In this document: positions 1 to 59,217 of the stretch, piece by piece | Layout: every line of letters begins with the position of its first letter | How positions within the stretch are numbered: position 1 is the first letter of the stretch | Assembly: GCA_943359485.1 (NCBI GenBank) | Contig: CALRHR010000003.1 | Span: 1 to 59,217 of the forward strand | From: Candidatus Nomurabacteria bacterium | GTDB taxonomy: Bacteria > Patescibacteriota > Minisyncoccia > Phycocordibacterales > UBA9973 | Direction of reading: 5' to 3' | Length of the DNA: 59,217 bases | Made by a program: the position numbers and the translations under genes | The notes under the pieces: model-generated | Database searches by the model: none | Told to the model about the DNA's origin: nothing | What the model saw: the letters and a program-made list of their open reading frames with translations, nothing else

Positions 1-1
1 C

Positions 2-352
2 CAATTAAGGGAAAGCTTTTCAAGCAAGAAAGACCAACCCAATGGGGTTACCAAAGTATTATTGAAAATGAAGCACCCCGCCGGTTATGAACATATATCA
101 AAAATTGAACCATTGCTCATTTACTGGATGCCCATTTCGGCAGATGAAAATATATTTGAGCCATTTTCCACTGTTTCTTTGAAAAATTTTGATTTGCCCA
201 CTATCACCACTGAATTTTCAGAACTCCACATTTTTTCCGTGTCCCTATACCTGCGCCAATTATTCAAAAGACAAAATTACATTGATTTGGACTTACCACA
301 TCTTGAACGAAGAATTAAGACGTTGTCCAGCTTACAAAACCTAAATAACTAG
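2..352 (+). CDS. hypothetical protein, 5' end outside window
   Basis: Reading frame is open from base 2 (QLRESFSSKKDQ..) into the listed 62..352 ORF. No recognisable motif. Confidence 0.3.
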   Translation, partial: QLRESFSSKKDQPNGVTKVLLKMKHPAGYEHISKIEPLLIYWMPISADENIFEPFSTVSLKNFDLPTITTEFSELHIFSVSLYLRQLFKRQNYIDLDLPHLERRIKTLSSLQNLNN

Positions 353-702
353 GAGAGTTGGAATTCCCTCATTTCTTTTTTTAGGCTTTCCATTTCCTTT
401 ATTACTTTTTTATACAATTTTGATTTTTTCTTTACTTCTTTTTTGTCTTTGCTTTGAAAACTCTCTATCAAAAAATCCACGTTCTCATCGCTGACGAATG
501 AGGCCAGTGATATATAAGCGCTAGCTAAAAGCCGGATTCGTTCTTTTATTGACCGCTTCAGTTTTACCTTGGAAGTTGGCAGAGAGGAAATGCGGTTTAG
601 GATGCAGTCCTCAAATTCATCCTCGAACCTGTAATGCTCGGCTTTTTTAATGACTTCCTCAATATCATCCATTCCTAATGGATGACGCTGATTAGCTTGC
701 AA
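349..702 (-). CDS. hypothetical protein (ATG at 672 is a more likely start than TTG at 702)
   Basis: 117-aa ORF rich in charged residues, no recognised domain. The internal MDDIEEV start uses ATG. Confidence 0.35.
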   Translation of the reverse strand: MQANQRHPLGMDDIEEVIKKAEHYRFEDEFEDCILNRISSLPTSKVKLKRSIKERIRLLASAYISLASFVSDENVDFLIESFQSKDKKEVKKKSKLYKKVIKEMESLKKEMREFQLS

Positions 703-739
703 GTCCAGACTCTAAAGCCTAGAAATAATAAATAATTTG

Positions 740-1030
740 TAAATGAGACAGCGCCTAAAACGGCCTTTTAGTGTCTCATCTGTAGCATTCACAAAAATCT
801 AGCCCCTACCGAGAGGGCTAATTATGATATACTGAAATTGCTGAAAGAACCCTTACAACGTCTCACCTTACAATTTCCGAGACCGTGAGGGGGCACCACA
901 CCTAAAACAAGCCCACTGCTGGGCTTTTTTAGTGTGTGGTGCCGACCGCAGTGCTGTTTTGTCAGTAGACAAAACCACGAGGGGCGGGTCGTTCTGACTC
1001 TGAGAGTCATCAGACTCGAATGAGCTTGCG
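740..1030. other. GC-rich, densely hairpinned intergenic block (possible small RNA or stacked repeat units)
   Basis: Hairpins: ATGAGACAGCGCCTAAAACGGCCTTTTAGTGTCTCAT (745-781) and GGCACCACACCTAAAAC..AGCCCACTGCTGGGCT..TTTTAGTGTGTGGTGCC (~885-938). Also GTTTTGTCAGTAGACAAAAC, then a CTCTGAGAGT..CAGACTCGAATGAG unit (994-1024). Confidence 0.3.
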
Positions 1031-1034
1031 AAAA

Positions 1035-1054
1035 TTTTCTGCGACGGCAGAAAA
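1035..1054 (-). terminator. putative rho-independent terminator downstream of holA-like gene
   Basis: TTTTCTGC-GACG-GCAGAAAA, an 8-bp stem with tetraloop. On the minus strand it is followed by TTTTCG. Confidence 0.45.
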
Positions 1055-1098
1055 TTATTTGTAGTCACAAAAAAGATTTTTGCCATCATAACTGGTTT

Positions 1099-1755
1099 TT
1101 AGAAAACTTCAAGCAAAAACTTTTCAAAAACTGCTTCAGCATCGAGGCCTTGCTTACGAGCCTGTGGTAATAGATAGCTTAGTTTGGCAGCAGAATTTTT
1201 AAGTTCAGTTTCGGAGAATTTTCGAAAATCTTTTTTTAAAATCATATCTTTGATTTTCCAAAAAAGTACCCCTATAAGCTCCTCCATCCCTACCCCCCGA
1301 GATATGGCCTGGCGAAAATAAATCCAAAGATTTAGTTTATCCTTAACTGAGAAAGCATTCGCTACTAGAAAATTATCAAACTTCTCTTTTTTTTCTTTAG
1401 GTAATTCGAAAATATTAATCTGAAGTTTATTCGACTCTACCTTTTTAAAAGCGTCAAGTATTAATTTGTTTAACTTACCCTCTGAAAAGATAAAAAGATT
1501 GGAAGATTCACCCATTAAATCTAATTTTTCTAAGACAAATTCCCGAGTTTCTTCGTGTTCAAAGATATTTTCAAAAACCACCGCGGACAAAGACGAAAAG
1601 AGGCTGGCTCCAGAATACAAGTTCTCCAGCTCCATCTCATCGAAATTATTTCTGTTAATATGAAAATTAACTGCGCCCTTTGGTATAGATTTTATGAATT
1701 TTTCATAATTTAGGCTTTTGTTTTTAACATCATCGCCATAAAAAAGGTAGATCAT
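1099..1755 (-). CDS. holA: DNA polymerase III delta subunit-like protein (short form)
   Basis: N-terminus MIYLFYGDD.. and overall helical layout resemble the HolA clamp-loader delta subunit. At 218 aa it is shorter than the E. coli protein. Confidence 0.5.
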   Translation of the reverse strand: MIYLFYGDDVKNKSLNYEKFIKSIPKGAVNFHINRNNFDEMELENLYSGASLFSSLSAVVFENIFEHEETREFVLEKLDLMGESSNLFIFSEGKLNKLILDAFKKVESNKLQINIFELPKEKKEKFDNFLVANAFSVKDKLNLWIYFRQAISRGVGMEELIGVLFWKIKDMILKKDFRKFSETELKNSAAKLSYLLPQARKQGLDAEAVFEKFLLEVF

Positions 1756-1758
1756 GTT

Positions 1759-2253
1759 TTAAAATTTTACTAATTTTTTGTATTCTTGATAAGCCGTCCC
1801 ATATTTCTCTTCCAGAATTTTATGATACTTATCAACAAATAAAAATTTAGAAATTAAAAAGGCAACAATCATCGAAAGAATTACAAAGAATGAATTAGTA
1901 ACGATTCCAAATCCTAAAATTAACAAAAGAAGCCCGCAGTGGGTCGGAATGCGAGTATAACGATACGGTCCACGATAAAAATGTTCAGCTCTTTTTTCTG
2001 CTACCTTGGTAAGCTCGTTTCCAGACTTCTGTGCCCAGATTATTAGGGCAGTGGATAATATCAAGAAAAAAAGCCCGACCGGCACCATGACAGAATCCGC
2101 AAAAATTTTTACTTTAAAAATGATATCAAGACCAACCCCCACCAAAAGCAATACAAAATAAACCGTATATGAATGGGCTAAAATCTTGTGTACATTATTC
2201 TTATGTGGATTTTCGCTTAGAGTTTCCATATTTATATTATAGCATAAATTCAA
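1759..2253 (-). CDS. isoprenylcysteine carboxyl / phospholipid methyltransferase family membrane protein
   Basis: Multi-TM protein with RGPYRYTRIPTHCGLLLL, matching the GPYRxxRHPxYxG signature of the ICMT/PEMT family. Confidence 0.6.
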   Translation of the reverse strand: MNLCYNINMETLSENPHKNNVHKILAHSYTVYFVLLLVGVGLDIIFKVKIFADSVMVPVGLFFLILSTALIIWAQKSGNELTKVAEKRAEHFYRGPYRYTRIPTHCGLLLLILGFGIVTNSFFVILSMIVAFLISKFLFVDKYHKILEEKYGTAYQEYKKLVKF

Positions 2254-2266
2254 CTATTTTTCTTCA

Positions 2267-2287
2267 GTGAGGACTTTAGACCCTCAC
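2267..2287. repeat. REP-like hairpin, family A, inverted orientation (GTGAGGACTTTAGACCCTCAC)
   Basis: 6-bp stem GTGAGG/CCTCAC around the CTTTAGA core. It lies in the last codons of the transposase-like ORF. Confidence 0.6.
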
Positions 2288-2761
2288 TAGGAAGTTCATC
2301 GAACTCTTCTAGGCCAGTCTTTCCTCTTTCCCTTCTAATAAGGTTAACAATTTCGTCGCAATGCTTCTTTAATTCATTTTTACCACCAAAAACTTTTAGC
2401 ATATCTTTGCCTTCAGTTTCTGAAACAAAATCAAAATTACCATTTTTATACTCTGTATCACTAGCAAAAACAAACTGTGTTTTGTTCTTTGGAATATTAT
2501 GCACATCATAATTTTTATTTACATAGGCAAATGTTTTACGAAAATAATTTTCGTTTTTAATTAGCTTAGACTTGAAAGTTCCTTGGAATAAGGAACCTGC
2601 TCTTTGGTGTCTTAGATTAAAATAAGAAGTATATCCTCCTTGGAATTTTTGCAAAAACTTAGCTATGCCGCCATCCATTAATTGTTTTAATAAAAAGTGA
2701 AAATGATTAGGATTAATACAAAAAGCAACAATCGCTACAAGTGGCTTTGACTGCTCTCGAT

Positions 2762-2778
2762 GAGGGTCTAAAGCCCTC
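2762..2778. repeat. REP-like hairpin, family A (GAGGGTCTAAAGCCCTC)
   Basis: Stem GAGGG/CCCTC with loop TCTAAAG. Its outer stem base lies 11 nt from the in-frame stop of the transposase-like gene. Confidence 0.6.
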
Positions 2779-2977
2779 TCTGAGATTGATTAATGATACA
2801 TCTCCAAACTTCCTATCGCTTTAATTTGATTAAACTGCTTAATGCTTTCTTTTAAGCGCGCAATGTCTTTTAAGTTGCTAACTATGTCGCGCTTGTCTAC
2901 CCCCCTATTATAGATATGATAATACTCCCCTGTTACAAGTGGTTCTTTTCTCATATATAATAGTATAACACAACAAA

Positions 2978-2998
2978 GTGAGAGTCTAAAGCTCTCAC
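2978..2998. repeat. REP-like hairpin, family A (GTGAGAGTCTAAAGCTCTCAC)
   Basis: Perfect 7-bp stem with TCTAAAG loop, just upstream of the transposase-like start (2954). Confidence 0.65.
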
Positions 2999-3006
2999 TG
3001 GGTAAT

Positions 3007-3046
3007 AAACATAAATACGACCCGTGAATAGGTCGCATTTATGTTT
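3007..3046 (-). terminator. long hairpin, probable terminator of ORF 3090..3431
   Basis: AAACATAAATACGACC-CGTGAATA-GGTCGCATTTATGTTT, with 15 of 16 stem positions paired and T-rich flanks on both strands. Confidence 0.45.
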
Positions 3047-3089
3047 CTTTTATTCCACTTTCTTCTAGGATTTAAAACACATTAACAAA

Positions 3090-3431
3090 CTACATATTTT
3101 CCAAAATCGTTACCGAAATTGAGATGTTACTTGCTGGTGAAACAACTTCTGCGAACAAAGAACCCAATCTTTTTCTCGCATCGTTGGATATATTTGGGTC
3201 CCTAAGTAAAGGGAGATTAGTTTTAAAAAATTCACCCCTAACTCCAAGTTTTGTTCTACACTTTTCACGCAGAGAATCCATTTCTGATTTTGTAGCGTTA
3301 GGATTATGGATGCAACTTTCTAACTCTCCAGACAAAGAATCAACTTCTGTTTGAAACTCATCAATTCTTGCATCAATATCTTCATTTGTGTGTTCTGGAG
3401 TCGCTCCCGGTGGTATTCCTTCCATTCCCAT
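3090..3431 (-). CDS. hypothetical protein
   Basis: 113-aa ORF, acidic and helical, no recognised motif. Confidence 0.35.
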   Translation of the reverse strand: MGMEGIPPGATPEHTNEDIDARIDEFQTEVDSLSGELESCIHNPNATKSEMDSLREKCRTKLGVRGEFFKTNLPLLRDPNISNDARKRLGSLFAEVVSPASNISISVTILENM

Positions 3432-3574
3432 AAATTTTTTTTAATTAAATTTATAATTTCGACCTTTCTGGAAGTTTTATAGAGTCTTGCCAATCTCTTT
3501 ATATTTATTGTAGACATAATAACATACTTTATTTCTTATTTCCATTTTCCCCTTTAGATAAAAAATACTAACCA

Positions 3575-3595
3575 GTGAGAGTCTAAAGCTCTCAC
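3575..3595. repeat. REP-like hairpin, family A (GTGAGAGTCTAAAGCTCTCAC)
   Basis: Identical 21-mer to 2978-2998, located 4 nt downstream of the polA stop. Confidence 0.65.
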
Positions 3596-3598
3596 CGA

Positions 3599-6106
3599 TT
3601 ATTTAACTTCCTCTAAATTGTCCCCAAACCCAGAATGCACACTAAGCGGTATATCTGTTTTATAATGCAAATATGATCTTTCTAAAACACTTTCCATTGC
3701 ATTTTTTATTATTTTATCAGCTTTTTCTAAGATATTTTCTTCTACTTCGTATACTAACTCATCGTGTATTTGAAGTACAAGGTGAACTTTATCTAAAATC
3801 CCCATACTTTGCAAATCCTCTTCCACATATCTAATAGCTAGCTTGATGATGTCTGCAGTAGCAGTCCCCTGAATCGGTGCGTTAGTCGCAGTCCGCTCCG
3901 CCATACTTTTCAAAAAAGGAATTCTAGAATTTATATTCGGGAAATATCTGCGTCGACCAAATAAAGTTTCAGTGTAAGAATTTTTTAAAGCAAATTTTTT
4001 CGTTTCCTCTAAATACTCCTGCACACCGGAGAACTGCTGGAAATAATTGTCATAAAATTTCTGTGCTTCCTCCCGTGTACCACCCAGATTTTTCCGCAAA
4101 GAGGAAACCCCCATACCATAAATAATACCAAAATTTATAACTTTTGCCTTTCGACGCATTTCAGCATCGACTTTTTCTAAAGGAACCCCAAAAACAAAAG
4201 AAGCAACCCCCGCATGAATATCCTTTTTATCTCGAAAAATTTCTGTCATTTTTTTATCTCCCGAAAGCATCGCTGCCACCCGTAGCTCAATCTGACTATA
4301 ATCATACGCGCAAAGTTTATATCCTTTTTGAGCAACAAATCCTCCCCGAATTCTCTTGCCGAGTTCTGTCTTGATTGGTAAATTTTGTAAATTCGGATCC
4401 TGTGAAGAAAATCTTCCTGTTGTAGTATTGTTTTGTAAAAACTTGGCATGCAATCTTCCATCTTTATGAGTCATTTTAGGAATTACATCAATATAAGTAG
4501 AAAGTAGCTTCTGTAATTCTCGATAAGCCATAATTTCTTTGATAATTTCGTTTTCATCTTCTAATTCTTCTAAAACGGAAATTTTAGTAGAGAAATTGCC
4601 ACTTGCACTTTTCTTCGTTGATTTTCCCGGGGACTTGAGACCTAGTTTCCCAAAAAGAATCTCCCCTAATTGTTTGGGTGAATTTATATTAAACTCAGTA
4701 CCGGCCATTTTGTAAATTTCTTTCGTTAATTTATCTAATTCTCCATGGTATTCCTTTGAAAGCTTTTCAAAATATTTTTTATCTATCAGAATTCCATGGT
4801 CTTCCATTTCTTTTACTATGTGTATTATCGGTTGTTCTATTTCGCTGTAGACTTTATCCAACTTTTCCTCTTTTAATTTTTTAAAAATATATTCATAAGC
4901 TACATCAAATGAATCACTTCCAGCAAACATCAAAATGTCTCCTTGATTTGGGTTGCTTATGTCAGAATTTAGAAGCCATAATGCAATACTAGCTTCTTGG
5001 AGCTTGGTGGGGTCTGTTTCAAAATGCTGATTTTTAGAATTTTGGATTGGACTAGTTGGAATTTGGACCCCATGGTTTGGAATTACAGATTTCGAAAGGA
5101 TATCAGAAAATTCCGCTAAACCAGATTTTTCATTTTTGTTAAAAAAATTCTTTAGCCGCATAAACAAACTTCTAAACTCAAATTTCATGAACATTTGTTC
5201 TACCTTCTTTGGATCCGCATTTTCCCAAAACGACTTCTCTGGTATTTTAAAATCAATCGGTGCATCAGTACGAATCGTCGCTAAAGTTTTAGAAAAAATA
5301 GCCTCTTCTCGGCCTTCCTTTATTAGCTTTAGCATTCTATCTGTCAGGCCGACCCCGAGTAGGATCGAGGGGTTCTTATCTAATTGTTTATAAATCTCTT
5401 CTATCGTCCCAAAATTGACAATAAGGGTTTGCGCTGTTTTCTCCCCAATACCCTTTATCCCTTTAATGTTGTCTGACGGGTCTCCTCGCAAACCTTTGTA
5501 ATCCGGCAGGAGTTTGGGTCGAAACCCAAACCTTTCCACAACTTTTTCTTCATCATATAAAATAGTGTCGTTAATTCCTTTTTTCAAAGTATAAACTTGT
5601 ACTTTCTTGTCATCCACTAATTGCATTGTATCCATATCACCAGAAGCAATAATGATATTTAGACCCCCACCCAGCCTCCCCCTTAATAAGGGGGAGGTGT
5701 CAGAATGACGGAGGGGGTTCTTCATTTTCTCAACTATAGTCCCCAAAATATCATCTGCCTCAAATCCCGGCGCATCATAAATGGGAATATTGAACGCTTC
5801 GAAAATTTGCCGGGAATTTTTAAGCTGAGTGATAAGTGCCTCATCTGCCTTAATTCTCCCCTCTTTATACTCTTTATATGCTTCGTGCCGAAAAGTTTTC
5901 CCAGGCAAGTCATAACAAGCCACCATATAGTCCGGCTTGAGATCCGTCACGATTTTCATCAGCATACTGGAAAGTCCGTACAAGGCCCCTGTCGGCTCGC
6001 CTTTAGACGACAAGAACTCTGGCAAGGCATGATAAGCCCGGTGGATTATGGCATGAGCATCAAGCAATATTAAGGTTTTTTTCTTATCATTATTTTCTTT
6101 AGACAT
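3599..6106 (-). CDS. polA: DNA polymerase I
   Basis: 835 aa. N-terminal 5' nuclease domain (LILLDAHAIIHRAYHA, GFEADDILGT) and C-terminal family A polymerase motifs (DYSQIELR, QIHDELV). Confidence 0.95.
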   Translation of the reverse strand: MSKENNDKKKTLILLDAHAIIHRAYHALPEFLSSKGEPTGALYGLSSMLMKIVTDLKPDYMVACYDLPGKTFRHEAYKEYKEGRIKADEALITQLKNSRQIFEAFNIPIYDAPGFEADDILGTIVEKMKNPLRHSDTSPLLRGRLGGGLNIIIASGDMDTMQLVDDKKVQVYTLKKGINDTILYDEEKVVERFGFRPKLLPDYKGLRGDPSDNIKGIKGIGEKTAQTLIVNFGTIEEIYKQLDKNPSILLGVGLTDRMLKLIKEGREEAIFSKTLATIRTDAPIDFKIPEKSFWENADPKKVEQMFMKFEFRSLFMRLKNFFNKNEKSGLAEFSDILSKSVIPNHGVQIPTSPIQNSKNQHFETDPTKLQEASIALWLLNSDISNPNQGDILMFAGSDSFDVAYEYIFKKLKEEKLDKVYSEIEQPIIHIVKEMEDHGILIDKKYFEKLSKEYHGELDKLTKEIYKMAGTEFNINSPKQLGEILFGKLGLKSPGKSTKKSASGNFSTKISVLEELEDENEIIKEIMAYRELQKLLSTYIDVIPKMTHKDGRLHAKFLQNNTTTGRFSSQDPNLQNLPIKTELGKRIRGGFVAQKGYKLCAYDYSQIELRVAAMLSGDKKMTEIFRDKKDIHAGVASFVFGVPLEKVDAEMRRKAKVINFGIIYGMGVSSLRKNLGGTREEAQKFYDNYFQQFSGVQEYLEETKKFALKNSYTETLFGRRRYFPNINSRIPFLKSMAERTATNAPIQGTATADIIKLAIRYVEEDLQSMGILDKVHLVLQIHDELVYEVEENILEKADKIIKNAMESVLERSYLHYKTDIPLSVHSGFGDNLEEVK
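5664..5717. repeat. GC-rich hairpin element (family D) inserted in frame in polA
   Basis: CCTCCCCCTT-AAT-AAGGGGGAGG (5675-5697) within a GC-rich patch. It encodes ..RHSDTSPLLRGRLGGGL.. between the conserved EADD and SGDxD segments. Confidence 0.7.
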
Positions 6107-6144
6107 TATGTAAATTGTAGCATTTAAGGTACAATTTATGTATT

Positions 6145-7842
6145 ATGTTGGATTTTGACGATGAAAAGCAAAAAAAACAACTGGAGGACTTGTATAAACA
6201 AGAAGAAGAAGATCTGGTGGCAAGCTTAGCGGAATCAAAATATCATATTCCCTATATCAATCTCTATCAAGTAACCATAGACAATGAAGCCCTTCGCGCC
6301 ATATCAGAAAAAGATGCAACTGAAATGAATGTTGCACCTTTTAAGCTTTTTGGGAAAAATATTTATATTGCTATCCGTTCACCATCTCCCAATCTTTTTA
6401 AAACCCTTAAAGAAATAGCCGAGAGGCATGGTTTGGTTGCCAATTTTTACATGGCTTCAATGGCAAGCTTGAAAAAAGTCTGGGAAAGATATAGAGAGAT
6501 TTCCATGGCAGAAAGTTCACAGGTTGGAGGATTGGAAATTTCTGGAGAAGTTTTAAAAGAAATTGCAAAAAACATCAACCACATCCAAGATATTGAAAAA
6601 CTAGTAACAGAAGCATTGGAAGGAAATAAAATTCATAAAATTTCCAAACTACTTGAAATAATTTTAGCTGGAGCCATTGCCATAAAAGCCTCTGACATCC
6701 ACATTGAACCGGAAAAAGATAGAGGTAGACTACGACTTCGTTTAGATGGCATACTAACAGATATAAATTTCTTCGGATTGAATGTATACCATTTGCTCAA
6801 CTCTCGCATCAAGCTTCTCTCTGGTATGAAATTAAGTTCCAAAATAGCGCAGGATGGACGGTTTAGTATTATGAAAGGAGAAGAGGAATTAAATATTCGT
6901 ACTTCGCTGATTCCAGGAGCCTACGGCGAAAGTATCGTTATGCGTATCCTCGATCCAAAATCCATCCAAGTTCCGTTTGAAGAACTTGGCATTGAACCAT
7001 ACCTTTTTGAAATCGTCAAAGAAGAAATCGCCAAGCCAAATGGCATGATTTTGGTTACCGGTCCGACTGGATCCGGAAAAACCACCACCCTTTACGCATT
7101 TTTGAAAAAAATATATTCAACAGAAATAAATATCATCACCATCGAGGACCCGATAGAATACCATCTGCCCGGTATAACTCAAACCCAAATAAACCTCGAT
7201 AAGGGATACTCGTTCCCCGAAGGGCTCCGTTCTAGCTTGCGTCAAGATCCGGATGTAATAATGGTCGGAGAAATTCGTGACAGCGATACGGCAGATATAG
7301 CCGTGCAGTCTGCCCTCACTGGACACATGGTCTTCTCTACCCTTCACACCAACAATGCCGCCGGTGTTATCCCCCGACTCATCGATCTTGGAGTCAATCC
7401 AAAGATTATGGTTTCAGCGCTCTCTCTATCCATAGCTCAGCGTTTGGTCCGCAAGCTATGTAAATTTTGCAAAAAGGAATCTGACCCCAATGCAGATGAA
7501 ACTAAAAAAATACAACTTATCTTGGATGGTATGAAAATGGAAGGCAAAGATTTCTTAAAACACAATATTAACATAGATAAATCTTTTAAAATTTTTTCTC
7601 CCACGGGTTGTGAAAAATGCAATAACACAGGCTACAGTGGGCGTATTGGGATATTTGAAGCAATCCAAACAGACGAAACCATAGAAAAAATAATGCCAGA
7701 AAATCCAAGCGAAAGAGAAATAAAAAAAGTGGCAAGCAAACAAGGTATTTTATCTATGCGCCAAGATGGCATTGTAAAAATCTTAAACGGTATTACTTCA
7801 CTCGAAGAAGTGGCAAGTGTAGTGGATCTACAAGAAGAGTAG
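6145..7842 (+). CDS. pilB: GspE/PilB-family secretion/type IV pilus assembly ATPase
   Basis: T2SSE N-terminal domain, Walker A GPTGSGKTT, and Asp/His boxes. C-terminal tetracysteine CKFCKKE..CEKCNNTGYSGRIGIFE. Confidence 0.9.
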   Translation: MLDFDDEKQKKQLEDLYKQEEEDLVASLAESKYHIPYINLYQVTIDNEALRAISEKDATEMNVAPFKLFGKNIYIAIRSPSPNLFKTLKEIAERHGLVANFYMASMASLKKVWERYREISMAESSQVGGLEISGEVLKEIAKNINHIQDIEKLVTEALEGNKIHKISKLLEIILAGAIAIKASDIHIEPEKDRGRLRLRLDGILTDINFFGLNVYHLLNSRIKLLSGMKLSSKIAQDGRFSIMKGEEELNIRTSLIPGAYGESIVMRILDPKSIQVPFEELGIEPYLFEIVKEEIAKPNGMILVTGPTGSGKTTTLYAFLKKIYSTEINIITIEDPIEYHLPGITQTQINLDKGYSFPEGLRSSLRQDPDVIMVGEIRDSDTADIAVQSALTGHMVFSTLHTNNAAGVIPRLIDLGVNPKIMVSALSLSIAQRLVRKLCKFCKKESDPNADETKKIQLILDGMKMEGKDFLKHNINIDKSFKIFSPTGCEKCNNTGYSGRIGIFEAIQTDETIEKIMPENPSEREIKKVASKQGILSMRQDGIVKILNGITSLEEVASVVDLQEE

Positions 7843-7898
7843 CCCTTCGCTATGCTCAGGTCATTCAAACTCTGAGAGTTTTCAGACTCGAACGAGGT
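7843..7898. repeat. family B repeat (..CTCTGAGAGTTTTCAGACTCGAACGAG..)
   Basis: Shares CTCTGAGAGT-N-TCAGACTCGAAYGAG with 994-1024 and, in reverse complement, with 10081-10135. Confidence 0.55.
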
Positions 7899-7930
7899 GA
7901 TTTTTAAAAAATAAAAATCAAATAAAAAAA

Positions 7931-8073
7931 GCATTAATCTCTAAACAATCCTTTCGAAGCTAGGCTCCAAGAGTAACAAATTATTATAGGATAGATCCAG
8001 TGAACTAATAAAAGTACCAAATCGTCCTACGCAAACTCGTATAACCAGTGGCTGATTGCTTAGAGATTAATGC
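7931..8073. repeat. 143-bp element bounded by 20-bp terminal inverted repeats (MITE-like or structured RNA)
   Basis: GCATTAATCTCTAAACAATC (7931-7950) versus GATTGCTTAGAGATTAATGC (8054-8073), complementary at 19 of 20 positions. Confidence 0.5.
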
Positions 8074-8182
8074 TCTCTAATGAATACATTTTACTACATA
8101 TAAAATATAGCAAATGCTATAATGTGTATAGCTATGTTAATAGCATGTGTATAAATGTACTATTTGCATAGTATAGCACAAT

Positions 8183-9223
8183 ATGGATAAAAAGTCAACC
8201 CCAAAAACAAAAGACTCGGCAGGTAAGACTGAGGACTCATTCCTAGACACCACTCTCCGCCCAAGAGTCTGGGATGAATATATCGGCCAAAAACACATAA
8301 AAGACAATGTGAAGATTCTATTGCGGGCGGCTCTAGAGCGAGGACACATCCCCGAGCATATTCTTTTTTATGGGCCACCAGGACTCGGCAAGACTACCCT
8401 TGCACACTTGATTGCCAAGGAAACTGGCCGACAGATGAAAATAACTTCCGGGCCAGCCATAGAAAAAGTTGGCGACTTGGCTTCCATTCTGACCAATCTA
8501 TCTCCAGGTGACATTCTTTTTATAGATGAAATTCACCGTCTAAACAGAATGGTGGAAGAGATTCTCTACCCCGCGATGGAGTCTGGCGTACTCGACATCA
8601 TTATAGGCAAGGGTCCTTCGGCTCGAACCATTCAGCTTGACCTCCCTCCCTTTACACTCATTGCTGCCACCACTCGCGTGGCGCTCGTATCCTCACCTTT
8701 GCGTTCTCGATTCTCTGGTGGAGTTTTCCGATTAGAATTTTATTCGAATGAAGAGATTGCTCAAATTATAGACAGATCCAGTAAACTTTTAGAAATTGTA
8801 TTCGACAAAGACGCCTTAGAAGAAATAGCCAAGAGAAGCCGGTTCACTCCACGCACGGCAAATTATTTTTTAAAAAGAGTTCGCGACTTTGCGCAAGTAA
8901 ATAAAAAAACTGAAGAAAAATACTTAAATAAACAAACAGTCAAAGATGCATTAAATATGCTAGCCATAGATGATATCGGGCTAAACTCATCAGATAGAAA
9001 ATTTTTGGAAATACTTATAGAAAAATTTAATGGTGGACCTGTGGGACTCAAAACCATCAGCGCGGCTATGTCAGAAGAAGAAGCCACAGTAGAAGAAGTG
9101 ATAGAGCCATACCTAATCCAGCTCGGGCTCCTCGAACGCACCGCCCGCGGTCGTGTAGCGACAAAGAAAGCGTACGAGCATTTGGGGTTTAAACAGGAAA
9201 CTGAACAAGAAAAACTTTTATGA
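8183..9223 (+). CDS. ruvB: Holliday junction branch migration helicase RuvB
   Basis: RPRVWDEYIGQ, Walker A GPPGLGKTT, Walker B IDEIHRL, and a C-terminal winged-helix region typical of RuvB. Confidence 0.95.
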   Translation: MDKKSTPKTKDSAGKTEDSFLDTTLRPRVWDEYIGQKHIKDNVKILLRAALERGHIPEHILFYGPPGLGKTTLAHLIAKETGRQMKITSGPAIEKVGDLASILTNLSPGDILFIDEIHRLNRMVEEILYPAMESGVLDIIIGKGPSARTIQLDLPPFTLIAATTRVALVSSPLRSRFSGGVFRLEFYSNEEIAQIIDRSSKLLEIVFDKDALEEIAKRSRFTPRTANYFLKRVRDFAQVNKKTEEKYLNKQTVKDALNMLAIDDIGLNSSDRKFLEILIEKFNGGPVGLKTISAAMSEEEATVEEVIEPYLIQLGLLERTARGRVATKKAYEHLGFKQETEQEKLL

Positions 9224-9717
9224 GAATTTTAGGAATAGACCCGGGGTATGAAAGGTTGGGCATAGCAGTTTTAGAACAGCCCCACTACGCTGAAGCTTCG
9301 CGGGGTGGAAAAAAACACACAGTGGTTTTTTCCGAATGTTTTAAAACTTCCAGTAAGTTAGAATTTTCTCGGAGGTTGTCTTTGATTGGTGAAGAAATAA
9401 AAAATGTAATAAAAAAATACAAGCCGGAAGTGCTAGCGATTGAATCATTATTTTTAAATACCAATCAAAAGACAGTGATGCGCGTGGCGGAAGCCCGCGG
9501 TGTAGTGGTATATGAAGCTGCGCAAGCGGGATTAAAAATTTTCGAAGCTACCCCGCTACAAATAAAAATAGCCACCACAGGTTATGGTCGCGCAGATAAA
9601 ACACAGGTCATGAAGATGACCAGAATTTTGGTAAAAATAGATGATTCTAAAAAGTCAGACGACGAACTCGACGCTATCGCCATTGCTTTAACTATTTTTG
9701 CACATAAAAAATTTTAG
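9220..9717 (+). CDS. ruvC: crossover junction endodeoxyribonuclease RuvC
   Basis: MRILGIDPGY.., AIESLF, DELDAIAIAL catalytic acidic signature. Overlaps the ruvB stop by 4 nt. Confidence 0.9.
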   Translation: MRILGIDPGYERLGIAVLEQPHYAEASRGGKKHTVVFSECFKTSSKLEFSRRLSLIGEEIKNVIKKYKPEVLAIESLFLNTNQKTVMRVAEARGVVVYEAAQAGLKIFEATPLQIKIATTGYGRADKTQVMKMTRILVKIDDSKKSDDELDAIAIALTIFAHKKF

Positions 9718-9720
9718 AAC

Positions 9721-9852
9721 CTAAACATCTTTATCTGGATCTTCTTCATCTAAACCAAAATCTTCATGCATACCTTCTGGTATCTCTAATTCTGCATCTT
9801 CATCATCATTGATCTTAAAACCACTATTTACTTCATCATCATCGTAACTCAT
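9721..9852 (-). CDS. small highly acidic hypothetical protein
   Basis: Start taken at the internal ATG (MSYDDDEVNSG..DEEDPDKDV). The upstream part of the listed ORF runs through a hairpin (9918-9939). Confidence 0.2.
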   Translation of the reverse strand: MSYDDDEVNSGFKINDDEDAELEIPEGMHEDFGLDEEDPDKDV

Positions 9853-10080
9853 ATTATAAAAATTTTTTATTAAATAAAAGGGATTAAACCTTATGTTACG
9901 ACTTCGACTCGGACATTGTGAGTGAGAATACTCACTCACATGCTCCTTACTTATCGTAATAAGCGACCTAAAAATAAACTTCTGATTAATTTCCTACTTT
10001 GTAGCAAAATAAAAAAGTCTTGGCAATAGAAAATGTGGATAACTCCCAATTTTTTATTTTTGGAGAAAATTTTAAAAATT

Positions 10081-10135
10081 GAGGATCTCATTCGAGCCTG
10101 AGACTCTCAGAGCCGATGGCCCGAATGTAATAAGG
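10081..10135. repeat. family B repeat, reverse orientation
   Basis: The reverse complement reads ..GGCTCTGAGAGTCTCAGGCTCGAATGAGATCCTC. Confidence 0.55.
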
Positions 10136-10142
10136 GATAATT

Positions 10143-11339
10143 TTAGATTAAAATCTTAACAAACCTTTTTTTGCCTATTTTAAGGGTTAAATTCTGTGAA
10201 ATTTTCAGATTCACATCTGTAATATTTTTGTCTTGAATTAAATCATGAACAGCATTTTCCAACACCAACCTGCGCCATTCACTCTTGGAAGATAAAATCT
10301 TATTTTTTACCAGAAACTCAGAAAGAAGCTCCCCTGTTTTTGCTTTTATTTCTTCTATTTCATCTGGAATTTCTTTTTTCTGGAAAGTGTTTTCCCAAAC
10401 TTCTTGCGCTTTTTTAGCTTGGTTGATATTATTTAAATCTTTGACAATCTCAAAGGCTAGGAGTTTTTTATTTTCTAAAGGATTTTTATTTGGAATTTCG
10501 CCCATCGGTATACTAGTTAGAGATTCAAAGCATTGTGAAATTGTTTCATCTGGAAAAGCCATTATTTTACCAAATAGGTTTTCTGGTTTATCATCTATGG
10601 CAATCGCATTACCTTCGGTTTTACCTATTTTTACACCCTGACTATCTTCCAAAAGTTTGGTGGTCATAACAAATTTTTCTTTCTTTAAAATTTGTTTCAT
10701 TAGTTTTCGACCCATCATCATATTAAACATTTGATCTCTACCACCGACTTCCAAATCAACATCCATAGCAACGGAATCGTAAGCTTGCATAACCGGATAT
10801 AAAAATTCGCTAGTAGCAATATCTTGGCCCCGTTTTAATCTTTCTTGAAACATGTCTCTCTCGATGACCTGGCTATATGTTAAATTCCCTGCAATTTCTA
10901 AAAATTCTAATGCGCTTAGTTTTCCAAGCCAATCTCCATTGAAAAGTACTTGTACCGGGTTATCACCATCAAATTTCAAAATTTTAGAAGCTTGATGTTG
11001 GTAGTTCTTGGCATTAGCAAGAGTTTCTTTATGAGTAAGAACTTTTCTAGAAGAAAGTTTCCCGGAGGGATCACCTATCCTTGCAGTATAGTCGCCAATC
11101 AAAAATATAACGTGATGCCCAAGTGCTTGCCACTCTGCAAGCTTTTTCAAACCCACCATATGCCCAATATGAAGCTTATCCCCTGTTGGGTCAAATCCTT
11201 GATATAACCTAAGCTTTTTGCCAGAACGCAAAACTTTTTCCAAGTCTTCTTTTGAGGGATAAATCTTATCTACCCCCCGGGTCAGTAATTCACTTATTTT
11301 GTCAGTATTTTCTGAATGCATATTCGGATTATAGCACAT
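10143..11339 (-). CDS. tyrS: tyrosine--tRNA ligase
   Basis: HIGH motif (LHIGHMVG), GGRDQMFN, KMSKS-equivalent KIGKT, and a C-terminal S4-like domain. 398 aa. Confidence 0.9.
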   Translation of the reverse strand: MCYNPNMHSENTDKISELLTRGVDKIYPSKEDLEKVLRSGKKLRLYQGFDPTGDKLHIGHMVGLKKLAEWQALGHHVIFLIGDYTARIGDPSGKLSSRKVLTHKETLANAKNYQHQASKILKFDGDNPVQVLFNGDWLGKLSALEFLEIAGNLTYSQVIERDMFQERLKRGQDIATSEFLYPVMQAYDSVAMDVDLEVGGRDQMFNMMMGRKLMKQILKKEKFVMTTKLLEDSQGVKIGKTEGNAIAIDDKPENLFGKIMAFPDETISQCFESLTSIPMGEIPNKNPLENKKLLAFEIVKDLNNINQAKKAQEVWENTFQKKEIPDEIEEIKAKTGELLSEFLVKNKILSSKSEWRRLVLENAVHDLIQDKNITDVNLKISQNLTLKIGKKRFVKILI

Positions 11340-11361
11340 TTTCTGTTATGATTAACCTTAA

Positions 11362-13878
11362 ATGAAAAAGTTGTTAAAAACTAATAGACTATTAAGAAAT
11401 TTATTGTGGTTTGGCGCGGGTGTTTTCGTTTTAGTGACAGGACTAGTGATTTTCTGGCTTGCTTCATTCCAAATTCCAGACTTCCATTCTTTTAATAACA
11501 GAAGAGTCGAAAGTTCCACAAAACTATATGATCGCACAGGAGAAATTTTGCTCTACGATATTCACCGTGATGTTAAAAGAACTGATATATCTTTTGAAAA
11601 CATGGGGATAAATATTAAAAATGCCACAGTAGCCATTGAGGATTCCGAGTTTTATAACCATAGTGGAGTCCGAATAACTTCTACTATTCGCGCAATTCTT
11701 TCAAATATATTTGGCTTTGGAATAGGCGGTGGTGGTTCAACCATCACCCAACAACTAGTAAAGAACACTCTTTTAACAAAAGAGAAATCTTACACCCGTA
11801 AAATAAAGGAGTGGGTTTTGGCGACTAAAATAGATAAGACTTTGTCGAAAGAAAAAATTCTTGAATATTATTTAAATGAGGCTCCGTATGGAGGCACGGT
11901 TTATGGTATTGAAGAAGCCAGTAAAACTTATTTTAATAAAAGTGCATTAGACTTAACACTAGCTGAAGCGGCATATCTCGCTGCCATCCCACAGTCCCCG
12001 ACCACACTCTCGCCTTATGGTAAGAACAAAGATAAATTGGAAACTAGAAAAAATTTAGTGCTTTCAAGAATGCTCCAAATAAATTTTACAACACAGGAAG
12101 AACATGATAAAGCAAAAAGCGAAACAGTGTTATTCATACCCCAGGATACAACTGGAATCAAGGCACCTCATTTCGTTTTCTTTATTAAAAATTATTTAGA
12201 AGAAAAATATGGAAGTGAACTGGTGGAAAAAGGCGGACTGAAAGTTACCACTACTCTGGATTATAAATTACAAGAGGTGGGAGAAAAAATAGTGAAAGAG
12301 GGAGCGTTAAAAAATGAAAAAGACTGGGATGGAAACAATGCCTCTTTGGTATCCATAGACCCAAAAACGGGACAGATTTTGACTATGGTGGGATCAAGAG
12401 ATTATTTTGATAAGAATATTGATGGAAATTTCAATGTCGCCACCGCCCTACGACAACCAGGGTCTTCTTTTAAACCCTTTATTTACGCTACAGCTTTCAA
12501 CAAGGGTTTTACAGCGGATACTGTACTCTTTGACCTACCTACAGAATTTCAGACAACCTGTGACCCTTATGGTAGGGCTTTGGCAGGACACAATCAAAAA
12601 GATTGTTATATGCCGGAAAATTATGATGGTAAAACTCGCGGACCGATGAGCTTGCGAGATGCTTTGGCTCAATCAATCAACATCCCGGCGGTAAAACTTT
12701 TTTATCTAGTGGGTATGACAGATGCATTAAAGACTGCAGAAGATATGGGTATAAATTCATTAGGTGCTATCGGTCGGTACGGACTTACACTTGTTATTGG
12801 GGGTGGAGAAGTATCATTGCTCGATATGTCGTCGGCTTTTGGGGTTTTTGCAAACGACGGAGTTCGAAATCCACATACAGGAATTTTAAAAATTGAAGAT
12901 CTTAACGGAAAAATTTTAGAAGAATATCAACCAACTCTACGCAAAGTTCTACCCAAAAATACAGCACTCCTTATCTCTGCTATTATGTCGAATGAAAAGG
13001 CCCGTACGCCAACTTTTGGGATACATTCAGCTCTGTACATACCTGGGAAGGATGTGGCAGTAAAAACTGGAACAACTAACAACAATAAAGATGCCTGGAC
13101 TATCGGCTACACCCCATCAATTGTGGTTGGAGTTTGGGCCGGCAATAATGATAATAAACCAATGAAAAAGGGTGGAGTTAGTTTAGCTGGACCGATTTGG
13201 AATAAATTTATAAGTGAAGCGCTGAAAACATTACCAGATGATAAATTTGAAGAACCAGATCTAGAAATTGACCCACTATTAGTAAAACCAGTACTTCGGG
13301 GTTTTTGGCAAGGCAACGAAAATTTTTTCATAGATAAAATTTCAGGTAGATTGGCAACAGAACTGACTCCTAGAGAAACTTTACAGGAAAAAGTGATTAC
13401 CAATGTGCATTCGATTTTGTACTGGGTAAATAAAAAAGACATTACTGGACCACCACCTCCCAATCCAGAAAAAGACCCACAATTTAATCACTTTGAAATT
13501 CCTGTGCAGAATTGGTGGAGGGAAAACAAAGGGAGATACCCAATTACAACCTTCGAAGACAAACCAACCACAACAGACAATGTGCATACTGAAAAATCAA
13601 AACCATCAATTACTATCCTTGAGCCTAATGAAAATAAAATTTATAAATCTGACCAAAAAATAAGATTAAGATTTTCTAATTCTAGCCCTTACCCTATAAC
13701 CAAAATGGATATTTTTGTTAACAATTCATACCTCGGAACTTTAAATGGAACTTCCGACTTTTCTTTTACTCCTGCCGAATTAGAAAATTTACAGAAAAAT
13801 AATGAACTCAAAATAGTAGCCTACGATAATGTTTACAACACTAGCGAAACTTCTTTAATATTTAAAGTACAAAATTAG
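11362..13878 (+). CDS. bifunctional penicillin-binding protein 1A (glycosyltransferase + transpeptidase)
   Basis: N-terminal TM segment, GT51 motif EDSEFYNHSGV, and transpeptidase motifs SSFKP and KTGTT. C-terminal Ig-like extension. Confidence 0.9.
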   Translation: MKKLLKTNRLLRNLLWFGAGVFVLVTGLVIFWLASFQIPDFHSFNNRRVESSTKLYDRTGEILLYDIHRDVKRTDISFENMGINIKNATVAIEDSEFYNHSGVRITSTIRAILSNIFGFGIGGGGSTITQQLVKNTLLTKEKSYTRKIKEWVLATKIDKTLSKEKILEYYLNEAPYGGTVYGIEEASKTYFNKSALDLTLAEAAYLAAIPQSPTTLSPYGKNKDKLETRKNLVLSRMLQINFTTQEEHDKAKSETVLFIPQDTTGIKAPHFVFFIKNYLEEKYGSELVEKGGLKVTTTLDYKLQEVGEKIVKEGALKNEKDWDGNNASLVSIDPKTGQILTMVGSRDYFDKNIDGNFNVATALRQPGSSFKPFIYATAFNKGFTADTVLFDLPTEFQTTCDPYGRALAGHNQKDCYMPENYDGKTRGPMSLRDALAQSINIPAVKLFYLVGMTDALKTAEDMGINSLGAIGRYGLTLVIGGGEVSLLDMSSAFGVFANDGVRNPHTGILKIEDLNGKILEEYQPTLRKVLPKNTALLISAIMSNEKARTPTFGIHSALYIPGKDVAVKTGTTNNNKDAWTIGYTPSIVVGVWAGNNDNKPMKKGGVSLAGPIWNKFISEALKTLPDDKFEEPDLEIDPLLVKPVLRGFWQGNENFFIDKISGRLATELTPRETLQEKVITNVHSILYWVNKKDITGPPPPNPEKDPQFNHFEIPVQNWWRENKGRYPITTFEDKPTTTDNVHTEKSKPSITILEPNENKIYKSDQKIRLRFSNSSPYPITKMDIFVNNSYLGTLNGTSDFSFTPAELENLQKNNELKIVAYDNVYNTSETSLIFKVQN

Positions 13879-13906
13879 CTTAAAAAAAGACTAATGTGAC
13901 AGGGTT

Positions 13907-15004
13907 CTACCGATTCATCGGCATGATGAGATAAGTAAAGGATGTGTCGGAAATGGGTGAGATGACTATAGGACTACCGGATCCAGAAAGTTTGATAGAC
14001 AAGCTGTCTGTGGTTATGGATTGGAAACAGTCTAAAAAATATTTATAATTAAAACCAAGTTCAACAGACTCCCCAGTTATAGCAGCATCCAAAACAGTTT
14101 TATTTTCTCCGATGTCATTGTTGGAAGATGAAAGTTGAAAAACTTTTTCTTTCGGTATGATTTTTAAATCAACCTGATTAAATTTATCTGAAAAGATATT
14201 AGAAAGTTTTAATGCATTTAGTAAATCTTGTTTTAATATCACCGCCTCAGTCGTAGAATTCTTTGGAATAATCTGCCTGTAGTCAGGGAAAACCCCATCA
14301 ATCACCCGTGAGGTTAAGTAAATATCTTCCGAAGAAAAAGAAATTTGGTTTTTACTAAAAAATACTTTAATAATTCCATTAAAATCACCAAAAACTCTTA
14401 ATATTTCAGAAATGTTTTTAAATGGGATTAATATACCTCCAATCTCAGGAAGACCTTTCACTTTAACTTTTTTCTCAGCCAATCTAAAAGAATCCGTAGA
14501 AACAAACACTAAGTTGTCTTCATAAGTATACAAAAAAACACTTGAAATCTCTGGCTTAATGTCAGAAATTGAAGCACTATAATAAACTGATTTTATTCCA
14601 TCAATTAGTTTCTTGGCTTCTATATCAAAACTTTCTCCTACTACCCTAGGGATGGTTGGGAAATCTTCATTGGGTTGTCCTTTTAATTTTATTTTACTTT
14701 TTTTAGTTTGAATTAATAAATTACCTTCAATCCCTTCGAGTTTAACAGTCTCATTTTGAAAAAAATTAGCAAAAGTATTATTCAACACAACTCCAGGAAC
14801 AGCCAATACTCCTTCTTGTTCAACTTTCGCAAGAATTTCTATTTCAATACCAAGACTAAGATTAGTAGATCTAAGTTTTAATGATTTACCAGATGCTACT
14901 AAAAGAATCGAGTTTAAAACCGGCAATGATAAATTTTTTCCAGTTACTCTTTCTGTTTGAGAAATTTTATTTTTAATTTCTTCTATTTTGCATTCTAATT
15001 TCAT
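13907..15004 (-). CDS. dnaN: DNA polymerase III beta sliding clamp
   Basis: 365 aa, three-domain clamp-like pattern, located immediately downstream of dnaA. Confidence 0.9.
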   Translation of the reverse strand: MKLECKIEEIKNKISQTERVTGKNLSLPVLNSILLVASGKSLKLRSTNLSLGIEIEILAKVEQEGVLAVPGVVLNNTFANFFQNETVKLEGIEGNLLIQTKKSKIKLKGQPNEDFPTIPRVVGESFDIEAKKLIDGIKSVYYSASISDIKPEISSVFLYTYEDNLVFVSTDSFRLAEKKVKVKGLPEIGGILIPFKNISEILRVFGDFNGIIKVFFSKNQISFSSEDIYLTSRVIDGVFPDYRQIIPKNSTTEAVILKQDLLNALKLSNIFSDKFNQVDLKIIPKEKVFQLSSSNNDIGENKTVLDAAITGESVELGFNYKYFLDCFQSITTDSLSIKLSGSGSPIVISPISDTSFTYLIMPMNR

Positions 15005-15210
15005 GTGTTTGTTTATATTTTCTATTTTAAATTTATTAATACTATTATTGGTGTGGATAAGTGGATAAACTATTTTATACTTATTTTATATGACTTTTTT
15101 GTTTAATTTGTTTTTAATTTTTGACTAATAACCTTCGTTTTATTTTAGATTAAATATTAGATTTCTAATTTTCTTTTGTTTTATTATTTTTTATCCCCAT
15201 AATTCTAACA
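15005..15210. promoter_or_regulatory. candidate oriC (dnaA-dnaN intergenic, DnaA boxes plus AT-rich tract)
   Basis: TGTGGATAA (15052-15060, perfect DnaA box in reverse complement) abuts AGTGGATAA (15060-15068). An extremely AT-rich ~140 bp follows. Confidence 0.6.
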
Positions 15211-16557
15211 CTATTTAAACATAATTCTAATTTGCTCTAATTCTTGTAATAACTGCGGGTCATTTTTAAGGTCTGCTTTTATTTTTAAACACGAGTGTAT
15301 AACAGTTGTATGATCTTTTCCGCCAAGCTTTTGCCCGATTAGTGGATATGATACATTAAAATCTTCTCGTAATAAATACATAACTATTTGTCTTGCTTTG
15401 ACGATTTCTTTTTTTCTAGTTTTTTCGTAAACAGAAGCCTCTTCTAATTTATAATGCTCACTGACTATTCTTACAACATCCTTTATTGCCATATTTTTCT
15501 TTGGTCGCATGTTGTTTTTGAGTAAAAGTTTTACTTCAGGGAGCGAAAGAGGTTTGTTCTTTAATTGGTACTGGCAAACTATGATATTCAGACTTCCCTC
15601 TAGCTCTCTAATATTACCTTCCACAGCTGAGGCGACATATTCTAAAACCTCTTTTTCCAAGGTAACATTCAATTCCCCTAATTTTACCTTTAAAATAGCT
15701 AGACGGGATTCATATTCTGGTGGAGAAATGTCTACAATCATACCGGCGGCAAAACGAGATTTTAGTCGGTCCGCCAGCTCTGGTATATAATTTGGGTGTT
15801 TATCTGAAGAAAAAATTATTTGTTTGTTGTTTTCATAAAAAGTGTTGAAGGTATGAAAGAGTTCTTCTTGGATTTTCTCCATTTTTCCGATAAATTGGAT
15901 GTCGTCGATGATAAGAAGGTCATACTTGCGATATTTTTCCTTAAATGAATTTGCTTTATTATTTTGTAATGAGTTAATAAAATCAGTCGCGAATTTTTCT
16001 AAAGTCATGTAATGCACTTTTTTGTTTGGATATTTTTGTTTGATTGAATTTCCTACAGCTTGAATTAAATGAGTTTTACCAAGTCCTGTACCTCCATAGA
16101 TGAAAAAAGGGTTGTATTTTGTACCAGGATTTTCAATAATCGCCTGTGAGGCGGCATAGGCAAGTTCATTAAAAGCTCCTACAATAAAAGAATTGAAGTG
16201 GTAGCGTGGGTTTAAGTTGTCTTCTTGATTTATATAAAGGTCTTTAAGTGGTAATTCTTTGTTGACATAAGTTTCATTGCTTATTATTGGAAGTTCTTCC
16301 TTAGTATTTTCTACTTTTGCAATAATGTATTCTACCGCCCGCATGTTTTCGTAGGTGTCAGCAATGGTTTTAGTAATTAGTTTATGGTATTTATTCATAA
16401 GCCAATCACGAACAAATTCATTTGGCACGCCGATATAAATAATACCTGTTTCCTCTCTTAAAATAGATGTGTTTTTAAACCAAGTGCTGAAGTTTGCTTT
16501 TGAAATACCTGTTTCTATTTCTGCTAAACAATTTTTCCAAAGTTGTTTTGGATTCAT
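15211..16557 (-). CDS. dnaA: chromosomal replication initiator DnaA
   Basis: AAA+ Walker A GGTGLGKTHL, Walker B LLIIDDIQF, and the C-terminal DNA-binding signature ..IGQKLGGKDHTTVIHS. Confidence 0.95.
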   Translation of the reverse strand: MNPKQLWKNCLAEIETGISKANFSTWFKNTSILREETGIIYIGVPNEFVRDWLMNKYHKLITKTIADTYENMRAVEYIIAKVENTKEELPIISNETYVNKELPLKDLYINQEDNLNPRYHFNSFIVGAFNELAYAASQAIIENPGTKYNPFFIYGGTGLGKTHLIQAVGNSIKQKYPNKKVHYMTLEKFATDFINSLQNNKANSFKEKYRKYDLLIIDDIQFIGKMEKIQEELFHTFNTFYENNKQIIFSSDKHPNYIPELADRLKSRFAAGMIVDISPPEYESRLAILKVKLGELNVTLEKEVLEYVASAVEGNIRELEGSLNIIVCQYQLKNKPLSLPEVKLLLKNNMRPKKNMAIKDVVRIVSEHYKLEEASVYEKTRKKEIVKARQIVMYLLREDFNVSYPLIGQKLGGKDHTTVIHSCLKIKADLKNDPQLLQELEQIRIMFK

Positions 16558-16624
16558 GATTTCATATTACACTATTAATTTTTGAAACCCAAGGTTAGAA
16601 AACTTACTAACTATGTTGATAATC

Positions 16625-16633
16625 TGTGGATAA
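16625..16633. promoter_or_regulatory. DnaA box upstream of dnaA
   Basis: Perfect TGTGGATAA 9-mer. Confidence 0.55.
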
Positions 16634-16634
16634 G

Positions 16635-16713
16635 ATAGGCGCTAGGCCCTAGGAAATTTAGGCGCTAGTTTTTTAAATTGCTAATGCCTAAAGCCTAGTT
16701 GCTTAATGCCTAC
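16635..16713. repeat. CTAGGC-type palindromic repeat (family C, copy 1)
   Basis: ATAGGCGCTAGGCCCTAGG..TTAGGCGCTAGTTTTTTAAATTGCTAATGCCTAAAGCCTAGTTGCTTAATGCCTAC. About 45 nt are near-identical to 25735-25782. Confidence 0.7.
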
Positions 16714-16735
16714 TTCTAATGTATATTAGAAGCAT

Positions 16736-16870
16736 ATGTCATTTACATATAAACCGAAAAAAAGAAAAAGAGCCAAGACTCATGGGTTTTTAGTTAGATC
16801 TAGAATCAAGACTGGCAAAAGAGTTATCAAGCGAAGGCGTCAAAAAGGTAGAAAAAAACTGACCGTGTAG
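16736..16870 (+). CDS. rpmH: 50S ribosomal protein L34 (not in the supplied ORF track)
   Basis: Hand translation gives [44 protein letters not shown]. Canonical position upstream of rnpA. Confidence 0.9.
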
Positions 16871-16875
16871 TTTTT

Positions 16876-17199
16876 ATGCTTCCTAAAAGAAACAGGGTAA
16901 ATAAAAAAGGTATAGACCTTATTTTTAAAACAGGCAAGCTTGTTATCTCCCCAAGCTTTACTTTTAAATTTATTAAAACAAAATTTTCAGCCGTGCAGAT
17001 TTCTTTTATTGTTCCTAAAAGTGTTGCCAAGTTTGCAGTTAAAAGGAATTTATTAAGAAGACTTGGATATAGAACACTAAGAAAATATATTTCTCAGTTC
17101 CCGACTGGGATAATGGGAGTGTTTGTTTTTAAAAAATATCAAGACAATATTTTAAATCTCGAAAATGAAATCAAAAACATATTTAGTAAAATTAATTAA
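16876..17199 (+). CDS. rnpA: ribonuclease P protein component
   Basis: Basic 107-aa protein (MLPKRNRVNKK.., ..AVKRNLLRRLGYR) in the conserved rpmH-rnpA-yidD-yidC order. Confidence 0.85.
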   Translation: MLPKRNRVNKKGIDLIFKTGKLVISPSFTFKFIKTKFSAVQISFIVPKSVAKFAVKRNLLRRLGYRTLRKYISQFPTGIMGVFVFKKYQDNILNLENEIKNIFSKIN

Positions 17200-17374
17200 T
17201 TTTTACCAAAAATTTATTTCCCCTGCTAATAAGTGTGTATTTTACCCATCTTGCTCTGAATACACGAAGCAAGCCATAGAAAAATACGGTTCATTAAAAG
17301 GAATCTGGTTGGGGTTTTCTCGTATTTTGCGCTGTCATCCTTGGCAGAAAAATTGTATTGATCCTTTGCGGTAA
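17165..17374 (+). CDS. yidD: membrane protein insertion efficiency factor YidD
   Basis: FYQKFISP..C.FYPSCSEYTKQAIEKYG..G..LGFSRILRCHPW signature. Confidence 0.85.
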   Translation: MKSKTYLVKLINFYQKFISPANKCVFYPSCSEYTKQAIEKYGSLKGIWLGFSRILRCHPWQKNCIDPLR

Positions 17375-17418
17375 TTATTTTTCTGGTGTTTTCCTACTTT
17401 TTCATATAGAATGAAGAA

Positions 17419-18171
17419 ATGCTAACAAGTATTTGGAATGCTGTTTTATATCAGCCTTTATTGAACGCATTGGCTTTCTTGGTTTCTATTATTCCCGGCG
17501 GGGATATTGGTTTTGCCATTATAATTCTTACTATTTTAGTGAAAATTATACTTTTCCCCCTTTCTCAAAAATCCATTCAAAGCCAGGCTGCCATGAACAT
17601 ACTCGCGCCTGAACTTGAAAAAATAAAAAAAAGTGGGACTTCCAAAGAAGAACAAGCGCGTCTAACTTTTGAGCTATACAAAACACACAAGACTAATCCG
17701 TTTTCTGGATGTTTATTGGTTTTAATCCAGATTCCAATAATTTTTGCACTCTATTATGTTTTTTTCAAAGGAATAAATTTTGAGGGTGATCTACTTTATT
17801 CTTTTATTCATGTTCCAGAAAAGGTAAATACGATGTTTTTGGGAGTTTTGGATATGGGTGGGAAAAGTTTAGTTTTAGCAGTCTTGGCAGGGGTATCTCA
17901 GTATCTACAAGCGTACTACATGCCTAAGCCAGTCTCCCCTACTCCAGTCGCTAATTCTACTCCATCTTTTGGAGAGACTTTTGGGAAAAGTATGAATATG
18001 CAAATGAAGTATGTTTTTCCATTTGTTGTTGCTTTCATTTCTTACACAATTTCTGGGGCAATTGCATTATACTGGATTACTAGTAATATATTTACTGTGG
18101 GACAACAAATCTATGTCGCTAGAGAAAAACCAAGAAATACCTTATTTGTAAAGGCTAAAATCAATGAATAA
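17419..18171 (+). CDS. yidC: membrane protein insertase YidC (short form)
   Basis: Multi-TM protein with ..ELYKTHKTNPFSGCLLVLIQIPIIFALY.. typical of YidC/Oxa1. Confidence 0.85.
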   Translation: MLTSIWNAVLYQPLLNALAFLVSIIPGGDIGFAIIILTILVKIILFPLSQKSIQSQAAMNILAPELEKIKKSGTSKEEQARLTFELYKTHKTNPFSGCLLVLIQIPIIFALYYVFFKGINFEGDLLYSFIHVPEKVNTMFLGVLDMGGKSLVLAVLAGVSQYLQAYYMPKPVSPTPVANSTPSFGETFGKSMNMQMKYVFPFVVAFISYTISGAIALYWITSNIFTVGQQIYVAREKPRNTLFVKAKINE

Positions 18172-18670
18172 AGATGAAATACAAAATTTAATAAAAGAAT
18201 TAGTGGAAAAGACTGGAGTCATGGCAACAGCGATTACCGTGAATAAAGAAACTGAGGTGAATACTTGGTTTAGAGTAGAAGTAAATGAGCCACATTTTTT
18301 TCTTGAGCGCGATGGTGAAGCGTTGCATGCTCTTAACCATCTTGTTCGTAGAATAGTGGAAAAACACCTCTCCCCAACCCCTCTCCTTGCCAAGGAGAGG
18401 GGCGAAGGGGTGAGGTCCGAGTTTGAGAACAATATTTTAATTGATATTAATGATTTTCAAAAAAAACGAGTAGAAAATATTCGTGCTGTGGCGCATATGA
18501 TGTCTGAGCGGGCAAGATATTTTAAATCAAGTATTGAAGTTGATCCAATGTCTTCTTTTGAACGAAGAGTTGTACACGAATTTTTATCTGATGCCACAGA
18601 TTTAAAGACCGAATCGGTCGGCTTTGGTCCAACTCGACGAGTGGTGATCAAATATATCGGGGCTATGTAA
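18164..18670 (+). CDS. jag: Jag/KhpB-type RNA-binding protein (KH + R3H)
   Basis: C-terminal R3H region ..MSSFERRVVHEFLSD.., and its position after yidC. Confidence 0.8.
   Translation: MNKDEIQNLIKELVEKTGVMATAITVNKETEVNTWFRVEVNEPHFFLERDGEALHALNHLVRRIVEKHLSPTPLLAKERGEGVRSEFENNILIDINDFQKKRVENIRAVAHMMSERARYFKSSIEVDPMSSFERRVVHEFLSDATDLKTESVGFGPTRRVVIKYIGAM
18365..18416. repeat. GC-rich hairpin element (family D) in frame in jag
   Basis: CACCTCTCCCCAACCCCTCTCCTTGCCAAGGAGAGGGGCGAAGGGGTGAGGT encodes HLSPTPLLAKERGEGVRS. Confidence 0.7.
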
Positions 18671-18671
18671 T

Positions 18672-18786
18672 GAGTTTGGTCTGAAATCAAATTTTTTCGG
18701 TACGGATTTTTTGAAGCTTAAAAAATCCTGAAGTTCTCGGCTCGACAGCCTCGAAACCCCTTCAAAATTTATTTCAGACCAAACTC
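18672..18786. repeat. 115-bp element closed by a perfect 16-bp inverted repeat (bidirectional terminator, MITE or RNA)
   Basis: GAGTTTGGTCTGAAAT (18672-18687) pairs with ATTTCAGACCAAACTC (18771-18786). Inner hairpin GGATTTTTT-GAAGCTT-AAAAAATCC (18704-18728). Confidence 0.55.
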
Positions 18787-20133
18787 CCAAAGAAAAGAAT
18801 CTTTTTTGTTTACAAAAAATAGATAATTTTCGTTTTCATCGAGTGCGAGTTTGATTCCGTCAATTTCTTCTCCGCCCGGAGTCGTACTTGGGTCTATTAA
18901 GAGAGTAGTATTTCCATTTTTCAAATCTATTTTCCAAAGTTGGTCGGAGAAAGATACTTCTCCTTGATACCAGGCGTCCGGGTAAGCCCCAAAAGGAATA
19001 CTCGTCGGCACAGAGCAATATACAACATCACTGACCTTACCCCAGACACATTTTTCTGGCAGGGTTCCTACCCCCAGGGTTGTTGAGTTTCCATTTCCGA
19101 TGTCGTATGTATACAACGACAAATTATTGTCGCTATAAAGAATTGTTTTTCCGTCAGGACTCATGCGCGTGGTCAATCCATTTATGTTGCCCAAAATTTT
19201 AGATGGCATACCTTCGGCTGGACTTAATCTATATGCAAAACCCGGGACATTTGCAGAAGGTTTAGTAGAGAGAGTGATTGTCTTTTCAGTCCCCCACCAA
19301 GGACTCCATTCTGTGAAAACAGAATCAAAGATTTGAGTTTTTTTGTTATCCTTAAGATTTAAGGTTATTCCAACAATCCCATTTCCATTCTCAAATAAAT
19401 AGAATATTTTCGTTGTGTCTGGAGAAATACTCATGTCTAAAATATTCCTTCTCTGGAATTCCCCCTTAAATTTTGTATTTATTATATCTGCGCCCAGGTA
19501 TTCTTTTGGCAGGGAGCCGGCGAATGATTCTATTGTCTTTTCATCTGTCCCTAAATATCGCATAACCACTACCTCTCCGTGATTGCCGAAATAAGCTTCG
19601 TGCACTTTTGGGATTGTGATATCTAAGAATTTTCTTTCTTCGATTTTGTCTGCGAATGTTTGGAAAATATTTCCTGTTTCTCTCGCTACATATCTTAATG
19701 TCGTTGCAAATTCAGTTAATGGTGGGGTTGGTTTGGGCGTCCCAGTGCCGATTTTACTACCTTCTTGGGGTGAGGTTTCAACATCGGATGGGACAGTTTC
19801 AACAGCAGTCAATATCGGCATTGGGGCGACCAGTCTTTCTTTTTGATATGTTACAAATCCAGCGATGGGCTGACTTGAAACTTTTTTCAAGTTCACTACT
19901 TGTATTTCTCCTTCGGGGGGCGGAGTGTACCCCGATACATCTACAGGAGGTGTATCCACTTTAGGTTTCTGGCCACCAGTTCCAAAAGGATTAAATTGTG
20001 AAAAGAAATTTGTTCCGGTATTGTCTCCTGCGTCTGGAGTAGTTGCGTCAGGACGGAAATACAAAAACAAAGAAACGGAAACCATGATGATTACCAGAAT
20101 TATTATTAAAAGTGTAAAATTTCTTCTTTGCAT
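18769..20133 (-). CDS. membrane-anchored hypothetical protein with TolB/PD40-like beta-propeller features
   Basis: N-terminal TM segment, Pro-rich linker, and repeated motifs such as SPDGKTILYSDNN and SPDTTKIFY. Confidence 0.45.
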   Translation of the reverse strand: MQRRNFTLLIIILVIIMVSVSLFLYFRPDATTPDAGDNTGTNFFSQFNPFGTGGQKPKVDTPPVDVSGYTPPPEGEIQVVNLKKVSSQPIAGFVTYQKERLVAPMPILTAVETVPSDVETSPQEGSKIGTGTPKPTPPLTEFATTLRYVARETGNIFQTFADKIEERKFLDITIPKVHEAYFGNHGEVVVMRYLGTDEKTIESFAGSLPKEYLGADIINTKFKGEFQRRNILDMSISPDTTKIFYLFENGNGIVGITLNLKDNKKTQIFDSVFTEWSPWWGTEKTITLSTKPSANVPGFAYRLSPAEGMPSKILGNINGLTTRMSPDGKTILYSDNNLSLYTYDIGNGNSTTLGVGTLPEKCVWGKVSDVVYCSVPTSIPFGAYPDAWYQGEVSFSDQLWKIDLKNGNTTLLIDPSTTPGGEEIDGIKLALDENENYLFFVNKKDSFLWEFGLK

Positions 20134-20142
20134 AAATTTAAT

Positions 20143-21273
20143 TTAATCAAAAGCAGAAGCACAGATAGGAATATCTCCGCCCCACGCTATTCTTTGTCCA
20201 TTTCGGTAATTAAATAATATTTTTGCGACCGCTATATTTTGTGCTGGGTCTTTTAGGACTGCTACGCAGTCATTATACTTGTTTTCCATTCCAGATTTAA
20301 GTTTGGCATCATAATAAATTCTTCCACTTGAGTTTGTTTTTATGTAGTTTACTCCATTGATTGGAGAACCGTCAGTTAATGTAAATAAATTAGCACAAGA
20401 ATTTCCACTGGAATCTTTAACATAAACACCATTAGCTAATAAATTTATTTGGAATAAACCAAAAGAAAAAGACTTACCATCTGCGCCAACATCGGTTTGA
20501 CTTGATGAAGCTGGATTTCCGCCGCTTTCGATATTGCAAAGTTTTGACATACCTTCTGCTTTTGATCCAAAGGTGCTTAAATTTGCAGTGGCACAAGGTC
20601 CAGAAGTTACTGGAGTACAGCGTGCAATATTACCAGCTGTAACAGGTTTCTGGTATACACTATTTGCTTGTACACCAACCTCAAATGTTGCTGGAGTAAT
20701 TTTAATGTCAGTTTTGAGTAAATTAGGATTTATTGTGTAAAGAAGCGTATAAGCACCGAGAATTAAAATAATTCCGAGTAAAGCTCCTTGAATTCTGTCT
20801 TTACCATGCTCTTTGCTTGACACCAACTCACTTGTCATATACTCCATACCTCCTATGACGATCATTACCACTGCCAAAACTGCGCATAGACCAATAAATA
20901 GTTTTAGCATGAGGTTTAAATAATTTCCCAGTTGATCGCCTTTAGGGTCAAAAGTTTCCAAAATTCCATTTGGACATTTGGGACCGACTTCGCAGGGTAG
21001 TGGTGCTAGAAAAGTATATTTTGGATCTGCTGTGGTTGCTGCTGCTGGGGGGGGTGTAGATGTAGGTATAGGGCCATCCCAGCGGTATTCGTTTGGATAT
21101 TTTATACAATCTTCGTAAGATTTAGAAGGATTGACTGGATCGTTTGCTCTGCGGGTTCCTATTCCTGCTCTATAACGGCATACACCACCAACTTGTGCTT
21201 GTATCTTTTCGGTAATACCAAAAAAACTTATGAAGACAATTAATATGAGAATGTATGATGAAATTTTTTTCAT
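20143..21273 (-). CDS. T4SS pilin-like (TrbC/VirB2-type two-TM hairpin) protein fused to a lytic transglycosylase-like domain
   Basis: Signal peptide and central ..LFIGLCAVLAVVMIVIGGMEYMTS..GALLGIILILGAYTLLYTINPNLL. The C-terminus has CNIESGGNP..GLFQIN, an SLT-like ES..GLxQI motif. Confidence 0.55.
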   Translation of the reverse strand: MKKISSYILILIVFISFFGITEKIQAQVGGVCRYRAGIGTRRANDPVNPSKSYEDCIKYPNEYRWDGPIPTSTPPPAAATTADPKYTFLAPLPCEVGPKCPNGILETFDPKGDQLGNYLNLMLKLFIGLCAVLAVVMIVIGGMEYMTSELVSSKEHGKDRIQGALLGIILILGAYTLLYTINPNLLKTDIKITPATFEVGVQANSVYQKPVTAGNIARCTPVTSGPCATANLSTFGSKAEGMSKLCNIESGGNPASSSQTDVGADGKSFSFGLFQINLLANGVYVKDSSGNSCANLFTLTDGSPINGVNYIKTNSSGRIYYDAKLKSGMENKYNDCVAVLKDPAQNIAVAKILFNYRNGQRIAWGGDIPICASAFD

Positions 21274-22248
21274 TTAAAATTCTATACTTATTTCTTTATT
21301 TGTCGTCTGAAAAATTCTGTCCATATTTTCTATTACGAGCTTTAATTTAGATGTTCCAGAAACTCCATCTTGCACTTGTAGTGGCATAAAGTTTTTTCTG
21401 TAATTTGGCACAGGAACTGTGTTGTCGTTTATAGACCAATTCCATATTAGTCTAGGGTTCTGTAATTCTTTTGGTGAAATAAAATACGGAACGGCTTCCA
21501 CCACCTCTTTTCCTTCGATCCTGTATGGGTCGGTGAGCGCGTGTTCAAAGACGGTTCCCATTTTTGAATTATTTTTATAAAAGACTATTTTTGGTTCGGT
21601 TGTTGTTACATCCAGACTAGCTTCAGCTGTGAATTTTTGATCAGTTGTCGAAGCTACTACTCCTACATTGTTCGAATTTTCTAAATAGTCATTGGTATAA
21701 GTATAAGAGTTTTTACCATAACCAGAAGCTTCTTGGTCATTCGTGTAATCCTTCTTCCAGGTATAAGTCATATTTTTTGAGTTAACCAAACTTCCATCTA
21801 CACTGGTTTTTACTTCTGGCATGGCTATTACTTTTATTTCGCTGTCAGCTACAGGAAGAGCCTTGCCTTTGTAAAATGGTGGAACAAAAGAGTCTGTTGC
21901 TTGCCAGAGCAAGATCATCTCATTTGGTCGTATGGTTATAGTTTTTTCAAGTTCGCCTTCCGGTAAGGATATAAGAGCTCGGACACTGGAAAAACTTCCA
22001 GCTGGTGGAGCTTTTAATAAAAATGTTTTTTTGCCAACCCCAGATAAAATTACAGTGCCGTTAAGAGACCAACTTATTTGGACACTATCTAAATTGTTGG
22101 CATAACTTGACAGGGTTATGCTGATGTTTTCACCAGGCACCGGGTTAGGGGGCACCATATTTACTAAAATACTACTAGACGAAGCAGAAAAAACTTTTGT
22201 TGCGAACAATGTGAGCATTAAACACAATAATAAAAATTTAAATTTCAT
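21274..22248 (-). CDS. secreted hypothetical protein (beta-rich, Ig-like repeats likely)
   Basis: Signal peptide MKFKFLLLCLMLTLFATKVFS. No catalytic motif recognised. Confidence 0.45.
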   Translation of the reverse strand: MKFKFLLLCLMLTLFATKVFSASSSSILVNMVPPNPVPGENISITLSSYANNLDSVQISWSLNGTVILSGVGKKTFLLKAPPAGSFSSVRALISLPEGELEKTITIRPNEMILLWQATDSFVPPFYKGKALPVADSEIKVIAMPEVKTSVDGSLVNSKNMTYTWKKDYTNDQEASGYGKNSYTYTNDYLENSNNVGVVASTTDQKFTAEASLDVTTTEPKIVFYKNNSKMGTVFEHALTDPYRIEGKEVVEAVPYFISPKELQNPRLIWNWSINDNTVPVPNYRKNFMPLQVQDGVSGTSKLKLVIENMDRIFQTTNKEISIEF

Positions 22249-22259
22249 AACTCCTTTTA

Positions 22260-24110
22260 TTATATCACTTTTGTTTGGGGGTTCATATTTCCTGCCTCAT
22301 GGTCTTCTTTGGCTTTTTTGTTTGATAATATCTGTGAAGGGTCTGAAGTGATAATTTGGTCTTCAGTGTAAGAAGAAAGAGTTTTTATAGCAATGTGTTT
22401 TAGCCCTGCAAAGAATATTCCCTCTCCTACAGAGGATTCCAGAAGTAGGTATTTTTCCTCATCAGTCAAGTTGAAAGTTTTTTGCAGTAGATCAATGGTG
22501 GTAGGAGATTGCTTTAAGAGAAGCTGGATGGAAGAGTTTGTGATGATAGGTATTCCATAGGGAGAATTTAAAAAGTCAGCCGCGTCTTGGGTGATAGTAG
22601 AAAGGCCGAGGTAGTATTTTCTGCCTCGCTTGGCAATAGAATAAAGAAAAGAAGCTGTGTCTTCGGACTTCATCATCCACCAAGCTTCGTCGACGACGAG
22701 CAGGCGTTTTTTCAAAGTTTTTCTAATTGCATTCCAGATGTAATGCATGATGATATACATGGCTACTGGCTTTAGCTCATCTTCCATGTCGCGAACAGAG
22801 AAAACAACAAATTTTTTATTTATATCCACATTACTTGGTCTATTTAAAAATGTTGCCCAAGAACCCCTAGTGTATTTAACCAATCTTTGTACCACAGAAT
22901 CACTTCCCTCCATTCCTGAGAGGACCATTTCAAAATCAGAAAGTAATGGTGGTTCAATGTTAGAGAAATCTGACTCCGGGGTAATATCTTTTATGGCATA
23001 AGTTTCGGAAATAGCTCTGTCCACCATAGAATCTTCCTCTGGAGTAAGTCCACCCAACATTAATCGGAAAAGCCCAACTAGGTTGATAATATTTGAACGC
23101 AACACATCCTCGGCTGTTTCATCTTCTCGGGGTATTGGCAAGTCAAAGGGGTTTATATGGTGGTCGCTTGAAAGAGATATATTGAAATATCTTCCACCAA
23201 CAGCTTCGGCCAAAAATTCATATTCCCGCTCGGGGTCTATTACCATGACATCAATATCAAACATCAGAGATCTGAGAATTTCTAATTTTGTAGCGTAACT
23301 TTTCCCGGCGCCAGCCTTGGCGAAGGTCACCGAATTATAATTTTCTAGTGAAAATCTGTCAAAAATAACCAAGCTTGAATTGTGTCTGTTCATACCATAG
23401 AGAATCCCTCTGTCGGAAGTAAGATCGAAAGATATAAATGGGAAAACAGACGAAAGTGGTTCAGAGTTCAATTTTTGATTAATGTTTAACAGATCCATGT
23501 TGAGTGGGATGACACTTTTAAAACCATCTTCTTGTTGAAAAATCGCCGGTTTGATGTATATCAACTTTGACTCTAATATTGATTTTATTTCATTTTCAAT
23601 CTTGAAAAGTTCCATTTCATTATCGGCATAGATCGTTATATAAATACCAACATCAAACATTTTTTCTTGTGCTTGCATTAAAGTATCACGCAATCCTTCT
23701 AGGTCCTGGTAAGCAGTGTCGAGCATTGGGTCGCGCACCATTCCACGCGTTTCACGCATGGAAATCTGGCTTTGCACTTCGGCCACCTTTTTTTGAAATT
23801 GTCGTAATATCAAGGATGTGTCAATCGGATGAATAAAAATTGAAATGTCAAAAACTTTATCCAAGTTGATTATCGGAGAAAACCAATTATCTGATAAAAA
23901 TCTCGGGTAAGAAATTATGAAAAATGTGCGAGCGATTTTGTCACCTAGACTTATGGATTTAGATTCGATCTTGAGCCCAGAAGGCGCGATAACATCTTGA
24001 AGCTCTAGACTAGCTTGGTCATATATCTGCAATGGCAGTATCGGAGAGACAGAAGCTCTCACACTTTCGACTCCACTACTTTTTTTAAATAATTTATCAA
24101 ATATTCCCAT
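22260..24110 (-). CDS. virB4: VirB4/TrbE/PrgJ-family T4SS ATPase (middle + ATPase domains)
   Basis: Walker A AKAGAGKSYATK, ..VIDPEREY.., and Walker B LLVVDEAWWMM. The YPRFLSDNWFSPI region is typical of VirB4 of Gram-positive systems. Confidence 0.85.
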   Translation of the reverse strand: MGIFDKLFKKSSGVESVRASVSPILPLQIYDQASLELQDVIAPSGLKIESKSISLGDKIARTFFIISYPRFLSDNWFSPIINLDKVFDISIFIHPIDTSLILRQFQKKVAEVQSQISMRETRGMVRDPMLDTAYQDLEGLRDTLMQAQEKMFDVGIYITIYADNEMELFKIENEIKSILESKLIYIKPAIFQQEDGFKSVIPLNMDLLNINQKLNSEPLSSVFPFISFDLTSDRGILYGMNRHNSSLVIFDRFSLENYNSVTFAKAGAGKSYATKLEILRSLMFDIDVMVIDPEREYEFLAEAVGGRYFNISLSSDHHINPFDLPIPREDETAEDVLRSNIINLVGLFRLMLGGLTPEEDSMVDRAISETYAIKDITPESDFSNIEPPLLSDFEMVLSGMEGSDSVVQRLVKYTRGSWATFLNRPSNVDINKKFVVFSVRDMEDELKPVAMYIIMHYIWNAIRKTLKKRLLVVDEAWWMMKSEDTASFLYSIAKRGRKYYLGLSTITQDAADFLNSPYGIPIITNSSIQLLLKQSPTTIDLLQKTFNLTDEEKYLLLESSVGEGIFFAGLKHIAIKTLSSYTEDQIITSDPSQILSNKKAKEDHEAGNMNPQTKVI

Positions 24111-24116
24111 TGCATT

Positions 24117-24185
24117 CTAGGCTCTAGGCTCTAGGCTCTAGGCATTAGCATTGTGCTAGCGCCTAAGGCCTAAGGCCTAGCTGCC
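24117..24185. repeat. CTAGGC-type palindromic repeat (family C, copy 2)
   Basis: CTAGGCTCTAGGCTCTAGGCTCTAGGCATTAGCATTGTGCTAGCGCCTAAGGCCTAAGGCCTAGCTGCC. The arms are imperfect reverse complements. Confidence 0.75.
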
Positions 24186-24818
24186 TATATTAATTTTCCC
24201 TTCTACTTCTCCGGGGTTAAAGACTTTATAAAATACTTCTACCACTTCTTCTGTGCCCAGTTGAACCGATTTTATACCACAACGAGAGAGTCCTTGTTCG
24301 ATTACTCCCACCCTTTCTTCCAGTTGGGATCTTTTTTCTTCAAAATCTGCTTCTTTTGCTACTTGTGCTTCTTCTCTACTTCTACCCCCGAATAATCTTT
24401 TCAATATTCCAGAATCTGTTTTAAAGGTAGTACTGGTATAAGGCACGACTACGAAAAAACTTTTAGTCATAATATTGACCGACTCAGTAAAATTTCGAAT
24501 AAACTCGATGTATTCTTTTGTTTGCAGTTTAAGTAAAGCTTCACTCTGTACTTTCATTCGCTCTTCTAGGGTTAAAAGATATGGTCTTATGTCGAGTCTT
24601 CTGCTCTGTACTGATATTTGTACTGGGAAATCTAAAGTATTTAGAAAACTTTGGAATTGAAAAATGGTGGCTTTTTGTTCATCATCCGATTTGAGTGATA
24701 AATTAATAGAATTGGCCAGAACTATAGCCCGCAAGTCACCGTCTTTGAGCACAATCACACCATCACGGACTTCCTTGATCGGTACAAACTCTTGAGTTGC
24801 TTTTGCATTTAATGCCAT
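24177..24818 (-). CDS. VirB4 N-terminal-domain-like protein (probable detached N-terminal part of VirB4)
   Basis: ..TQEFVPIKEVRDGVIVLKDGDLRAIVLANSINLSLKSDDEQKATIFQFQSFLNTLDFPVQI.. resembles the N-terminal domain of Gram-positive VirB4 ATPases. The stop codon lies in repeat copy 2. Confidence 0.5.
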   Translation of the reverse strand: MALNAKATQEFVPIKEVRDGVIVLKDGDLRAIVLANSINLSLKSDDEQKATIFQFQSFLNTLDFPVQISVQSRRLDIRPYLLTLEERMKVQSEALLKLQTKEYIEFIRNFTESVNIMTKSFFVVVPYTSTTFKTDSGILKRLFGGRSREEAQVAKEADFEEKRSQLEERVGVIEQGLSRCGIKSVQLGTEEVVEVFYKVFNPGEVEGKINIGS

Positions 24819-24826
24819 AAATATTT

Positions 24827-24899
24827 CTAGGCTTTGGGCTCTAGGCGTTAGGCTTTAGCTTTTTTTGTGCTAGAGCCTAGTGCCTAAGGCCTAGCTGCC
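24827..24899. repeat. CTAGGC-type palindromic repeat (family C, copy 3)
   Basis: CTAGGCTTTGGGCTCTAGGCGTTAGGCTTTAGCTTTTTTTGTGCTAGAGCCTAGTGCCTAAGGCCTAGCTGCC. Confidence 0.75.
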
Positions 24900-25325
24900 T
24901 GTGTTCTGATGTTTATTTAAATCTAACACATCTAGACTCCAAGCCAAATCTCGTAATTTGTTTCCACCTAATCGTGCCGCATTTTGAAGCATTTGCGTTT
25001 GTTTACTTATTTCGGTAGTTTTTAGTGTATCTTCATTTGGCTCTTTTGTGCGTCTTTTCCATATATACAGTTTGCTCTGTAAAAGAAAATTAAATCCAGC
25101 AGCAACCATATTAATAAAAGGTTTATTATTTGGTCGGTAGAAAGTAAGAGCTAATGAAAATCCGGCGATAACCACAATCGGGATAGAGCCCCACATAATT
25201 CCGAGCAATCTATACAAAACAAAACACAAACCAGCCCCGCCGGCGAGGTAGACGAATTCTCTGAAGGTAAACGGACCAAAAATTTTGTCTTCTATGTCTA
25301 AAAATTGTGGAACTTTAAATTGCAT
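24891..25325 (-). CDS. PrgI-family (VirB3-like) T4SS membrane protein
   Basis: MQFKVPQFLDIEDKIFGPFTFREFVYLAGG.. followed by two TM segments, the classical PrgI N-terminus. The last codons and stop lie in repeat copy 3. Confidence 0.7.
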   Translation of the reverse strand: MQFKVPQFLDIEDKIFGPFTFREFVYLAGGAGLCFVLYRLLGIMWGSIPIVVIAGFSLALTFYRPNNKPFINMVAAGFNFLLQSKLYIWKRRTKEPNEDTLKTTEISKQTQMLQNAARLGGNKLRDLAWSLDVLDLNKHQNTGS

Positions 25326-25330
25326 AACGC

Positions 25331-25386
25331 AGGCTCTAGGCTTTAGGCGCTAGGCCCTAGTTGGACTAATTACTAGGTTCTAGCTG
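25331..25386. repeat. CTAGGC-type repeat (family C, copy 4)
   Basis: AGGCTCTAGGCTTTAGGCGCTAGGCCCTAG..ACTAATTACTAGGTTCTAGCTG. Confidence 0.7.
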
Positions 25387-25725
25387 TGAAATTAATTTAT
25401 TCAACATTTTCATAACTTCTTCCAGTATGGAATCTACTTTATTATAATCTAATTTTATTGTTTTGGGTAATTTTTTTACTATTACCAACTGGGTTTCTAT
25501 TTCAGCGCCAGATGCAAAAGCAATAAGCAAAAACCTTTTAAATTCAATATTTCCTCCACGCATTTTTCCTTCCGCTATATTTGAAGGTATGGATACCGTT
25601 GCTCTTCGGATTTGTGAAGTTAAACCGTAAATTTCTTCCCTAGGAAAATTACTTGTAAGTTCGTATATGGCAATCACTAGATCTATAGATTTTTGCCAAA
25701 TTGTTAAATCTTTATAAGTTTTCAT
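25366..25725 (-). CDS. four-helix-bundle protein (23S rRNA intervening-sequence protein family; Avd-like fold)
   Basis: MKTYKDLTIWQKSIDLV..IYELT..FP.EE.YGLTSQIRRA.VSIPSNIAEG.. is the hallmark of this family. Confidence 0.85.
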   Translation of the reverse strand: MKTYKDLTIWQKSIDLVIAIYELTSNFPREEIYGLTSQIRRATVSIPSNIAEGKMRGGNIEFKRFLLIAFASGAEIETQLVIVKKLPKTIKLDYNKVDSILEEVMKMLNKLISQLEPSN

Positions 25726-25730
25726 GATAT

Positions 25731-25817
25731 AGGATCTAGCTTTTTGAATTGCTAATGCCTAACGCCTAGTTGCCTGATTAATTACTGCTAAAGCCTAGAG
25801 CCTAACGCCTAGTGCCT
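25731..25817. repeat. CTAGGC-type repeat (family C, copy 5)
   Basis: ..TCTAGCTTTTTGAATTGCTAATGCCTAACGCCTAGTTGCCTGATTAATTACTGCTAAAGCCTAGAGCCTAACGCCTAGTGCC. Confidence 0.75.
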
Positions 25818-25824
25818 TCCCTCA

Positions 25825-26526
25825 CTACTCAGGTAGTTCTCGATAGGGGTCTATTTTGGGAACTTTGGGTGTTGTGGGTTGTGGGGTTGATGGTATGGCT
25901 GATTTTGATATATTTTCCAGGGTGTGCTCTGTTCTAACTGTTGGAGTTTGAATGGAACCAGATAACTTTTGTGCCAGTAATGAATGAATTTTTTCTGCAG
26001 GCTCTATTTTCCCCGCCTGCATTAGCTGTGCTGAAGGAACTACGGGCAGGTCCGGAACAGGTAATTTTTCATCTCTTATTATTTGTATACCTGCTTCTTG
26101 GAATGCTAAAGTATCATTTGTTTTTTCTTCTTCGGGTGTACTCTCTTCTTGGCTCAGTTGGGACGGAGTATTTTCTCTTTGCTGGAATGTTTTTTTTCTG
26201 TCGGTATTTTTAATCAACTCCTCTTTGATTTTTTTGAAAACTAAATTGTTCATTTCCACGACCAATTCATTTGCCGCCATTTTAGAAATCCCCATTCTTT
26301 TTTCTAATTCTTCCGGATAATCTCTCGTACTCAAAAGCCCACAGAGCAGTAACTCTGTTTCAATTTCCAGGTCTCCCAGCTGTTCGAAGGTGTAGCCCTT
26401 TTTTGTTCGCAATTCTAAAATTGATGCCTTCCAGTCCACTGTGGCAATGGCATTTTGCGTCTCTATCGGCAAAGCCGATTTTGCTTTTTCTATTTTTATT
26501 TGTAGTAAATCTATTGGGTCGTTCAT
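25825..26526 (-). CDS. hypothetical protein (paralogous N-terminal domain with 26600..27019)
   Basis: N-terminal ~95 aa align with the neighbouring ORF. C-terminal low-complexity Pro/Thr/Gln-rich tail. Confidence 0.45.
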   Translation of the reverse strand: MNDPIDLLQIKIEKAKSALPIETQNAIATVDWKASILELRTKKGYTFEQLGDLEIETELLLCGLLSTRDYPEELEKRMGISKMAANELVVEMNNLVFKKIKEELIKNTDRKKTFQQRENTPSQLSQEESTPEEEKTNDTLAFQEAGIQIIRDEKLPVPDLPVVPSAQLMQAGKIEPAEKIHSLLAQKLSGSIQTPTVRTEHTLENISKSAIPSTPQPTTPKVPKIDPYRELPE

Positions 26527-26530
26527 AATT

Positions 26531-26613
26531 TAGGCCTTAGGCCGCTAGGCTCTAGGCCTTAGCTTTTTTAATAATAACACAATTTTTCCCTACTAGTGCC
26601 TAAAGCCTAGAAC
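26531..26613. repeat. CTAGGC-type repeat (family C, copy 6)
   Basis: TAGGCCTTAGGCCGCTAGGCTCTAGGCCTTAGCTTTTTTAATAATAACAC..CTACTAGTGCCTAAAGCCTAGAACC. Confidence 0.75.
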
Positions 26614-27019
26614 CTGTGTCTACAAATGCTGAATAATCTCCACCAGAGAGGATGAAATCAAGATTTTGCTTTGGAGTTGTATTTCTGGTTGGCAGATTTT
26701 TTCTAATCTTTTCTTCTAGAAGGTTGCTCATTGGAGTGAATATTTTTTCCAATGCTTCGTTGGCTATCTTTTCTGCTTCAGCTTTGCTGGTGCCGACATT
26801 GTTTTCAATATTAGTTGCATAAAAATCGCCATCTTCAATTCCAACTAAAACTAATAGAGTTTCCACTTGCAGGTCGTTTGTCTCATTTTCATCAAGTAGA
26901 TATTTTTTACCAATTTTTTCGATAATCATTCCCCAATTCAAAGAATTTATCACCTCTTGTGCCTCTTTTGGCAGTTTCCCTACTTCGTCTTTAATTATTT
27001 GTTTTAATTTGTCTGTCAT
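26600..27019 (-). CDS. hypothetical protein (paralogue of the N-terminal domain of 25825..26526)
   Basis: Shared pattern: ..LP.E.Q..I....W...I..........E...L..ET.L.L.G....... The stop codon and last 4 residues lie in repeat copy 6. Confidence 0.45.
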   Translation of the reverse strand: MTDKLKQIIKDEVGKLPKEAQEVINSLNWGMIIEKIGKKYLLDENETNDLQVETLLVLVGIEDGDFYATNIENNVGTSKAEAEKIANEALEKIFTPMSNLLEEKIRKNLPTRNTTPKQNLDFILSGGDYSAFVDTGSRL

Positions 27020-27025
27020 AAATTT

Positions 27026-29362
27026 TTATGTTTTTGTTCCACTATCTAACTTTGTTTCTGATCTTATTTTTGCTGCTGCCTCTCTATCAGCCCTACTTCC
27101 TAAGTCTGCACCTGACCAAATACCAAGAGTAAGTCCACTTGTGATACTTTTTGTCCAGCGATTTCCCCTTGTTATCTTGTTTGCATAAGCTTGTTTTCTT
27201 TGCGCAGTTTCTGTTTTTATAGCCTGAACTTGCGATTTTTTCTGGTCTTCTAAAGCGTCAATACTTACCCCAGTTCCAGTTTCAATTCTAGTCATTCCAG
27301 TTGTTGGATCTGTTATCATATAATCTAATCCTTTATGGAAATCTTTTTTGTTTTGTTTTGCAAAATCTAACTCACCATTTGCTGTGATTAATGTTGCTCT
27401 TGCAGCTCCTTCTCCAGGAGTACCTTTGGCCGCATTCAGTTTGCTACTTGCATCATTTACTTCTTGTCTTTTCTTTTCAATTGTCTTATCAAGTGTTTCA
27501 ATCTTTTGAGCATTTTCCGCTAATAGTGCCTGCAAATCACCTTCTGTTTTATTCAATGCTTGCTTTAGCCTCTCATCTTCACCAACCTTGAGTTCATCCG
27601 CTCTCTTCATTCTTTTTTCTACTTTTTCTTTTCTCATTTTCGTCCATCCGCCTTCTTGTGTTTTGATAGCGCCTGCGCCACTAGCTAAGCCCGCTGCGCC
27701 CAAAAGCTTGCCAGCTCCCGGGATTGCGCGCGCATCATAACTCTTGCTTTGTAGATAATTTCCTGTTCTTTTAAGGCCGACTTTGTTTGCAAGCCCGCCC
27801 AGGCCTCCACCAATGACCGTCCTTCCAGCCAGTGCTGCTCCGCCTGTGGCTACGCCGAGCGCAAGACCTGCCGCAAGTCCACCAACTTTCATCACTGCCT
27901 CCCCCAATGCTCCGGAACTCTCTTTAGCAAAGCTGGTGGCTTTTATAAGCAGAATTAAAGTTATCATTGCTGGTATAACCAAAAGTAAAATAGTTTCCAT
28001 CCATCCTCGTTGCGTTACATCTCTGGCTGCCAGACTTCCGAGTGGGTCTGCTTTTATTACTAAAAATATAAAATACAAGAAAAACATAAAAATCGGCGCC
28101 ATAAAAGACACAGTGAGTAAGCGATGCGTCCATTCTTTCCAGCCTATGTATTTAACACCCTCCAGGATTGGTATTGTCAGAGACATAAAAGCGAAAGGAG
28201 AAAAAACAATTAAAACCCAAAGTTCAATTAACCTGCTTACAAAACTCAAACCAGCTATAAAAAAGGCATAAGAAGCAAAAGCCATAATTACACCGGTAAC
28301 GAATATTATTCCAAGCAGTAGGGGAATCGGGACTGCGGGGTCGCTTGAACTTAAAAAATAAGCTCCCAAGCCGGCAAGCGCTCCGAGACCCGCCCCAACC
28401 CCGGGTATTGGGATAAAGTTTCCTATTAATGCCCCGGTTCCTACATAACCAGCAAGATTGGTGCCACTAAATTCAGTATTTTTCTCTTGGATGGTTTTAA
28501 AAAATTTTTCAGATAGCAATCTGCTTGGGTCAAAACCACTTACCAATGCCGCAGACAAACCCTTGTCTTCCACGGTTTTCGCCAAGTCGAGCACAGGGAT
28601 ATGGTTTCTGTCTAATGGCTTTCCATCTTTTTTTACGGTCACATCGATTTTGTTATAAAAAATTAAAGCTAGGACATTTGAAGTGTCGATAACTACTTTG
28701 GTAAAGAACATGGAGAAGTTTATAAGTAATGCCATGATTATGACATGGGCGATCATTTTTTTTGTTTCACCTCCGAGACCTAAAATTAATCTAATTGCAA
28801 TATATAGAAGAACGAGAATAAAAAAAAGATTTGAAAGATCTCGGACAATTTCCCAAAGCTTTCCTATGAATTCGCCAGTCAAAAGAGCGCTACTTAATCC
28901 CAAAGCCACCACAATATCAAAGAACCTTGCCGTGATGACAAGTACAAATGAAGTCAGTGTGTAGAAAATATAATAAAAAAGAAGCACTAAGCATCCACCC
29001 ACACTTCCAGATATAATTTTTCCGCAAGCCTTTTCAACTGCTTGCTGGAGCGGTGAGCCGGAGGTTGCCTCTGCCTCTGCCGCCTTATTTGCCGCCGCTT
29101 GTTCTACTGGACCGAGGATTCGTGCTGATGGAGTTGTTGCACCAGCTGGTATCCATTCCGCATTAGCATTAAGACCACATTGTTCTTGTGGGGTATTTTC
29201 TTGGCCCGGTGTGTATGCAATAATATCTCCCTTTTTGTTAAAAGCTCCATCTGCTTTATGACGACAAGTTCCACTCGGACTTTGTGCTTGTGCTTCCCTC
29301 CCCGCGCCCAAAAATCCGACGAGGATGATGACTATTAGTATGTATGGCAAAAATTTTCGCAT
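27026..29362 (-). CDS. polytopic membrane protein, VirB6/TrbL-like T4SS channel candidate, with C-terminal coiled coil
   Basis: Signal peptide, at least 8 predicted TM segments, Gly/Ala-rich segments, and a charged coiled-coil tail. It sits in an operon with VirB4 and PrgI. Confidence 0.5.
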   Translation of the reverse strand: MRKFLPYILIVIILVGFLGAGREAQAQSPSGTCRHKADGAFNKKGDIIAYTPGQENTPQEQCGLNANAEWIPAGATTPSARILGPVEQAAANKAAEAEATSGSPLQQAVEKACGKIISGSVGGCLVLLFYYIFYTLTSFVLVITARFFDIVVALGLSSALLTGEFIGKLWEIVRDLSNLFFILVLLYIAIRLILGLGGETKKMIAHVIIMALLINFSMFFTKVVIDTSNVLALIFYNKIDVTVKKDGKPLDRNHIPVLDLAKTVEDKGLSAALVSGFDPSRLLSEKFFKTIQEKNTEFSGTNLAGYVGTGALIGNFIPIPGVGAGLGALAGLGAYFLSSSDPAVPIPLLLGIIFVTGVIMAFASYAFFIAGLSFVSRLIELWVLIVFSPFAFMSLTIPILEGVKYIGWKEWTHRLLTVSFMAPIFMFFLYFIFLVIKADPLGSLAARDVTQRGWMETILLLVIPAMITLILLIKATSFAKESSGALGEAVMKVGGLAAGLALGVATGGAALAGRTVIGGGLGGLANKVGLKRTGNYLQSKSYDARAIPGAGKLLGAAGLASGAGAIKTQEGGWTKMRKEKVEKRMKRADELKVGEDERLKQALNKTEGDLQALLAENAQKIETLDKTIEKKRQEVNDASSKLNAAKGTPGEGAARATLITANGELDFAKQNKKDFHKGLDYMITDPTTGMTRIETGTGVSIDALEDQKKSQVQAIKTETAQRKQAYANKITRGNRWTKSITSGLTLGIWSGADLGSRADREAAAKIRSETKLDSGTKT

Positions 29363-29368
29363 AATGTT

Positions 29369-32191
29369 TTATGGTTGCGGATTGGGTTCGGATTGTGGCA
29401 GTGGCTCATTTGGAACCCAATCTCCTCCCACGGTATTACATTCGTCTTTTGTTATTCCCGATTCTTCCGGAAATACAAATCCCGTAGATCTATCAGGGAC
29501 ATTACTGCAAGTACCTAAATCAGAACCAATGGTATCATTCGGCAAAATATAATCGTTTCCTATCTGGGTTGTCCCGGGCAGGTTCCCCTTGTAGTCTAGG
29601 ACATTTGCTTTCCATATAATATTGCAACTCAATTCTATATCAACAGTATAATTACCAAAGATGCCACCCCAGCGCCTCCACTTCAAGACATCGTTTGCAT
29701 TTACATATGGAACTTCCGGATGGGTTATAGGATTCCCACTTGAACCAGAAAGTGCTCCTGCGACACCTCCAACAACTACACTAATACCGCCAGTAGCAAC
29801 AGCCCCAGCGCCTCCAAGAATTGCACCCAAAATTCCACGCCCAGGATCATCGTTTTTGTGGTCAAAAGTTTCATGATTATATCCTCCTTTAATGGGCGCA
29901 TCGCAATAAATTTCCTTCTCCGTATTTCCAATGGTGGTGCTGCCAGTTCTTGCTGTGAGGGTAGAAAATGGTCCGCCTTGCGTACTCCAGCCTTTTACTG
30001 GCCTTTCTGCATTACATTGTGTCGTCAGTGAAATTAACTTAGCTAATTTTTCTTTGGCGATAAACAAGTCATTTTGTATTTCATTTACAGTATTACTATT
30101 AGAGACTCCAATTTTGTTTGCATTATATTGTTTTCTTAACGAAATTAAAGTTTTTTCATTTCCAGAGTCTGAAGGTGGTTGGATGATTTTCCCTGCTGAA
30201 TCAAATGTAGAAATAGCGTTCAAGCCCGCATTAATTGCTTGTAGCCTTACCAGTGCTTGAGCCCTTGTTCGTCTTCTGTCTGTCAACTCGTCTGACTGTT
30301 GCGCCAGCTTCCCTATTTCATCTACGGCATCCATATAGATCGCTGAATTTGGAAGTTCGGTCATCATGTTATTAATTATCCAATCTTTTAGAAATTTTAC
30401 AGCAAAGTTTAATTCTTTAAGAGCCAGGTCAGCTTGAGCCGACTTATTTCCATCACTATCACTTTGTTTTCCTTGAAGTTTTTGGCTGTTTCTATTCATT
30501 TCATTCATCAATCTTTCTTGCCATCCCAAGTCTGGACCTGGTTGACAGATGTCGAGCAGTCTGGCTTGTGGCCAGATCTTTCCTAGCATTTGTGTTAGGC
30601 CCGGGCTACATGCATTGTTTACTGTTACTCCACCATTCTGTGTATTTATAACAGGGTTACATGTGACTGGATTATCTATTAACCAAATTTCTGCTTCTGT
30701 ATTTTTTATGTCACCGGGGATGTATTGAGCTCCTGGTGGGCAATCCCAATTTTTCAGAATTTGGTTATAAATACAGTTTCGGCTGTTGCCCGTTTCTTCG
30801 GTAACTGTCGTTATTTCTCCTGTTTCATCTCCTGTAGTTTTTGTGGTGATAATGGTTCTTCCTTCTAATTGTTTTTTGAATTCACTCAACACAACTTCTT
30901 CATCTGGACCCATATTCCAAGCATCATTGGTGCCATCACCTGGACCGCCAAGTTTTTGCCCCTCGTACTCCCATTCATCTACAGAGGGTCTTGGATTTAC
31001 TTTAGTTGCGAGAGCACTTAAACCATCTCCTATAAACTTATTTAACAAAGCATCTACAATGGCTGATATGCTGGTACCTACTGCCATGGCTAATTCACTT
31101 TGTCTATAACTTGAACTAAGAGCGGTCATAATCTGGTTACCGACTACTGAGCCTGGGGTTGTAACTTTCAATCCACCTGGACAGGTATTACTTTCTGCCC
31201 AGTCAGATTTTTCTTTATCAAAATCTTGGTCATATTTAGTATCGTAGGCTTCTCGAGCTTGGATAGAGGCTTGAGATTCTCTTTGTCTTTCAAGATTTTC
31301 AATTACTTCTTCATTTTCTCCAGTTGTAGGATTATATCTATAAGTAGTACTCTGCTCGGTATATGTTTCATATTGTATATCTGGTGGATCATAAACCGAA
31401 TTATTATGAAAAGTTGGCTTTTGGAATTCGTTTTTGCCGTTGTTATAGCTAGGATTTGTTGGGCAAGTTTTGGGTGATAAAAATCCCAAACCCTGCTGGA
31501 GTGTATCTTTTACTTGATTTGCTTTGCTAACTAGCGTACCGTCGAGTCGATTGGCTAGTTCTTCTGTTGCTAGCATTCTGTAACCCAAGTAATTATTTTG
31601 TGGATACTGAGTGTTGATTAAAAATCCATTCCATCCACCGATGTCAAAGTCAGTCTGGAAGCGGTAGAGCAACTGTGGGTCTCTGATAGCCTTACTCAGT
31701 GTATACTGCGCGTTGTCGCTAAATTGTCTTTTGTATGCGCCTATTGTGCTTAGAGCAAAGGCTTTTCCAAATGGAAACTTGCTATTGTCATAGCCGGTCA
31801 TATCTACAAAATCCTTGATCTGGAATTTGGCGATGTCTTTAAAAAAAGAACTGGGGTTTTGTACGAAAAGTGGAGAGCCATGAAAACCGGAATTTATCCA
31901 GTTTATAGTGCTTGTGGTCATTTTCTGCAAAAATCTTTTAGCAACAGTCATGACTATTTGTTTTAAAACTTCTTGGGCAACATTTTTTATTGAAATTGAA
32001 GTGGAAGTTACTGTTGACGCTGTGTTTGTTCCAAGTAAAACTGTTCTGATAAAACCATTAGGTCCTAAATCAAAAACCGGCCAGGCTGCTTGTGTCTGTT
32101 TTGGTGTAGAAAATAAAACAGTGGGTACTATTATTGCAACAATGAGAAGAGAGGAGATTAATTTTGTAATTTTATTGTTTTTAGCTAGCAT
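29369..32191 (-). CDS. large membrane-anchored extracellular hypothetical protein (940 aa)
   Basis: N-terminal TM/signal anchor, many paired Cys residues, and a C-terminal Gly-rich hydrophobic segment GILGAILGGAGAVATGGISVVVGGVAGAL. No enzyme motif recognised. Confidence 0.5.
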   Translation of the reverse strand: MLAKNNKITKLISSLLIVAIIVPTVLFSTPKQTQAAWPVFDLGPNGFIRTVLLGTNTASTVTSTSISIKNVAQEVLKQIVMTVAKRFLQKMTTSTINWINSGFHGSPLFVQNPSSFFKDIAKFQIKDFVDMTGYDNSKFPFGKAFALSTIGAYKRQFSDNAQYTLSKAIRDPQLLYRFQTDFDIGGWNGFLINTQYPQNNYLGYRMLATEELANRLDGTLVSKANQVKDTLQQGLGFLSPKTCPTNPSYNNGKNEFQKPTFHNNSVYDPPDIQYETYTEQSTTYRYNPTTGENEEVIENLERQRESQASIQAREAYDTKYDQDFDKEKSDWAESNTCPGGLKVTTPGSVVGNQIMTALSSSYRQSELAMAVGTSISAIVDALLNKFIGDGLSALATKVNPRPSVDEWEYEGQKLGGPGDGTNDAWNMGPDEEVVLSEFKKQLEGRTIITTKTTGDETGEITTVTEETGNSRNCIYNQILKNWDCPPGAQYIPGDIKNTEAEIWLIDNPVTCNPVINTQNGGVTVNNACSPGLTQMLGKIWPQARLLDICQPGPDLGWQERLMNEMNRNSQKLQGKQSDSDGNKSAQADLALKELNFAVKFLKDWIINNMMTELPNSAIYMDAVDEIGKLAQQSDELTDRRRTRAQALVRLQAINAGLNAISTFDSAGKIIQPPSDSGNEKTLISLRKQYNANKIGVSNSNTVNEIQNDLFIAKEKLAKLISLTTQCNAERPVKGWSTQGGPFSTLTARTGSTTIGNTEKEIYCDAPIKGGYNHETFDHKNDDPGRGILGAILGGAGAVATGGISVVVGGVAGALSGSSGNPITHPEVPYVNANDVLKWRRWGGIFGNYTVDIELSCNIIWKANVLDYKGNLPGTTQIGNDYILPNDTIGSDLGTCSNVPDRSTGFVFPEESGITKDECNTVGGDWVPNEPLPQSEPNPQP

Positions 32192-32216
32192 TTATTTATA
32201 TTATATAGATTCTTAC

Positions 32217-33134
32217 TTAATTATTCAATTTTTGTTGTATCGTAATCAAAAGACTGTCGATAGATGACTCCAGGGTGTCAGTATTTGGCGCATATTGAGC
32301 TATTGCGCTTAAGGCGACAATGGTGTCGCTCTCATATAGCCTTATGTCGCTTATGTTTTCTAGTATCTTTTCTAAGATGTTTACTACAGCTAAGTGTTGC
32401 GTAGAGAGGGATTTTGGTACGGGAATCTTTACCATAGCAGTTACTGTATCTCTCATATTTTCTACAATGAGGTCAAGTTTTGATAAGACATTGACATCAA
32501 CATTGTCTTCATCAATAAAAAATTCTTGCAAGACATCAATAACTGTATAATTTGCTGGATTTTTTATTTTAATATTCTTTAACGCATTATTGTAAGTTGT
32601 GATAGTTTGTTTGCTATTATCATCTAGTATTTTCAATTCGGAGAGTAAAAATACTTTTCTAGTAGGGGTGTTCTTTATATGTTCTGCTAATGATTCTCCT
32701 AATTTATTTATTGTAGCTTGGTCCATTTCTCCGGCTTGGTTTAGGGTGGCGACAGTAGAAAAGAATTCTCTGGAAAATTTATCTGTTTCTGTTAGTGTTT
32801 CTGTTTCTCCTGTGCTCGTATTTCCTTCTCCGCCCAAACTCATCTCTTGTGCAGATTTTAACTTTGCTATTTCGACACTGTCAGAAGTTCCATCATCATT
32901 TGTGTCTTTCTTTAATGGGTCTGTGCCCCACAAGGTTTCTTCCCAGTCCAATACTCCATCTCCATCTGTATCTTTTATTATTATATTCTCCAGTGTTTCG
33001 TTGCCGTAAGCTAAACCTTCTTGACTAAGTTGGTTCTGTGGATTTTGAAACACTGTTTTGTTCTTTAAGAAAAAAAGAACAACAAGAAAAACTATCGCGC
33101 AGGCGAGTAAGAGCACTACTTTTTTATGTTGCAA
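32217..33134 (-). CDS. membrane-anchored hypothetical protein with thrombospondin type 3-like Ca-binding repeats
   Basis: N-terminal TM segment. DTDGDGVLDWEETLWGTDPLKKDTNDDGTSD matches the DxDxDG calcium-binding repeat pattern. Confidence 0.5.
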   Translation of the reverse strand: MQHKKVVLLLACAIVFLVVLFFLKNKTVFQNPQNQLSQEGLAYGNETLENIIIKDTDGDGVLDWEETLWGTDPLKKDTNDDGTSDSVEIAKLKSAQEMSLGGEGNTSTGETETLTETDKFSREFFSTVATLNQAGEMDQATINKLGESLAEHIKNTPTRKVFLLSELKILDDNSKQTITTYNNALKNIKIKNPANYTVIDVLQEFFIDEDNVDVNVLSKLDLIVENMRDTVTAMVKIPVPKSLSTQHLAVVNILEKILENISDIRLYESDTIVALSAIAQYAPNTDTLESSIDSLLITIQQKLNN

Positions 33135-33242
33135 CCAAATTAATTTAATTATGCTTTAATTATAACAATAAACGAGGAGCATAAACAAGTTTATTTGTTT
33201 AATGTCCGAGTGTCATTGTTATATGGTACTCCATATACACTG

Positions 33243-33278
33243 GCTAGGCCCTAGGCGCTAGGCTTTAGGCACTAGCTA
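33243..33278. repeat. CTAGGC-type repeat (family C, copy 7)
   Basis: GCTAGGCCCTAGGCGCTAGGCTTTAGGCACTAGCTA. It overlaps the rsmA stop and last three codons (..ASA*). Confidence 0.7.
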
Positions 33279-34146
33279 AAGCAATCCAGTCCGCGAGTTC
33301 TAGGTTTTCTGGCCTTTTGTCGCCAAATTTTACTAGAGATGTTTCAGGAATAATACCTTTCAAGTTACTTGAGAGCTTTTTTCTCTTATGCGCAAAGCCG
33401 GCTTTTACTATTTCCCAAAATTTATGTTCATCTATTTTATTCCCCTCCCCCTTAACAAGGGGGAGGTTGGGAGGGGGTGAACTTAAGAACCTCACCCCAG
33501 CCCTCTCCTTATCAAGGAGAGGGGGATAGTCTTCAAAAGCTTTGCGCGAAATATTTTTTATAGAAATAATAGCTGAGTCCACTTTCGGGGCAGGCGAGAA
33601 ATACCGTGCAGGTACTTTCATGATCAGCTTTGGGTTCCCATATGCTTTGACTGAAATCGAAAGAATACTCTCTTTGTTGCCTGCCCCGCCGTGGCGTGGG
33701 TCTCTGGCGATTATTCTGCGCGCCACTTCGTGCTGAACCATTAGCACCATGAGTTCGGGCTGATATTTTTCGGTTAAAAATTTTTTTAAAATTGCGCCGG
33801 TAATGTTGTAGGGAATATTGGCGATGATTTTATAGGCGCTAGGCTTTAGGCTGTAGGCGCTAGCTTGAAAATTCAAGATATCTTCGTTTCTTAAAATCAG
33901 TTTTCCAGATTTAATTTGCTCACTAAATTTATTTTCTAAAAATGTGAACAATCTATTATCTTTTTCAATTGCAATAACTTGAATTCCAGTTTCCAATAGT
34001 TTGTTTGTAAGGGCTCCCGTACCTGGACCTATTTCTAAAATTATGTCATCTTTTTTTATTTCACCGGCTTCAATAATTTTTCGCAATGCCGGCTCTGACT
34101 TTAAAAAGTTTTGACCTAAAGATTTTTTCGCTTTGTAATTTTTCAT
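33265..34146 (-). CDS. rsmA: 16S rRNA (adenine1518/1519-N6)-dimethyltransferase RsmA/KsgA
   Basis: KKSLGQNFL, SAM motif ILEIGPGTGALT, and NIPYNITG. It carries extra in-frame segments (see repeats). Confidence 0.9.
   Translation of the reverse strand: MKNYKAKKSLGQNFLKSEPALRKIIEAGEIKKDDIILEIGPGTGALTNKLLETGIQVIAIEKDNRLFTFLENKFSEQIKSGKLILRNEDILNFQASAYSLKPSAYKIIANIPYNITGAILKKFLTEKYQPELMVLMVQHEVARRIIARDPRHGGAGNKESILSISVKAYGNPKLIMKVPARYFSPAPKVDSAIISIKNISRKAFEDYPPLLDKERAGVRFLSSPPPNLPLVKGEGNKIDEHKFWEIVKAGFAHKRKKLSSNLKGIIPETSLVKFGDKRPENLELADWIALASA
33442..33526. repeat. two tandem GC-rich hairpin elements (family D) in frame in rsmA
   Basis: CCTCCCCCTT-AAC-AAGGGGGAGG (33444-33466) and CCCTCTCCTT-ATC-AAGGAGAGGG (33501-33523). 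Together they encode PPLLDKERAGVRFLSSPPPNLPLVKGEG. Confidence 0.7.
33832..33865. repeat. CTAGGC-type repeat (family C, copy 8) in frame inside rsmA
   Basis: ATAGGCGCTAGGCTTTAGGCTGTAGGCGCTAGC is read on the minus strand as ASAYSLKPSAY, in a frame that avoids TAG. Confidence 0.7.
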
Positions 34147-34155
34147 TTTGATTTT

Positions 34156-34178
34156 CTAGTGCCTAGCGCCTAAAGACT
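34156..34178. repeat. CTAGGC-type repeat (family C, short copy 9)
   Basis: CTAGTGCCTAGCGCCTAAAGACTAATTACT between pcrA and rsmA. Confidence 0.55.
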
Positions 34179-34187
34179 AATTACTAT

Positions 34188-36218
34188 TTATATGTAAATT
34201 GTTTTTATACCACCTTTCTCTTCTTCTCGTTCCAATAAATCTACTGGAATATCTGAAATAAATTCCGATGGCGTATTTATTTGTCTCGAACCGAAGATTG
34301 TACGGAAATTCGTAAATGATAAAAATAATTTATTTCGGGCGCGAGTAACTGCTACATAAAAAAGCCTTCTTTCTTCTTCGGTGTCGGCACCTGCTTCTTC
34401 ATTTTGTCTCTGGTGTGGGAAAAGTCCATCTTCAAGTCCCACAACAAAAACATACTTAAATTCAAGCCCTTTTGAAGCATGCACCGTCATTAGTTTAACG
34501 GCCCCTCCTGTCGTCGGGACCTCGATTTTGGCCTCGGCATTAATCATCAGTGAATCCTGGTCTGATGCAAGCGAGGCATCCTCTAAAAGCCTTTCAATTC
34601 CTGTACCATTTACTAAATTATCATATTTGAGTGCTAATGTGGCGAGCTCTTTTATGTTCTCTAGCCTTTCTTTATCTTCTTCTCCCCCATTTTCAAGTTC
34701 GTACTCAATGCCAGAATATTTTACCACAAATTTTATCACTTCACTAGTTTTAAGTGTAGTGATTTTTTCTTTTATTTCTTCCAAAATATTGTAAAAATTT
34801 TCGATTTTTATTCTCATCTTGATTGGTAAATTCTCCATGTCGCCTGCAAATATTTTTACCAATGATGCTTTGCCAATGCCTCGCGTTGGGAAGTTAATTA
34901 TTCTTTTTATATCCGACAAGCTGTCTCTGTTTTGTGCGGCACGCAAGTAGGCTAGAGTGTCTTTGATTTCTTTTCTTTCGAAAAATTTTACACCTAAAAC
35001 TTGATAAGGAATATTATAACGAAGCATCGCCTCTTCGAGTGTGCGGGACTGAAAGTTGGCGCGGTACAAAACTGCTATGTCAGAAAGGGCGGAATCTCTT
35101 TCAATTTTTTGTTCGTGTCGGAGCCCGTCGGATTTTGACGGGTAAAGCGACGAAAAATTGGAAGAGAGGGAGCCATCCATGACTTCTAGAATTTTTGTCG
35201 CTACGAAGTCTGCTTCGTCATTTTCATCCAGCGCTTCATACAAACTTATTTTCTCTCCCGTCACATTATTAGTAAATAAATTCTTATCTGGTCTAAATTT
35301 ATTTTTCTTGATTACAGTATTAGCCGCCTCCAAAATATTTTTAGTCGACCGATAATTTTGCTCCAAAAGGACTATCTTTGCGTCCGGATAATCTTTTTCG
35401 AAACTCAAAATATTTTTTAGATTTGCTCCGCGCCAGGAATAGATATTTTGATCAGCGTCCCCTACCACACAAATATTTTTATTGTTTTCAGAAAGTAATT
35501 TCGACATCAAGTACTGTACTTCGTTAGTGTCTTGGTATTCATCAATATGGACAAATTCCCATTTCTCTTGGTAAATTTTCCTGATTTCCTCATTGTCTTT
35601 TAATAATTTTGTACTTTTTAAAAGTAGATCATCAAAGTCCAAGCTATTTTCTTTCATCTTTTTTTGTTCATATAAATTCCAAACCTGTGCCACGATTCCG
35701 GCCATAAATCCGGACATTGGGTCGTTCGCTCTTTCTTTATAATCTGCCAAATGGATAAACTTTCCTTTTTCTCGCGAGATTATGTTTTTTATTTTCTTTG
35801 GATCATATTGTTTTGGATCAAAGGCAAGTTCTTTTAATGATTCTTTGATGAGCGCCGTGGCGTCGCCCTCATCTAGAATGGTAAAATATTTTGTTAGTCC
35901 CAAAATTCTGGCGTTTTCTTTGATAATAAAAACTCCGAGGGAGTGGAAAGTACTGACGAAAGGAATTTTGTCCTGACCCTTGGCATTTTTTTTAATTTCG
36001 GCGATAATCCGTTCGCGCATTTCCTTGGCAGCTTTGTTGGTGAAGGTTACAGCCAAAATTTTCTCTGGGGCAACCCCCGAGCGTATTAAATTCACGATTC
36101 TATGCGTGATGGTTTTAGTTTTTCCTGCTCCAGCACCAGCTAAAATCAAGAGTGGACCGTTCTTGTGTTCCGCTGCCTCTTTTTGTTCTTTATTTAGCCC
36201 TTCCAAATGTTGGTCCAT
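34188..36218 (-). CDS. pcrA: ATP-dependent DNA helicase PcrA/UvrD family
   Basis: LILAGAGAGKTKT (motif I), DEYQDTN (motif II), and ..TVHASKGLEF.. with ..RRLFYVAVTRA.. (motifs V/VI). Confidence 0.9.
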   Translation of the reverse strand: MDQHLEGLNKEQKEAAEHKNGPLLILAGAGAGKTKTITHRIVNLIRSGVAPEKILAVTFTNKAAKEMRERIIAEIKKNAKGQDKIPFVSTFHSLGVFIIKENARILGLTKYFTILDEGDATALIKESLKELAFDPKQYDPKKIKNIISREKGKFIHLADYKERANDPMSGFMAGIVAQVWNLYEQKKMKENSLDFDDLLLKSTKLLKDNEEIRKIYQEKWEFVHIDEYQDTNEVQYLMSKLLSENNKNICVVGDADQNIYSWRGANLKNILSFEKDYPDAKIVLLEQNYRSTKNILEAANTVIKKNKFRPDKNLFTNNVTGEKISLYEALDENDEADFVATKILEVMDGSLSSNFSSLYPSKSDGLRHEQKIERDSALSDIAVLYRANFQSRTLEEAMLRYNIPYQVLGVKFFERKEIKDTLAYLRAAQNRDSLSDIKRIINFPTRGIGKASLVKIFAGDMENLPIKMRIKIENFYNILEEIKEKITTLKTSEVIKFVVKYSGIEYELENGGEEDKERLENIKELATLALKYDNLVNGTGIERLLEDASLASDQDSLMINAEAKIEVPTTGGAVKLMTVHASKGLEFKYVFVVGLEDGLFPHQRQNEEAGADTEEERRLFYVAVTRARNKLFLSFTNFRTIFGSRQINTPSEFISDIPVDLLEREEEKGGIKTIYI

Positions 36219-36234
36219 TAATTTATACTAGCAC

Positions 36235-36265
36235 AAAAAGAACCCATTTATCATGGGGTCTTTTT
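36235..36265 (-). terminator. rho-independent terminator after ORF 36274..36570
   Basis: AAAAAGAACCCAT-TTATC-ATGGGGTCTTTTT, 12 of 13 bp paired, with T runs on both strands. Confidence 0.55.
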
Positions 36266-36273
36266 GTTTTTTA

Positions 36274-36570
36274 CTATTTAGTCAGGCTGTTTCTTAAATC
36301 TTCAATCTTTTTCTTATCCTCAAGAATTTTTCTAGCTTTTTCTATCTGACTAAGGGCTTCTAGGCCTTGCTTTTGTATTTCGGCGACATCTTTTATACCC
36401 TTTGTTTCGTCGAGCAATGCTTCTTCAAAAAATGCAAAAGTTAATTTGTCCTGTATTTCTTCTGGAAATTTCTGCAAGTTATCAATCAAAAAACTTCGCG
36501 CGCCTTGCTCGTCGCCTTTTTCGACATACGCCATAAACTCATTATATAGATCTGAAAATGTATCGTTCAT
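36274..36570 (-). CDS. hypothetical protein
   Basis: 98-aa helical acidic ORF, translationally coupled (3-nt gap) to the upstream ORF. Confidence 0.4.
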   Translation of the reverse strand: MNDTFSDLYNEFMAYVEKGDEQGARSFLIDNLQKFPEEIQDKLTFAFFEEALLDETKGIKDVAEIQKQGLEALSQIEKARKILEDKKKIEDLRNSLTK

Positions 36571-36572
36571 AG

Positions 36573-37658
36573 TTATTTTAATGTATCTTTTTTATCATCA
36601 ATTTTTCCTTCAAATAAGGCTCCAAAAATACTAGTCCAAAATCCTTCATGACCCTTATTTTTTGTTCTGTATGCTTTTTTTTGATCATCGATAAACAGAT
36701 CTTTTAAATTATCTTTTTCATCGTCATCAGATCCATCATAATTCATTTTCTTTTTATATTCTGTCCAATCTTTATTAAATTGATTTTCATCAAAAGCGCC
36801 TAAAGCTTCTTTTTTACCACCTTCAAATCCGGACTTTGGTTCTACTGCCGGGGCACTTTCGGAAAGTAATTCCCTGGCGAAAGCATCTCTCATGTCTTTG
36901 TTTCCGCTCACACTAGTATAAAGCATATCACCAACGGCCTCTTTATATTTATCTAGCTCGGCGATAGAAAGTTCCATCTCTGCTTCCGCACTCTGCAACC
37001 CTTTTAAATTTCTAGCCGTTTTCAAAGTAATTGCATTCCAAACTTTCCAGCCTTCTTGTTTTTCTCCAGCTAACTTCTTTAAGGCCTCCTCTTTTTCTTT
37101 GGGGTCTTCTATATCCAAAGCTTCTAGGTATCCTTTTATAGAAATGTTATTATCCTTACAGAATTTCTCAACTTTGTCATTGGTTTTTTTATACTCTCCA
37201 TTTTTATAGCTATCATACTCTACTATCGGTTCTGCTATCCTGCTGAACCTCTCTCCATCAGTAAAACACATTTCTCTTAACTGACTTCGGATTGCCCGGA
37301 TGGCTTTTTGAGGACCCAGTATATTGATTATTTTTGCAAAATCAGGCTGACTACGAGCAATTTCAATTACATTTTCTTCGGTTAATAGTTTTTCAATTGT
37401 TTCTGACTCAATAACTTTTTCCGAATATTTTTTTCTATATTCTTCCAGAAGCTCAATGTCATCTTCTTCAAGATTCCCAGTGGCCACTCTTTTCCCAAGA
37501 CTTTCTTGTCCATCGTTATCAAGTAAAGTACCAAAAAGATGACTATTGGTCTTGTCATTTAATATCTCCGCTAAAGCATGACCCTTCGGAGGAGGTGTCG
37601 TGTGTTCTTCTTCCTGGCTTGCTTCTTTCTTTTTTCTAAAAGAGTCTATTATTCCCAT
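36573..37658 (-). CDS. hypothetical protein
   Basis: 361-aa soluble, charged protein, no motif recognised. Confidence 0.45.
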   Translation of the reverse strand: MGIIDSFRKKKEASQEEEHTTPPPKGHALAEILNDKTNSHLFGTLLDNDGQESLGKRVATGNLEEDDIELLEEYRKKYSEKVIESETIEKLLTEENVIEIARSQPDFAKIINILGPQKAIRAIRSQLREMCFTDGERFSRIAEPIVEYDSYKNGEYKKTNDKVEKFCKDNNISIKGYLEALDIEDPKEKEEALKKLAGEKQEGWKVWNAITLKTARNLKGLQSAEAEMELSIAELDKYKEAVGDMLYTSVSGNKDMRDAFARELLSESAPAVEPKSGFEGGKKEALGAFDENQFNKDWTEYKKKMNYDGSDDDEKDNLKDLFIDDQKKAYRTKNKGHEGFWTSIFGALFEGKIDDKKDTLK

Positions 37659-37736
37659 GGATTTTTATCTTAGTCTCTATTATATTCTACCTTTAATTTT
37701 TTGGCAAGGGACTGAGATTGGTGCGTTCATTAATGT

Positions 37737-40667
37737 TTAAGGCTTTATTTGAAAACCAAAATCCTCATTTAATTCTTTTATAATCTCTGGAGGCATTGGA
37801 AGTCTCTTCCCCTTTATACCATCTTCAGTAAAGTTCTCTGATGTTCCATCCTGGTATATTATTTTTCTTTTTGGTTTTCCCTCTGGGTAATAAGAAGTCC
37901 ATTCTTTTTTTCCTTCACTGTCAGTAGTTTCTATAAATCCTCCAGCTCGGAAAACTTTTCCTAGTCTTTCTTCCTCCGTCATTTTTGTTTCTAATTTGGC
38001 TTTTGCCTCTGTTTGAGGTTTTGTGGTGGGTGTTGTTGGTTGTATTCGTGGTGGACGTGGTGGAATCGTTGATGCTTCTGATGAAGCTCTTTGTTCTGGC
38101 TGGGGTGGTGGGGTAGGTTCTTGTGACATAGGTGGCTCTGCGGGGCTCTCTGTTTTTGGTATTGGTGAGGGTTTTGGGACTTCGATTGGTCCCGCTTCAC
38201 CTCTGGATAAATCAGGTGCTGATTTTTTATTTTTTGCTTTAGGATTTATCCTGCCGGCTGGTTCTTCTATTTTTTCTTTATTCAAATTTCTTGGTTCACC
38301 TGATTTTTTACCAAGATAACTAACTCCAGCCAGACCCCCCAGAATTCCAAGTCCAGCCAATATTGCAGTTCGCATTCTATTTTTCCCCCTATCAAAGAAT
38401 CCTGGTTTGCGAGGTGGAACGACACGACGAATTGGTTTAGGTTTTTCCCGTGGTGTGGGTGGGGTAAATGATGCAAGGGGTTGGGATGGTGGTGTACCTA
38501 CCGTTGTTTCATTATAAAATTTCTTTGCATAGACAAGGCCATTTTCTAGTTGAATACTTCCATCCGGATATGTAGTATCAACACCAGTGTGTCTTATGGC
38601 ATCACCAGATTTAATTAATTCTTCAATTATTTTAATACAATATAATGTATATTTTCCAGGTATAAGTTCTGTGTTACTTAAACCAAATGTATATTTTCCA
38701 GGTATACGTTTTACGCTAATTAAATCATCTGAAAATACATACTTACCATTAAAATCATAAAAAATATCATCACCTTCCCCAAAACAACCCGCGAAATCTC
38801 CTGGAATTATATGTTGTGTAAAATTAGCTGTTATTAATCTTGCTTTTTCTATATCTTCCTCCGTCGGCTCGGCGTTAGGATCAGCTCGGTGTTGGCGCTT
38901 TTGATCAGGAGTGAGTGTCGCGGGATGTCGGTCACCTTTGATTTTGTCATAATATTTTTTAGTATAAATACCATTCTGCTCAATTACAGGTTTCTGATTT
39001 TTGTCTAAAAAGCTATTAGGCGCTTGCACTAGAAACCCTTCTCTAAGCAAAACCCCAATAATTTTTTGAATGTAGGGCTTTTTTGTGTTATTATCTTCCC
39101 ATTCAAGATAATTTAAAATTGAATAGATACTAATAGGAAAAATTTCTCTTTCGAAGTTAGCCAAACCATCTTTAACTGTTTGGATATCCTCTGGCGTCGG
39201 CTCGCCTGCCAAATCTCGTACTTCTTCTGCTGGCTTTTTTACACCAGCTGGCTGTGCTGGGGGTGCAGTGGGTTCGGGCTGGGCCATAGCGGTTCTTGGT
39301 TGTTGCTCTGCTTCAATTTCTATATCATCAGGTTTTGGTTCAAAAGATGGGACTTTAACAGTATAAGGAGGTTTATCCATATTAATTACATAATCATTAC
39401 TATTAGTTACACCACCACTATTTGTTTGTGAAAAATTAGGACGTCTTGCTATATAACCATTATTGAATAGGAAAATTCTCAAAGCTTCTTTAAAACTAAC
39501 TGGAAAAAGGTCTGGTATAGGTTGTTTATCTCTGTCCACAAGAGTGTCTTTTGTATATAAAAAATCATCAAAAAAACTAAATACATTTTGTAATTCGTTG
39601 GGTATTTTGCCGGGCGTATCACCTCTTTCTTCCCTCGTTACAACAACAGCCCGTAGTAATTCTAAAAAGAAATTAGCAATTTCAATAAAATTTTGATTAA
39701 TTTCTACATTTTCTATATCTGAATATACAGGCTTACCATTATCAGTATATCTTGAAATAAGATTTTGCTTAAACACAAAAATCTTGGATTTTATGCTTTT
39801 ACATTTTTCACTTGCAATTAATTCATCAAAATCCGCCGGCTTGGCATCAGGATCAGCTCGGCGCTTTCGATCAAGAGTGGGTGTCGCGGGAGGTTGGTCA
39901 CCTTCTGATCCTGCACTAGCTGGGGCTGGGTCTGAAGTTGCCGCTGGTTGAGGTGGCTGTTTAGGTGTTTCAATAACAAATTCAGTATTTAAATTTTTTA
40001 AAGTTGAAACTAAACGATCTAAAAGACTACTACGATTATTTTCTAAAAGATTAGAACAAAGTAAAATAGTACTATTGCTACCAATAGTACCAAATGATGT
40101 TTCTAATATATTTGTAGCAGCAGCAAAATTTTTGATAAAAATTTCGAAACTAGATATCATTTTTCTAACTTCCTTTCTTTCTGTTTCTGGCAAAACTGAC
40201 CTACCCTGACTCTGAAAACATAATGATTCCAGTTCCCTCGTAATCCTTTGAATAAGTCCTTCGAATTCCTTAAATGTTTCGTAATTACGATATATAAGTG
40301 GCTGTCTATCAAAAGAAGCTATCTCTCTACTGGGCTCATAAAGTGGGCGCATATTATCAATGCTCGGTAAGTTGCTCAGAGCTTCTTGAAGAGAATTTAT
40401 TTCAGAATCATGATATTCGATTTTGATGACCACTTTTTCTTGTTGCCTTCTAGCTTCCACCTCTTCTGCAGCTCTATGGGCTCTAGCTGTTTCTTCTGCC
40501 TTAGCCCTAGCACGAGCTACTTCTTCCGCCGCCTCCTGGGTTCTTTGTTGTCTAAATCTTTCCGCTTCTGCTTCGGCCTTAGTACGGGCTTCTTCAGTTG
40601 TCTTCTTTTTTCCTTCCATGATACTTGTATTATATATTTTTTTAATATTTAACTCTAATTTCTCCAA
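37737..40667 (-). CDS. large modular hypothetical protein (976 aa) with coiled coil, three repeated modules, one TM segment and Pro-rich tail
   Basis: N-terminal Ala/Glu/Arg coiled coil and repeated linkers (RADPDAKPADFDELI / RADPNAEPTEEDIEK / GEPTPEDIQT). TM segment RTAILAGLGILGGLAGVSYLG and a Pro-rich C-terminus. Confidence 0.5.
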   Translation of the reverse strand: MEKLELNIKKIYNTSIMEGKKKTTEEARTKAEAEAERFRQQRTQEAAEEVARARAKAEETARAHRAAEEVEARRQQEKVVIKIEYHDSEINSLQEALSNLPSIDNMRPLYEPSREIASFDRQPLIYRNYETFKEFEGLIQRITRELESLCFQSQGRSVLPETERKEVRKMISSFEIFIKNFAAATNILETSFGTIGSNSTILLCSNLLENNRSSLLDRLVSTLKNLNTEFVIETPKQPPQPAATSDPAPASAGSEGDQPPATPTLDRKRRADPDAKPADFDELIASEKCKSIKSKIFVFKQNLISRYTDNGKPVYSDIENVEINQNFIEIANFFLELLRAVVVTREERGDTPGKIPNELQNVFSFFDDFLYTKDTLVDRDKQPIPDLFPVSFKEALRIFLFNNGYIARRPNFSQTNSGGVTNSNDYVINMDKPPYTVKVPSFEPKPDDIEIEAEQQPRTAMAQPEPTAPPAQPAGVKKPAEEVRDLAGEPTPEDIQTVKDGLANFEREIFPISIYSILNYLEWEDNNTKKPYIQKIIGVLLREGFLVQAPNSFLDKNQKPVIEQNGIYTKKYYDKIKGDRHPATLTPDQKRQHRADPNAEPTEEDIEKARLITANFTQHIIPGDFAGCFGEGDDIFYDFNGKYVFSDDLISVKRIPGKYTFGLSNTELIPGKYTLYCIKIIEELIKSGDAIRHTGVDTTYPDGSIQLENGLVYAKKFYNETTVGTPPSQPLASFTPPTPREKPKPIRRVVPPRKPGFFDRGKNRMRTAILAGLGILGGLAGVSYLGKKSGEPRNLNKEKIEEPAGRINPKAKNKKSAPDLSRGEAGPIEVPKPSPIPKTESPAEPPMSQEPTPPPQPEQRASSEASTIPPRPPRIQPTTPTTKPQTEAKAKLETKMTEEERLGKVFRAGGFIETTDSEGKKEWTSYYPEGKPKRKIIYQDGTSENFTEDGIKGKRLPMPPEIIKELNEDFGFQIKP

Positions 40668-40730
40668 AGTCTCATTATATTAAACAATAAATTACATAAT
40701 TCTGTCAAATTTTAGACCAAAACCACTTAT

Positions 40731-41047
40731 CCCCTACACCTTTCGTTTCATTGAAGACTTTTGGAAATTCTTTTCTTGAGTTGTCCGAGCGCCCGCCCAT
40801 CTTTTTTTAAGCTGTGTTCTAGTGTTCTTGCATCATATTCATTTGTGTAAGCTTCGTAATATCTAAGTTCAAAAGGCACTCTTGCTTTGGTTGAACGATT
40901 AAGTCCGTTGTTGTGTTCCGAAAGTCTTCGCTTCAGATCATTCGTTGAACCGATATATAATTTGTCATCTTGAAGACTTTTTAATATATAAACATAATAC
41001 ATAGATAGTATTGTACGATCTGAAGCGATAAAACGAAAGGTGTGGGG
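40731..41047. mobile_element. GIY-YIG gene cassette bracketed by 18-bp inverted repeats
   Basis: CCCCTACACCTTTCGTTT (40731-40748) versus AAACGAAAGGTGTGGGGG (41030-41047), complementary at 17 of 18 positions. Confidence 0.45.
40748..41002 (-). CDS. GIY-YIG nuclease family protein (UPF0213-like)
   Basis: MYYVYILKSLQDDKLYIGSTNDLKRRLSEHN.. Start taken at the ATG at 41002; the longer listed ORF runs into the inverted repeat. Confidence 0.75.
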   Translation of the reverse strand: MYYVYILKSLQDDKLYIGSTNDLKRRLSEHNNGLNRSTKARVPFELRYYEAYTNEYDARTLEHSLKKDGRALGQLKKRISKSLQ

Positions 41048-41162
41048 GTTATCCACACCACCCCCTTCCCAGATTGACTTTGACCCTTTTTTGGGCTACC
41101 CTATAAAGGTACCTTTCGAAGGCAGTTATGAAAAAATGGTTGAAATCAGGGACGATGGTACT

Positions 41163-42212
41163 ATGATGAGAACTTTACCTAAAATATTCAGCAATTTACT
41201 GGCCTTTTCCCTTTTATTGGGGGTCTTTTTTTTGCCATTACAAGCAGAAGCTCAGTTTTTTACTTCTCTCTTTGGAGGTGAGGTATATGCGCAAGAATCT
41301 TCTCAATCTGACTGTAATAATACAAATTGCGCGCTTATGGCTGGTGTTTCTCCTGCCTCAGGAGATGAAAATAATGATGTAAATATTGTTTTAGATAATA
41401 CCATTCTTTCTGTAGTCGGTACACGAGGGATGTCTGATGGGTTTCTGGGCGAAGGGTTGTTTTCTGATCAAGTAACTAATTATAAAGTGCGAGATGGTGA
41501 TTCAGTATCTGCGATAGCCAAGATGTTTGGGGTGTCAGTTAATACTATTTACTGGGCAAACGACTTAAAAAAAGGAGACAAGTTGAAAACTGGGCAAGAT
41601 TTGATCGTTCTGCCTTTTGATGGTCTGACTCACACAGTGAAAATAAAAGAAACCTTGGATGGTATTGCCAAGTTGTATGACGCCGATGTTGCTGACATTC
41701 TTGCTTTTAACGGACTTACCAAAGAGGACAAGCTGATCGTAGGTGAAGAGTTGGTGATTCCTGATGGGCAGAAAGCCGAAGAACGCAATAAAACAGTGGC
41801 GAGCTCTAGCTCTAGCTCTAGCCCTAGATCGAGTTCCTATAGTCAAAATTTAAAAAGTGTTGACGGCTACTTCATTTATCCTTTACCTAAAGGCCCTAGA
41901 ATCAGAAAAACTCAAGGTATCCATGATAAATATGCTATCGACATAGGTGCCCCAGCTGGTACACCGATCTATGCAGCCGCTTCAGGTTCAGTTGTTATTG
42001 CTAGGACTGGATATAATGGAGGTTATGGGACTTTTGTAGTTATTAAGCATCCAAATGGCACAGAGAGCCGTTATGCGCATATGTCCAAGCTTGGCACTAG
42101 CACCGGCAAACAAGTTTCACAAGGAGAAGTTATAGGTTTTGTGGGTACCACTGGCCGTTCCACAGGCAACCACTTACACATTGAAATTCGGGGAGCAAAA
42201 AATCCTTTCTAA
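41163..42212 (+). CDS. LysM-domain M23 family metallopeptidase
   Basis: Signal peptide from MMRTLPKIF.., two LysM repeats (YKVRDGDSVSAIAKMFG.., HTVKIKETLDGIAKLYD..), and M23 motifs HxxxD-like GIHDKYAIDI and GNHLHIEIR. Confidence 0.85.
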   Translation: MMRTLPKIFSNLLAFSLLLGVFFLPLQAEAQFFTSLFGGEVYAQESSQSDCNNTNCALMAGVSPASGDENNDVNIVLDNTILSVVGTRGMSDGFLGEGLFSDQVTNYKVRDGDSVSAIAKMFGVSVNTIYWANDLKKGDKLKTGQDLIVLPFDGLTHTVKIKETLDGIAKLYDADVADILAFNGLTKEDKLIVGEELVIPDGQKAEERNKTVASSSSSSSPRSSSYSQNLKSVDGYFIYPLPKGPRIRKTQGIHDKYAIDIGAPAGTPIYAAASGSVVIARTGYNGGYGTFVVIKHPNGTESRYAHMSKLGTSTGKQVSQGEVIGFVGTTGRSTGNHLHIEIRGAKNPF

Positions 42213-42246
42213 TCTAATTTAGTAATTCACAGATATGGTTTTTATG

Positions 42247-42317
42247 TGCGGGATAGGCGAATCGAACGCCTGCCAAAAGATTGGAAATCTTTTGTTCTAC
42301 CACTAAACTAATCCCGC
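42247..42317 (-). tRNA. tRNA-Gly (anticodon UCC)
   Basis: Minus strand reads GCGGGATTAGTTTAGTGGTAGAACAAAAGATTTCCAATCTTTTGGCAGGCGTTCGATTCGCCTATCCCGCA. Cloverleaf arms pair and the loop TTTCCAA gives UCC. No encoded CCA. Confidence 0.9.
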
Positions 42318-42406
42318 AGTATTTTCATATTACCATATAATCTAGTTAATTCAAGAATTTTTTTGAATTTTCTTCTCATTGTGTTATAGTAAAAAAGTTT
42401 CAACTG

Positions 42407-42477
42407 CGGGCTGTAGTATATCGGTTGTACAAGTGCTTTGGGAGCATTTAGGCTGGGTTCGACTCCCAGCAGCCCGA
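42407..42477 (+). tRNA. tRNA-Pro (anticodon UGG)
   Basis: CGGGCTGTAGTATATCGGTTGTACAAGTGCTTTGGGAGCATTTAGGCTGGGTTCGACTCCCAGCAGCCCGA. C1-G72 pair, loop TTTGGGA with G37. No encoded CCA. Confidence 0.85.
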
Positions 42478-42479
42478 AT

Positions 42480-42905
42480 TTATAAAATAATATCACTGAC
42501 CACTTTTACTCTCGCTTTCCTTTCTTTTAAACTTAAGTAAACAACTAGTAAATCCACTTGCCACTCCACAGCATCAAGTTTTTTCGCTAAAATATAAGTT
42601 TGAATAACTCGGGATAACCTTTTAAGCTTTTGAGTGTGCATATTGTCTTCAGGTCTGTGCTCGTATCTTTCATCGTTATCGTCATAAGATTTTGGCATGA
42701 AAATATTTAATGTTTCACGGGAAACAGACTTAACTTCAACGAAATACAGTTTATTCTTTTTTTGAGCTACGATGTCTATCTCGCCCCATTTTTTAGTGTA
42801 ATTGCGGTCTAATATTTTAAAGTCATGTTTCATGAGAAACTTTACAGCTATATTTTCACCAATTTCTCCGGTCTTTTGAGTGTCAGATGTAAATATTTTC
42901 GGCAT
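42480..42905 (-). CDS. yraN: YraN-family (UPF0102) endonuclease
   Basis: GEIGENIAVKFLMKHDFKILDRNYTKKWGEIDIVAQKKNKLYFVEVKS.. matches the YraN core. An internal insertion follows VEVKS. Confidence 0.8.
   Translation of the reverse strand: MPKIFTSDTQKTGEIGENIAVKFLMKHDFKILDRNYTKKWGEIDIVAQKKNKLYFVEVKSVSRETLNIFMPKSYDDNDERYEHRPEDNMHTQKLKRLSRVIQTYILAKKLDAVEWQVDLLVVYLSLKERKARVKVVSDIIL
42711..42726. promoter_or_regulatory. parS-like site (TGTTTCACGGGAAACA) inside yraN
   Basis: One mismatch from the palindromic ParB-binding consensus TGTTTCACGTGAAACA. Confidence 0.55.
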
Positions 42906-42913
42906 ATTTTGGT

Positions 42914-42945
42914 TGTTTCACGAGAAACATGTTTCATGTGAAACA
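42914..42945. promoter_or_regulatory. two abutting parS-like sites (TGTTTCACGAGAAACA + TGTTTCATGTGAAACA)
   Basis: Each 16-mer has one mismatch from TGTTTCACGTGAAACA. The pair is intergenic and directly adjacent. Confidence 0.6.
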
Positions 42946-43040
42946 AAAAAGGTAATTTTTATGTCTTTTGCTAATTTAGTTCTATTTTTTAACATATTTT
43001 CGATAAAATTTTTTGTAAAAGACAGTTTTTAATATGTCCG

Positions 43041-43069
43041 TTATACACATATCAACAGACTTATCCACA
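43041..43069. promoter_or_regulatory. pair of DnaA boxes (TTATACACA, TTATCCACA) in an AT-rich intergenic region
   Basis: Perfect TTATCCACA at 43061-43069 and a one-mismatch box at 43041-43049, same orientation, 20-bp phasing. Confidence 0.45.
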
Positions 43070-43135
43070 GTTTTTAACTAAATCTGCATATAAAACAAAA
43101 GAAAAAATAAAAATATAAAGGACAAATATTTTCTG

Positions 43136-43206
43136 TGCGGCCATGGAGAATCGAACTCCAATTTCATCCTTGGCAAGGACGTGTTTTACCACTAAACTAT
43201 GACCGC
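43136..43206 (-). tRNA. tRNA-Gly (anticodon GCC)
   Basis: Minus strand reads GCGGTCATAGTTTAGTGGTAAAACACGTCCTTGCCAAGGATGAAATTGGAGTTCGATTCTCCATGGCCGCA. Loop TTGCCAA. No encoded CCA. Confidence 0.9.
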
Positions 43207-43335
43207 AATTTTAAAAAATCTTCTAAATTATAGTATTTTATATAAACTAATGCAACCACAAAATAATCTTATAAAACAAGTATTTTTTGTCTTTTTTTAA
43301 AATAGTGTATAATATTAATATTAATAAATAATTTT

Positions 43336-43407
43336 GCGCCTGTAGCTCAACGGATAGAGTACTCGTCTTCGGAACGAGTGATGTGGGTTCAATTCCTGCC
43401 GGGCGCA
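43336..43407 (+). tRNA. tRNA-Arg (anticodon UCG)
   Basis: GCGCCTGTAGCTCAACGGATAGAGTACTCGTCTTCGGAACGAGTGATGTGGGTTCAATTCCTGCCGGGCGCA. Loop CTTCGGA. No encoded CCA. Confidence 0.85.
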
Positions 43408-43417
43408 CAAAAGTTTC

Positions 43418-45085
43418 ATGGAAAACTATAAAAACTTAATACAAAAAGTCCCCAAAGAAGTTTCACATGTAACACAAACTCTAGAGAAAGGAGGTTTTGA
43501 GGCATACCTGGTTGGTGGATGTGTCCGTGATTTAGTTATCGGTAGGGATCCCAAAGATTGGGATGTTACAACTAATGCCAAGCCAGAAGAAATAATCAGT
43601 CTGTTCGAAAAGACTGTTTATGAGAATACTTTTGGAACAGTCGCGGTTTGTGTCCCTCACCTATCCGTCAAAGCGTTAGCGTCGAAGGATGAAACAGTTT
43701 CACAAGAAACATTCGAAAACAATGTTTCCCGTGAAACACAAGAATATATTGTGGTTGAAGTAACCCCTTACAGGTTAGAAGCAAAATATACTGATTTTAG
43801 ACATCCAGATGGTGTAAAATTCAGCAATAACTTGGAAGATGATTTAAAAAGACGCGATTTTACAGTGAATGCTCTGGCGCTGAATTCTCAAGGACACCTA
43901 ATTGATTTGTTTGGTGGGGTAAAAGATATAAAGGACAAAATGCTACGGACAGTAGGGGAGCCTTATGATCGTTTTAGTGAAGATGCGCTGCGAATGTTGA
44001 GAGTAGTGCGTTTTGCTTGCCAACTTAGCTTTTTTATGTCGCATGAAACTACTGAGAGTATTCTGAAAAACTCGGATTTGATAAAACAAATTTCAGCAGA
44101 AAGGATTCATGATGAGTTTGCGAAAATAATTATGTCGAAAACTCCGGCGAGCGGGGTTGCGATGCTTCAAAAGTTTGGTTTGTTAAAACATATAATTCCT
44201 GAGTTAGAAGAGGGGATAGGTTGTGAGCAACTTGGGGAGCATATTTATGATGTTTGGGACCACTTATTACATGCCCTGCAACACGTGGCGGACAAAAATT
44301 GGCCTTTAGAAATAAGGCTTGCAGCTCTTTTTCATGATATTGGGAAGCCAAAGACAAGAAGGCTGGCTACTCCACACAAATTAGCCTCGCCTGAGAACTT
44401 TTCCTCAGGATTTCCTGCTATGCAACGTCAACCATTCGGAAAAGTTTCAGGCTCGACCATAGCGACTCCAAAGAAAAAATACACCTTCTACGGCCATGAA
44501 GTTGTGGGTGCGAGGATGGTGAAAAAAATAATGGAACGATTAAAGTTTCCCAAAAAAGAAATTGAACTTGTTGAAAAATTGGTTCGTAATCATATGTTTT
44601 TTTCAGATACTGAACTTATCACTCTTTCTGCCGTGCGGCGCATAATTCAGAAAGTGGGGGTGGAAAATATTTGGCTTCTAATGAATGTCCGTGAGTGCGA
44701 CAGGGTGGGGATGAAGAAAAAAGAAGCGCCGTATCGATTGCGAAAATATTTTGCTATGATCGAAGAAGCCTTGCGGGATCCGATTTCCGTCAGTCAGTTA
44801 AAAATAAATGGGGAATTTATGATGAAAGAATTGGGGATCAAACCAGGGCCGAGGATGGGATGGATGCTAAATGCGCTTCTCGAAGAAGTATTGGATGCAC
44901 CGGAGAAAAATACCGTGGAACATCTCTCTGAACTTGTTAAATCACTCAACAGGCTCGATGACGGAGAGCTGAAAGCACTTGGCGACAGGGGAAAAGAAAA
45001 AAAAGAAGAACTTGAAGAAGAAGAGGTTGCGAAACTTCACGAGAAGCATGGAGTGCGCCCCGCCAAGGATGGGGTAAAAAAGTAG
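43418..45085 (+). CDS. cca: CCA-adding tRNA nucleotidyltransferase with HD domain
   Basis: GGCVRDLVIGRDPKDWDVTT head domain, RRDFTVNA, and HD motif LFHDIGKP. Two apparent in-frame insertions plus an acidic/basic C-terminal tail. Confidence 0.85.
   Translation: MENYKNLIQKVPKEVSHVTQTLEKGGFEAYLVGGCVRDLVIGRDPKDWDVTTNAKPEEIISLFEKTVYENTFGTVAVCVPHLSVKALASKDETVSQETFENNVSRETQEYIVVEVTPYRLEAKYTDFRHPDGVKFSNNLEDDLKRRDFTVNALALNSQGHLIDLFGGVKDIKDKMLRTVGEPYDRFSEDALRMLRVVRFACQLSFFMSHETTESILKNSDLIKQISAERIHDEFAKIIMSKTPASGVAMLQKFGLLKHIIPELEEGIGCEQLGEHIYDVWDHLLHALQHVADKNWPLEIRLAALFHDIGKPKTRRLATPHKLASPENFSSGFPAMQRQPFGKVSGSTIATPKKKYTFYGHEVVGARMVKKIMERLKFPKKEIELVEKLVRNHMFFSDTELITLSAVRRIIQKVGVENIWLLMNVRECDRVGMKKKEAPYRLRKYFAMIEEALRDPISVSQLKINGEFMMKELGIKPGPRMGWMLNALLEEVLDAPEKNTVEHLSELVKSLNRLDDGELKALGDRGKEKKEELEEEEVAKLHEKHGVRPAKDGVKK
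43723..43738. promoter_or_regulatory. parS-like site (TGTTTCCCGTGAAACA) inside cca
   Basis: One mismatch from the consensus. A weaker neighbour, AGTTTCACAAGAAACA, lies at 43696-43711. Confidence 0.55.
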
Positions 45086-45086
45086 C

Positions 45087-45114
45087 TTGACAATTCTATA
45101 CCAAAATATATACT
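45087..45114 (+). promoter_or_regulatory. sigma70-like promoter and inverted-repeat operator of the TA pair
   Basis: TTGACA (45087-45092), 16-nt spacer, TATACT (45109-45114). It overlaps the inverted repeat ATACCAA..TTGGGTAT. Confidence 0.4.
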
Positions 45115-45121
45115 TGGGTAT

Positions 45122-45394
45122 ATGGATACAACAATGTTAATAAAAACAAATAAGGTTCTAAAAACTAAAGCTCAAAAATTAGCCAAAGAAATGGGTTTGC
45201 CTTTAGGTACTTTAGTTAACAACTATCTCAAGGATTTTGTCATTGAGAGGCAGGTTACTTTTAACGCTCCCCTCATACCGAATAAAGAAACCATAAGAGC
45301 AATAGAACAGGCAAGAAGGGACTATAAAGCAGGCAGAAATATTTCTGGTCCATTTACGGCAAAGGAGTTTATTACTCACTTAAAAAGCTTGTAG
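45122..45394 (+). CDS. type II antitoxin, RelB/DinJ family
   Basis: N-terminal ribbon-helix-helix-like segment MLIKTNKVLKTKAQKLAKEMGLPLGTLVNNYL, located 4 nt upstream of the toxin gene. Confidence 0.65.
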   Translation: MDTTMLIKTNKVLKTKAQKLAKEMGLPLGTLVNNYLKDFVIERQVTFNAPLIPNKETIRAIEQARRDYKAGRNISGPFTAKEFITHLKSL

Positions 45395-45398
45395 TCTC

Positions 45399-45656
45399 AT
45401 GCAATATTTTTCCTCCAAAAGGTTTAACAAACAGTTTGCCAAACTCCCGGGAAAAATTAGAGAGCAATGCATTGAGAAAATAAAATTTTTTTTAGAAAAT
45501 CCTTTTGACCAGAGATTAAATAATCATGCAGTTTACCACCCCTATGATGGTTGCCGGAGTATAAATGTTACCGGGGACATTCGAGCTATCTATGAACCAG
45601 GAGAAGATGTAGCTCTCTTTATCTGCATTGGTTCTCACAGTGAGCTGTATAAATAG
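45399..45656 (+). CDS. type II toxin, RelE/YafQ-family mRNA interferase
   Basis: 85 aa. ..FNKQFAKLP..I.....I..F..NP.....NH......G.RS..V.GDIRAIY......V.L...GSHSELY pattern. Confidence 0.7.
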   Translation: MQYFSSKRFNKQFAKLPGKIREQCIEKIKFFLENPFDQRLNNHAVYHPYDGCRSINVTGDIRAIYEPGEDVALFICIGSHSELYK

Positions 45657-47336
45657 CTACGAAACCTCTTGCTGGTAACATTTTTCACAGTAGACCATTT
45701 CTTTGCGATCTGGAGAATAAGATGTTTCAAATTCGTTTGGGCATTTGGTGTCAGCGTGTTGGTGATTTTTTAATTTACACATACAGGAACGGTGCCAGAG
45801 CTGGCGGGGGTTGCGTTTAGACATTCGGTCTTGATGGCGGCACTCGAAATCCTTGTGGGGTAGTGGCAGATTCATTCGTTTGTAGAAATCTAATTCGGAT
45901 TTTGTGATACGAAAATTTTTCTTACAATCCTTACAGATTAAAATTTCGTTTAAAATTTCCTCACCAATTTCTTCGATAGTCTCTGGTATATTCTCTTCTT
46001 TAATTGTTTCTTTGTCGTATGTGCCAGTGGCCTGGTTTTGCCAGTTAAAACCTTTTTCCTTAGCTTCTTGCTCAGTCATCGGTAAATATTCTTGAGCCAG
46101 AGTTTCATTGTATCCAAAAGGGGAGAATGTTGGTGGGAAAAATTCTCCATAGGTTTTTTCTTCTAACATTTGTTTCTGGATTTGTTCTTTTAGTTTTTGA
46201 TATTCTTCTTTAGAATATTCTTTATTTAGAATCATATAGTTTCCTTTGCGTATGGCTATACAGCCAAAAGCATTGGAAAGATTGTGACAATTTTCAGAAT
46301 AAGCTACTTCATTGCAGTAGAAAATATAAGCACAGTTATGGGATTTACTACATTGGAGAGCACCCATAATATTGTAACAAAGCTCATTTTTATAATAAAA
46401 ATTATTACAGTCCATACTGTCGATTGATTCTTCGGCATCTGCTAGATAAGAGCAATTTTTTGTGCCGGTGGTGTCAAAAACTCTCACTCCATCGTAGCAA
46501 TTGTGTAAATAATCTCCGGTGACATTGTTGCATTTTGTCGCGGATGCATACTTCACTATTGTGGTACTTTTCAAAGCAGCAAATTCTTTTTTAGCTGCTT
46601 CTATGTTTTCATAACTGGAAAAAATTTCTTTTTTCTTTTTCTCATATTCTTCCTTTGAGTATTTTACATTCAAAATTGCGTTAGAAAGGTTCCTGCCATT
46701 TACACAAAAAATGCAGTTGGTAGAGTTTCGCATGTTGTAGCAGAAAATCAAATCAGTCGATGACTGGCATTGTTCGCAGTACATGCATTTAAAGCATTCG
46801 CGAGTGTCTATACACTCATAGCAGAGTTCAGATTGGTGAATGAAAGCGCAGTCCACGCATCCTTTGCATTTTTGAATCAGCCTACTATACATACAGTCCT
46901 CGTTGTATTCTGCGGCAAAAATTAAATAACAATCTTTATTGTCTGATGCGCCGTTGGTATATTCACTGCGTACAGAATTCAACATCATTAAGGCTAGTCG
47001 GGGGACTTTCTTTTGTAACTCCGAATATTGTTCTAAAAATGATTGATTTGGATTGTAATCTTTTCCGAAATCTTTTGGGTCCCATTTGTCACTCCACCAA
47101 CATTCGTGACAATAAATAGTGTAAGGACTTTTATTTGAATAAAGAGAAATGATGTCTTTTTTGCAAAGATCACAAGCTCTTTTATAGAAAGTTCTTTCAT
47201 TTCTAAATGCCAATCTGCGCATTGCGCGACAGTCTGGACAATGAGAAGGAGGAATAGTTTTTACTTGTTCGTAAAAAATCAAGTCCTCCTTTCTAATTTC
47301 AAAATCTTTTTTACATGTTTTGCAATTTTTTTGCAT
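45657..47336 (-). CDS. cysteine-rich hypothetical protein with terminal zinc-ribbon modules and an internally duplicated Cys-repeat core
   Basis: N-terminal CKTCKKDFEIRKEDLIFYE..CPDCR and C-terminal CKDCKKNFRITKSELDFYKR.. are homologous. Two Cys-rich blocks each end in N.ILN..YSKEEY.K.K. Confidence 0.5.
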   Translation of the reverse strand: MQKNCKTCKKDFEIRKEDLIFYEQVKTIPPSHCPDCRAMRRLAFRNERTFYKRACDLCKKDIISLYSNKSPYTIYCHECWWSDKWDPKDFGKDYNPNQSFLEQYSELQKKVPRLALMMLNSVRSEYTNGASDNKDCYLIFAAEYNEDCMYSRLIQKCKGCVDCAFIHQSELCYECIDTRECFKCMYCEQCQSSTDLIFCYNMRNSTNCIFCVNGRNLSNAILNVKYSKEEYEKKKKEIFSSYENIEAAKKEFAALKSTTIVKYASATKCNNVTGDYLHNCYDGVRVFDTTGTKNCSYLADAEESIDSMDCNNFYYKNELCYNIMGALQCSKSHNCAYIFYCNEVAYSENCHNLSNAFGCIAIRKGNYMILNKEYSKEEYQKLKEQIQKQMLEEKTYGEFFPPTFSPFGYNETLAQEYLPMTEQEAKEKGFNWQNQATGTYDKETIKEENIPETIEEIGEEILNEILICKDCKKNFRITKSELDFYKRMNLPLPHKDFECRHQDRMSKRNPRQLWHRSCMCKLKNHQHADTKCPNEFETSYSPDRKEMVYCEKCYQQEVS

Positions 47337-47450
47337 ATTGATATTTTATATCAATTTAAAAACATTGTCAAATTGTATGACCAAAATATGTGGATAAATA
47401 GGGTTATTATAAAGAATAAAAATAAATAAGAGAAATTCTGTTGATAGACA

Positions 47451-47479
47451 TTGACAAAGTTTGGAGCTTTGTATATACT
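47451..47479 (+). promoter_or_regulatory. sigma70-like promoter upstream of the TrmB-family regulator
   Basis: TTGACA (47451-47456), 17-nt spacer, TATACT (47474-47479). Confidence 0.45.
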
Positions 47480-47514
47480 TATTTTAGCCACGCTTTAATG
47501 GACGATTGCGCGGC

Positions 47515-48321
47515 ATGATTTCGCAAAATCAAATGAAAAATGAAAACTTACGACTTACTAAAACGCTCGAATTTATCGGCTTTTCCGAGAAGGAAGTTTT
47601 GGTATATCTGGCGCTTCTGGAATTGGGCAAAGGAACAGTTACCCAAATTTCTCGCAAGGCTGGAATTAACCGCCCCACTGGTTACCATGTGTTAGCTTCG
47701 CTCGAAGTAAAAGAACTCGTGCGAGCTTCCGGCAAAGAGCCCAAGCAAGAATATGTAGCCGAGTCTCCGGACCAAATTGAAAAACTTTTGGTGAAGAAAA
47801 TAAAAAGTGACGAGGCTTTTATTCGTGAAGCGCGTAAAATTATTCCGGAATTAAAATCAATGCACAATGTTTCCGACCGCCCAAAGGTTTTATTTTACGA
47901 AGGGAGAGAGGGTTTGGAAAAAGTTTACGAAGACACTCTCTCTTCACATGAAGAAATTCGCGCGTATGCTACTTATGACGATATGCAGAATGCTTTGCCG
48001 GGATATTTTCCAGAATATTTTTATCGCCGAGCCAAGAAGGGGATAAGTATCAGAGCTATTTTCCCATATACGCAGGCAGGTATAGAATTAAGTGGCTATA
48101 ATAAAGAGCAAATGCGCGAAACAGCCATAGTGCCAGCTGACAAATATTATTTTTCTCCGGAAATAAATATTTATGATAACAAAGTGATGATTGCTTCCTG
48201 GAAGGAAAAGCTTGGGATTATCATCGAATCGCATGAAATTGCGGATGCTATGAAAAAAGTCTTCGAACTTGCGTGGACGGAGGCGAAAAGACTAGATGGG
48301 GAATTGAAAAAGAACCCATAA
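47515..48321 (+). CDS. TrmB-family transcriptional regulator
   Basis: Winged HTH FSEKEVLVYLALLELGKGTVTQISRKAGINRPTGYHVLASLEVKELV. Start taken at the first ATG (47515) rather than TTG at 47506. Confidence 0.8.
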   Translation: MISQNQMKNENLRLTKTLEFIGFSEKEVLVYLALLELGKGTVTQISRKAGINRPTGYHVLASLEVKELVRASGKEPKQEYVAESPDQIEKLLVKKIKSDEAFIREARKIIPELKSMHNVSDRPKVLFYEGREGLEKVYEDTLSSHEEIRAYATYDDMQNALPGYFPEYFYRRAKKGISIRAIFPYTQAGIELSGYNKEQMRETAIVPADKYYFSPEINIYDNKVMIASWKEKLGIIIESHEIADAMKKVFELAWTEAKRLDGELKKNP

Positions 48322-48367
48322 CATATTAGACGCTACCATTACCAATGTGTTATTTAGAAAAGATAAC

Positions 48368-48997
48368 TTAATTGTGGTTGAGATAGAAAATCTTCTCAAA
48401 AAGCTTTGTGCTATAGGTAGATAGGTTAAAGATAACCGTTAAGGTAAAAAGAATTAGAGAAAGTTTAATACTGAAAAATGCCAAGGGCATAGCGATAAGG
48501 GCAAAGATGACTGGTACCATAGTGCGGATGGTACTACCATGGATTTCTCTTTTGCTTATTTCTGGATTTTTTATATGCTCAGAATACAGGACATAGCTAC
48601 GCATCCAAAATAAAGTCAGTCCGATTAAAATAATGTGAGCACCAAAGAGTATGACAGATAATTCATTTTGACCGAATTGTCCGAGGACGCTCGAGGAGAA
48701 AGGGATCAAACTGATGAGCATGAAAAACAGAGCGTTGATGTTCGTCAACATTGAATCTATGTTTTTTGCATAAATAGAAATAAAAAAGTGATGTGCTCGC
48801 CAGTAAGTGAAAAGCAGTGCAAAGGAAAGGACATAAGAGAATAGGAGTGGCAATAATTTTTCGATTTCGGTCCAAAGTGCGGAGTTGGCTATTGACCCAA
48901 AAATTTCTACTGGCAACTTAATCTGAAAAACTAAAATAGTCATAACGATGGCAAAAATTCCGTCCGAAAGCTGGTCTAATCTTGTGTGGTTCATCAT
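48368..48997 (-). CDS. TMEM175/DUF1211-family potassium channel-like membrane protein
   Basis: RLDQLSDGIFAIVMTILVFQI signature plus six TM segments. Confidence 0.75.
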   Translation of the reverse strand: MMNHTRLDQLSDGIFAIVMTILVFQIKLPVEIFGSIANSALWTEIEKLLPLLFSYVLSFALLFTYWRAHHFFISIYAKNIDSMLTNINALFFMLISLIPFSSSVLGQFGQNELSVILFGAHIILIGLTLFWMRSYVLYSEHIKNPEISKREIHGSTIRTMVPVIFALIAMPLAFFSIKLSLILFTLTVIFNLSTYSTKLFEKIFYLNHN

Positions 48998-49148
48998 GAT
49001 TTTTAGAGTATATCATAAAACTTTTTCTTGGCATACTTTTTATAAAGCAATCTATCTGGCGTTGCTACGCCAGCGAACTTCTCGGCCCGTCGGCCTGCGA
49101 AAGGCTTTCTGAAAAGTACGCCTACGACAAGTTTATGAAAAATTATAA

Positions 49149-49919
49149 TTATGAAAGCTCTAGTAAAATCGGGCAATGATCGGAACCCATATAATTATTG
49201 AGCATTCCCACATTTTTTATTTTAGAGATAATTTTTGAGTCAGCAAAGAAATAATCTATTCTCCAGCCGACATTTCTGTCTCGCGCTCTGGTCTTTTGGT
49301 CCCAGTATGTATAAGTATCTTTTTTATTTGGGTTTTTATGTCTCCAGATATCAATAAAATTATTTTTTACTACCTTAGTAATCCAAGCTCGCTCAATAGG
49401 TAGAAAACCAGTATTTTCTTCATTTGCTTTAGGGCGAGCAAGGTCGATAGCTTCGTGCGCGGTATTTATATCTCCGCAGAAAATTACATTCTCGTTATTT
49501 CTTCGTAACTTCAGGATAAACTTTAAAAAAGCATCATAAAATTCTAATTTATATTTGAGTCGTTCTGGTCCTTGCCCACCATTTGGGAAATAGCCATTTA
49601 TAATTGTAAAATTTTTAAATTTAGCGCCGATCAATCTGCCTTCATTGTCTAATTTTTTTATTCCCATGCCATAAAATATTTCTTTGGGTTTTTCTTTTGT
49701 ATATATTGCCACCCCACTATAACCCTTTTTAATTTCTGGATGTGAAAAATATGAAAAATATCCGGGAATATTCCGTACCTCTTCTGGTAATTGGTTCGGC
49801 TCTACTTTGGTTTCTTGGAGACATAAAATATCAGGTTTGTGTTGTTCAAAAATGGGAGTGAAGAAGCCTTGTTTGGCTGTTGCTCGCAATCCGTTTGTGT
49901 TCCAAGAAATTATTTTCAT
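49149..49919 (-). CDS. xth: exodeoxyribonuclease III
   Basis: MKIISWNTNGLRA.., ..DILCLQETK.., ..SDHCPILLEL. Start placed at the ATG at 49919; the longer listed ORF overlaps xerC. Confidence 0.9.
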   Translation of the reverse strand: MKIISWNTNGLRATAKQGFFTPIFEQHKPDILCLQETKVEPNQLPEEVRNIPGYFSYFSHPEIKKGYSGVAIYTKEKPKEIFYGMGIKKLDNEGRLIGAKFKNFTIINGYFPNGGQGPERLKYKLEFYDAFLKFILKLRRNNENVIFCGDINTAHEAIDLARPKANEENTGFLPIERAWITKVVKNNFIDIWRHKNPNKKDTYTYWDQKTRARDRNVGWRIDYFFADSKIISKIKNVGMLNNYMGSDHCPILLELS

Positions 49920-49932
49920 TTTTTTTATTATA

Positions 49933-50871
49933 CTATTTTTTGTTATGAAATTTCTTGTGTATATCTCGCAAATGTTTATCCGTGACATGGGTGTAAATTT
50001 GGGTGGTGCCGATGTTGGCGTGGCCCAGAATCGCCTGCACCGAGCGCAGGTCAGCGCCGTTACTAAGTAAATCGGTAGCAAACATGTGGCGCATGACATG
50101 CGGGGTTACCTTTTTGGAAATTCCGGACTTGATGGCATGAGCTTTTACTATTCGTTCGACGGATCTGCGTGATAGTGGCTTCATGTCCATATTTTCTTTT
50201 TTTAATTTATTTTTATTTCCAATTTTACTTTCTATCTGAACAAAAAGTGCCTCGTTCATATCCTTGCGAGCAGCCAAATATTTTCTTACTGCATTTTTAG
50301 CTTCATCGGAAATAAAAACTACGCGTACTTTTCCGCCCTTCCCACGGATAGAGAGTTCTTCTGAACCTAGATTTATATCAGAAGTTAGGGAACAGAGCTC
50401 TGAAACGCGCAGGCCAGTGGAGAACAAAAGTTCCAAGATGGCTTTGTCTCGCAAATCCTTTAGATCGGTGCCACTAGGGGACTTGAGAAGTCTTTCGAGT
50501 TCTTCGTGGGTGATTAGGTCGAGAGACCTTTCGTTGGTTTTTGCTAGCTCGATGCGTTCGGGCGCCATAGATTTTATATTTTCTCTAGCTAAATATTTTA
50601 AAAAAGCGCGGATGGCAATCAGATAATAATTTTGGGTTTTCTTAGATAAAGTTTCTCCTGTAGCTCTGTTGTTGCCGGTCGCTTGTCTGTTGAGCCACAT
50701 ACGGAATTCTCTGATGTTAGCGTCATTTATTTTCTCCGGGTTGTCGGTTTTTATAAATCCTAAAAAGCGAGTGAGGTAATGGTCATAATTTTCCACTGTC
50801 TTGATTGCTCGGCCTTTTTCTATCTCTACATATTCCAGAAATTGAGTTTTTAGCTGTTTAAGAGAGGACAT
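49933..50871 (-). CDS. xerC: site-specific tyrosine recombinase XerC/XerD family
   Basis: ..GLRVSELCSL.., ..HVMRHMFATDLLSNGADLRSVQAILGHANIGTTQIYTHV (R-H-R-Y catalytic pattern). Confidence 0.9.
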   Translation of the reverse strand: MSSLKQLKTQFLEYVEIEKGRAIKTVENYDHYLTRFLGFIKTDNPEKINDANIREFRMWLNRQATGNNRATGETLSKKTQNYYLIAIRAFLKYLARENIKSMAPERIELAKTNERSLDLITHEELERLLKSPSGTDLKDLRDKAILELLFSTGLRVSELCSLTSDINLGSEELSIRGKGGKVRVVFISDEAKNAVRKYLAARKDMNEALFVQIESKIGNKNKLKKENMDMKPLSRRSVERIVKAHAIKSGISKKVTPHVMRHMFATDLLSNGADLRSVQAILGHANIGTTQIYTHVTDKHLRDIHKKFHNKK

Positions 50872-50940
50872 GTCTCTATATTATACCAAATATTGTGCGA
50901 CAAGACTCAGGTTGCAATTTTTCGTGTTTTATGCTAATAT

Positions 50941-51210
50941 ATGAATATGTTAGTAACTAAGAAAAAGCAGACAATTATTAAGAAAAATCAGATACATGAT
51001 AAGGATACAGGCTCTCCAGAGGTGCAAGTGGCAGTGATTTCTGCGGCGATTGATGAGCTTGCCAAGCATTTAAAGAAGCATAAAAAGGACAATCATTCTC
51101 GCCGTGGGCTTATCAAGATGGTGGCTGATAGACGCACTCATTTGAAGTATTTGGAAAGAACAAACAAGACTCGTTACAACGCCTTGATGAAGAAGATGGA
51201 GCTTGTCTAA
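50941..51210 (+). CDS. rpsO: 30S ribosomal protein S15
   Basis: ..DTGSPEVQVAVISAAIDELAKHLKKHKKDNHSRRGLIKMV..R..LKYL. Confidence 0.9.
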   Translation: MNMLVTKKKQTIIKKNQIHDKDTGSPEVQVAVISAAIDELAKHLKKHKKDNHSRRGLIKMVADRRTHLKYLERTNKTRYNALMKKMELV

Positions 51211-51230
51211 AACTCTGCTATACTTAACAT

Positions 51231-51740
51231 ATGACAGTTATAAAACATAAAGAACAAAGAGTCGGAGTTTTTATTGATACTCAAAATTTATACCACAGTG
51301 CTCGCAATCTATATAAAGCGCGAGTGAATTTTGGTGCGGTTTTGAAGGATGCGGTTGCGGGGCGAAAGCTGGTGCGTGCGGTGGCTTATGTCATTACCAC
51401 AGAGGCGGGGGATGAGAAGAACTTCTTCGAAGCACTAGAAAAATTAGGCATCGAAACTAAAACAAAAGATCTGCAAATATTCGCAGGTGGAAGCAAAAAA
51501 GCAGACTGGGATGTCGGGCTCGCTGTGGACGCTATTAAAATGACGGCACGGCTCGACTCGGTAGTAATAGTTTCCGGCGACGGAGACTTTATTCCGTTGG
51601 TAGAATATTTACAGACTATGGGTGTGCAGGTGGAAGTAGTATCATTTGGGCAATCAACTTCTGGAAAACTTCGCGAAGCTGTGGATGACTTTGTGGACCT
51701 TTCTGAAAATCCTAGAAAATATTTAATCGGGGGGAGGTAG
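51231..51740 (+). CDS. NYN-domain (LabA-like) protein
   Basis: RVGVFIDTQNLYHSAR.. and ..VIVSGDGDFIPLVEYLQTMGVQVEVVSF. Confidence 0.8.
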   Translation: MTVIKHKEQRVGVFIDTQNLYHSARNLYKARVNFGAVLKDAVAGRKLVRAVAYVITTEAGDEKNFFEALEKLGIETKTKDLQIFAGGSKKADWDVGLAVDAIKMTARLDSVVIVSGDGDFIPLVEYLQTMGVQVEVVSFGQSTSGKLREAVDDFVDLSENPRKYLIGGR

Positions 51741-51755
51741 AAAGTTTTGTAGGTT

Positions 51756-53534
51756 ATGAAATTTTATTCTCAAGAAGATTTGAAAAATGAGAAATATTCT
51801 TTATTTGAGCTGTTGAAGGATACACTTCAGCTCCTGAAACCATATAAATGGCGTTTCTTTTTCGCCTCCATTATAAGATTGTCTGGTGACCTGGCCAACC
51901 TGTATCCGGTTTTTGCTTTGGCTTCCATAGTTACCTTTCTCGCCCAATATAAAACGGGCGATTCACTACAGTATATTTGGTTCTTGGTAGGATTTTTTCT
52001 TTTAGCCATTATTATTAGAAATTTGAGCCAATATTTTTCTAAATATTTAGGCTTTAATATTGCTGCACAAGTAGCCATAGATTCAAACTTAAAAGCTTTA
52101 CAGCATATGTTTTTATTGGACATGTCCTGGCATGAAAAAGAAAATTCTGGGAATAAAATAAAAAGAATTCAAAATGCTGGCGAGGGTTTTACTAAAGTTG
52201 TCCGGATTTGGTTTAATGACATTATAGAGATAATTGTAAATTTAATTGCAATTAATATTATTATTTACGGGTTTGATCGCAAGGTTTTATTTATATTGCT
52301 AATATTTCTATTTTCTTATTTTATTATTTCTTTCTTCCTAACAAGGAGAGCTGGGCAAGCTTATTATCAAGTGAATAAACAAGAGGAAAAAGTTAATGGA
52401 ATGACCTTTGAGGCAATCAGTAATATAAAAACGGTAAAAGTGATGTCTATGTCTCAAAATCTGCATAAGATTATTGGTGATCTTATGCATGAGTTGATGA
52501 AAAAAATCAAGGACAGAATTATGTGGTTTCAATTTAGGGGAAGTTTTCTTAATTTTTGGACGGCACTTTTTAAAGTCGGCATTATCGTGGTAATCATTTA
52601 TGGAATCATAAATGGTCAGTATGAAGTAGGATTCCTCATCTTATTTAATGGCTACTTTTCGGATTTGCGAGCTTCTATTGAAGAATTATCAAATGCTAAT
52701 CAAGAATTTGTAAATTCTAAATTTAGTATTGCTAGGATGAAAGATATCCTCAATGAACCTATAACTATTGATGATGAGACTGGTAAGATTTCACTCATAG
52801 CGGATTGGGGAAAAATTGTAGTGCAAGATGTATCTTTTTCATACGAAGAAAACAAGGTTCTGAATAACATTTCCTTTCAAGTTAACCGTGGTGAAAAAGT
52901 GGGGATTGTAGGTCTTTCGGGTGCAGGAAAATCAACTTTATTTAAATTACTTCTAAAAGAACGAGAAGAATTTACTGGCGAGATTTGTTTTGACAATATT
53001 TCAATAAAAAGAATAAAGAAAAACGATTATTTCAAACAAGTTTCTGTGGTACTACAAGATACCGAAGTTTTCAATTTTTCACTTCGCGACAACATCACTA
53101 TCACAAACTCTTCCCAAAAAGAAAATGAAAAGTTAGTAAATCAAGCTCTAAAGACCGCTCATCTGTTAGAATTTATTAAAAAACTTCCGCAAGGATTAGA
53201 CACAATCATTGGGGAAAAAGGAGTGAAGCTTTCTGGTGGCGAACGGCAAAGGCTAGGTATTGCTCGCGCCATATTCAAAGAACCACAAGTATTGTTGCTT
53301 GATGAAGCCACTTCACATCTGGATATAGAATCTGAAGAAAAAATCCAGGACTCACTTCACAAATTTTTTGAAAATGTTACAGCGATTGTTATTGCCCACA
53401 GGCTAACTACCATCAAAGAGATGGACAAAATTTTAGTTATCGAAGATGGAAAAATTATTGAGTCGGGGAATTTTAACGAACTTTACACGAGAAGAGGTAG
53501 GTTCTTTGAGCTTTGGGAGAAGCAGAAATTATAG
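51756..53534 (+). CDS. ABC exporter, fused permease/ATP-binding protein (MsbA-like)
   Basis: Six N-terminal TM helices, Walker A GLSGAGKST, signature LSGGERQRLGIARA, and Walker B LLLDEATSHLD. Confidence 0.9.
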   Translation: MKFYSQEDLKNEKYSLFELLKDTLQLLKPYKWRFFFASIIRLSGDLANLYPVFALASIVTFLAQYKTGDSLQYIWFLVGFFLLAIIIRNLSQYFSKYLGFNIAAQVAIDSNLKALQHMFLLDMSWHEKENSGNKIKRIQNAGEGFTKVVRIWFNDIIEIIVNLIAINIIIYGFDRKVLFILLIFLFSYFIISFFLTRRAGQAYYQVNKQEEKVNGMTFEAISNIKTVKVMSMSQNLHKIIGDLMHELMKKIKDRIMWFQFRGSFLNFWTALFKVGIIVVIIYGIINGQYEVGFLILFNGYFSDLRASIEELSNANQEFVNSKFSIARMKDILNEPITIDDETGKISLIADWGKIVVQDVSFSYEENKVLNNISFQVNRGEKVGIVGLSGAGKSTLFKLLLKEREEFTGEICFDNISIKRIKKNDYFKQVSVVLQDTEVFNFSLRDNITITNSSQKENEKLVNQALKTAHLLEFIKKLPQGLDTIIGEKGVKLSGGERQRLGIARAIFKEPQVLLLDEATSHLDIESEEKIQDSLHKFFENVTAIVIAHRLTTIKEMDKILVIEDGKIIESGNFNELYTRRGRFFELWEKQKL

Positions 53535-53817
53535 ATATATCTTGTATTGACATTGTCATTACAGTGAAAAAGTTTGTTTCACAAAAGCAGGTTTTTAAAA
53601 AACTCAGTCTTTAGTTTTTAATTAGGCCCTTTCTTGCATTTTTATCTCAAAATGCTAATCTAAATATAGATTTTACTAGTTAATCGGTTCGCGTCTAGAC
53701 ACAAAGTAGTGTTTCAATTTTCCTAAAAGTTTTAGTGACATTGTGAAACAACACTGTAGTCTGGATACGAACTATCAATCATCCGCCTTCGCCCAATAAG
53801 CTACGACGGGACAAAGT

Positions 53818-56001
53818 ATGCAAAAAAAAGAATATAGTGTAGAGATAGGAGGGAAAACTTTAACTGCTATTTTTACTGACCTAGCAGAGCAAGCGCATGG
53901 TTCGGTGATGTTGAAATATGGAGAGACAGTAGTACTAGCAACTGTTTGTATGTCCAAGGATAGTCAAAAAGGTTTAGGGTTTTTTAATTTGACTGTGGAC
54001 TATGTAGAGAGGTTCTATGCGGCTGGGAAAATTTCTGGGTCTAAATTTGTGAAAAGAGAAGGTAAGCCAAGCGAAGACGCAATACTGGCGAGTCGTGTTA
54101 TCGACCGCACCTTGCGTCCACTTTTTGATCAGTCTATTCGTCATGCTGTGCAAGTTATTGTCACAGTAATATCTTTAGATGACAACGACTCTACTATTTT
54201 GGCCGTGAATGCAGCTTCACTTGCTCTTGCTGTGTCAAATATTCCTTGGGCGGGACCTATTGGCTGTGTACGAATTGGTAAATATGATGATGATACTCTA
54301 AAAATAAATCCTTCAAACAAATTGCGTGAAGATGATTCTCAATATAAATTTGACCTGACTGTTTGTGGTAAAGATGGAAATATAAATATGATTGAAGCTT
54401 CGGCTCATCAGACTCTTGAAACAGAAATAGAAGAAGCTCTCGAAAAAGCGAGTATGGAGATAGCAAAGCTCGAAGAATTTCAGAAAAAGATTGTCAAAGA
54501 GCTTGGTAAAGAAAAAAGAGTGATAGAAAAAATAGAGATAGATCCGCAGTCGGTGAAACTTTTTAACGAAAATATAATGCCTTCAATGGAAGGAGCTATT
54601 TTTACTGGTCCTGGAAAGAAAGAAATTGATGAGTTGCATAATGTTTGGAATAAGATGGTGAAAGACCATTATCCGGAGCGAGAAGACTTTGCTTTAGAAG
54701 ACAGTCTATTTGATGATACGGAAAATCATATTTTACACGAGAAAGCGATTAACGAAAATAAGAGAGCTGATGGAAGGGCGATGGATGAAGTTCGTGACCT
54801 GTATGCTCAGGCCGGGGGAGTGTCTACTGTGCTTCATGGTTCTGGTATCTTTTATCGTGGAGGGACGCATGTTCTTTCTGTTCTCACCCTCGGTGGTCCA
54901 GAAGATAGACACATGGTTGATGGTATGCAAACTAAATCTGAAAAAAGATTTATGCACCACTACAATTTTCCACCTTACTCTGGAGGAGAAGTAGGCAGAG
55001 CTGGATTTACCAATCGTCGAGAAGTTGGGCACGGAGCACTCGCAGAAAAAGCTCTTGCTATGGTGTTGCCAAGTTTGACAGATTTTCCGTATACCATACG
55101 AGTAGTTTCTGAATCAATGGCTTCCAACGGTTCTACTTCTCAAGCTTCTATCTGTGCATCAGTACTTGCATTGATGGATGGAGGAGTTCCAATACTTGCA
55201 CCAGTTGCGGGTGTCGCCATGGGGCTGATGTTGAGCGAAGCGAAATCCCGAGTACTTGAGGGACAAGAAAACACCTCACCCCAACCCTCTCCTTATAAAG
55301 GAGAGGGAGAAATTCTAAAGTACAAAATCCTTACTGACATCCAGGGCCCTGAAGATCATCACGGAGATATGGATTTTAAAATTGCTGGTACGAGATCCGG
55401 AGTCACTGCTATACAATTAGATGTCAAAGTGGAAGGTGTGCCAATAAAAATTTTAGGAGAAGCTATGAAGCAGTCAAAGAAAGCGCGTGTTACTATTATT
55501 GATAGAATTGAAAAAGAAATTAGCGTACCGAGGGCGGGAATTTCTCCAAATGCTCCGCAGATTTTGATTATTAAAATTGATCCAAATAAAATTGGCTTGG
55601 TTATCGGTGGCGGAGGTAAAACGATCAAAGAAATTAAGGAAAAGACTGGTGCTGAAGTTACTATTGAGGATGACGGCACTGTTTACTTTACTGGTAAGGG
55701 TAACTCGGCAGAGTTGGCGAAAAAAATTGTAGAAGAAATGACACATGAATATGCGGTGGGTGAGGTGATGAAGGGAGAGGTAGTGAAGATTGCTGATTTC
55801 GGTGCTTTTGTCCAGCTAAATGAATATACAGATGGTATGGTGCACATATCTGAAATTGCGCCATTTCGTGTAGAGCGAGTTTCGGATATAATAAAGGAGG
55901 GGATGATTGTGCCGGTAAAAGTGATCAAGGTGGATAAGGAAATGGGAAGAATAAGTTTATCGATTAAACAAGCTGATGACACCTTCTTTGGAAAAAAGTA
56001 A
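53818..56001 (+). CDS. pnp: polyribonucleotide nucleotidyltransferase (PNPase)
   Basis: Two RNase PH-like domains (..RADGR.., GDMDFKIAGT), a KH domain (GGGGKTIKEI) and an S1 domain (GEVVKIADFGAFVQL). Confidence 0.95.
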   Translation: MQKKEYSVEIGGKTLTAIFTDLAEQAHGSVMLKYGETVVLATVCMSKDSQKGLGFFNLTVDYVERFYAAGKISGSKFVKREGKPSEDAILASRVIDRTLRPLFDQSIRHAVQVIVTVISLDDNDSTILAVNAASLALAVSNIPWAGPIGCVRIGKYDDDTLKINPSNKLREDDSQYKFDLTVCGKDGNINMIEASAHQTLETEIEEALEKASMEIAKLEEFQKKIVKELGKEKRVIEKIEIDPQSVKLFNENIMPSMEGAIFTGPGKKEIDELHNVWNKMVKDHYPEREDFALEDSLFDDTENHILHEKAINENKRADGRAMDEVRDLYAQAGGVSTVLHGSGIFYRGGTHVLSVLTLGGPEDRHMVDGMQTKSEKRFMHHYNFPPYSGGEVGRAGFTNRREVGHGALAEKALAMVLPSLTDFPYTIRVVSESMASNGSTSQASICASVLALMDGGVPILAPVAGVAMGLMLSEAKSRVLEGQENTSPQPSPYKGEGEILKYKILTDIQGPEDHHGDMDFKIAGTRSGVTAIQLDVKVEGVPIKILGEAMKQSKKARVTIIDRIEKEISVPRAGISPNAPQILIIKIDPNKIGLVIGGGGKTIKEIKEKTGAEVTIEDDGTVYFTGKGNSAELAKKIVEEMTHEYAVGEVMKGEVVKIADFGAFVQLNEYTDGMVHISEIAPFRVERVSDIIKEGMIVPVKVIKVDKEMGRISLSIKQADDTFFGKK
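55272..55309. repeat. GC-rich hairpin element (family D) in frame in pnp
   Basis: CACCTCACCCCAACCCTCTCCTT-ATA-AAGGAGAGGG encodes ..NTSPQPSPYKGEGE.., just upstream of the conserved ILTDIQGPEDHHGDMDFK segment. Confidence 0.7.
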
Positions 56002-56818
56002 AATAGTTCAAACTTTTGCGGAAGACATGGCGCAGGTACTTAAAGATGATAAAAGTGGTCTGGTAAAAAAGATTATCCATGGAGAGGAAGAGCGGGAAAA
56101 AGAAAAAATGGAGCTTTCTCCAGAGTCTAAGAAAAACAAGTTTTTTATGTTCTTGAGTTTTCTATTTATTTTGGCGGCTTTTAGCACTATTATTTTTTTT
56201 ACCCTCAATAGAGAGGTTTCGACTGTGCCAGTGGAAGAGCAGTTCGTGCCGCTTATCTTCAACGACAAAAGCTCCTACTTTGAAGTGAAAGATTTTCAAA
56301 AAGAGGAAGTCGAGCAAACTGTTTTAAATGAGGTTGGGAAGACGGAAGTAAAAACTGGAGGGGTAGAAGGCATTTACTTAACTAAAGATAAAAAGGTGGT
56401 GGGGTTGCGCGGGTTTTTGGCATTTATAAAAAGCAGTTTAGTTTTGAATAATTTTGTAGATGATAATTTCCTACTGGGAGTTGTAAATGACGACAGTAGC
56501 AAAGATTTTTTTATCTTACTAAAAGTAAGGGAATTACCTGATGTTTTCGATACTCTCCGTTCTTGGGAGGGTAAAATCTTTCTTGATTTACACGGATTTT
56601 TTGGAATTCAAGTTTCTTCCGAGACTAAATATTTACTTACGAAAGATTTCGAAGACGGTATCATCCAGAACAAAAATGCCCGTATTCTCTACGACAAGGA
56701 TGGCAAGATAGTAATGATGTACATCTTCGCGGATGATAATTCGATAATTATTACAAATACCGAAAGTGCCGCACGCGAAGTCATGCTTCGTTTAGCTTCG
56801 AGCAAGGTTAAGAAATAA
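55976..56818 (+). CDS. membrane-anchored hypothetical protein
   Basis: A single TM segment (FFMFLSFLFILAAFSTIIFF) followed by a ~200-aa domain. An alternative start is possible at 56027. Confidence 0.45.
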   Translation: MTPSLEKSKIVQTFAEDMAQVLKDDKSGLVKKIIHGEEEREKEKMELSPESKKNKFFMFLSFLFILAAFSTIIFFTLNREVSTVPVEEQFVPLIFNDKSSYFEVKDFQKEEVEQTVLNEVGKTEVKTGGVEGIYLTKDKKVVGLRGFLAFIKSSLVLNNFVDDNFLLGVVNDDSSKDFFILLKVRELPDVFDTLRSWEGKIFLDLHGFFGIQVSSETKYLLTKDFEDGIIQNKNARILYDKDGKIVMMYIFADDNSIIITNTESAAREVMLRLASSKVKK

Positions 56819-56856
56819 AATTTAGCAATAACAGACGGTCGTCCACTAATGCTATA

Positions 56857-58503
56857 TTACTCTACCGCATCCAACTCCACAAAAAAAGTGGAGCCCTTAT
56901 TTAGTTCAGATTCTACCCATACACGGCCCTTATGGGCTTCAATTATTAGTTTGACTGAATACAGTCCGTAACCAGTCGAGTCCACATTCACTTTGACCGA
57001 GTTCTTGCCTCGTCCACCTTCCGTAAATAAAGTTTTTTTATCTTCATCAGTTATTCCTATTCCAGTATCTTTAATAGAAAGTTTAACTTTTCCATTGCCA
57101 TCTTCGAGTCTGATAGTTATTTTTCCTGTTTTTGTGTATTTAATAGAGTTATCAATTAAATTATTTATCGCTTCTTTGAGCCAGAAAGCATCACCGAGTA
57201 CATTGTAAGTATCTTCTTTTGTTTCGCTCTCTATCTGAAGTCCCTTGGCTTCAGCCTGGATTCTCTTGTCAGATAAAGTTTTCAGAATTATTTCTTTAAA
57301 ATCAATCTTTTTCATTTCATACTTAACATTTCCTTTTTGCAAATTGTCCGCGTTTAGCACCAAGTCCACTGTTTCAATTCCTGTATTATCTGATTCCAAT
57401 CCTTGCTTTGCGTATTTTTTGATTTCTGGAGTTGTCTCGCCAAAAGTTCCGTCCAAAATTCCCGCAAAAATGTATTTGGATCGCGTAAACGAACCCTTCA
57501 CTTTGTGGGTTACAAGGTGCACTAGAGAATCTCTTTGCTGGATTGAATCCTTGAGTTCAGCGTTAAGTTTTGCCAATTCTTCTTTTTGTTCTATTTCGTT
57601 TTTAACACTACGAATCAACAAGTAACCAAAAATTATCGAAGCAATAAATGTAAAACCATTTAAAACAAAATTAATTGGAACTTTAATAAAGAAAAATTGT
57701 GAGCCAATTAGAATTGAGAGACCCCAGACTAGTGCCTGGGTGGCAATTAGTTTGACGTGAAATGTCTGAAACTTTACTATCATATATCCCAATAGTATAA
57801 AGAATACAAGCATTCCAGTGGGACCCCAGAAGTTAAATTCATATACCCTGGTTAGTTCACCGTAAAAATTGGATAAGAAAAATGTAGTTAAGAAAAAAGC
57901 TAAACCTATAGTAAATATTTTTATTTGACTTCTGACCGATTCATTGGTTTCCCTTCGAAGGGATGAAAAACCCATATAAATTAGCAACACAATGACTGCA
58001 GGTTCAAATACATATATCAAATTCCATAATGGCCCAACAACTCCCTCGCAATTCTGTAAATCATATGAAAATATGTTAAATTTGGTCGGAAGTAAAGAAA
58101 TGGCAAATAGTGCCAAAAGCCATAGAGTTAATTTCCCTGTAAAAGGTAGATCTTTCTTATTTAAAAAACAATATGCAAAATAAATAGTCAATAAAAATAA
58201 ACCAATCTCAAAAAGGGCAGTCATTTGCCAGGCAAACATAAGGATGGTGTGGTAGGAAGCTACCCACTGGATGAGAATGTTTAAAATCCAGAAAATAAAA
58301 AACATTATTACAAACAAGAGTGACTCGCTTTGGAGGGACTTTTTATCCTCAATATAAATATAAAATCCTATCAAGATAGATGCGATAATAATTGGGATGT
58401 AAGAATAGAAAAGCAACTGTGGAGCTACCGAAAAATCAAAAATACCCAAAAATGATGGTGTTTCTTCTCCGCAAATTAAATTTCCAATAGTATTAAAATT
58501 CAT
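56857..58503 (-). CDS. sensor histidine kinase with polytopic N-terminal membrane domain
   Basis: About 8 TM segments, a coiled-coil linker, and H-box region LVHLVTHKVKGSF. HATPase_c motifs NLIDNSIKYT, DTGIGI, GYGLY. Confidence 0.85.
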   Translation of the reverse strand: MNFNTIGNLICGEETPSFLGIFDFSVAPQLLFYSYIPIIIASILIGFYIYIEDKKSLQSESLLFVIMFFIFWILNILIQWVASYHTILMFAWQMTALFEIGLFLLTIYFAYCFLNKKDLPFTGKLTLWLLALFAISLLPTKFNIFSYDLQNCEGVVGPLWNLIYVFEPAVIVLLIYMGFSSLRRETNESVRSQIKIFTIGLAFFLTTFFLSNFYGELTRVYEFNFWGPTGMLVFFILLGYMIVKFQTFHVKLIATQALVWGLSILIGSQFFFIKVPINFVLNGFTFIASIIFGYLLIRSVKNEIEQKEELAKLNAELKDSIQQRDSLVHLVTHKVKGSFTRSKYIFAGILDGTFGETTPEIKKYAKQGLESDNTGIETVDLVLNADNLQKGNVKYEMKKIDFKEIILKTLSDKRIQAEAKGLQIESETKEDTYNVLGDAFWLKEAINNLIDNSIKYTKTGKITIRLEDGNGKVKLSIKDTGIGITDEDKKTLFTEGGRGKNSVKVNVDSTGYGLYSVKLIIEAHKGRVWVESELNKGSTFFVELDAVE

Positions 58504-58508
58504 AATTT

Positions 58509-58664
58509 TTATTCAATATCTTGAATATCAGAATCAGATTCAATATTAACAACCTCAAAGTTTTTTTTGATTATTGTTTGATGATATGTAATTCCAACAG
58601 AAATTACTAAAGCAATTACCATAACAACCACGAGAATCGTCTCTTTTCGATTTAAAGATAGCAT
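58509..58664 (-). CDS. small single-TM hypothetical protein (not in the ORF track)
   Basis: Hand translation gives MLSLNRKETILVVVMVIALVISVGITYHQTIIKKNFEVVNIESDSDIQDIE*. It ends 5 nt before the kinase start. Confidence 0.3.
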   Translation of the reverse strand: MLSLNRKETILVVVMVIALVISVGITYHQTIIKKNFEVVNIESDSDIQDIE

Positions 58665-58696
58665 AGCTGAATTATACTATTAAAGTGCCACTTGTA

Positions 58697-59217
58697 TCAA
58701 ACTATATTCTCTACAAAGAATTTTTTTAAAAAAGAATTAGGTTTATAGTTCATCTTTGATTTTCGCAAGCCTAGTATGCCCAGATCTTGCTCCCAGTTGT
58801 AATACTTGATTTTTTTGGTGTTGAGCGATTTTGCTTCTTCCCAATTTAAAATATCGTAAATGGCCGAATGGTGTTTTGTATCCGCTTTTGAGAAGTGGGC
58901 AAGTGCATAATTTTCTGAGATAATTTCATACGCAGTAAATCCTATCAAAGTTGTATTTTTATATAAAGATACAACTTCAATATTGTCATTTTTTATCTCC
59001 ATGAATCTTTTAAGTGCCTGATATTCATTTGATTCAAAATGATTTTCTATTTTTTTAGTTTCTGCCCACTTTCCAAATATTTCCAAATACTCTTTTTTTG
59101 ATATTTCTTTTAAAGGAGAAATTTTTACTAAATAATCGGGGTGTGATTGTAAAAATTTTTCTATGCCCTTACTTGACCGGTGTCCAGACCAATTATGTAT
59201 ATTCTTCAAGTCTTCAA
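58697..59217 (-). CDS. hypothetical protein, possibly GNAT-fold/DUF2156-like; 5' end outside window
   Basis: The frame remains open upstream of the listed TTG start to the window edge. The C-terminal ..EQDLGILGLRKSKMNYKP.. resembles the DUF2156 C-terminal region. Confidence 0.35.
   Translation of the reverse strand, partial: EDLKNIHNWSGHRSSKGIEKFLQSHPDYLVKISPLKEISKKEYLEIFGKWAETKKIENHFESNEYQALKRFMEIKNDNIEVVSLYKNTTLIGFTAYEIISENYALAHFSKADTKHHSAIYDILNWEEAKSLNTKKIKYYNWEQDLGILGLRKSKMNYKPNSFLKKFFVENIV

What the first reader, a model, noticed from the sequence alone, without database searches (positions are those of the whole stretch)
18769..33134. Origin-proximal, relaxase-less type IV secretion-like gene cluster with large uncharacterised exported proteins
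Twelve co-directional minus-strand genes encode T4SS-type parts: a VirB4 ATPase (22260-24110), a detached VirB4 N-domain-like ORF, a PrgI/VirB3-like protein and a VirB6/TrbL-like polytopic protein (778 aa). A VirB2/TrbC-type pilin hairpin fused to an SLT-like lytic transglycosylase is also present. The remaining products have no recognisable catalytic motif. They are a 940-aa Cys-rich exported protein, a TSP3-repeat protein, an Ig-like secreted protein, a PD40-like propeller protein and two paralogous small proteins. No relaxase, VirD4 coupling protein, VirB11, integrase or tRNA attachment site is visible in the window. The locus therefore does not look like a conjugative element. It may be a chromosomal apparatus for DNA uptake or host-cell contact, as has been discussed for CPR bacteria. 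At least half of the components are functionally unassigned.
Basis: partly seen in the sequence, partly recalled or inferred. Interest (0 to 1): 0.75.

Follow-up and report, generated by a model that had tools for sequence, protein, structure and literature searches.

The report
Known Patescibacteria type IV secretion cluster
This is the chromosomal type IV secretion-like machine that ultrasmall "candidate phyla radiation" bacteria carry next to their replication origin; it was described in 2023-2025, so the locus is real but not new, although its pilin gene is fused to a rapidly exchanged cell-wall-cutting enzyme.

Summary
Window 18769-33134 carries 12 co-directional minus-strand genes, 2.2 kb from dnaA/dnaN.

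- **Above curated cut-offs:** VirB4 (NCBIfam CD1110 family), PrgI/VirB3 and a T4SS_pilin hairpin.
- **Weaker support:** a detached VirB4 N-domain (TrsD-like) ORF, a VirB6-like polytopic protein (hhalign probability 73% against canonical VirB6) and an SLT-like domain on the pilin. That domain scores below cut-off but keeps an invariant E-S…GLxQ motif.
- **Not an ICE:** no relaxase, coupling protein or VirB11 lies in the window or about 10 kb beyond it. The block is syntenic in nearly all the Paceibacteria/Nomurabacteria genomes fetched that span it.

This is the Patescibacteria-clade, monoderm-type (MPF-FATA-derived) T4SS of Quiñonero-Coronel et al. 2025, shown to be essential in a saccharibacterium by Wang et al. 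2023. Relaxase loss and dnaA/dnaN/ksgA proximity are already published.

What I add:
- Five accessory families are conserved in the block: a TSP3 protein, a 940-aa fold-orphan, a duplicated cytoplasmic domain, a three-Ig-domain protein and a membrane-anchored protein.
- The gene at 25366-25725 is a sporadic passenger.
- The pilin hairpin carries cassette-like, unrelated peptidoglycan-hydrolase domains in close relatives.

Its function is inferred, not shown.

The parts
18769..20133 (-). 454-aa membrane-anchored exported protein: N-terminal TM segment, Pro/Gly-rich linker and a conserved C-terminal domain of about 310 aa. It is the last gene of the conserved block.
   Evidence: TM segment at aa 1-30. 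Syntenic in 68 of 80 loci at a median 41% identity. C362, C373 and several Trp are invariant. Similarity to PD40/TolB is only weak: Pfam E 0.11 and a PDB TolB profile hit at E 0.012. The fold is not established.
20143..21273 (-). 376-aa fusion protein. Order: signal peptide, Cys-containing N-extension, VirB2-like pilin hairpin (aa ~112-183), then a C-terminal SLT-like lysozyme-type domain (aa ~215-376).
   Evidence: T4SS_pilin scores 28.3 bits, above the 26.6 cut-off, and TrbC hits at E 0.007. The C-domain scores below cut-off for SLT/SLT_3 but is consistent in 5 of 5 family members, with an invariant E-S and GLxQ. It is the only pilin-like ORF in the window. The gene at this position in relatives has the pilin hairpin in 62 of 65 cases and carries NlpC/P60, VanY, YkuD, M15_4, SLT_2, Amidase or CHAP domains instead.
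21274..22248 (-). 324-aa exported protein made of three tandem Ig/FnIII-like beta-sandwich domains, always immediately downstream of virB4.
   Evidence: The AF2 model has pLDDT 83.9 and is all-beta. Foldseek against the PDB gives 236 hits at E<=1e-3, all tandem Ig/FnIII proteins, with Hoc best at 4e-7. Found in 76 of 80 loci, always 321-344 aa long. No Pfam match.
22260..24110 (-). VirB4 ATPase body (616 aa) that lacks the usual N-terminal domain.
   Evidence: NF045971 (CD1110 family) scores 358.7 bits against a cut-off of 325 and matches model positions 182-733 of 752. P-loop_TraG hits at E 5e-23. It is 74-90% identical to VirB4 of Paceibacteria MAGs and 28-35% identical to VirB4 of Firmicutes and Actinobacteria plasmids.
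24177..24818 (-). TrsD-like protein (213 aa), the detached N-terminal domain of VirB4.
   Evidence: It aligns to the N-terminal regions of four models: VirB4_plasma (E 1.5e-9), TrsD (1.1e-6), CD1110 (1.6e-5, positions 2-130) and VirB4_CagE (3.3e-5). Present in 80 of 80 loci at a median 65% identity. TrsD is reported as the commonest VirB4-linked component in Patescibacteria (PMC12102498).
24891..25325 (-). PrgI/VirB3-like membrane protein (144 aa).
   Evidence: PF12666 scores 33.7 bits against a cut-off of 27. There is a hydrophobic hairpin at aa 25-55. Found in 75 of 80 loci.
25366..25725 (-). Passenger gene, not part of the machine: a 23S-rRNA-intervening-sequence-type four-helix-bundle protein (119 aa).
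   Evidence: PF05635 hits at E 1.6e-34 and TIGR02436 at 4e-33. It occurs in only 12 of 80 loci and at three different positions inside the cluster.
25825..27019 (-). Two paralogous cytoplasmic proteins (233 and 139 aa) that share a helical domain of about 100 aa. Many relatives encode them as one two-domain protein.
   Evidence: BLASTP E 1e-8 over 94 aa. Fused versions include L001:7895-8893, L006:7621-8709 and L009:7361-8356. No TM segment. No Pfam or PDB match.
27026..29362 (-). 778-aa 'extended VirB6-like' polytopic membrane protein. Order: signal peptide, small Cys module, at least 7 TM segments, Gly-rich stretch, and a charged, probably coiled-coil tail of about 270 aa.
   Evidence: Hydrophobic segments run from aa 115 to 511. 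hhalign of the family against 7 canonical MPF-T VirB6 proteins gives probability 73%, E 3e-5, aligning window aa 377-494 to TrwI 169-279. Only 2 of 56 orthologues hit Pfam TrbL, and none of 62 closer relatives do. The family is huge: 10,932 representatives at E<=1e-3.
29369..32191 (-). 940-aa exported protein with no known fold. Order: signal peptide, highly conserved N-domain (aa ~90-240), long helical bundle (aa ~530-735), Gly-rich hydrophobic stretch (aa 787-817), and a small Cys-containing C-terminal domain.
   Evidence: 404 homologues, all hypothetical Paceibacteria proteins with no Pfam match. The AF2 model has pLDDT 72.9. Foldseek finds no match at E<=1e-3 in the PDB and nothing meaningful in BFVD. 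Six Cys are invariant.
32217..33134 (-). 305-aa membrane-anchored protein with two TSP3-type Ca-binding motifs and a helical C-terminal part. It is the first gene of the block.
   Evidence: TM segment at aa 1-30. TSP3_bac scores 21.3 bits against a cut-off of 25, and the DTDGDGVLDWEE and DTNDDGTSD motifs are visible in the sequence. It is syntenic wherever the locus reaches that far.
13907..16557 (-). dnaN and dnaA, which mark the replication origin 2.2 kb from the cluster.
   Evidence: Full Pfam domain sets for both proteins. Perfect DnaA boxes at 15052 and 16625 flank dnaA.
33265..36218 (-). ksgA (rRNA adenine dimethylase) and a uvrD/pcrA helicase: conserved housekeeping neighbours on the upstream side.
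   Evidence: Pfam RrnaAD at E 4e-49 and UvrD at 7e-84. Both are syntenic in relatives. ksgA is named as a typical virB4 neighbour in PMC12102498.

Best explanation
[quoted passage not shown] Here it is in its Paceibacteria (Nomurabacteria-like) form, an 11-gene block beside oriC.

Shown:
- A split VirB4 ATPase (TrsD-like N-domain plus ATPase body), a PrgI/VirB3 membrane partner and a VirB2-type pilin hairpin are present.
- No relaxase, coupling protein or VirB11 is nearby.
- The block is collinear with housekeeping genes across many species.

Inferred:
- The ATPase, PrgI and the polytopic VirB6-like protein form a cytoplasmic-membrane translocon.
- The exported proteins build the extracellular part that meets the host cell. 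These are the 940-aa helical protein, the three-Ig-domain protein, the TSP3 protein and the anchored 454-aa protein.
- The pilin hairpin places its C-terminal peptidoglycan hydrolase outside the membrane, where it opens a cell wall at the contact site.
- The machine serves the epibiotic or parasitic lifestyle, by export of proteins or exchange of material with the host, rather than conjugation.

My confidence in the identity is about 0.95. My confidence in the non-conjugative, host-contact role is about 0.6.
For: - **Component assignments:**
- **Taxon:** 74-90% VirB4 identity to Paceibacteria MAGs, against 28-35% to Firmicutes and Actinobacteria plasmid VirB4 of the same CD1110 family.
- **Synteny:** uvrD-ksgA-...-virB4-...-dnaA-dnaN is collinear in nearly all the full-length loci fetched.
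- **Conservation:** VirB4 is more conserved than DnaA, with medians of 87% against 83% in close relatives and 77% against 65% in distant ones. The exposed proteins are only 30-40% identical.
- **No mobility genes:** none in the window or its flanks.
- **Gene order parallels pCF10 and a C. perfringens plasmid:** VirB6-like, PrgI, VirB4, then a peptidoglycan hydrolase.
- **Literature:** PMC12102498 reports the same component set, relaxase absence and dnaA/dnaN/ksgA proximity in Paceibacteria. PMC10633639 reports that the T4SS is essential for epibiotic growth of Southlakia epibionticum and lacks a recognisable relaxase and coupling protein. PMC10936435 reports T4SS pilins among the most expressed genes of Paceibacterales growing with methanogens.
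Against: - No substrate, effector or host is known for this lineage, and all functional data come from a different class (Saccharimonadia).
- VirB6 homology is only moderately supported. The window protein and 62 close relatives fail Pfam, and tblastn finds nothing in plasmids.
- No VirB8-like protein was found. The protein in the expected position has Ig-like domains.
- A T4CP could be encoded elsewhere in the genome. PMC12102498 finds VirD4 homologues in many Patescibacteria, far from virB4.
- Only this window and about 10 kb beyond each end could be read.
Confidence: 0.8

Rival explanations
1. It is a DNA-uptake (competence) machine, analogous to the Helicobacter pylori ComB T4SS. That system also works without a relaxase, a coupling protein or VirB11, and it imports DNA that the cell uses as a nucleotide source or for recombination.
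For: - The same three components are missing here.
- The organism presumably cannot make nucleotides, a general CPR trait cited in PMC10633639.
- A ComM-like Mg-chelatase gene lies about 8-9 kb beyond the right end of the window.
- In class ABY1 the T4SS loci sit next to comF, recG and radA (PMC12102498).
Against: - In S. epibionticum, competence depends on type IV pili and ComEC. Deleting comEC abolishes transformation without loss of viability, whereas the T4SS is essential, so its essential role is not ComEC-dependent DNA uptake (PMC12857230 summarising PMC10633639).
- ComB is a diderm MPF-T system with VirB7/9/10, and none of those is present here.
- No competence gene lies inside or next to this cluster.
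Confidence: 0.1
2. It is a conjugative element, or a decaying remnant of one, integrated beside the origin. Its relaxase, T4CP and integrase would lie outside the stretch read.
For: - The VirB4 belongs to the CD1110 family, which is typical of Gram-positive conjugative plasmids and ICEs.
- A tyrosine recombinase (49933-50871) and tRNA genes (42246-43408) exist in the window.
Against: - The block and its housekeeping flanks are collinear in nearly all the related species fetched that span it, with no break in synteny.
- The recombinase is Xer-like (SAM_1 plus Phage_integrase domains, 312 aa). It sits between rpsO/NYN and housekeeping genes, and it is 17 kb away.
- GC content is uniform across the region.
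- All genes are intact, and VirB4 is more conserved than DnaA. Decay would not leave that pattern.
- No relaxase or T4CP lies within 10 kb beyond either end of the window.
Confidence: 0.03
3. It is a surface-filament or adhesion organelle only. The VirB4 machine would assemble a pilus-like or anchored structure from the pilin fusion and the exported proteins in order to hold the host, without translocating any substrate. The hydrolase would cut only the bacterium's own wall to let the structure through, which is the classical VirB1 role.
For: - There is no coupling protein for substrate recruitment.
- Relatives carry Ig-like, TIG, CBM_10 and Big_1 adhesion-type modules in the N-extensions of the pilin protein, and the three-Ig protein fits the same theme.
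- Gram-positive T4SSs also carry very diverse membrane-anchored hydrolases for their own wall, such as the SLT plus NlpC/P60 protein of a C. perfringens plasmid and PrgK of pCF10.
Against: - The polytopic channel-type VirB6-like protein is retained and strongly conserved, as are two cytoplasmic accessory proteins. An assembly-only machine would have little use for them.
- The hydrolase class turns over very fast between close relatives. That is harder to explain if the target is the bacterium's own conserved wall.
Confidence: 0.1

Closest known systems
Patescibacteria-clade T4SS (Quiñonero-Coronel et al. 2025, Microb Genom, PMC12102498; S. epibionticum SEML1_0006-0019, Wang et al. 2023, Cell, PMC10633639)
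   Same: - An MPF-FATA-type VirB4, a separate TrsD-like protein, PrgI/VirB3, a VirB6-like protein and a VirB2-like pilin.
- No relaxase or T4CP nearby.
- A chromosomal position next to dnaA, dnaN and ksgA, which the paper reports specifically for Paceibacteria.
   Different: - This lineage has a single pilin gene that is fused to a hydrolase, not the array of 2-11 free pilins described for Saccharimonadia and Microgenomatia.
- The five conserved accessory families found here are not named in the parts of those papers I could search. They are the TSP3 protein, the 940-aa protein, the duplicated cytoplasmic domain, the three-Ig protein and the 454-aa protein.
Gram-positive conjugative T4SS of the MPF-FATA class (pCF10 Prg/Pcf; CTn2/CD1110-type elements; C. 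perfringens plasmid pSXP-169_2)
   Same: - The VirB4 family is the same: NF045971, at 28-35% identity.
- The core order is the same: VirB6-like, PrgI, VirB4, then a membrane-anchored peptidoglycan hydrolase.
- Both have the monoderm design, with no VirB7/9/10.
   Different: - Those elements carry a relaxase, MobC and a VirD4-type coupling protein within a few kb. This locus has none.
- Their VirB4 is a single polypeptide of about 780-800 aa, whereas here it is split.
- Their hydrolase is not attached to a T4SS_pilin hairpin. The hydrolase of the one plasmid scanned (pSXP-169_2) shows no T4SS_pilin match.
- They are mobile and patchily distributed, whereas this block is fixed in the chromosome.
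Helicobacter pylori ComB DNA-uptake T4SS
   Same: It is a chromosomal T4SS that works without a relaxase, VirD4 or VirB11, and it includes VirB2-, VirB3-, VirB4- and VirB6-like parts (from established knowledge of the family).
   Different: ComB is a diderm MPF-T system with VirB7-10. No homologues of those proteins, and no competence genes, are found here.
VirB1 / PrgK / CwlT-type T4SS cell-wall hydrolases
   Same: An extracytoplasmic peptidoglycan hydrolase is encoded right after virB4. The window's domain has the SLT family's E-S…GLxQ motif.
   Different: - The domain is fused behind a VirB2-like pilin hairpin.
- At this position, closely related genomes carry unrelated hydrolase classes: NlpC/P60, VanY, YkuD, M15_4, SLT_2, amidases and CHAP.
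- The window's own domain stays below Pfam's SLT cut-off.

Membership tests
Patescibacteria-clade T4SS (MPF-FATA-derived) | VirB4 ATPase of the monoderm (CD1110 / MPF-FATA) type | tested here: met
   NF045971 scores 358.7 bits against a cut-off of 325, and P-loop_TraG hits at E 5e-23. The nearest plasmid relatives are from Firmicutes and Actinobacteria.
Patescibacteria-clade T4SS (MPF-FATA-derived) | VirB4 falls inside the monophyletic Patescibacteria clade | tested here: inconclusive
   I built no tree. By similarity it is 74-90% identical to VirB4 of 80 Paceibacteria/Nomurabacteria MAGs and 35% or less to any plasmid VirB4. That makes membership very likely.
Patescibacteria-clade T4SS (MPF-FATA-derived) | A separate TrsD-like (VirB4 N-domain) protein next to virB4 | tested here: met
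   Four VirB4-family models align to their N-terminal parts at E 1.5e-9 to 3e-5. The gene is present in 80 of 80 loci. hhalign against a single PrgJ sequence was not significant.
Patescibacteria-clade T4SS (MPF-FATA-derived) | PrgI/VirB3 homologue | tested here: met
   PF12666 scores 33.7 bits against a cut-off of 27.
Patescibacteria-clade T4SS (MPF-FATA-derived) | VirB6 homologue | tested here: inconclusive
   Pfam finds nothing for the window protein or for 62 close relatives. TrbL hits 2 of 56 orthologues, best E 2.7e-4. hhalign against 7 canonical VirB6 proteins gives probability 73% and E 3e-5, and 21% with a second alignment in the same register. Topology and gene position fit.
Patescibacteria-clade T4SS (MPF-FATA-derived) | VirB2-like pilin near virB4 | tested here: met
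   PF18895 scores 28.3 bits against a cut-off of 26.6. The gene at this position carries the hairpin in 62 of 65 cases.
Patescibacteria-clade T4SS (MPF-FATA-derived) | No relaxase or coupling protein linked to the cluster | tested here: met
   Pfam scans of the window's large ORFs, plus precomputed Pfam for the flanks 10 kb beyond each end, find none. The rest of the genome was not available.
Patescibacteria-clade T4SS (MPF-FATA-derived) | Chromosomal position near dnaA, dnaN and ksgA (the Paceibacteria pattern) | tested here: met
   dnaA lies 2.2 kb downstream and ksgA is directly upstream. DnaA boxes flank dnaA. The arrangement is syntenic in relatives.
Patescibacteria-clade T4SS (MPF-FATA-derived) | Required for epibiotic growth | not testable with these tools
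   This has been shown only for S. epibionticum, by Tn-seq (PMC10633639).
Integrative conjugative element or conjugative plasmid | Relaxase plus a type IV coupling protein | tested here: not met
   None found in 59 kb plus about 20 kb of flanks.
Integrative conjugative element or conjugative plasmid | Integrase and attachment site at the borders, with patchy distribution among relatives | tested here: not met
   The borders are ksgA/uvrD and jag/yidC/dnaA. The block is collinear in nearly all the full-length loci fetched. The only recombinase is Xer-like and 17 kb away.
SLT lytic transglycosylase (PF01464), for the C-terminal domain of 20143-21273 | Profile match above the curated cut-off | tested here: not met
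   19.2 bits against a cut-off of 21.3, E 9e-4. SLT_3 hits at E 0.11. No PDB sequence match.
SLT lytic transglycosylase (PF01464), for the C-terminal domain of 20143-21273 | Catalytic Glu-Ser followed by the G-L-x-Q motif | tested here: met
   E34, S35, G57, L58 and Q60 are invariant in the 5-member domain family. All 5 members hit SLT_3 and 3 hit SLT, each below cut-off.
VirB8-like (NTF2-fold) T4SS component | An NTF2-like domain behind an N-terminal TM segment, encoded after virB4 or the hydrolase | tested here: not met
   The protein downstream of virB4 is three Ig/FnIII-like sandwiches. The 454-aa protein was not modelled.
PD40/TolB beta-propeller, for 18769-20133 | Significant repeat or profile match | tested here: inconclusive
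   Pfam PD40 hits at E 0.11. The family profile hits PDB TolB at E 0.012 over 56 residues. I made no structure model.

The most novel reading that the evidence does not exclude
In Paceibacteria the T4SS 'pilin' may be a carrier module rather than a plain filament subunit. A conserved VirB2-type hairpin ends in the motif T-I-N-P-x-L-L. It sits between variable adhesion-type N-extensions and a cassette-like C-terminal peptidoglycan hydrolase.

The hydrolase is replaced by unrelated enzyme classes even between genomes whose VirB4 proteins are at least 90% identical. The classes seen are NlpC/P60, VanY, YkuD, M15, SLT, amidases, CHAP and at least three unknown families.

This behaves like a polymorphic effector locus. 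The swapped domain would be aimed at the host's cell wall, matched to its chemistry, and would help set host range. The T4SS would present it at the contact site.

I found no description of this fusion or its turnover in the papers I could search.
Probability: 0.3. Interest if true: 0.65.

Novelty: already known. Interest (0 to 1): 0.3.

Why it matters
The Patescibacteria T4SS is one of the few machines shown to be essential for the epibiotic life of these ultrasmall bacteria, and what it transports is an open question. This window does not change that picture. It is an ordinary, well-conserved member.

Its value is as a clean reference for the Paceibacteria version. It gives an 11-gene core with fixed order, a list of five conserved but unassigned partners, and one sporadic passenger gene.

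The pilin-hydrolase fusion with rapid domain replacement is the one lead worth passing on. If the hydrolase is aimed at the host wall, it gives a sequence-readable handle on host specificity in a group where hosts are almost never known.

Tried and rejected
- **940-aa protein:** neither the Pfam scan of the protein nor the PDB search with its family profile gave a hit. Foldseek of the AF2 model found only generic helical bundles in the PDB (best E 0.07) and nothing meaningful in BFVD, where TM-scores were 0.1 or lower. I considered a VirB5/CagL-like helical adhesin, but CagL ranked 42nd at E 0.6, so I do not claim it.
- **VirB6-like protein:** tblastn of the TM core against 72,556 plasmids gave no match. 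hhalign against a single C. perfringens TrbL_2-like protein was not significant. A Pfam scan of 62 close relatives gave no TrbL hit.
- **TrsD-like protein:** hhalign of its family against PrgJ of pCF10 was not significant.
- **SLT-like domain:** the word-indexed homologue search found only 2 proteins, so I could not build a deep alignment or a structure model. A PDB profile search gave nothing.
- **Duplicated cytoplasmic domain:** the PDB profile search gave no hit.
- **Operon structure:** the promoter and terminator scan found no more sites than shuffled sequence, so I make no operon claim.
- **VirB8 role for the 324-aa protein:** rejected, because its fold is Ig-like.
- **ICE hypothesis:** rejected on synteny and on the absence of mobility genes.
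- **VirB11 at 6145-7842:** the T2SSE ATPase there is 565 aa and has an MshEN N-domain. That makes it a PilB-type pilus ATPase, not VirB11.

Full report
**What is there.** The window is low in G+C (about 37%). Positions 18769-33134 are filled by twelve ORFs on the minus strand with short gaps. Downstream lie jag and yidC on the other strand, then dnaA (15211-16557) and dnaN (13907-15004). Upstream lie ksgA (33265-34146) and a uvrD/pcrA helicase (34188-36218). Perfect DnaA boxes at 15052 and 16625 flank dnaA, so 'origin-proximal' is fair.

**Assignments that pass curated thresholds.**
- 22260-24110 is a VirB4 ATPase of the monoderm CD1110 family. NF045971 scores 358.7 bits against a cut-off of 325, matching model positions 182-733 of 752. 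P-loop_TraG hits at E 5e-23.
- 24891-25325 is PrgI/VirB3 (33.7 bits against 27).
- 20143-21273 carries a T4SS_pilin hairpin at residues 112-180 (28.3 bits against 26.6), with a weaker TrbC/VirB2 match.

**Assignments that are weaker.**
- *24177-24818 (TrsD-like).* It aligns to the N-terminal stretch of four VirB4-family models: VirB4_plasma at E 1.5e-9, TrsD at 1e-6, CD1110 positions 2-130 at 1.6e-5, and VirB4_CagE at 3e-5. Together with the truncated VirB4 body, this reads as a split VirB4.
- *27026-29362 (778 aa, VirB6-like).* It has a signal peptide, at least seven hydrophobic segments and a charged tail of about 270 aa. It has no Pfam hit.
  - Only 2 of 56 syntenic orthologues touch TrbL, best E 2.7e-4, and none of 62 closer relatives do.
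  - tblastn finds nothing in plasmids.
  - A profile-profile comparison with seven canonical MPF-T VirB6 proteins (R388 TrwI and relatives) gives probability 73% and E 3e-5. It aligns window residues 377-494 to TrwI 169-279. A second alignment gives the same register at 21%.
  - I call it VirB6-like on position, topology and this moderate signal, not on a passed test.
- *C-terminal domain of the pilin protein.* It scores 19.2 bits against Pfam SLT, whose cut-off is 21.3. All five members of its small family hit SLT_3 or SLT, and Glu-Ser and G-L-x-Q are invariant. It is probably a lysozyme-type transglycosylase.
- *TSP3 motifs of 32217-33134.* They are visible in the sequence but score below cut-off (21.3 bits against 25).
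- *PD40/TolB likeness of 18769-20133.* It rests on E-values of 0.01-0.1.

**The unassigned products.**
- *940-aa protein.* It has 404 homologues, all hypothetical Paceibacteria proteins.
  - Its AF2 model (pLDDT 72.9) shows a confident long helical bundle at residues 530-735. The most sequence-conserved N-terminal domain is modelled poorly.
  - Foldseek finds nothing at E<=1e-3 in the PDB and nothing meaningful among viral models.
- *324-aa protein.* It models well (pLDDT 83.9) as three beta-sandwich domains. It matches tandem Ig/FnIII proteins such as Hoc at E 4e-7, the SiiE adhesin and titin.
- *25825-26526 and 26600-27019.* These are paralogues (E 1e-8). They have no membrane segment, and many relatives encode them as one two-domain protein. 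The family profile matches nothing in the PDB.
It occurs in only 12 of 80 related loci and at three different sites inside the cluster. I treat it as a passenger.

**Organism and conservation.** The VirB4 protein finds over 500 relatives in species-representative genomes. The best 80 are Paceibacteria, Nomurabacteria, Kaiserbacteria, Taylorbacteria and Zambryskiibacteria MAGs at 74-90% identity.

In nearly all the full-length loci fetched, the gene order is uvrD, ksgA, 305-aa, 940-aa, VirB6-like, 139/233-aa, PrgI, TrsD, VirB4, 324-aa, pilin fusion, 454-aa, then jag/yidC, dnaA and dnaN.

| Protein | Median identity to the window |
|---|---|
| VirB4 | 81% |
| TrsD | 65% |
| PrgI | 55% |
| Exposed proteins | 30-41% |

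VirB4 is even more conserved than DnaA: 87% against 83% in close relatives and 77% against 65% in distant ones.

**Not a mobile element.** Pfam scans of the other large ORFs show ordinary chromosomal genes. They include polA, a PilB-type pilus ATPase, ruvB, ruvC, tyrS, a class A PBP, an M23/LysM peptidase, the CCA enzyme, a Xer-like recombinase, rpsO and PNPase.

The contig continues for 10 kb beyond each end without a relaxase or coupling protein. Those genes are 9-17 kb away, behind housekeeping genes, and the synteny argument makes an ICE very unlikely.

**Comparison with the literature.** Quiñonero-Coronel et al. 2025 (PMC12102498) describe this system.
- A monophyletic Patescibacteria VirB4 clade is nested in MPF-FATA.
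- TrsD is the commonest linked component, followed by PrgI/VirB3, VirB6 and VirB2-like pilins.
- Relaxases are nearly absent.
- In Paceibacteria and Microgenomatia, virB4 lies close to dnaA, dnaN, ksgA, rnpA and rpmH.

Wang et al. 2023 (PMC10633639) showed by Tn-seq that the equivalent locus (SEML1_0006-0019) is essential for epibiotic growth and lacks a recognisable relaxase and coupling protein. The 2025 nomenclature review repeats this and notes that essentiality cannot be due to ComEC-dependent DNA uptake (PMC12857230). The headline of the finding is therefore already known.

**What may be new.**
- *Fusion at a fixed position.* The gene at the pilin position keeps a T4SS_pilin hairpin in 62 of 65 loci. 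A single domain-sized C-terminal extension follows it. That extension is NlpC/P60 in 14 loci, VanY in 8, Amidase_5 in 6, YkuD in 5, Peptidase_M15_4 in 3, and SLT, SLT_2 or CHAP in 2 each, and Amidase_2 in 1. Both domains lie in one ORF in the representatives checked.
- *Diversity and turnover.* The 64 extensions fall into 19 mutually unrelated clusters. Among locus pairs whose VirB4 proteins are at least 92% identical, 6 of 11 carry unrelated extensions. At 90% or more, 40 of 51 do.
- *Other features.* N-terminal extensions vary too and sometimes hold TIG, CBM_10 or Big_1 modules. The window has only this one pilin-like ORF.
- *Prior description.* I found no description of this fusion or its turnover in the papers I could search. 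PMC12102498 does note that VirB1 homologues are linked to virB4 in Paceibacteria.
- *Caveats.* Gram-positive T4SSs also use very diverse anchored hydrolases on their own wall. My choice of the gene at this position was automatic, so a few loci may be mis-paired.

**Mechanism.** Shown: the parts list, the missing mobility functions, the fixed chromosomal position and the strong purifying selection on the ATPase.

Inferred from family knowledge:
- VirB4 (with TrsD), PrgI and the VirB6-like protein form the membrane translocon.
- The exported proteins form the extracellular part.
- The pilin hairpin leaves both termini outside the membrane, so the hydrolase faces a cell wall.

Whether that wall is the bacterium's own or the host's is unknown, as is what the machine moves. 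I favour a host-contact, non-conjugative role (about 0.6) over a ComB-like DNA importer (about 0.1), an adhesion-only organelle (about 0.1) or an ICE (about 0.03).

**Verdict.** Interest is low to moderate. The pilin-hydrolase cassette pattern is the only lead that goes beyond the published picture.

Noticed in passing
window 25366-25725 (-); also L009:8403-8762, L026:5550-5900, L064:9619-9990: A 23S-rRNA-intervening-sequence-type four-helix-bundle gene (PF05635, distantly Avd-like) sits inside the T4SS cluster. It occurs in only 12 of 80 related loci and at three different intergenic positions, so it looks like a small mobile or passenger gene with a preference for this operon.
   Followed up: partly
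window 20143-21273 and orthologous-position genes in L001-L080: The pilin hairpin ends in a nearly invariant T-I-N-P-x-L-L motif, after which the sequence diverges into 19 unrelated C-terminal domain clusters. One cluster of 12 and several smaller ones have no Pfam match at all.
   Followed up: partly
window 20143-21273 aa 1-80 and 27026-29362 aa 1-80: The N-termini of the pilin fusion and of the VirB6-like protein resemble each other (BLASTP E 1e-7). Both have a similar signal peptide ending in AQAQ, followed by a small two-Cys module (C-R-x-x-A … C … W). Part of the score may come from signal-peptide composition.
   Followed up: partly
window 25825-26526 (C-terminus) and homologues in L001-L080: The 233-aa paralogue family ends in a conserved D-P-Y-R motif after a long low-complexity Pro/Glu-rich tail. 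It could be a short docking peptide, but I did not test this.
   Followed up: no
window 22260-24110 compared with 15211-16557: VirB4 is more conserved among relatives than DnaA, with median identity 87% against 83% in close relatives and 77% against 65% in distant ones. This is unusually strong constraint for a secretion ATPase.
   Followed up: partly
window 45657-47336 (-): A 559-aa protein with no Pfam match is packed with CxxC and Cys-rich repeats, which look like many zinc-ribbon motifs. Its function is unknown.
   Followed up: no
window 36573-40667 (-): Two large proteins with no Pfam match (361 and 976 aa) lie just upstream of uvrD. The larger one is Pro/Glu/Lys-rich with one hydrophobic segment near residue 770. 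The related loci fetched extend only 10 kb upstream of virB4, so synteny here is untested.
   Followed up: no
window 6145-7842 (+); L092:14385-15485: Type IV pilus genes lie near the T4SS on the same contig. A PilB-type ATPase with an MshEN domain is in the window, and PilM lies just beyond its left end.
   Followed up: no
window 40748-41056 (-) and 42480-42905 (-): Judged by eye from the translations, two small ORFs flanking the tRNA cluster look like a GIY-YIG-type nuclease (YVYILKS…LYIGSTNDLKRRLSEHN) and a YraN/UPF0102-type endonuclease. Neither was scanned against a library.
   Followed up: no
window cumulative GC skew, minimum near 40-42 kb: Cumulative GC skew reaches its minimum around 40-42 kb, near the tRNA cluster, where perfect DnaA boxes also occur at 41049 and 43061. 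The minimum is not at dnaA (16.5 kb). The exact origin position is therefore not settled by skew.
   Followed up: partly

Follow-up and report, generated by a model that had tools for sequence, protein, structure and literature searches.

A dense cluster of parS-like palindromes in the yraN–tRNA–cca segment as a probable chromosomal centromere of a Nomurabacteria-type bacterium

Introduction

Why would a bacterium with a tiny genome pack seven near-copies of one 16-bp palindrome into 1,028 bp of DNA that spans two housekeeping genes and the tRNA genes between them? The question is raised by a lake bacterium of the Nomurabacteria, a group of the Paceibacteria in the candidate phyla radiation (CPR), and was addressed in a stretch of 59,217 nucleotides of its DNA (hereafter the window). 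The palindrome resembles the canonical chromosomal parS consensus, TGTTNCACGTGAAACA (PMC7022226), and an earlier note on this DNA had read the cluster as a centromere-like zone for ParB loading and spreading. Chromosome segregation in CPR bacteria is essentially unstudied: no paper on parS or ParB in these organisms was found in the literature searched, and one candidate preprint on the topic was set aside because the genes concerned are those of the host and not of the epibiont.

Inventory of the parS-like sites

Scanning of the window located four 15/16 matches to TGTTTCACGTGAAACA, at 42711, 42914, 42930 and 43723, and three weaker 13/16 matches (i.e., with 3 mismatches), at 42826, 43459 and 43696, all packed between 42711 and 43738 across yraN, the tRNA genes and cca. 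The four one-mismatch 16-mers are those described in the earlier note, in position as in sequence, and their assignment to yraN, to the yraN/tRNA intergenic region and to cca was likewise correct. The two weaker copies that it lists, 43459 and 43696, are confirmed as sites with 3 mismatches, and 42826, which also lies in yraN, had been missed, making seven sites and not six. At up to 2 mismatches, 0.04 sites are expected in the window and none of 100 shuffles gave four; at up to 3 mismatches, seven are observed against 0.25 expected, every one of them within the 1-kb segment. The cluster is not due to chance. No parS site beyond these seven was found in the window and 17 kb of extra contig flank (~77 kb). 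A parS weight matrix trained exclusively on sites of relatives, the window's own being excluded, gives the seven sites 18–27 bits, while the next best position in the window (43412) reaches 8.5 bits, all others stay at or below 8.1 bits, and in the extra flank (8 kb on the left, 9 kb on the right) no position scores above 10 bits. The comparison of local density with background, which the earlier note proposed for the whole genome, finds the cluster alone in the ~77 kb of contig scanned.

Two of the sites lie in the left neighbour yraN (42480–42905, minus strand), which encodes a UPF0102 protein with a nuclease-like fold (Pfam PF02021, E = 4e-17). The 15/16 site TGTTTCACGGGAAACA (42711–42726; 25.3 bits), read on the minus strand, corresponds to V-S-R-E-T within ...VEVKSVSRETLNIF... 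of YraN, and has a counterpart at about codon 59–69 of yraN in 31 relatives. The 13/16 site TGTTTCATGAGAAACT (42826–42841; 19.8 bits) uses a second reading frame (K-F-L-M-K-H) and has a counterpart at yraN codon 21 (xFLVKHG) in 21 relatives. The window's top-scoring site, TGTTTCACGAGAAACA (42914–42929; 15/16, 26.6 bits), stands in the intergenic DNA upstream of yraN, 9 bp from its start codon, and is directly abutted by TGTTTCATGTGAAACA (42930–42945; 15/16, 25.4 bits), an arrangement that had been correctly described.

Three further sites are hosted by the conserved right neighbour cca (43418–45085, plus strand), which encodes a CCA-adding enzyme with an HD domain (Pfam PF01743, PF12627, PF01966 and PF13735). 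The first is AGTTTCACATGTAACA (43459–43474; 13/16, 18.1 bits), which encodes KEVSHVT, a peptide that is invariant in the CCA protein of the family in the homologue alignment; one relative (L076) carries a 15/16 site at the matching position. The other two share a loop in the head domain of the CCA enzyme that is hypervariable: AGTTTCACAAGAAACA (43696–43711; 13/16, 20.3 bits) encodes V-S-Q-E-T and TGTTTCCCGTGAAACA (43723–43738; 15/16, 25.1 bits) encodes V-S-R-E-T, and the 27 bp from one to the other is the commonest inter-site spacing among relatives. The VSRET-type peptides that had been noticed are thus seen in the coding copies as KSVSRETLN, KEVSHVT, ETVSQETF and NNVSRETQ. A doubtful, very weak 16-mer that overlaps the cca start codon, AGTTTCATGGAAAACT (43412–43427), was not counted, its 8.5 bits being near the best background scores. 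Binding at the three 3-mismatch sites may be weak or even absent.

Between the intergenic sites and cca lie a conserved AT-rich block (42946–43040), as judged from alignments of 30–55 spacers, three DnaA-box-like 9-mers (see below) and a divergent tRNA pair (43135–43408), consisting of tRNA-Gly(gcc) on the minus strand (43135–43206) and tRNA-Arg(tcg) on the plus strand (43336–43408). The AT-rich block contains the arms of an inverted repeat, TGTCTTTT (42962–42969) and AAAAGACA (43017–43024). On the minus strand, and directed towards yraN, it also has a promoter-like element, TTTACA-17-TATGTT (43019–42991), which is a consensus match that scores no better than shuffled sequence. A structured RNA was ruled out, the Rfam matches being four tRNAs and nothing else, as was a terminator, the locus having no terminator-like hairpin. 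The conserved neighbourhood of the locus includes a gene of the TrmB family and one for a Cys-rich protein of unknown function.

Conservation in relatives and selection on the DNA

The cca loci of 80 species (±10 kb around cca) were used as relatives, and sites were counted at up to 2 mismatches. Within this range the syntenic yraN–tRNA–cca segment, taken as -1500 to +800 relative to the start of cca (167.6 kb summed), accounts for 206 of 208 parS-like sites, against two in the remaining 1,134 kb, which makes the density in the segment about 700 times that of the flanks. Neither these flanks nor the ~77 kb of contig show the similar frequency elsewhere that the earlier note had named as grounds for giving up its reading. 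YraN is encoded upstream of the cluster in every relative with enough sequence, and the tRNA pair is kept in all of them, its order and orientation being flipped in about half. At least one site with no more than 1 mismatch is present in 51 of 63 complete loci, and such sites are retained even in species with 60–78% CCA identity. Perfect parS sites are common immediately upstream of yraN, and it is this class (66 sites in relatives) that yields the cleanest logo. The logo from 210 family sites equals the parS consensus, with the core GTTTCA..TGAAAC kept at 85–100%; 97% of the sites retain G2 and 98% retain C15.

Most coding copies are V-x-x-E-T codon modules in surface loops of YraN and of the CCA-adding enzyme, often 27 bp apart. 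All 88 cca sites of the relatives use one common reading frame, while yraN carries the motif in a second frame as well. In the CCA loop, which is otherwise hypervariable around the V..ET motifs in the homologue alignment, codon usage was tallied over 150 such motifs and compared with the background. Val is encoded by GTT in 95% of the motifs (33% in the background), Glu by GAA in 100% (68%) and Thr by ACA in 77% (40%); Arg is encoded by CGT in 83% and by AGR in 0%, against 20% and 48% in the background. The two middle residues vary in such a way that NCA-YRT is preserved. To judge from the codons, this bias shows that selection acts on the DNA and not on the VSRET peptide. Shuffles, codon usage and the intergenic copies together rule out a chance origin of the motif and protein-level selection of VSRET.

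DnaA boxes, GC skew and the position of the origin

Three direct DnaA-box-like 9-mers with a period of ~10.5 bp occupy 43041–43069 on the plus strand: TTATACACA (43041), ATATCAACA (43049, 2 mismatches) and TTATCCACA (43061, perfect). Of 68 relatives, 58 have a perfect DnaA box, which takes the plus orientation in 60 of 61 and is enriched 33-fold over the flanks. The strongest parS site or sites lie just upstream of yraN at a set distance from this trio: the yraN-proximal parS is 131–133 bp from the DnaA box in most relatives, and in the window the 42930 site is 131 bp from the perfect box. Because of this fixed distance, the putative centromere would abut an origin-type or DnaA-controlled element.

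The gene dnaA itself (15211–16557) lies in a classic rpmH-rnpA-yidD-yidC-jag neighbourhood 26.2 kb from the cluster. This agrees with the ~27 kb of the earlier note, a figure that undersells the context, since the DnaA-box trio adjoins the sites and in L076 dnaN-dnaA-yraN stand directly beside the cluster. Among the relatives, all of the 47 loci compared (47 of 47) show a higher raw GC skew in the right flank than in the left one, and the binned mean skew switches sign at the spacer, with a median cumulative minimum at +100 bp; in many relatives the cluster lies at this switch. The effect of side on GC3 skew is +0.087±0.006 (14 standard errors) and independent of gene strand; when yraN and cca are left out, the mean of the left flank is weakly negative at -0.055, with values below zero in 31 of 43 loci. 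In the window, cumulative GC3 skew reaches its global minimum at dnaN/dnaA (~13.9 kb) and has no more than a local dip at 42 kb. As to further signs of an oriC, the spacer offers three box-like 9-mers and conserved AT-rich flanks, and boxes and AT-rich DNA occur also around dnaA, in the dnaA-dnaN and dnaA-rpmH spacers; neither a DnaA-trio nor an unwinding element was identified. Since the GC3 profile of the window itself favours dnaA/dnaN, the yraN–cca spacer was not adopted as the definite oriC.

The search for ParB and ParA

No ParA or ParB domain was detected by Pfam in essentially all ORFs of the window, the unannotated ones being searched at low stringency, and parA and parB were likewise absent from the extra flanks (~77 kb covered in all) and, by tblastn over 1.47 Mb, from the ±10 kb around the cluster in 80 relatives. 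The lack of both genes in the window, as claimed before, is agreed upon by Pfam and tblastn. The tblastn queries were B. subtilis Spo0J and Soj and 20 ParBs of the CPR. The Spo0J query works, as it finds ParB elsewhere: of 12 viral loci 3 gave a ParB, as did all 120 loci that a two-motif DNA pattern (GERRxRA…ENxQR) had pulled from metagenomes. Three of these pattern-found loci (L169, L218 and L272) belong to Patescibacteria, and canonical ParB proteins with PF02195, PF17762 and PF23552 are present in this phylum, including Moran-, Falkow-, Kuenen- and Kerfeldbacteria. For the ParB of the Nomurabacteria family, a representative search, a cluster look-up and a search with a Moranbacteria-type profile gave proteins of other orders or classes, and context look-ups gave no link to Nomurabacteria; these searches tied no ParB to the family or to the genome of the window. 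Three further loci were rejected as ParB loci of the family: L167 and L206 come from a Gram-negative and a Lactobacillales-type bacterium, and L245 does not have the appearance of the CPR. As a control of the method, the identical parS scan finds dense canonical clusters beside parAB in other metagenomic bacteria (e.g., six sites in 1.3 kb in L204).

Discussion

The seven-site cluster is, on the evidence of sequence comparison, quite probably a chromosomal centromere, i.e., a ParB nucleation cluster near the origin, of a Nomurabacteria-type bacterium. The 16-bp palindromes match TGTTNCACGTGAAACA at 15/16 (four) or 13/16 (three); they are rare and lie near the replication origin, with seven in 1 kb and none elsewhere in ~77 kb; and the DNA is conserved beyond coding need, as seen in the codon bias, the use of two frames and the intergenic copies, which are the best conserved. 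The centromere-like reading proposed earlier is thus supported by the canonical motif, its confinement to 1 kb, synteny over ~80 species, selection at the nucleotide level and the origin-proximal position. By analogy with established ParABS biology, the helix-turn-helix domain of canonical ParB/Spo0J CTPase dimers would recognise the palindromes, and the dimers, on binding CTP, would close as clamps and move by sliding to the adjoining DNA; the partition complex so built would be used by ParA and/or the SMC condensin to organise and segregate the origin region; multiple adjacent parS sites would raise the rate of ParB loading. It is on this analogy that we infer binding, spreading and segregation at the cluster. 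As a probable site of chromosome segregation the locus is real but fairly ordinary, and is unusual in its placement beside the conserved DnaA-box module.

That module, together with its fixed orientation and its 131–133 bp spacing from the yraN-proximal parS, is also an argument for seeing the palindromes as part of a replication origin or DnaA-linked control region, read by an origin-associated factor and serving mainly the control of initiation and not segregation. The conserved AT-rich sequence on both sides, the switch of the family's GC skew at the spacer with its cumulative minimum at +100 bp and the dnaA gene next door in L076 fit such a role. We nevertheless regard it as unlikely: the window's global GC3 minimum lies at dnaN/dnaA (~13.9 kb), with a local dip alone at 42 kb, dnaA has box-plus-AT-rich regions of its own, the left-flank GC3 skew is on average weakly negative (-0.055), and below zero in 31 of 43 loci, once yraN and cca are excluded, and the motif is a ParB site for which no other origin factor is known as reader. 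Were ParB the reader, this explanation would overlap with that of a centromere.

An ordinary transcription factor might instead use the 16-mers as operators for yraN, the tRNA pair or cca, with a TrmB-like regulator or another neighbour as candidate, given that the two best sites stand between the promoter-like element and the yraN start codon and that the TrmB-family gene and the Cys-rich protein are conserved nearby. This is very unlikely, as operators are not normally repeated in two flanking coding regions, in arrays of 27-bp period and over 1 kb, the sequence is exactly the ParB consensus (97–98% of sites have G2/C15) and shuffled sequence gives promoter matches that are just as good. It is most improbable, finally, that the sites are relics of a lost ParB that persist by inertia or because peptides such as VSRET matter to the proteins. 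The searches that tied no ParB to the family and the protein-level invariance of KEVSHVT would agree with this; neutral relics, however, would have decayed, whereas sites with up to 1 mismatch are kept at 60–78% CCA identity, the intergenic copies are the best conserved, and synonymous positions are constrained while the amino acids of the two central codons vary freely.

Within the centromere interpretation, a further proposal is put forward tentatively, as possible rather than probable: that across the family the centromere and the DnaA-binding, origin-type module form one composite unit of fixed geometry (parS 131–133 bp from the phased trio, at the skew switch), unlinked from parAB and mostly from dnaA, with extra parS copies installed as 27-bp 'VSRET' units in dispensable loops of both flanking housekeeping proteins. 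If true, such a unit would be a route to a multi-site centromere without intergenic space in a gene-dense sub-megabase genome. More generally, the locus is a precise, testable candidate centromere for a family that is very abundant in freshwater and groundwater, and would show the universal parS code at work in a CPR family. It also offers a clean natural case of a DNA-binding site shaping protein sequence, the modules in the loops of YraN and of the CCA enzyme apparently existing because of the DNA site; the fixed-spacing DnaA-box module suggests that segregation and initiation are physically linked, and the cluster is a practical landmark to orient and close metagenome-assembled genomes of the group.

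Comparison with known systems

Several known systems share features with this locus. The Noc-binding sites (NBS) of Firmicutes are related 16-bp palindromes read by a ParB paralogue, with A2/T15, and occur dispersed along the chromosome outside the terminus region. Two of the window sites carry an NBS-like C7 or G10, in a single half-site each. Identity with NBS (a ATTTCCCGGGAAAT core with A2/T15 and C7/G10, dispersed) was rejected, as the family sites keep G2 (97%) and C15 (98%) and lie at one locus. With Spo0J/parS of B. subtilis and the parS of most bacteria, the cluster shares the 16-bp palindrome, its origin-proximal position and its presence in several copies, some of them inside coding sequences; the parS inside B. 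subtilis spo0J even uses the same frame (V-P-R-E-T). In B. subtilis, however, ten parS sites are spread over the origin domain, whereas here all detectable sites lie in 1 kb and parAB is not nearby. The parS2-B site of Vibrio cholerae ori2 and the crosstalk of B. subtilis Soj/Spo0J with DnaA are cases in which ParB sites or proteins are linked to initiation; the ParB site beside DnaA or initiator sites suggests that segregation and initiation may be similarly coupled here, the sign of it in this family being the fixed 131–133 bp between a parS and the DnaA-box trio. In Caulobacter crescentus, Corynebacterium glutamicum and other bacteria, clustered origin-proximal parS sites form a single ParB nucleation zone (PMC5815017, PMC7083940), and the present cluster likewise gathers several parS sites at one origin-proximal locus. 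In contrast to those clusters, which lie beside or around parAB, this one has no par gene in 77 kb, nor within ±10 kb in 80 relatives, and its sites are largely embedded in two unrelated housekeeping genes.

Seven parS-like sites around yraN and cca

Scanning the window for TGTTTCACGTGAAACA with up to two mismatches returned four matches where 0.04 were expected, a number reached in none of 100 shuffles, and allowing three mismatches gave seven (0.25 expected), all confined to 42711-43738. The four one-mismatch copies listed in the earlier note are present exactly at 42711, 42914, 42930 and 43723, and the ‘weaker copies’ that it placed at 43459 and 43696 are genuine in the three-mismatch scan; its six sites thus stand, but a seventh at 42826 had been overlooked. 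With a weight matrix trained on the sites of relatives only, the seven sites score 18–27 bits, the next-best match in the window, over the cca start codon at 43412, reaches 8.5 bits and the rest stays at or below 8.1 bits. No score above 10 bits was found in an additional 8 kb to the left and 9 kb to the right in the same genome. The window makes up 59 kb of the 150-kb metagenomic contig ERZ27280328 k141_1883310 (also in MAG GCA_965045245.1), and the sample is from lake water.

The local gene order is tRNA-Gly(tcc) (minus), tRNA-Pro (plus), yraN/UPF0102 (42480–42905, minus), a 229-bp spacer, tRNA-Gly(gcc) (minus), tRNA-Arg(tcg) (plus) and cca (43418–45085, plus). Three sites lie inside cca and an abutting pair lies in the yraN/tRNA intergenic region, as had been described; the pair is 9 bp upstream of the yraN start codon, and yraN contains two sites rather than the single one reported. 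The dnaN-dnaA genes (13907–16557) were located 26 kb to the left of the cluster, in keeping with the roughly 27 kb previously estimated for dnaA, with the classic rpmH-rnpA-yidD-yidC-jag set on their other side. The interval from dnaA to the parS sites contains a type-IV-secretion-like cluster as well as ksgA and uvrD/pcrA. The closest homologues of the CCA enzyme (~75% identity) carry the names Candidatus Nomurabacteria, Paceibacterota or Minisyncoccia, which places the organism in the candidate phyla radiation.

Several neighbouring features deserve mention in their own right. The type-IV-secretion-like cluster (18769-33134, minus; VirB4/TraG P-loop, PrgI and T4SS pilin) has markedly C-rich third positions on its coding strand and would be head-on to replication if the origin were at dnaA; it could represent an island, or it could point to an earlier rearrangement that involved the DNA from dnaA to the parS locus. 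A 976-aa protein that matches no Pfam family is encoded at 37737-40667 (minus); it combines long low-complexity stretches rich in Pro, Glu, Lys and Ala with a membrane anchor region at its C-terminus, and its gene contributes the local negative GC3 skew immediately left of the parS cluster. To the right of cca, a RelB-like/ParE-YafQ-like toxin–antitoxin pair (45122-45656), found at the same place in only two of 80 relatives (L030 and L037), precedes a gene for a 559-aa protein rich in CxxC pairs and matching no Pfam family (45657-47336, minus), which is conserved on the right-hand side of cca in most relatives and is present in tandem copies at some loci (L010 and L011).

Conservation among relatives

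The cca locus with 10 kb on either side was collected from 80 species-representative genomes (L005-L084; 60–78% CCA identity). Every locus with enough sequence shows the order tRNA(s)–yraN–tRNA pair–cca. The segments from -1500 to +800 relative to the cca start, 167.6 kb in total, contain 206 sites with at most two mismatches, compared with only two in the other 1,134 kb, a ~700-fold higher density. At least one site with no more than one mismatch is present in 51 of the 63 loci having the whole segment, and complete loci usually carry 2–4 sites. Three classes of site can be told apart when the window's own locus is counted as well: 66 sites are no more than 120 bp upstream of yraN (with a near-perfect logo and often matching 16/16), 52 occupy two fixed codon positions within yraN, and 88 are in cca, where they share a single reading frame.

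The surrounding tRNA genes are more mobile. The divergent tRNA-Gly(gcc)/tRNA-Arg(tcg) pair (43135-43408) reads Gly- Arg+ in about half of the species and, as the mirror image, Arg- Gly+ in about the other half, which implies at least one inversion of this short segment and possibly several. The strand and order of tRNA-Pro and tRNA-Gly(tcc) vary as well.

Selection acts on the DNA palindrome

The CCA alignment has a hypervariable insert flanked by FGTVGVCVP and IIEVTPYR, in which nothing recurs except V-x-x-E-T units, in one to three copies. Codon usage in these units (n=150) is strongly biased relative to the rest of the gene: Val is encoded by GTT in 95% (33% elsewhere), Glu by GAA in 100% (68%) and Thr by ACA in 77% (40%), while Arg is encoded by CGT in 83% and never by AGA/AGG (48% elsewhere). 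The two middle residues vary freely (S/P/T/I, then R/H/Q/Y/C) with NCA-YRT preserved, and yraN encodes the motif in two different frames, as KSVSRETL and xFLVKHG. Because of this codon bias, the free middle residues and the two yraN frames, the constrained object is the nucleotide palindrome and the peptides are a by-product. The commonest spacing of neighbouring sites, 27 bp or nine codons, fits small tandem units. A second hypervariable CCA insert of 0–70 residues, located in the HD domain between HDIGKP and KKKYTFYGHE (44360-44480 in the window, CCA residues ~316-352), contains no parS.

The chromosomal parS consensus has been described as ‘mainly TGTTNCACGTGAAACA’ (PMC7022226), and judged by its sequence the family palindrome is this consensus; 97–98% of 210 family sites retain G2 and C15, the positions that discriminate parS from Noc sites. 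As a control, the identical scan was applied to 120 metagenomic ParB loci picked by a ParB-motif DNA pattern, 21 of which have a perfect parS beside parAB, some as dense clusters (e.g., six sites in 1.3 kb in L204).

A DnaA-box module and the question of the origin

Conservation extends to the spacer that separates the yraN-proximal parS from the tRNA pair. This spacer holds three direct DnaA-box-like 9-mers with a period of ~10.5 bp (consensus TTATAAACA-T-TACCAACA-TAG-TTATCCACA; window 43041-43069, at the same place in the relatives). Of 68 loci, 58 have a perfect TTATCCACA; 60 of 61 cases share one orientation, the distance to the yraN-proximal parS is 131–133 bp in most loci, and the perfect box is 33x denser in the spacer than in the flanks. 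Two conserved pairs of nearly invariant inverted-repeat arms, TGTCTTTT/AAAAGACA (42962-42969/43017-43024) and TGTCCTTTAT (given also as TGTCCKTTAT)/ATAAAGGACA (43035-43044/43115-43124), enclose the DnaA-box trio and a promoter-like block; they may serve as protein sites, form hairpins in DNA or RNA, or belong to the tRNA 3' flank.

The spacer has the look of a whole or partial origin. Raw GC skew in the right flank exceeds that in the left in 47/47 loci, mean skew in 500-bp bins switches sign exactly at the spacer, and the cumulative minimum per locus has a median of +100 bp; a third-codon-position regression gives a side effect of +0.087±0.006, independent of gene strand. In one distant relative (L076:6078-9971, 63% CCA identity), dnaN-dnaA-yraN are contiguous, co-oriented and directly abut the parS/DnaA-box spacer, which suggests that a dnaA-linked arrangement is ancestral and was split later; in all 79 other species the distance from dnaA to the spacer exceeds 10 kb. 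In the window genome, however, cumulative GC3 skew reaches its global minimum at dnaN/dnaA (13.9 kb) and shows no more than a local dip at 42 kb, dnaA has its own DnaA boxes and AT-rich spacers, and left-flank GC3 skew without yraN and cca is weakly negative (mean -0.055; below zero in 31/43 loci). For these reasons the module is regarded as a conserved partner of the proposed centromere, short of a proven oriC. In the dnaA–rpmH spacer (16635-16720), two tandem DnaA boxes precede short direct repeats of higher GC content (AGGCGCTAG; GCCTAAAGCCTAG / GCTTAATGCCTAC).

The search for ParB and ParA

Domain scans of the window's ORFs found no ParA or ParB domain, in agreement with the earlier note, and no ParB/ParA-like gene was found in ~77 kb of this genome (window plus flanks). 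Likewise, tblastn with B. subtilis Spo0J and Soj over the 10 kb on either side of the cluster in all relatives (1.47 Mb) found neither protein; the Spo0J query is validated by its matches to ParB in 120/120 pattern-selected loci. Repeating the search of the relatives with 20 ParBs of the candidate phyla radiation gave no match. Canonical ParB (ParB_N, HTH_ParB and ParB_C domains) certainly exists in Patescibacteria: three metagenomic ParBs belong there, with relatives named Falkow-, Kuenen-, Kerfeld- and Moranbacteria and Parcubacteria group, although none of the Patescibacteria ParBs found could be linked to Nomurabacteria. The fetched flanks of four Patescibacteria ParB loci (L169, L218, L272 and L279) contain no parS, which is at least compatible with parS lying elsewhere in their genomes; they contrast with four other metagenomic ParB loci (L204, L260, L192 and L278), and parS may commonly be unlinked from parAB in Patescibacteria. 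The 3.5 kb downstream of parB in L218 (1139-4718) has almost no ORF of at least 80 aa and no Rfam match. In an unrelated low-GC metagenomic bacterium (L245:374-7201), 3.3 kb separate a cca gene from rsmG-parA-parB, and rsmG itself contains a perfect parS; this further cca–par neighbourhood is probably a coincidence.

A probable centromere apart from parAB

The seven parS sites form a cluster at one locus that is conserved across a large family under DNA-level selection, and the cluster is origin-proximal and adjoins a phased DnaA-box trio. From the identity and conservation of the sites we infer that ParB is their reader. According to the established ParABS model (PMC7053999, PMC8367383, PMC8494293, PMC7022226), ParB dimers would nucleate on the parS sites, take CTP, clamp and slide, and the resulting complex would recruit ParA and/or SMC so that the origin region is segregated. 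A role at the origin only, an ordinary operator and relic sites are the competing explanations, and even taken jointly they appear rather unlikely.

What goes beyond the routine is the lineage, the separation from parAB and the way sites are built into two housekeeping proteins, with a DnaA-box module next to them at a fixed distance. A clustered parS centromere as such is of an already known kind, and the seven-site cluster resembles the well-known clustered parS loci of Caulobacter and Corynebacterium (PMC5815017, PMC7083940).
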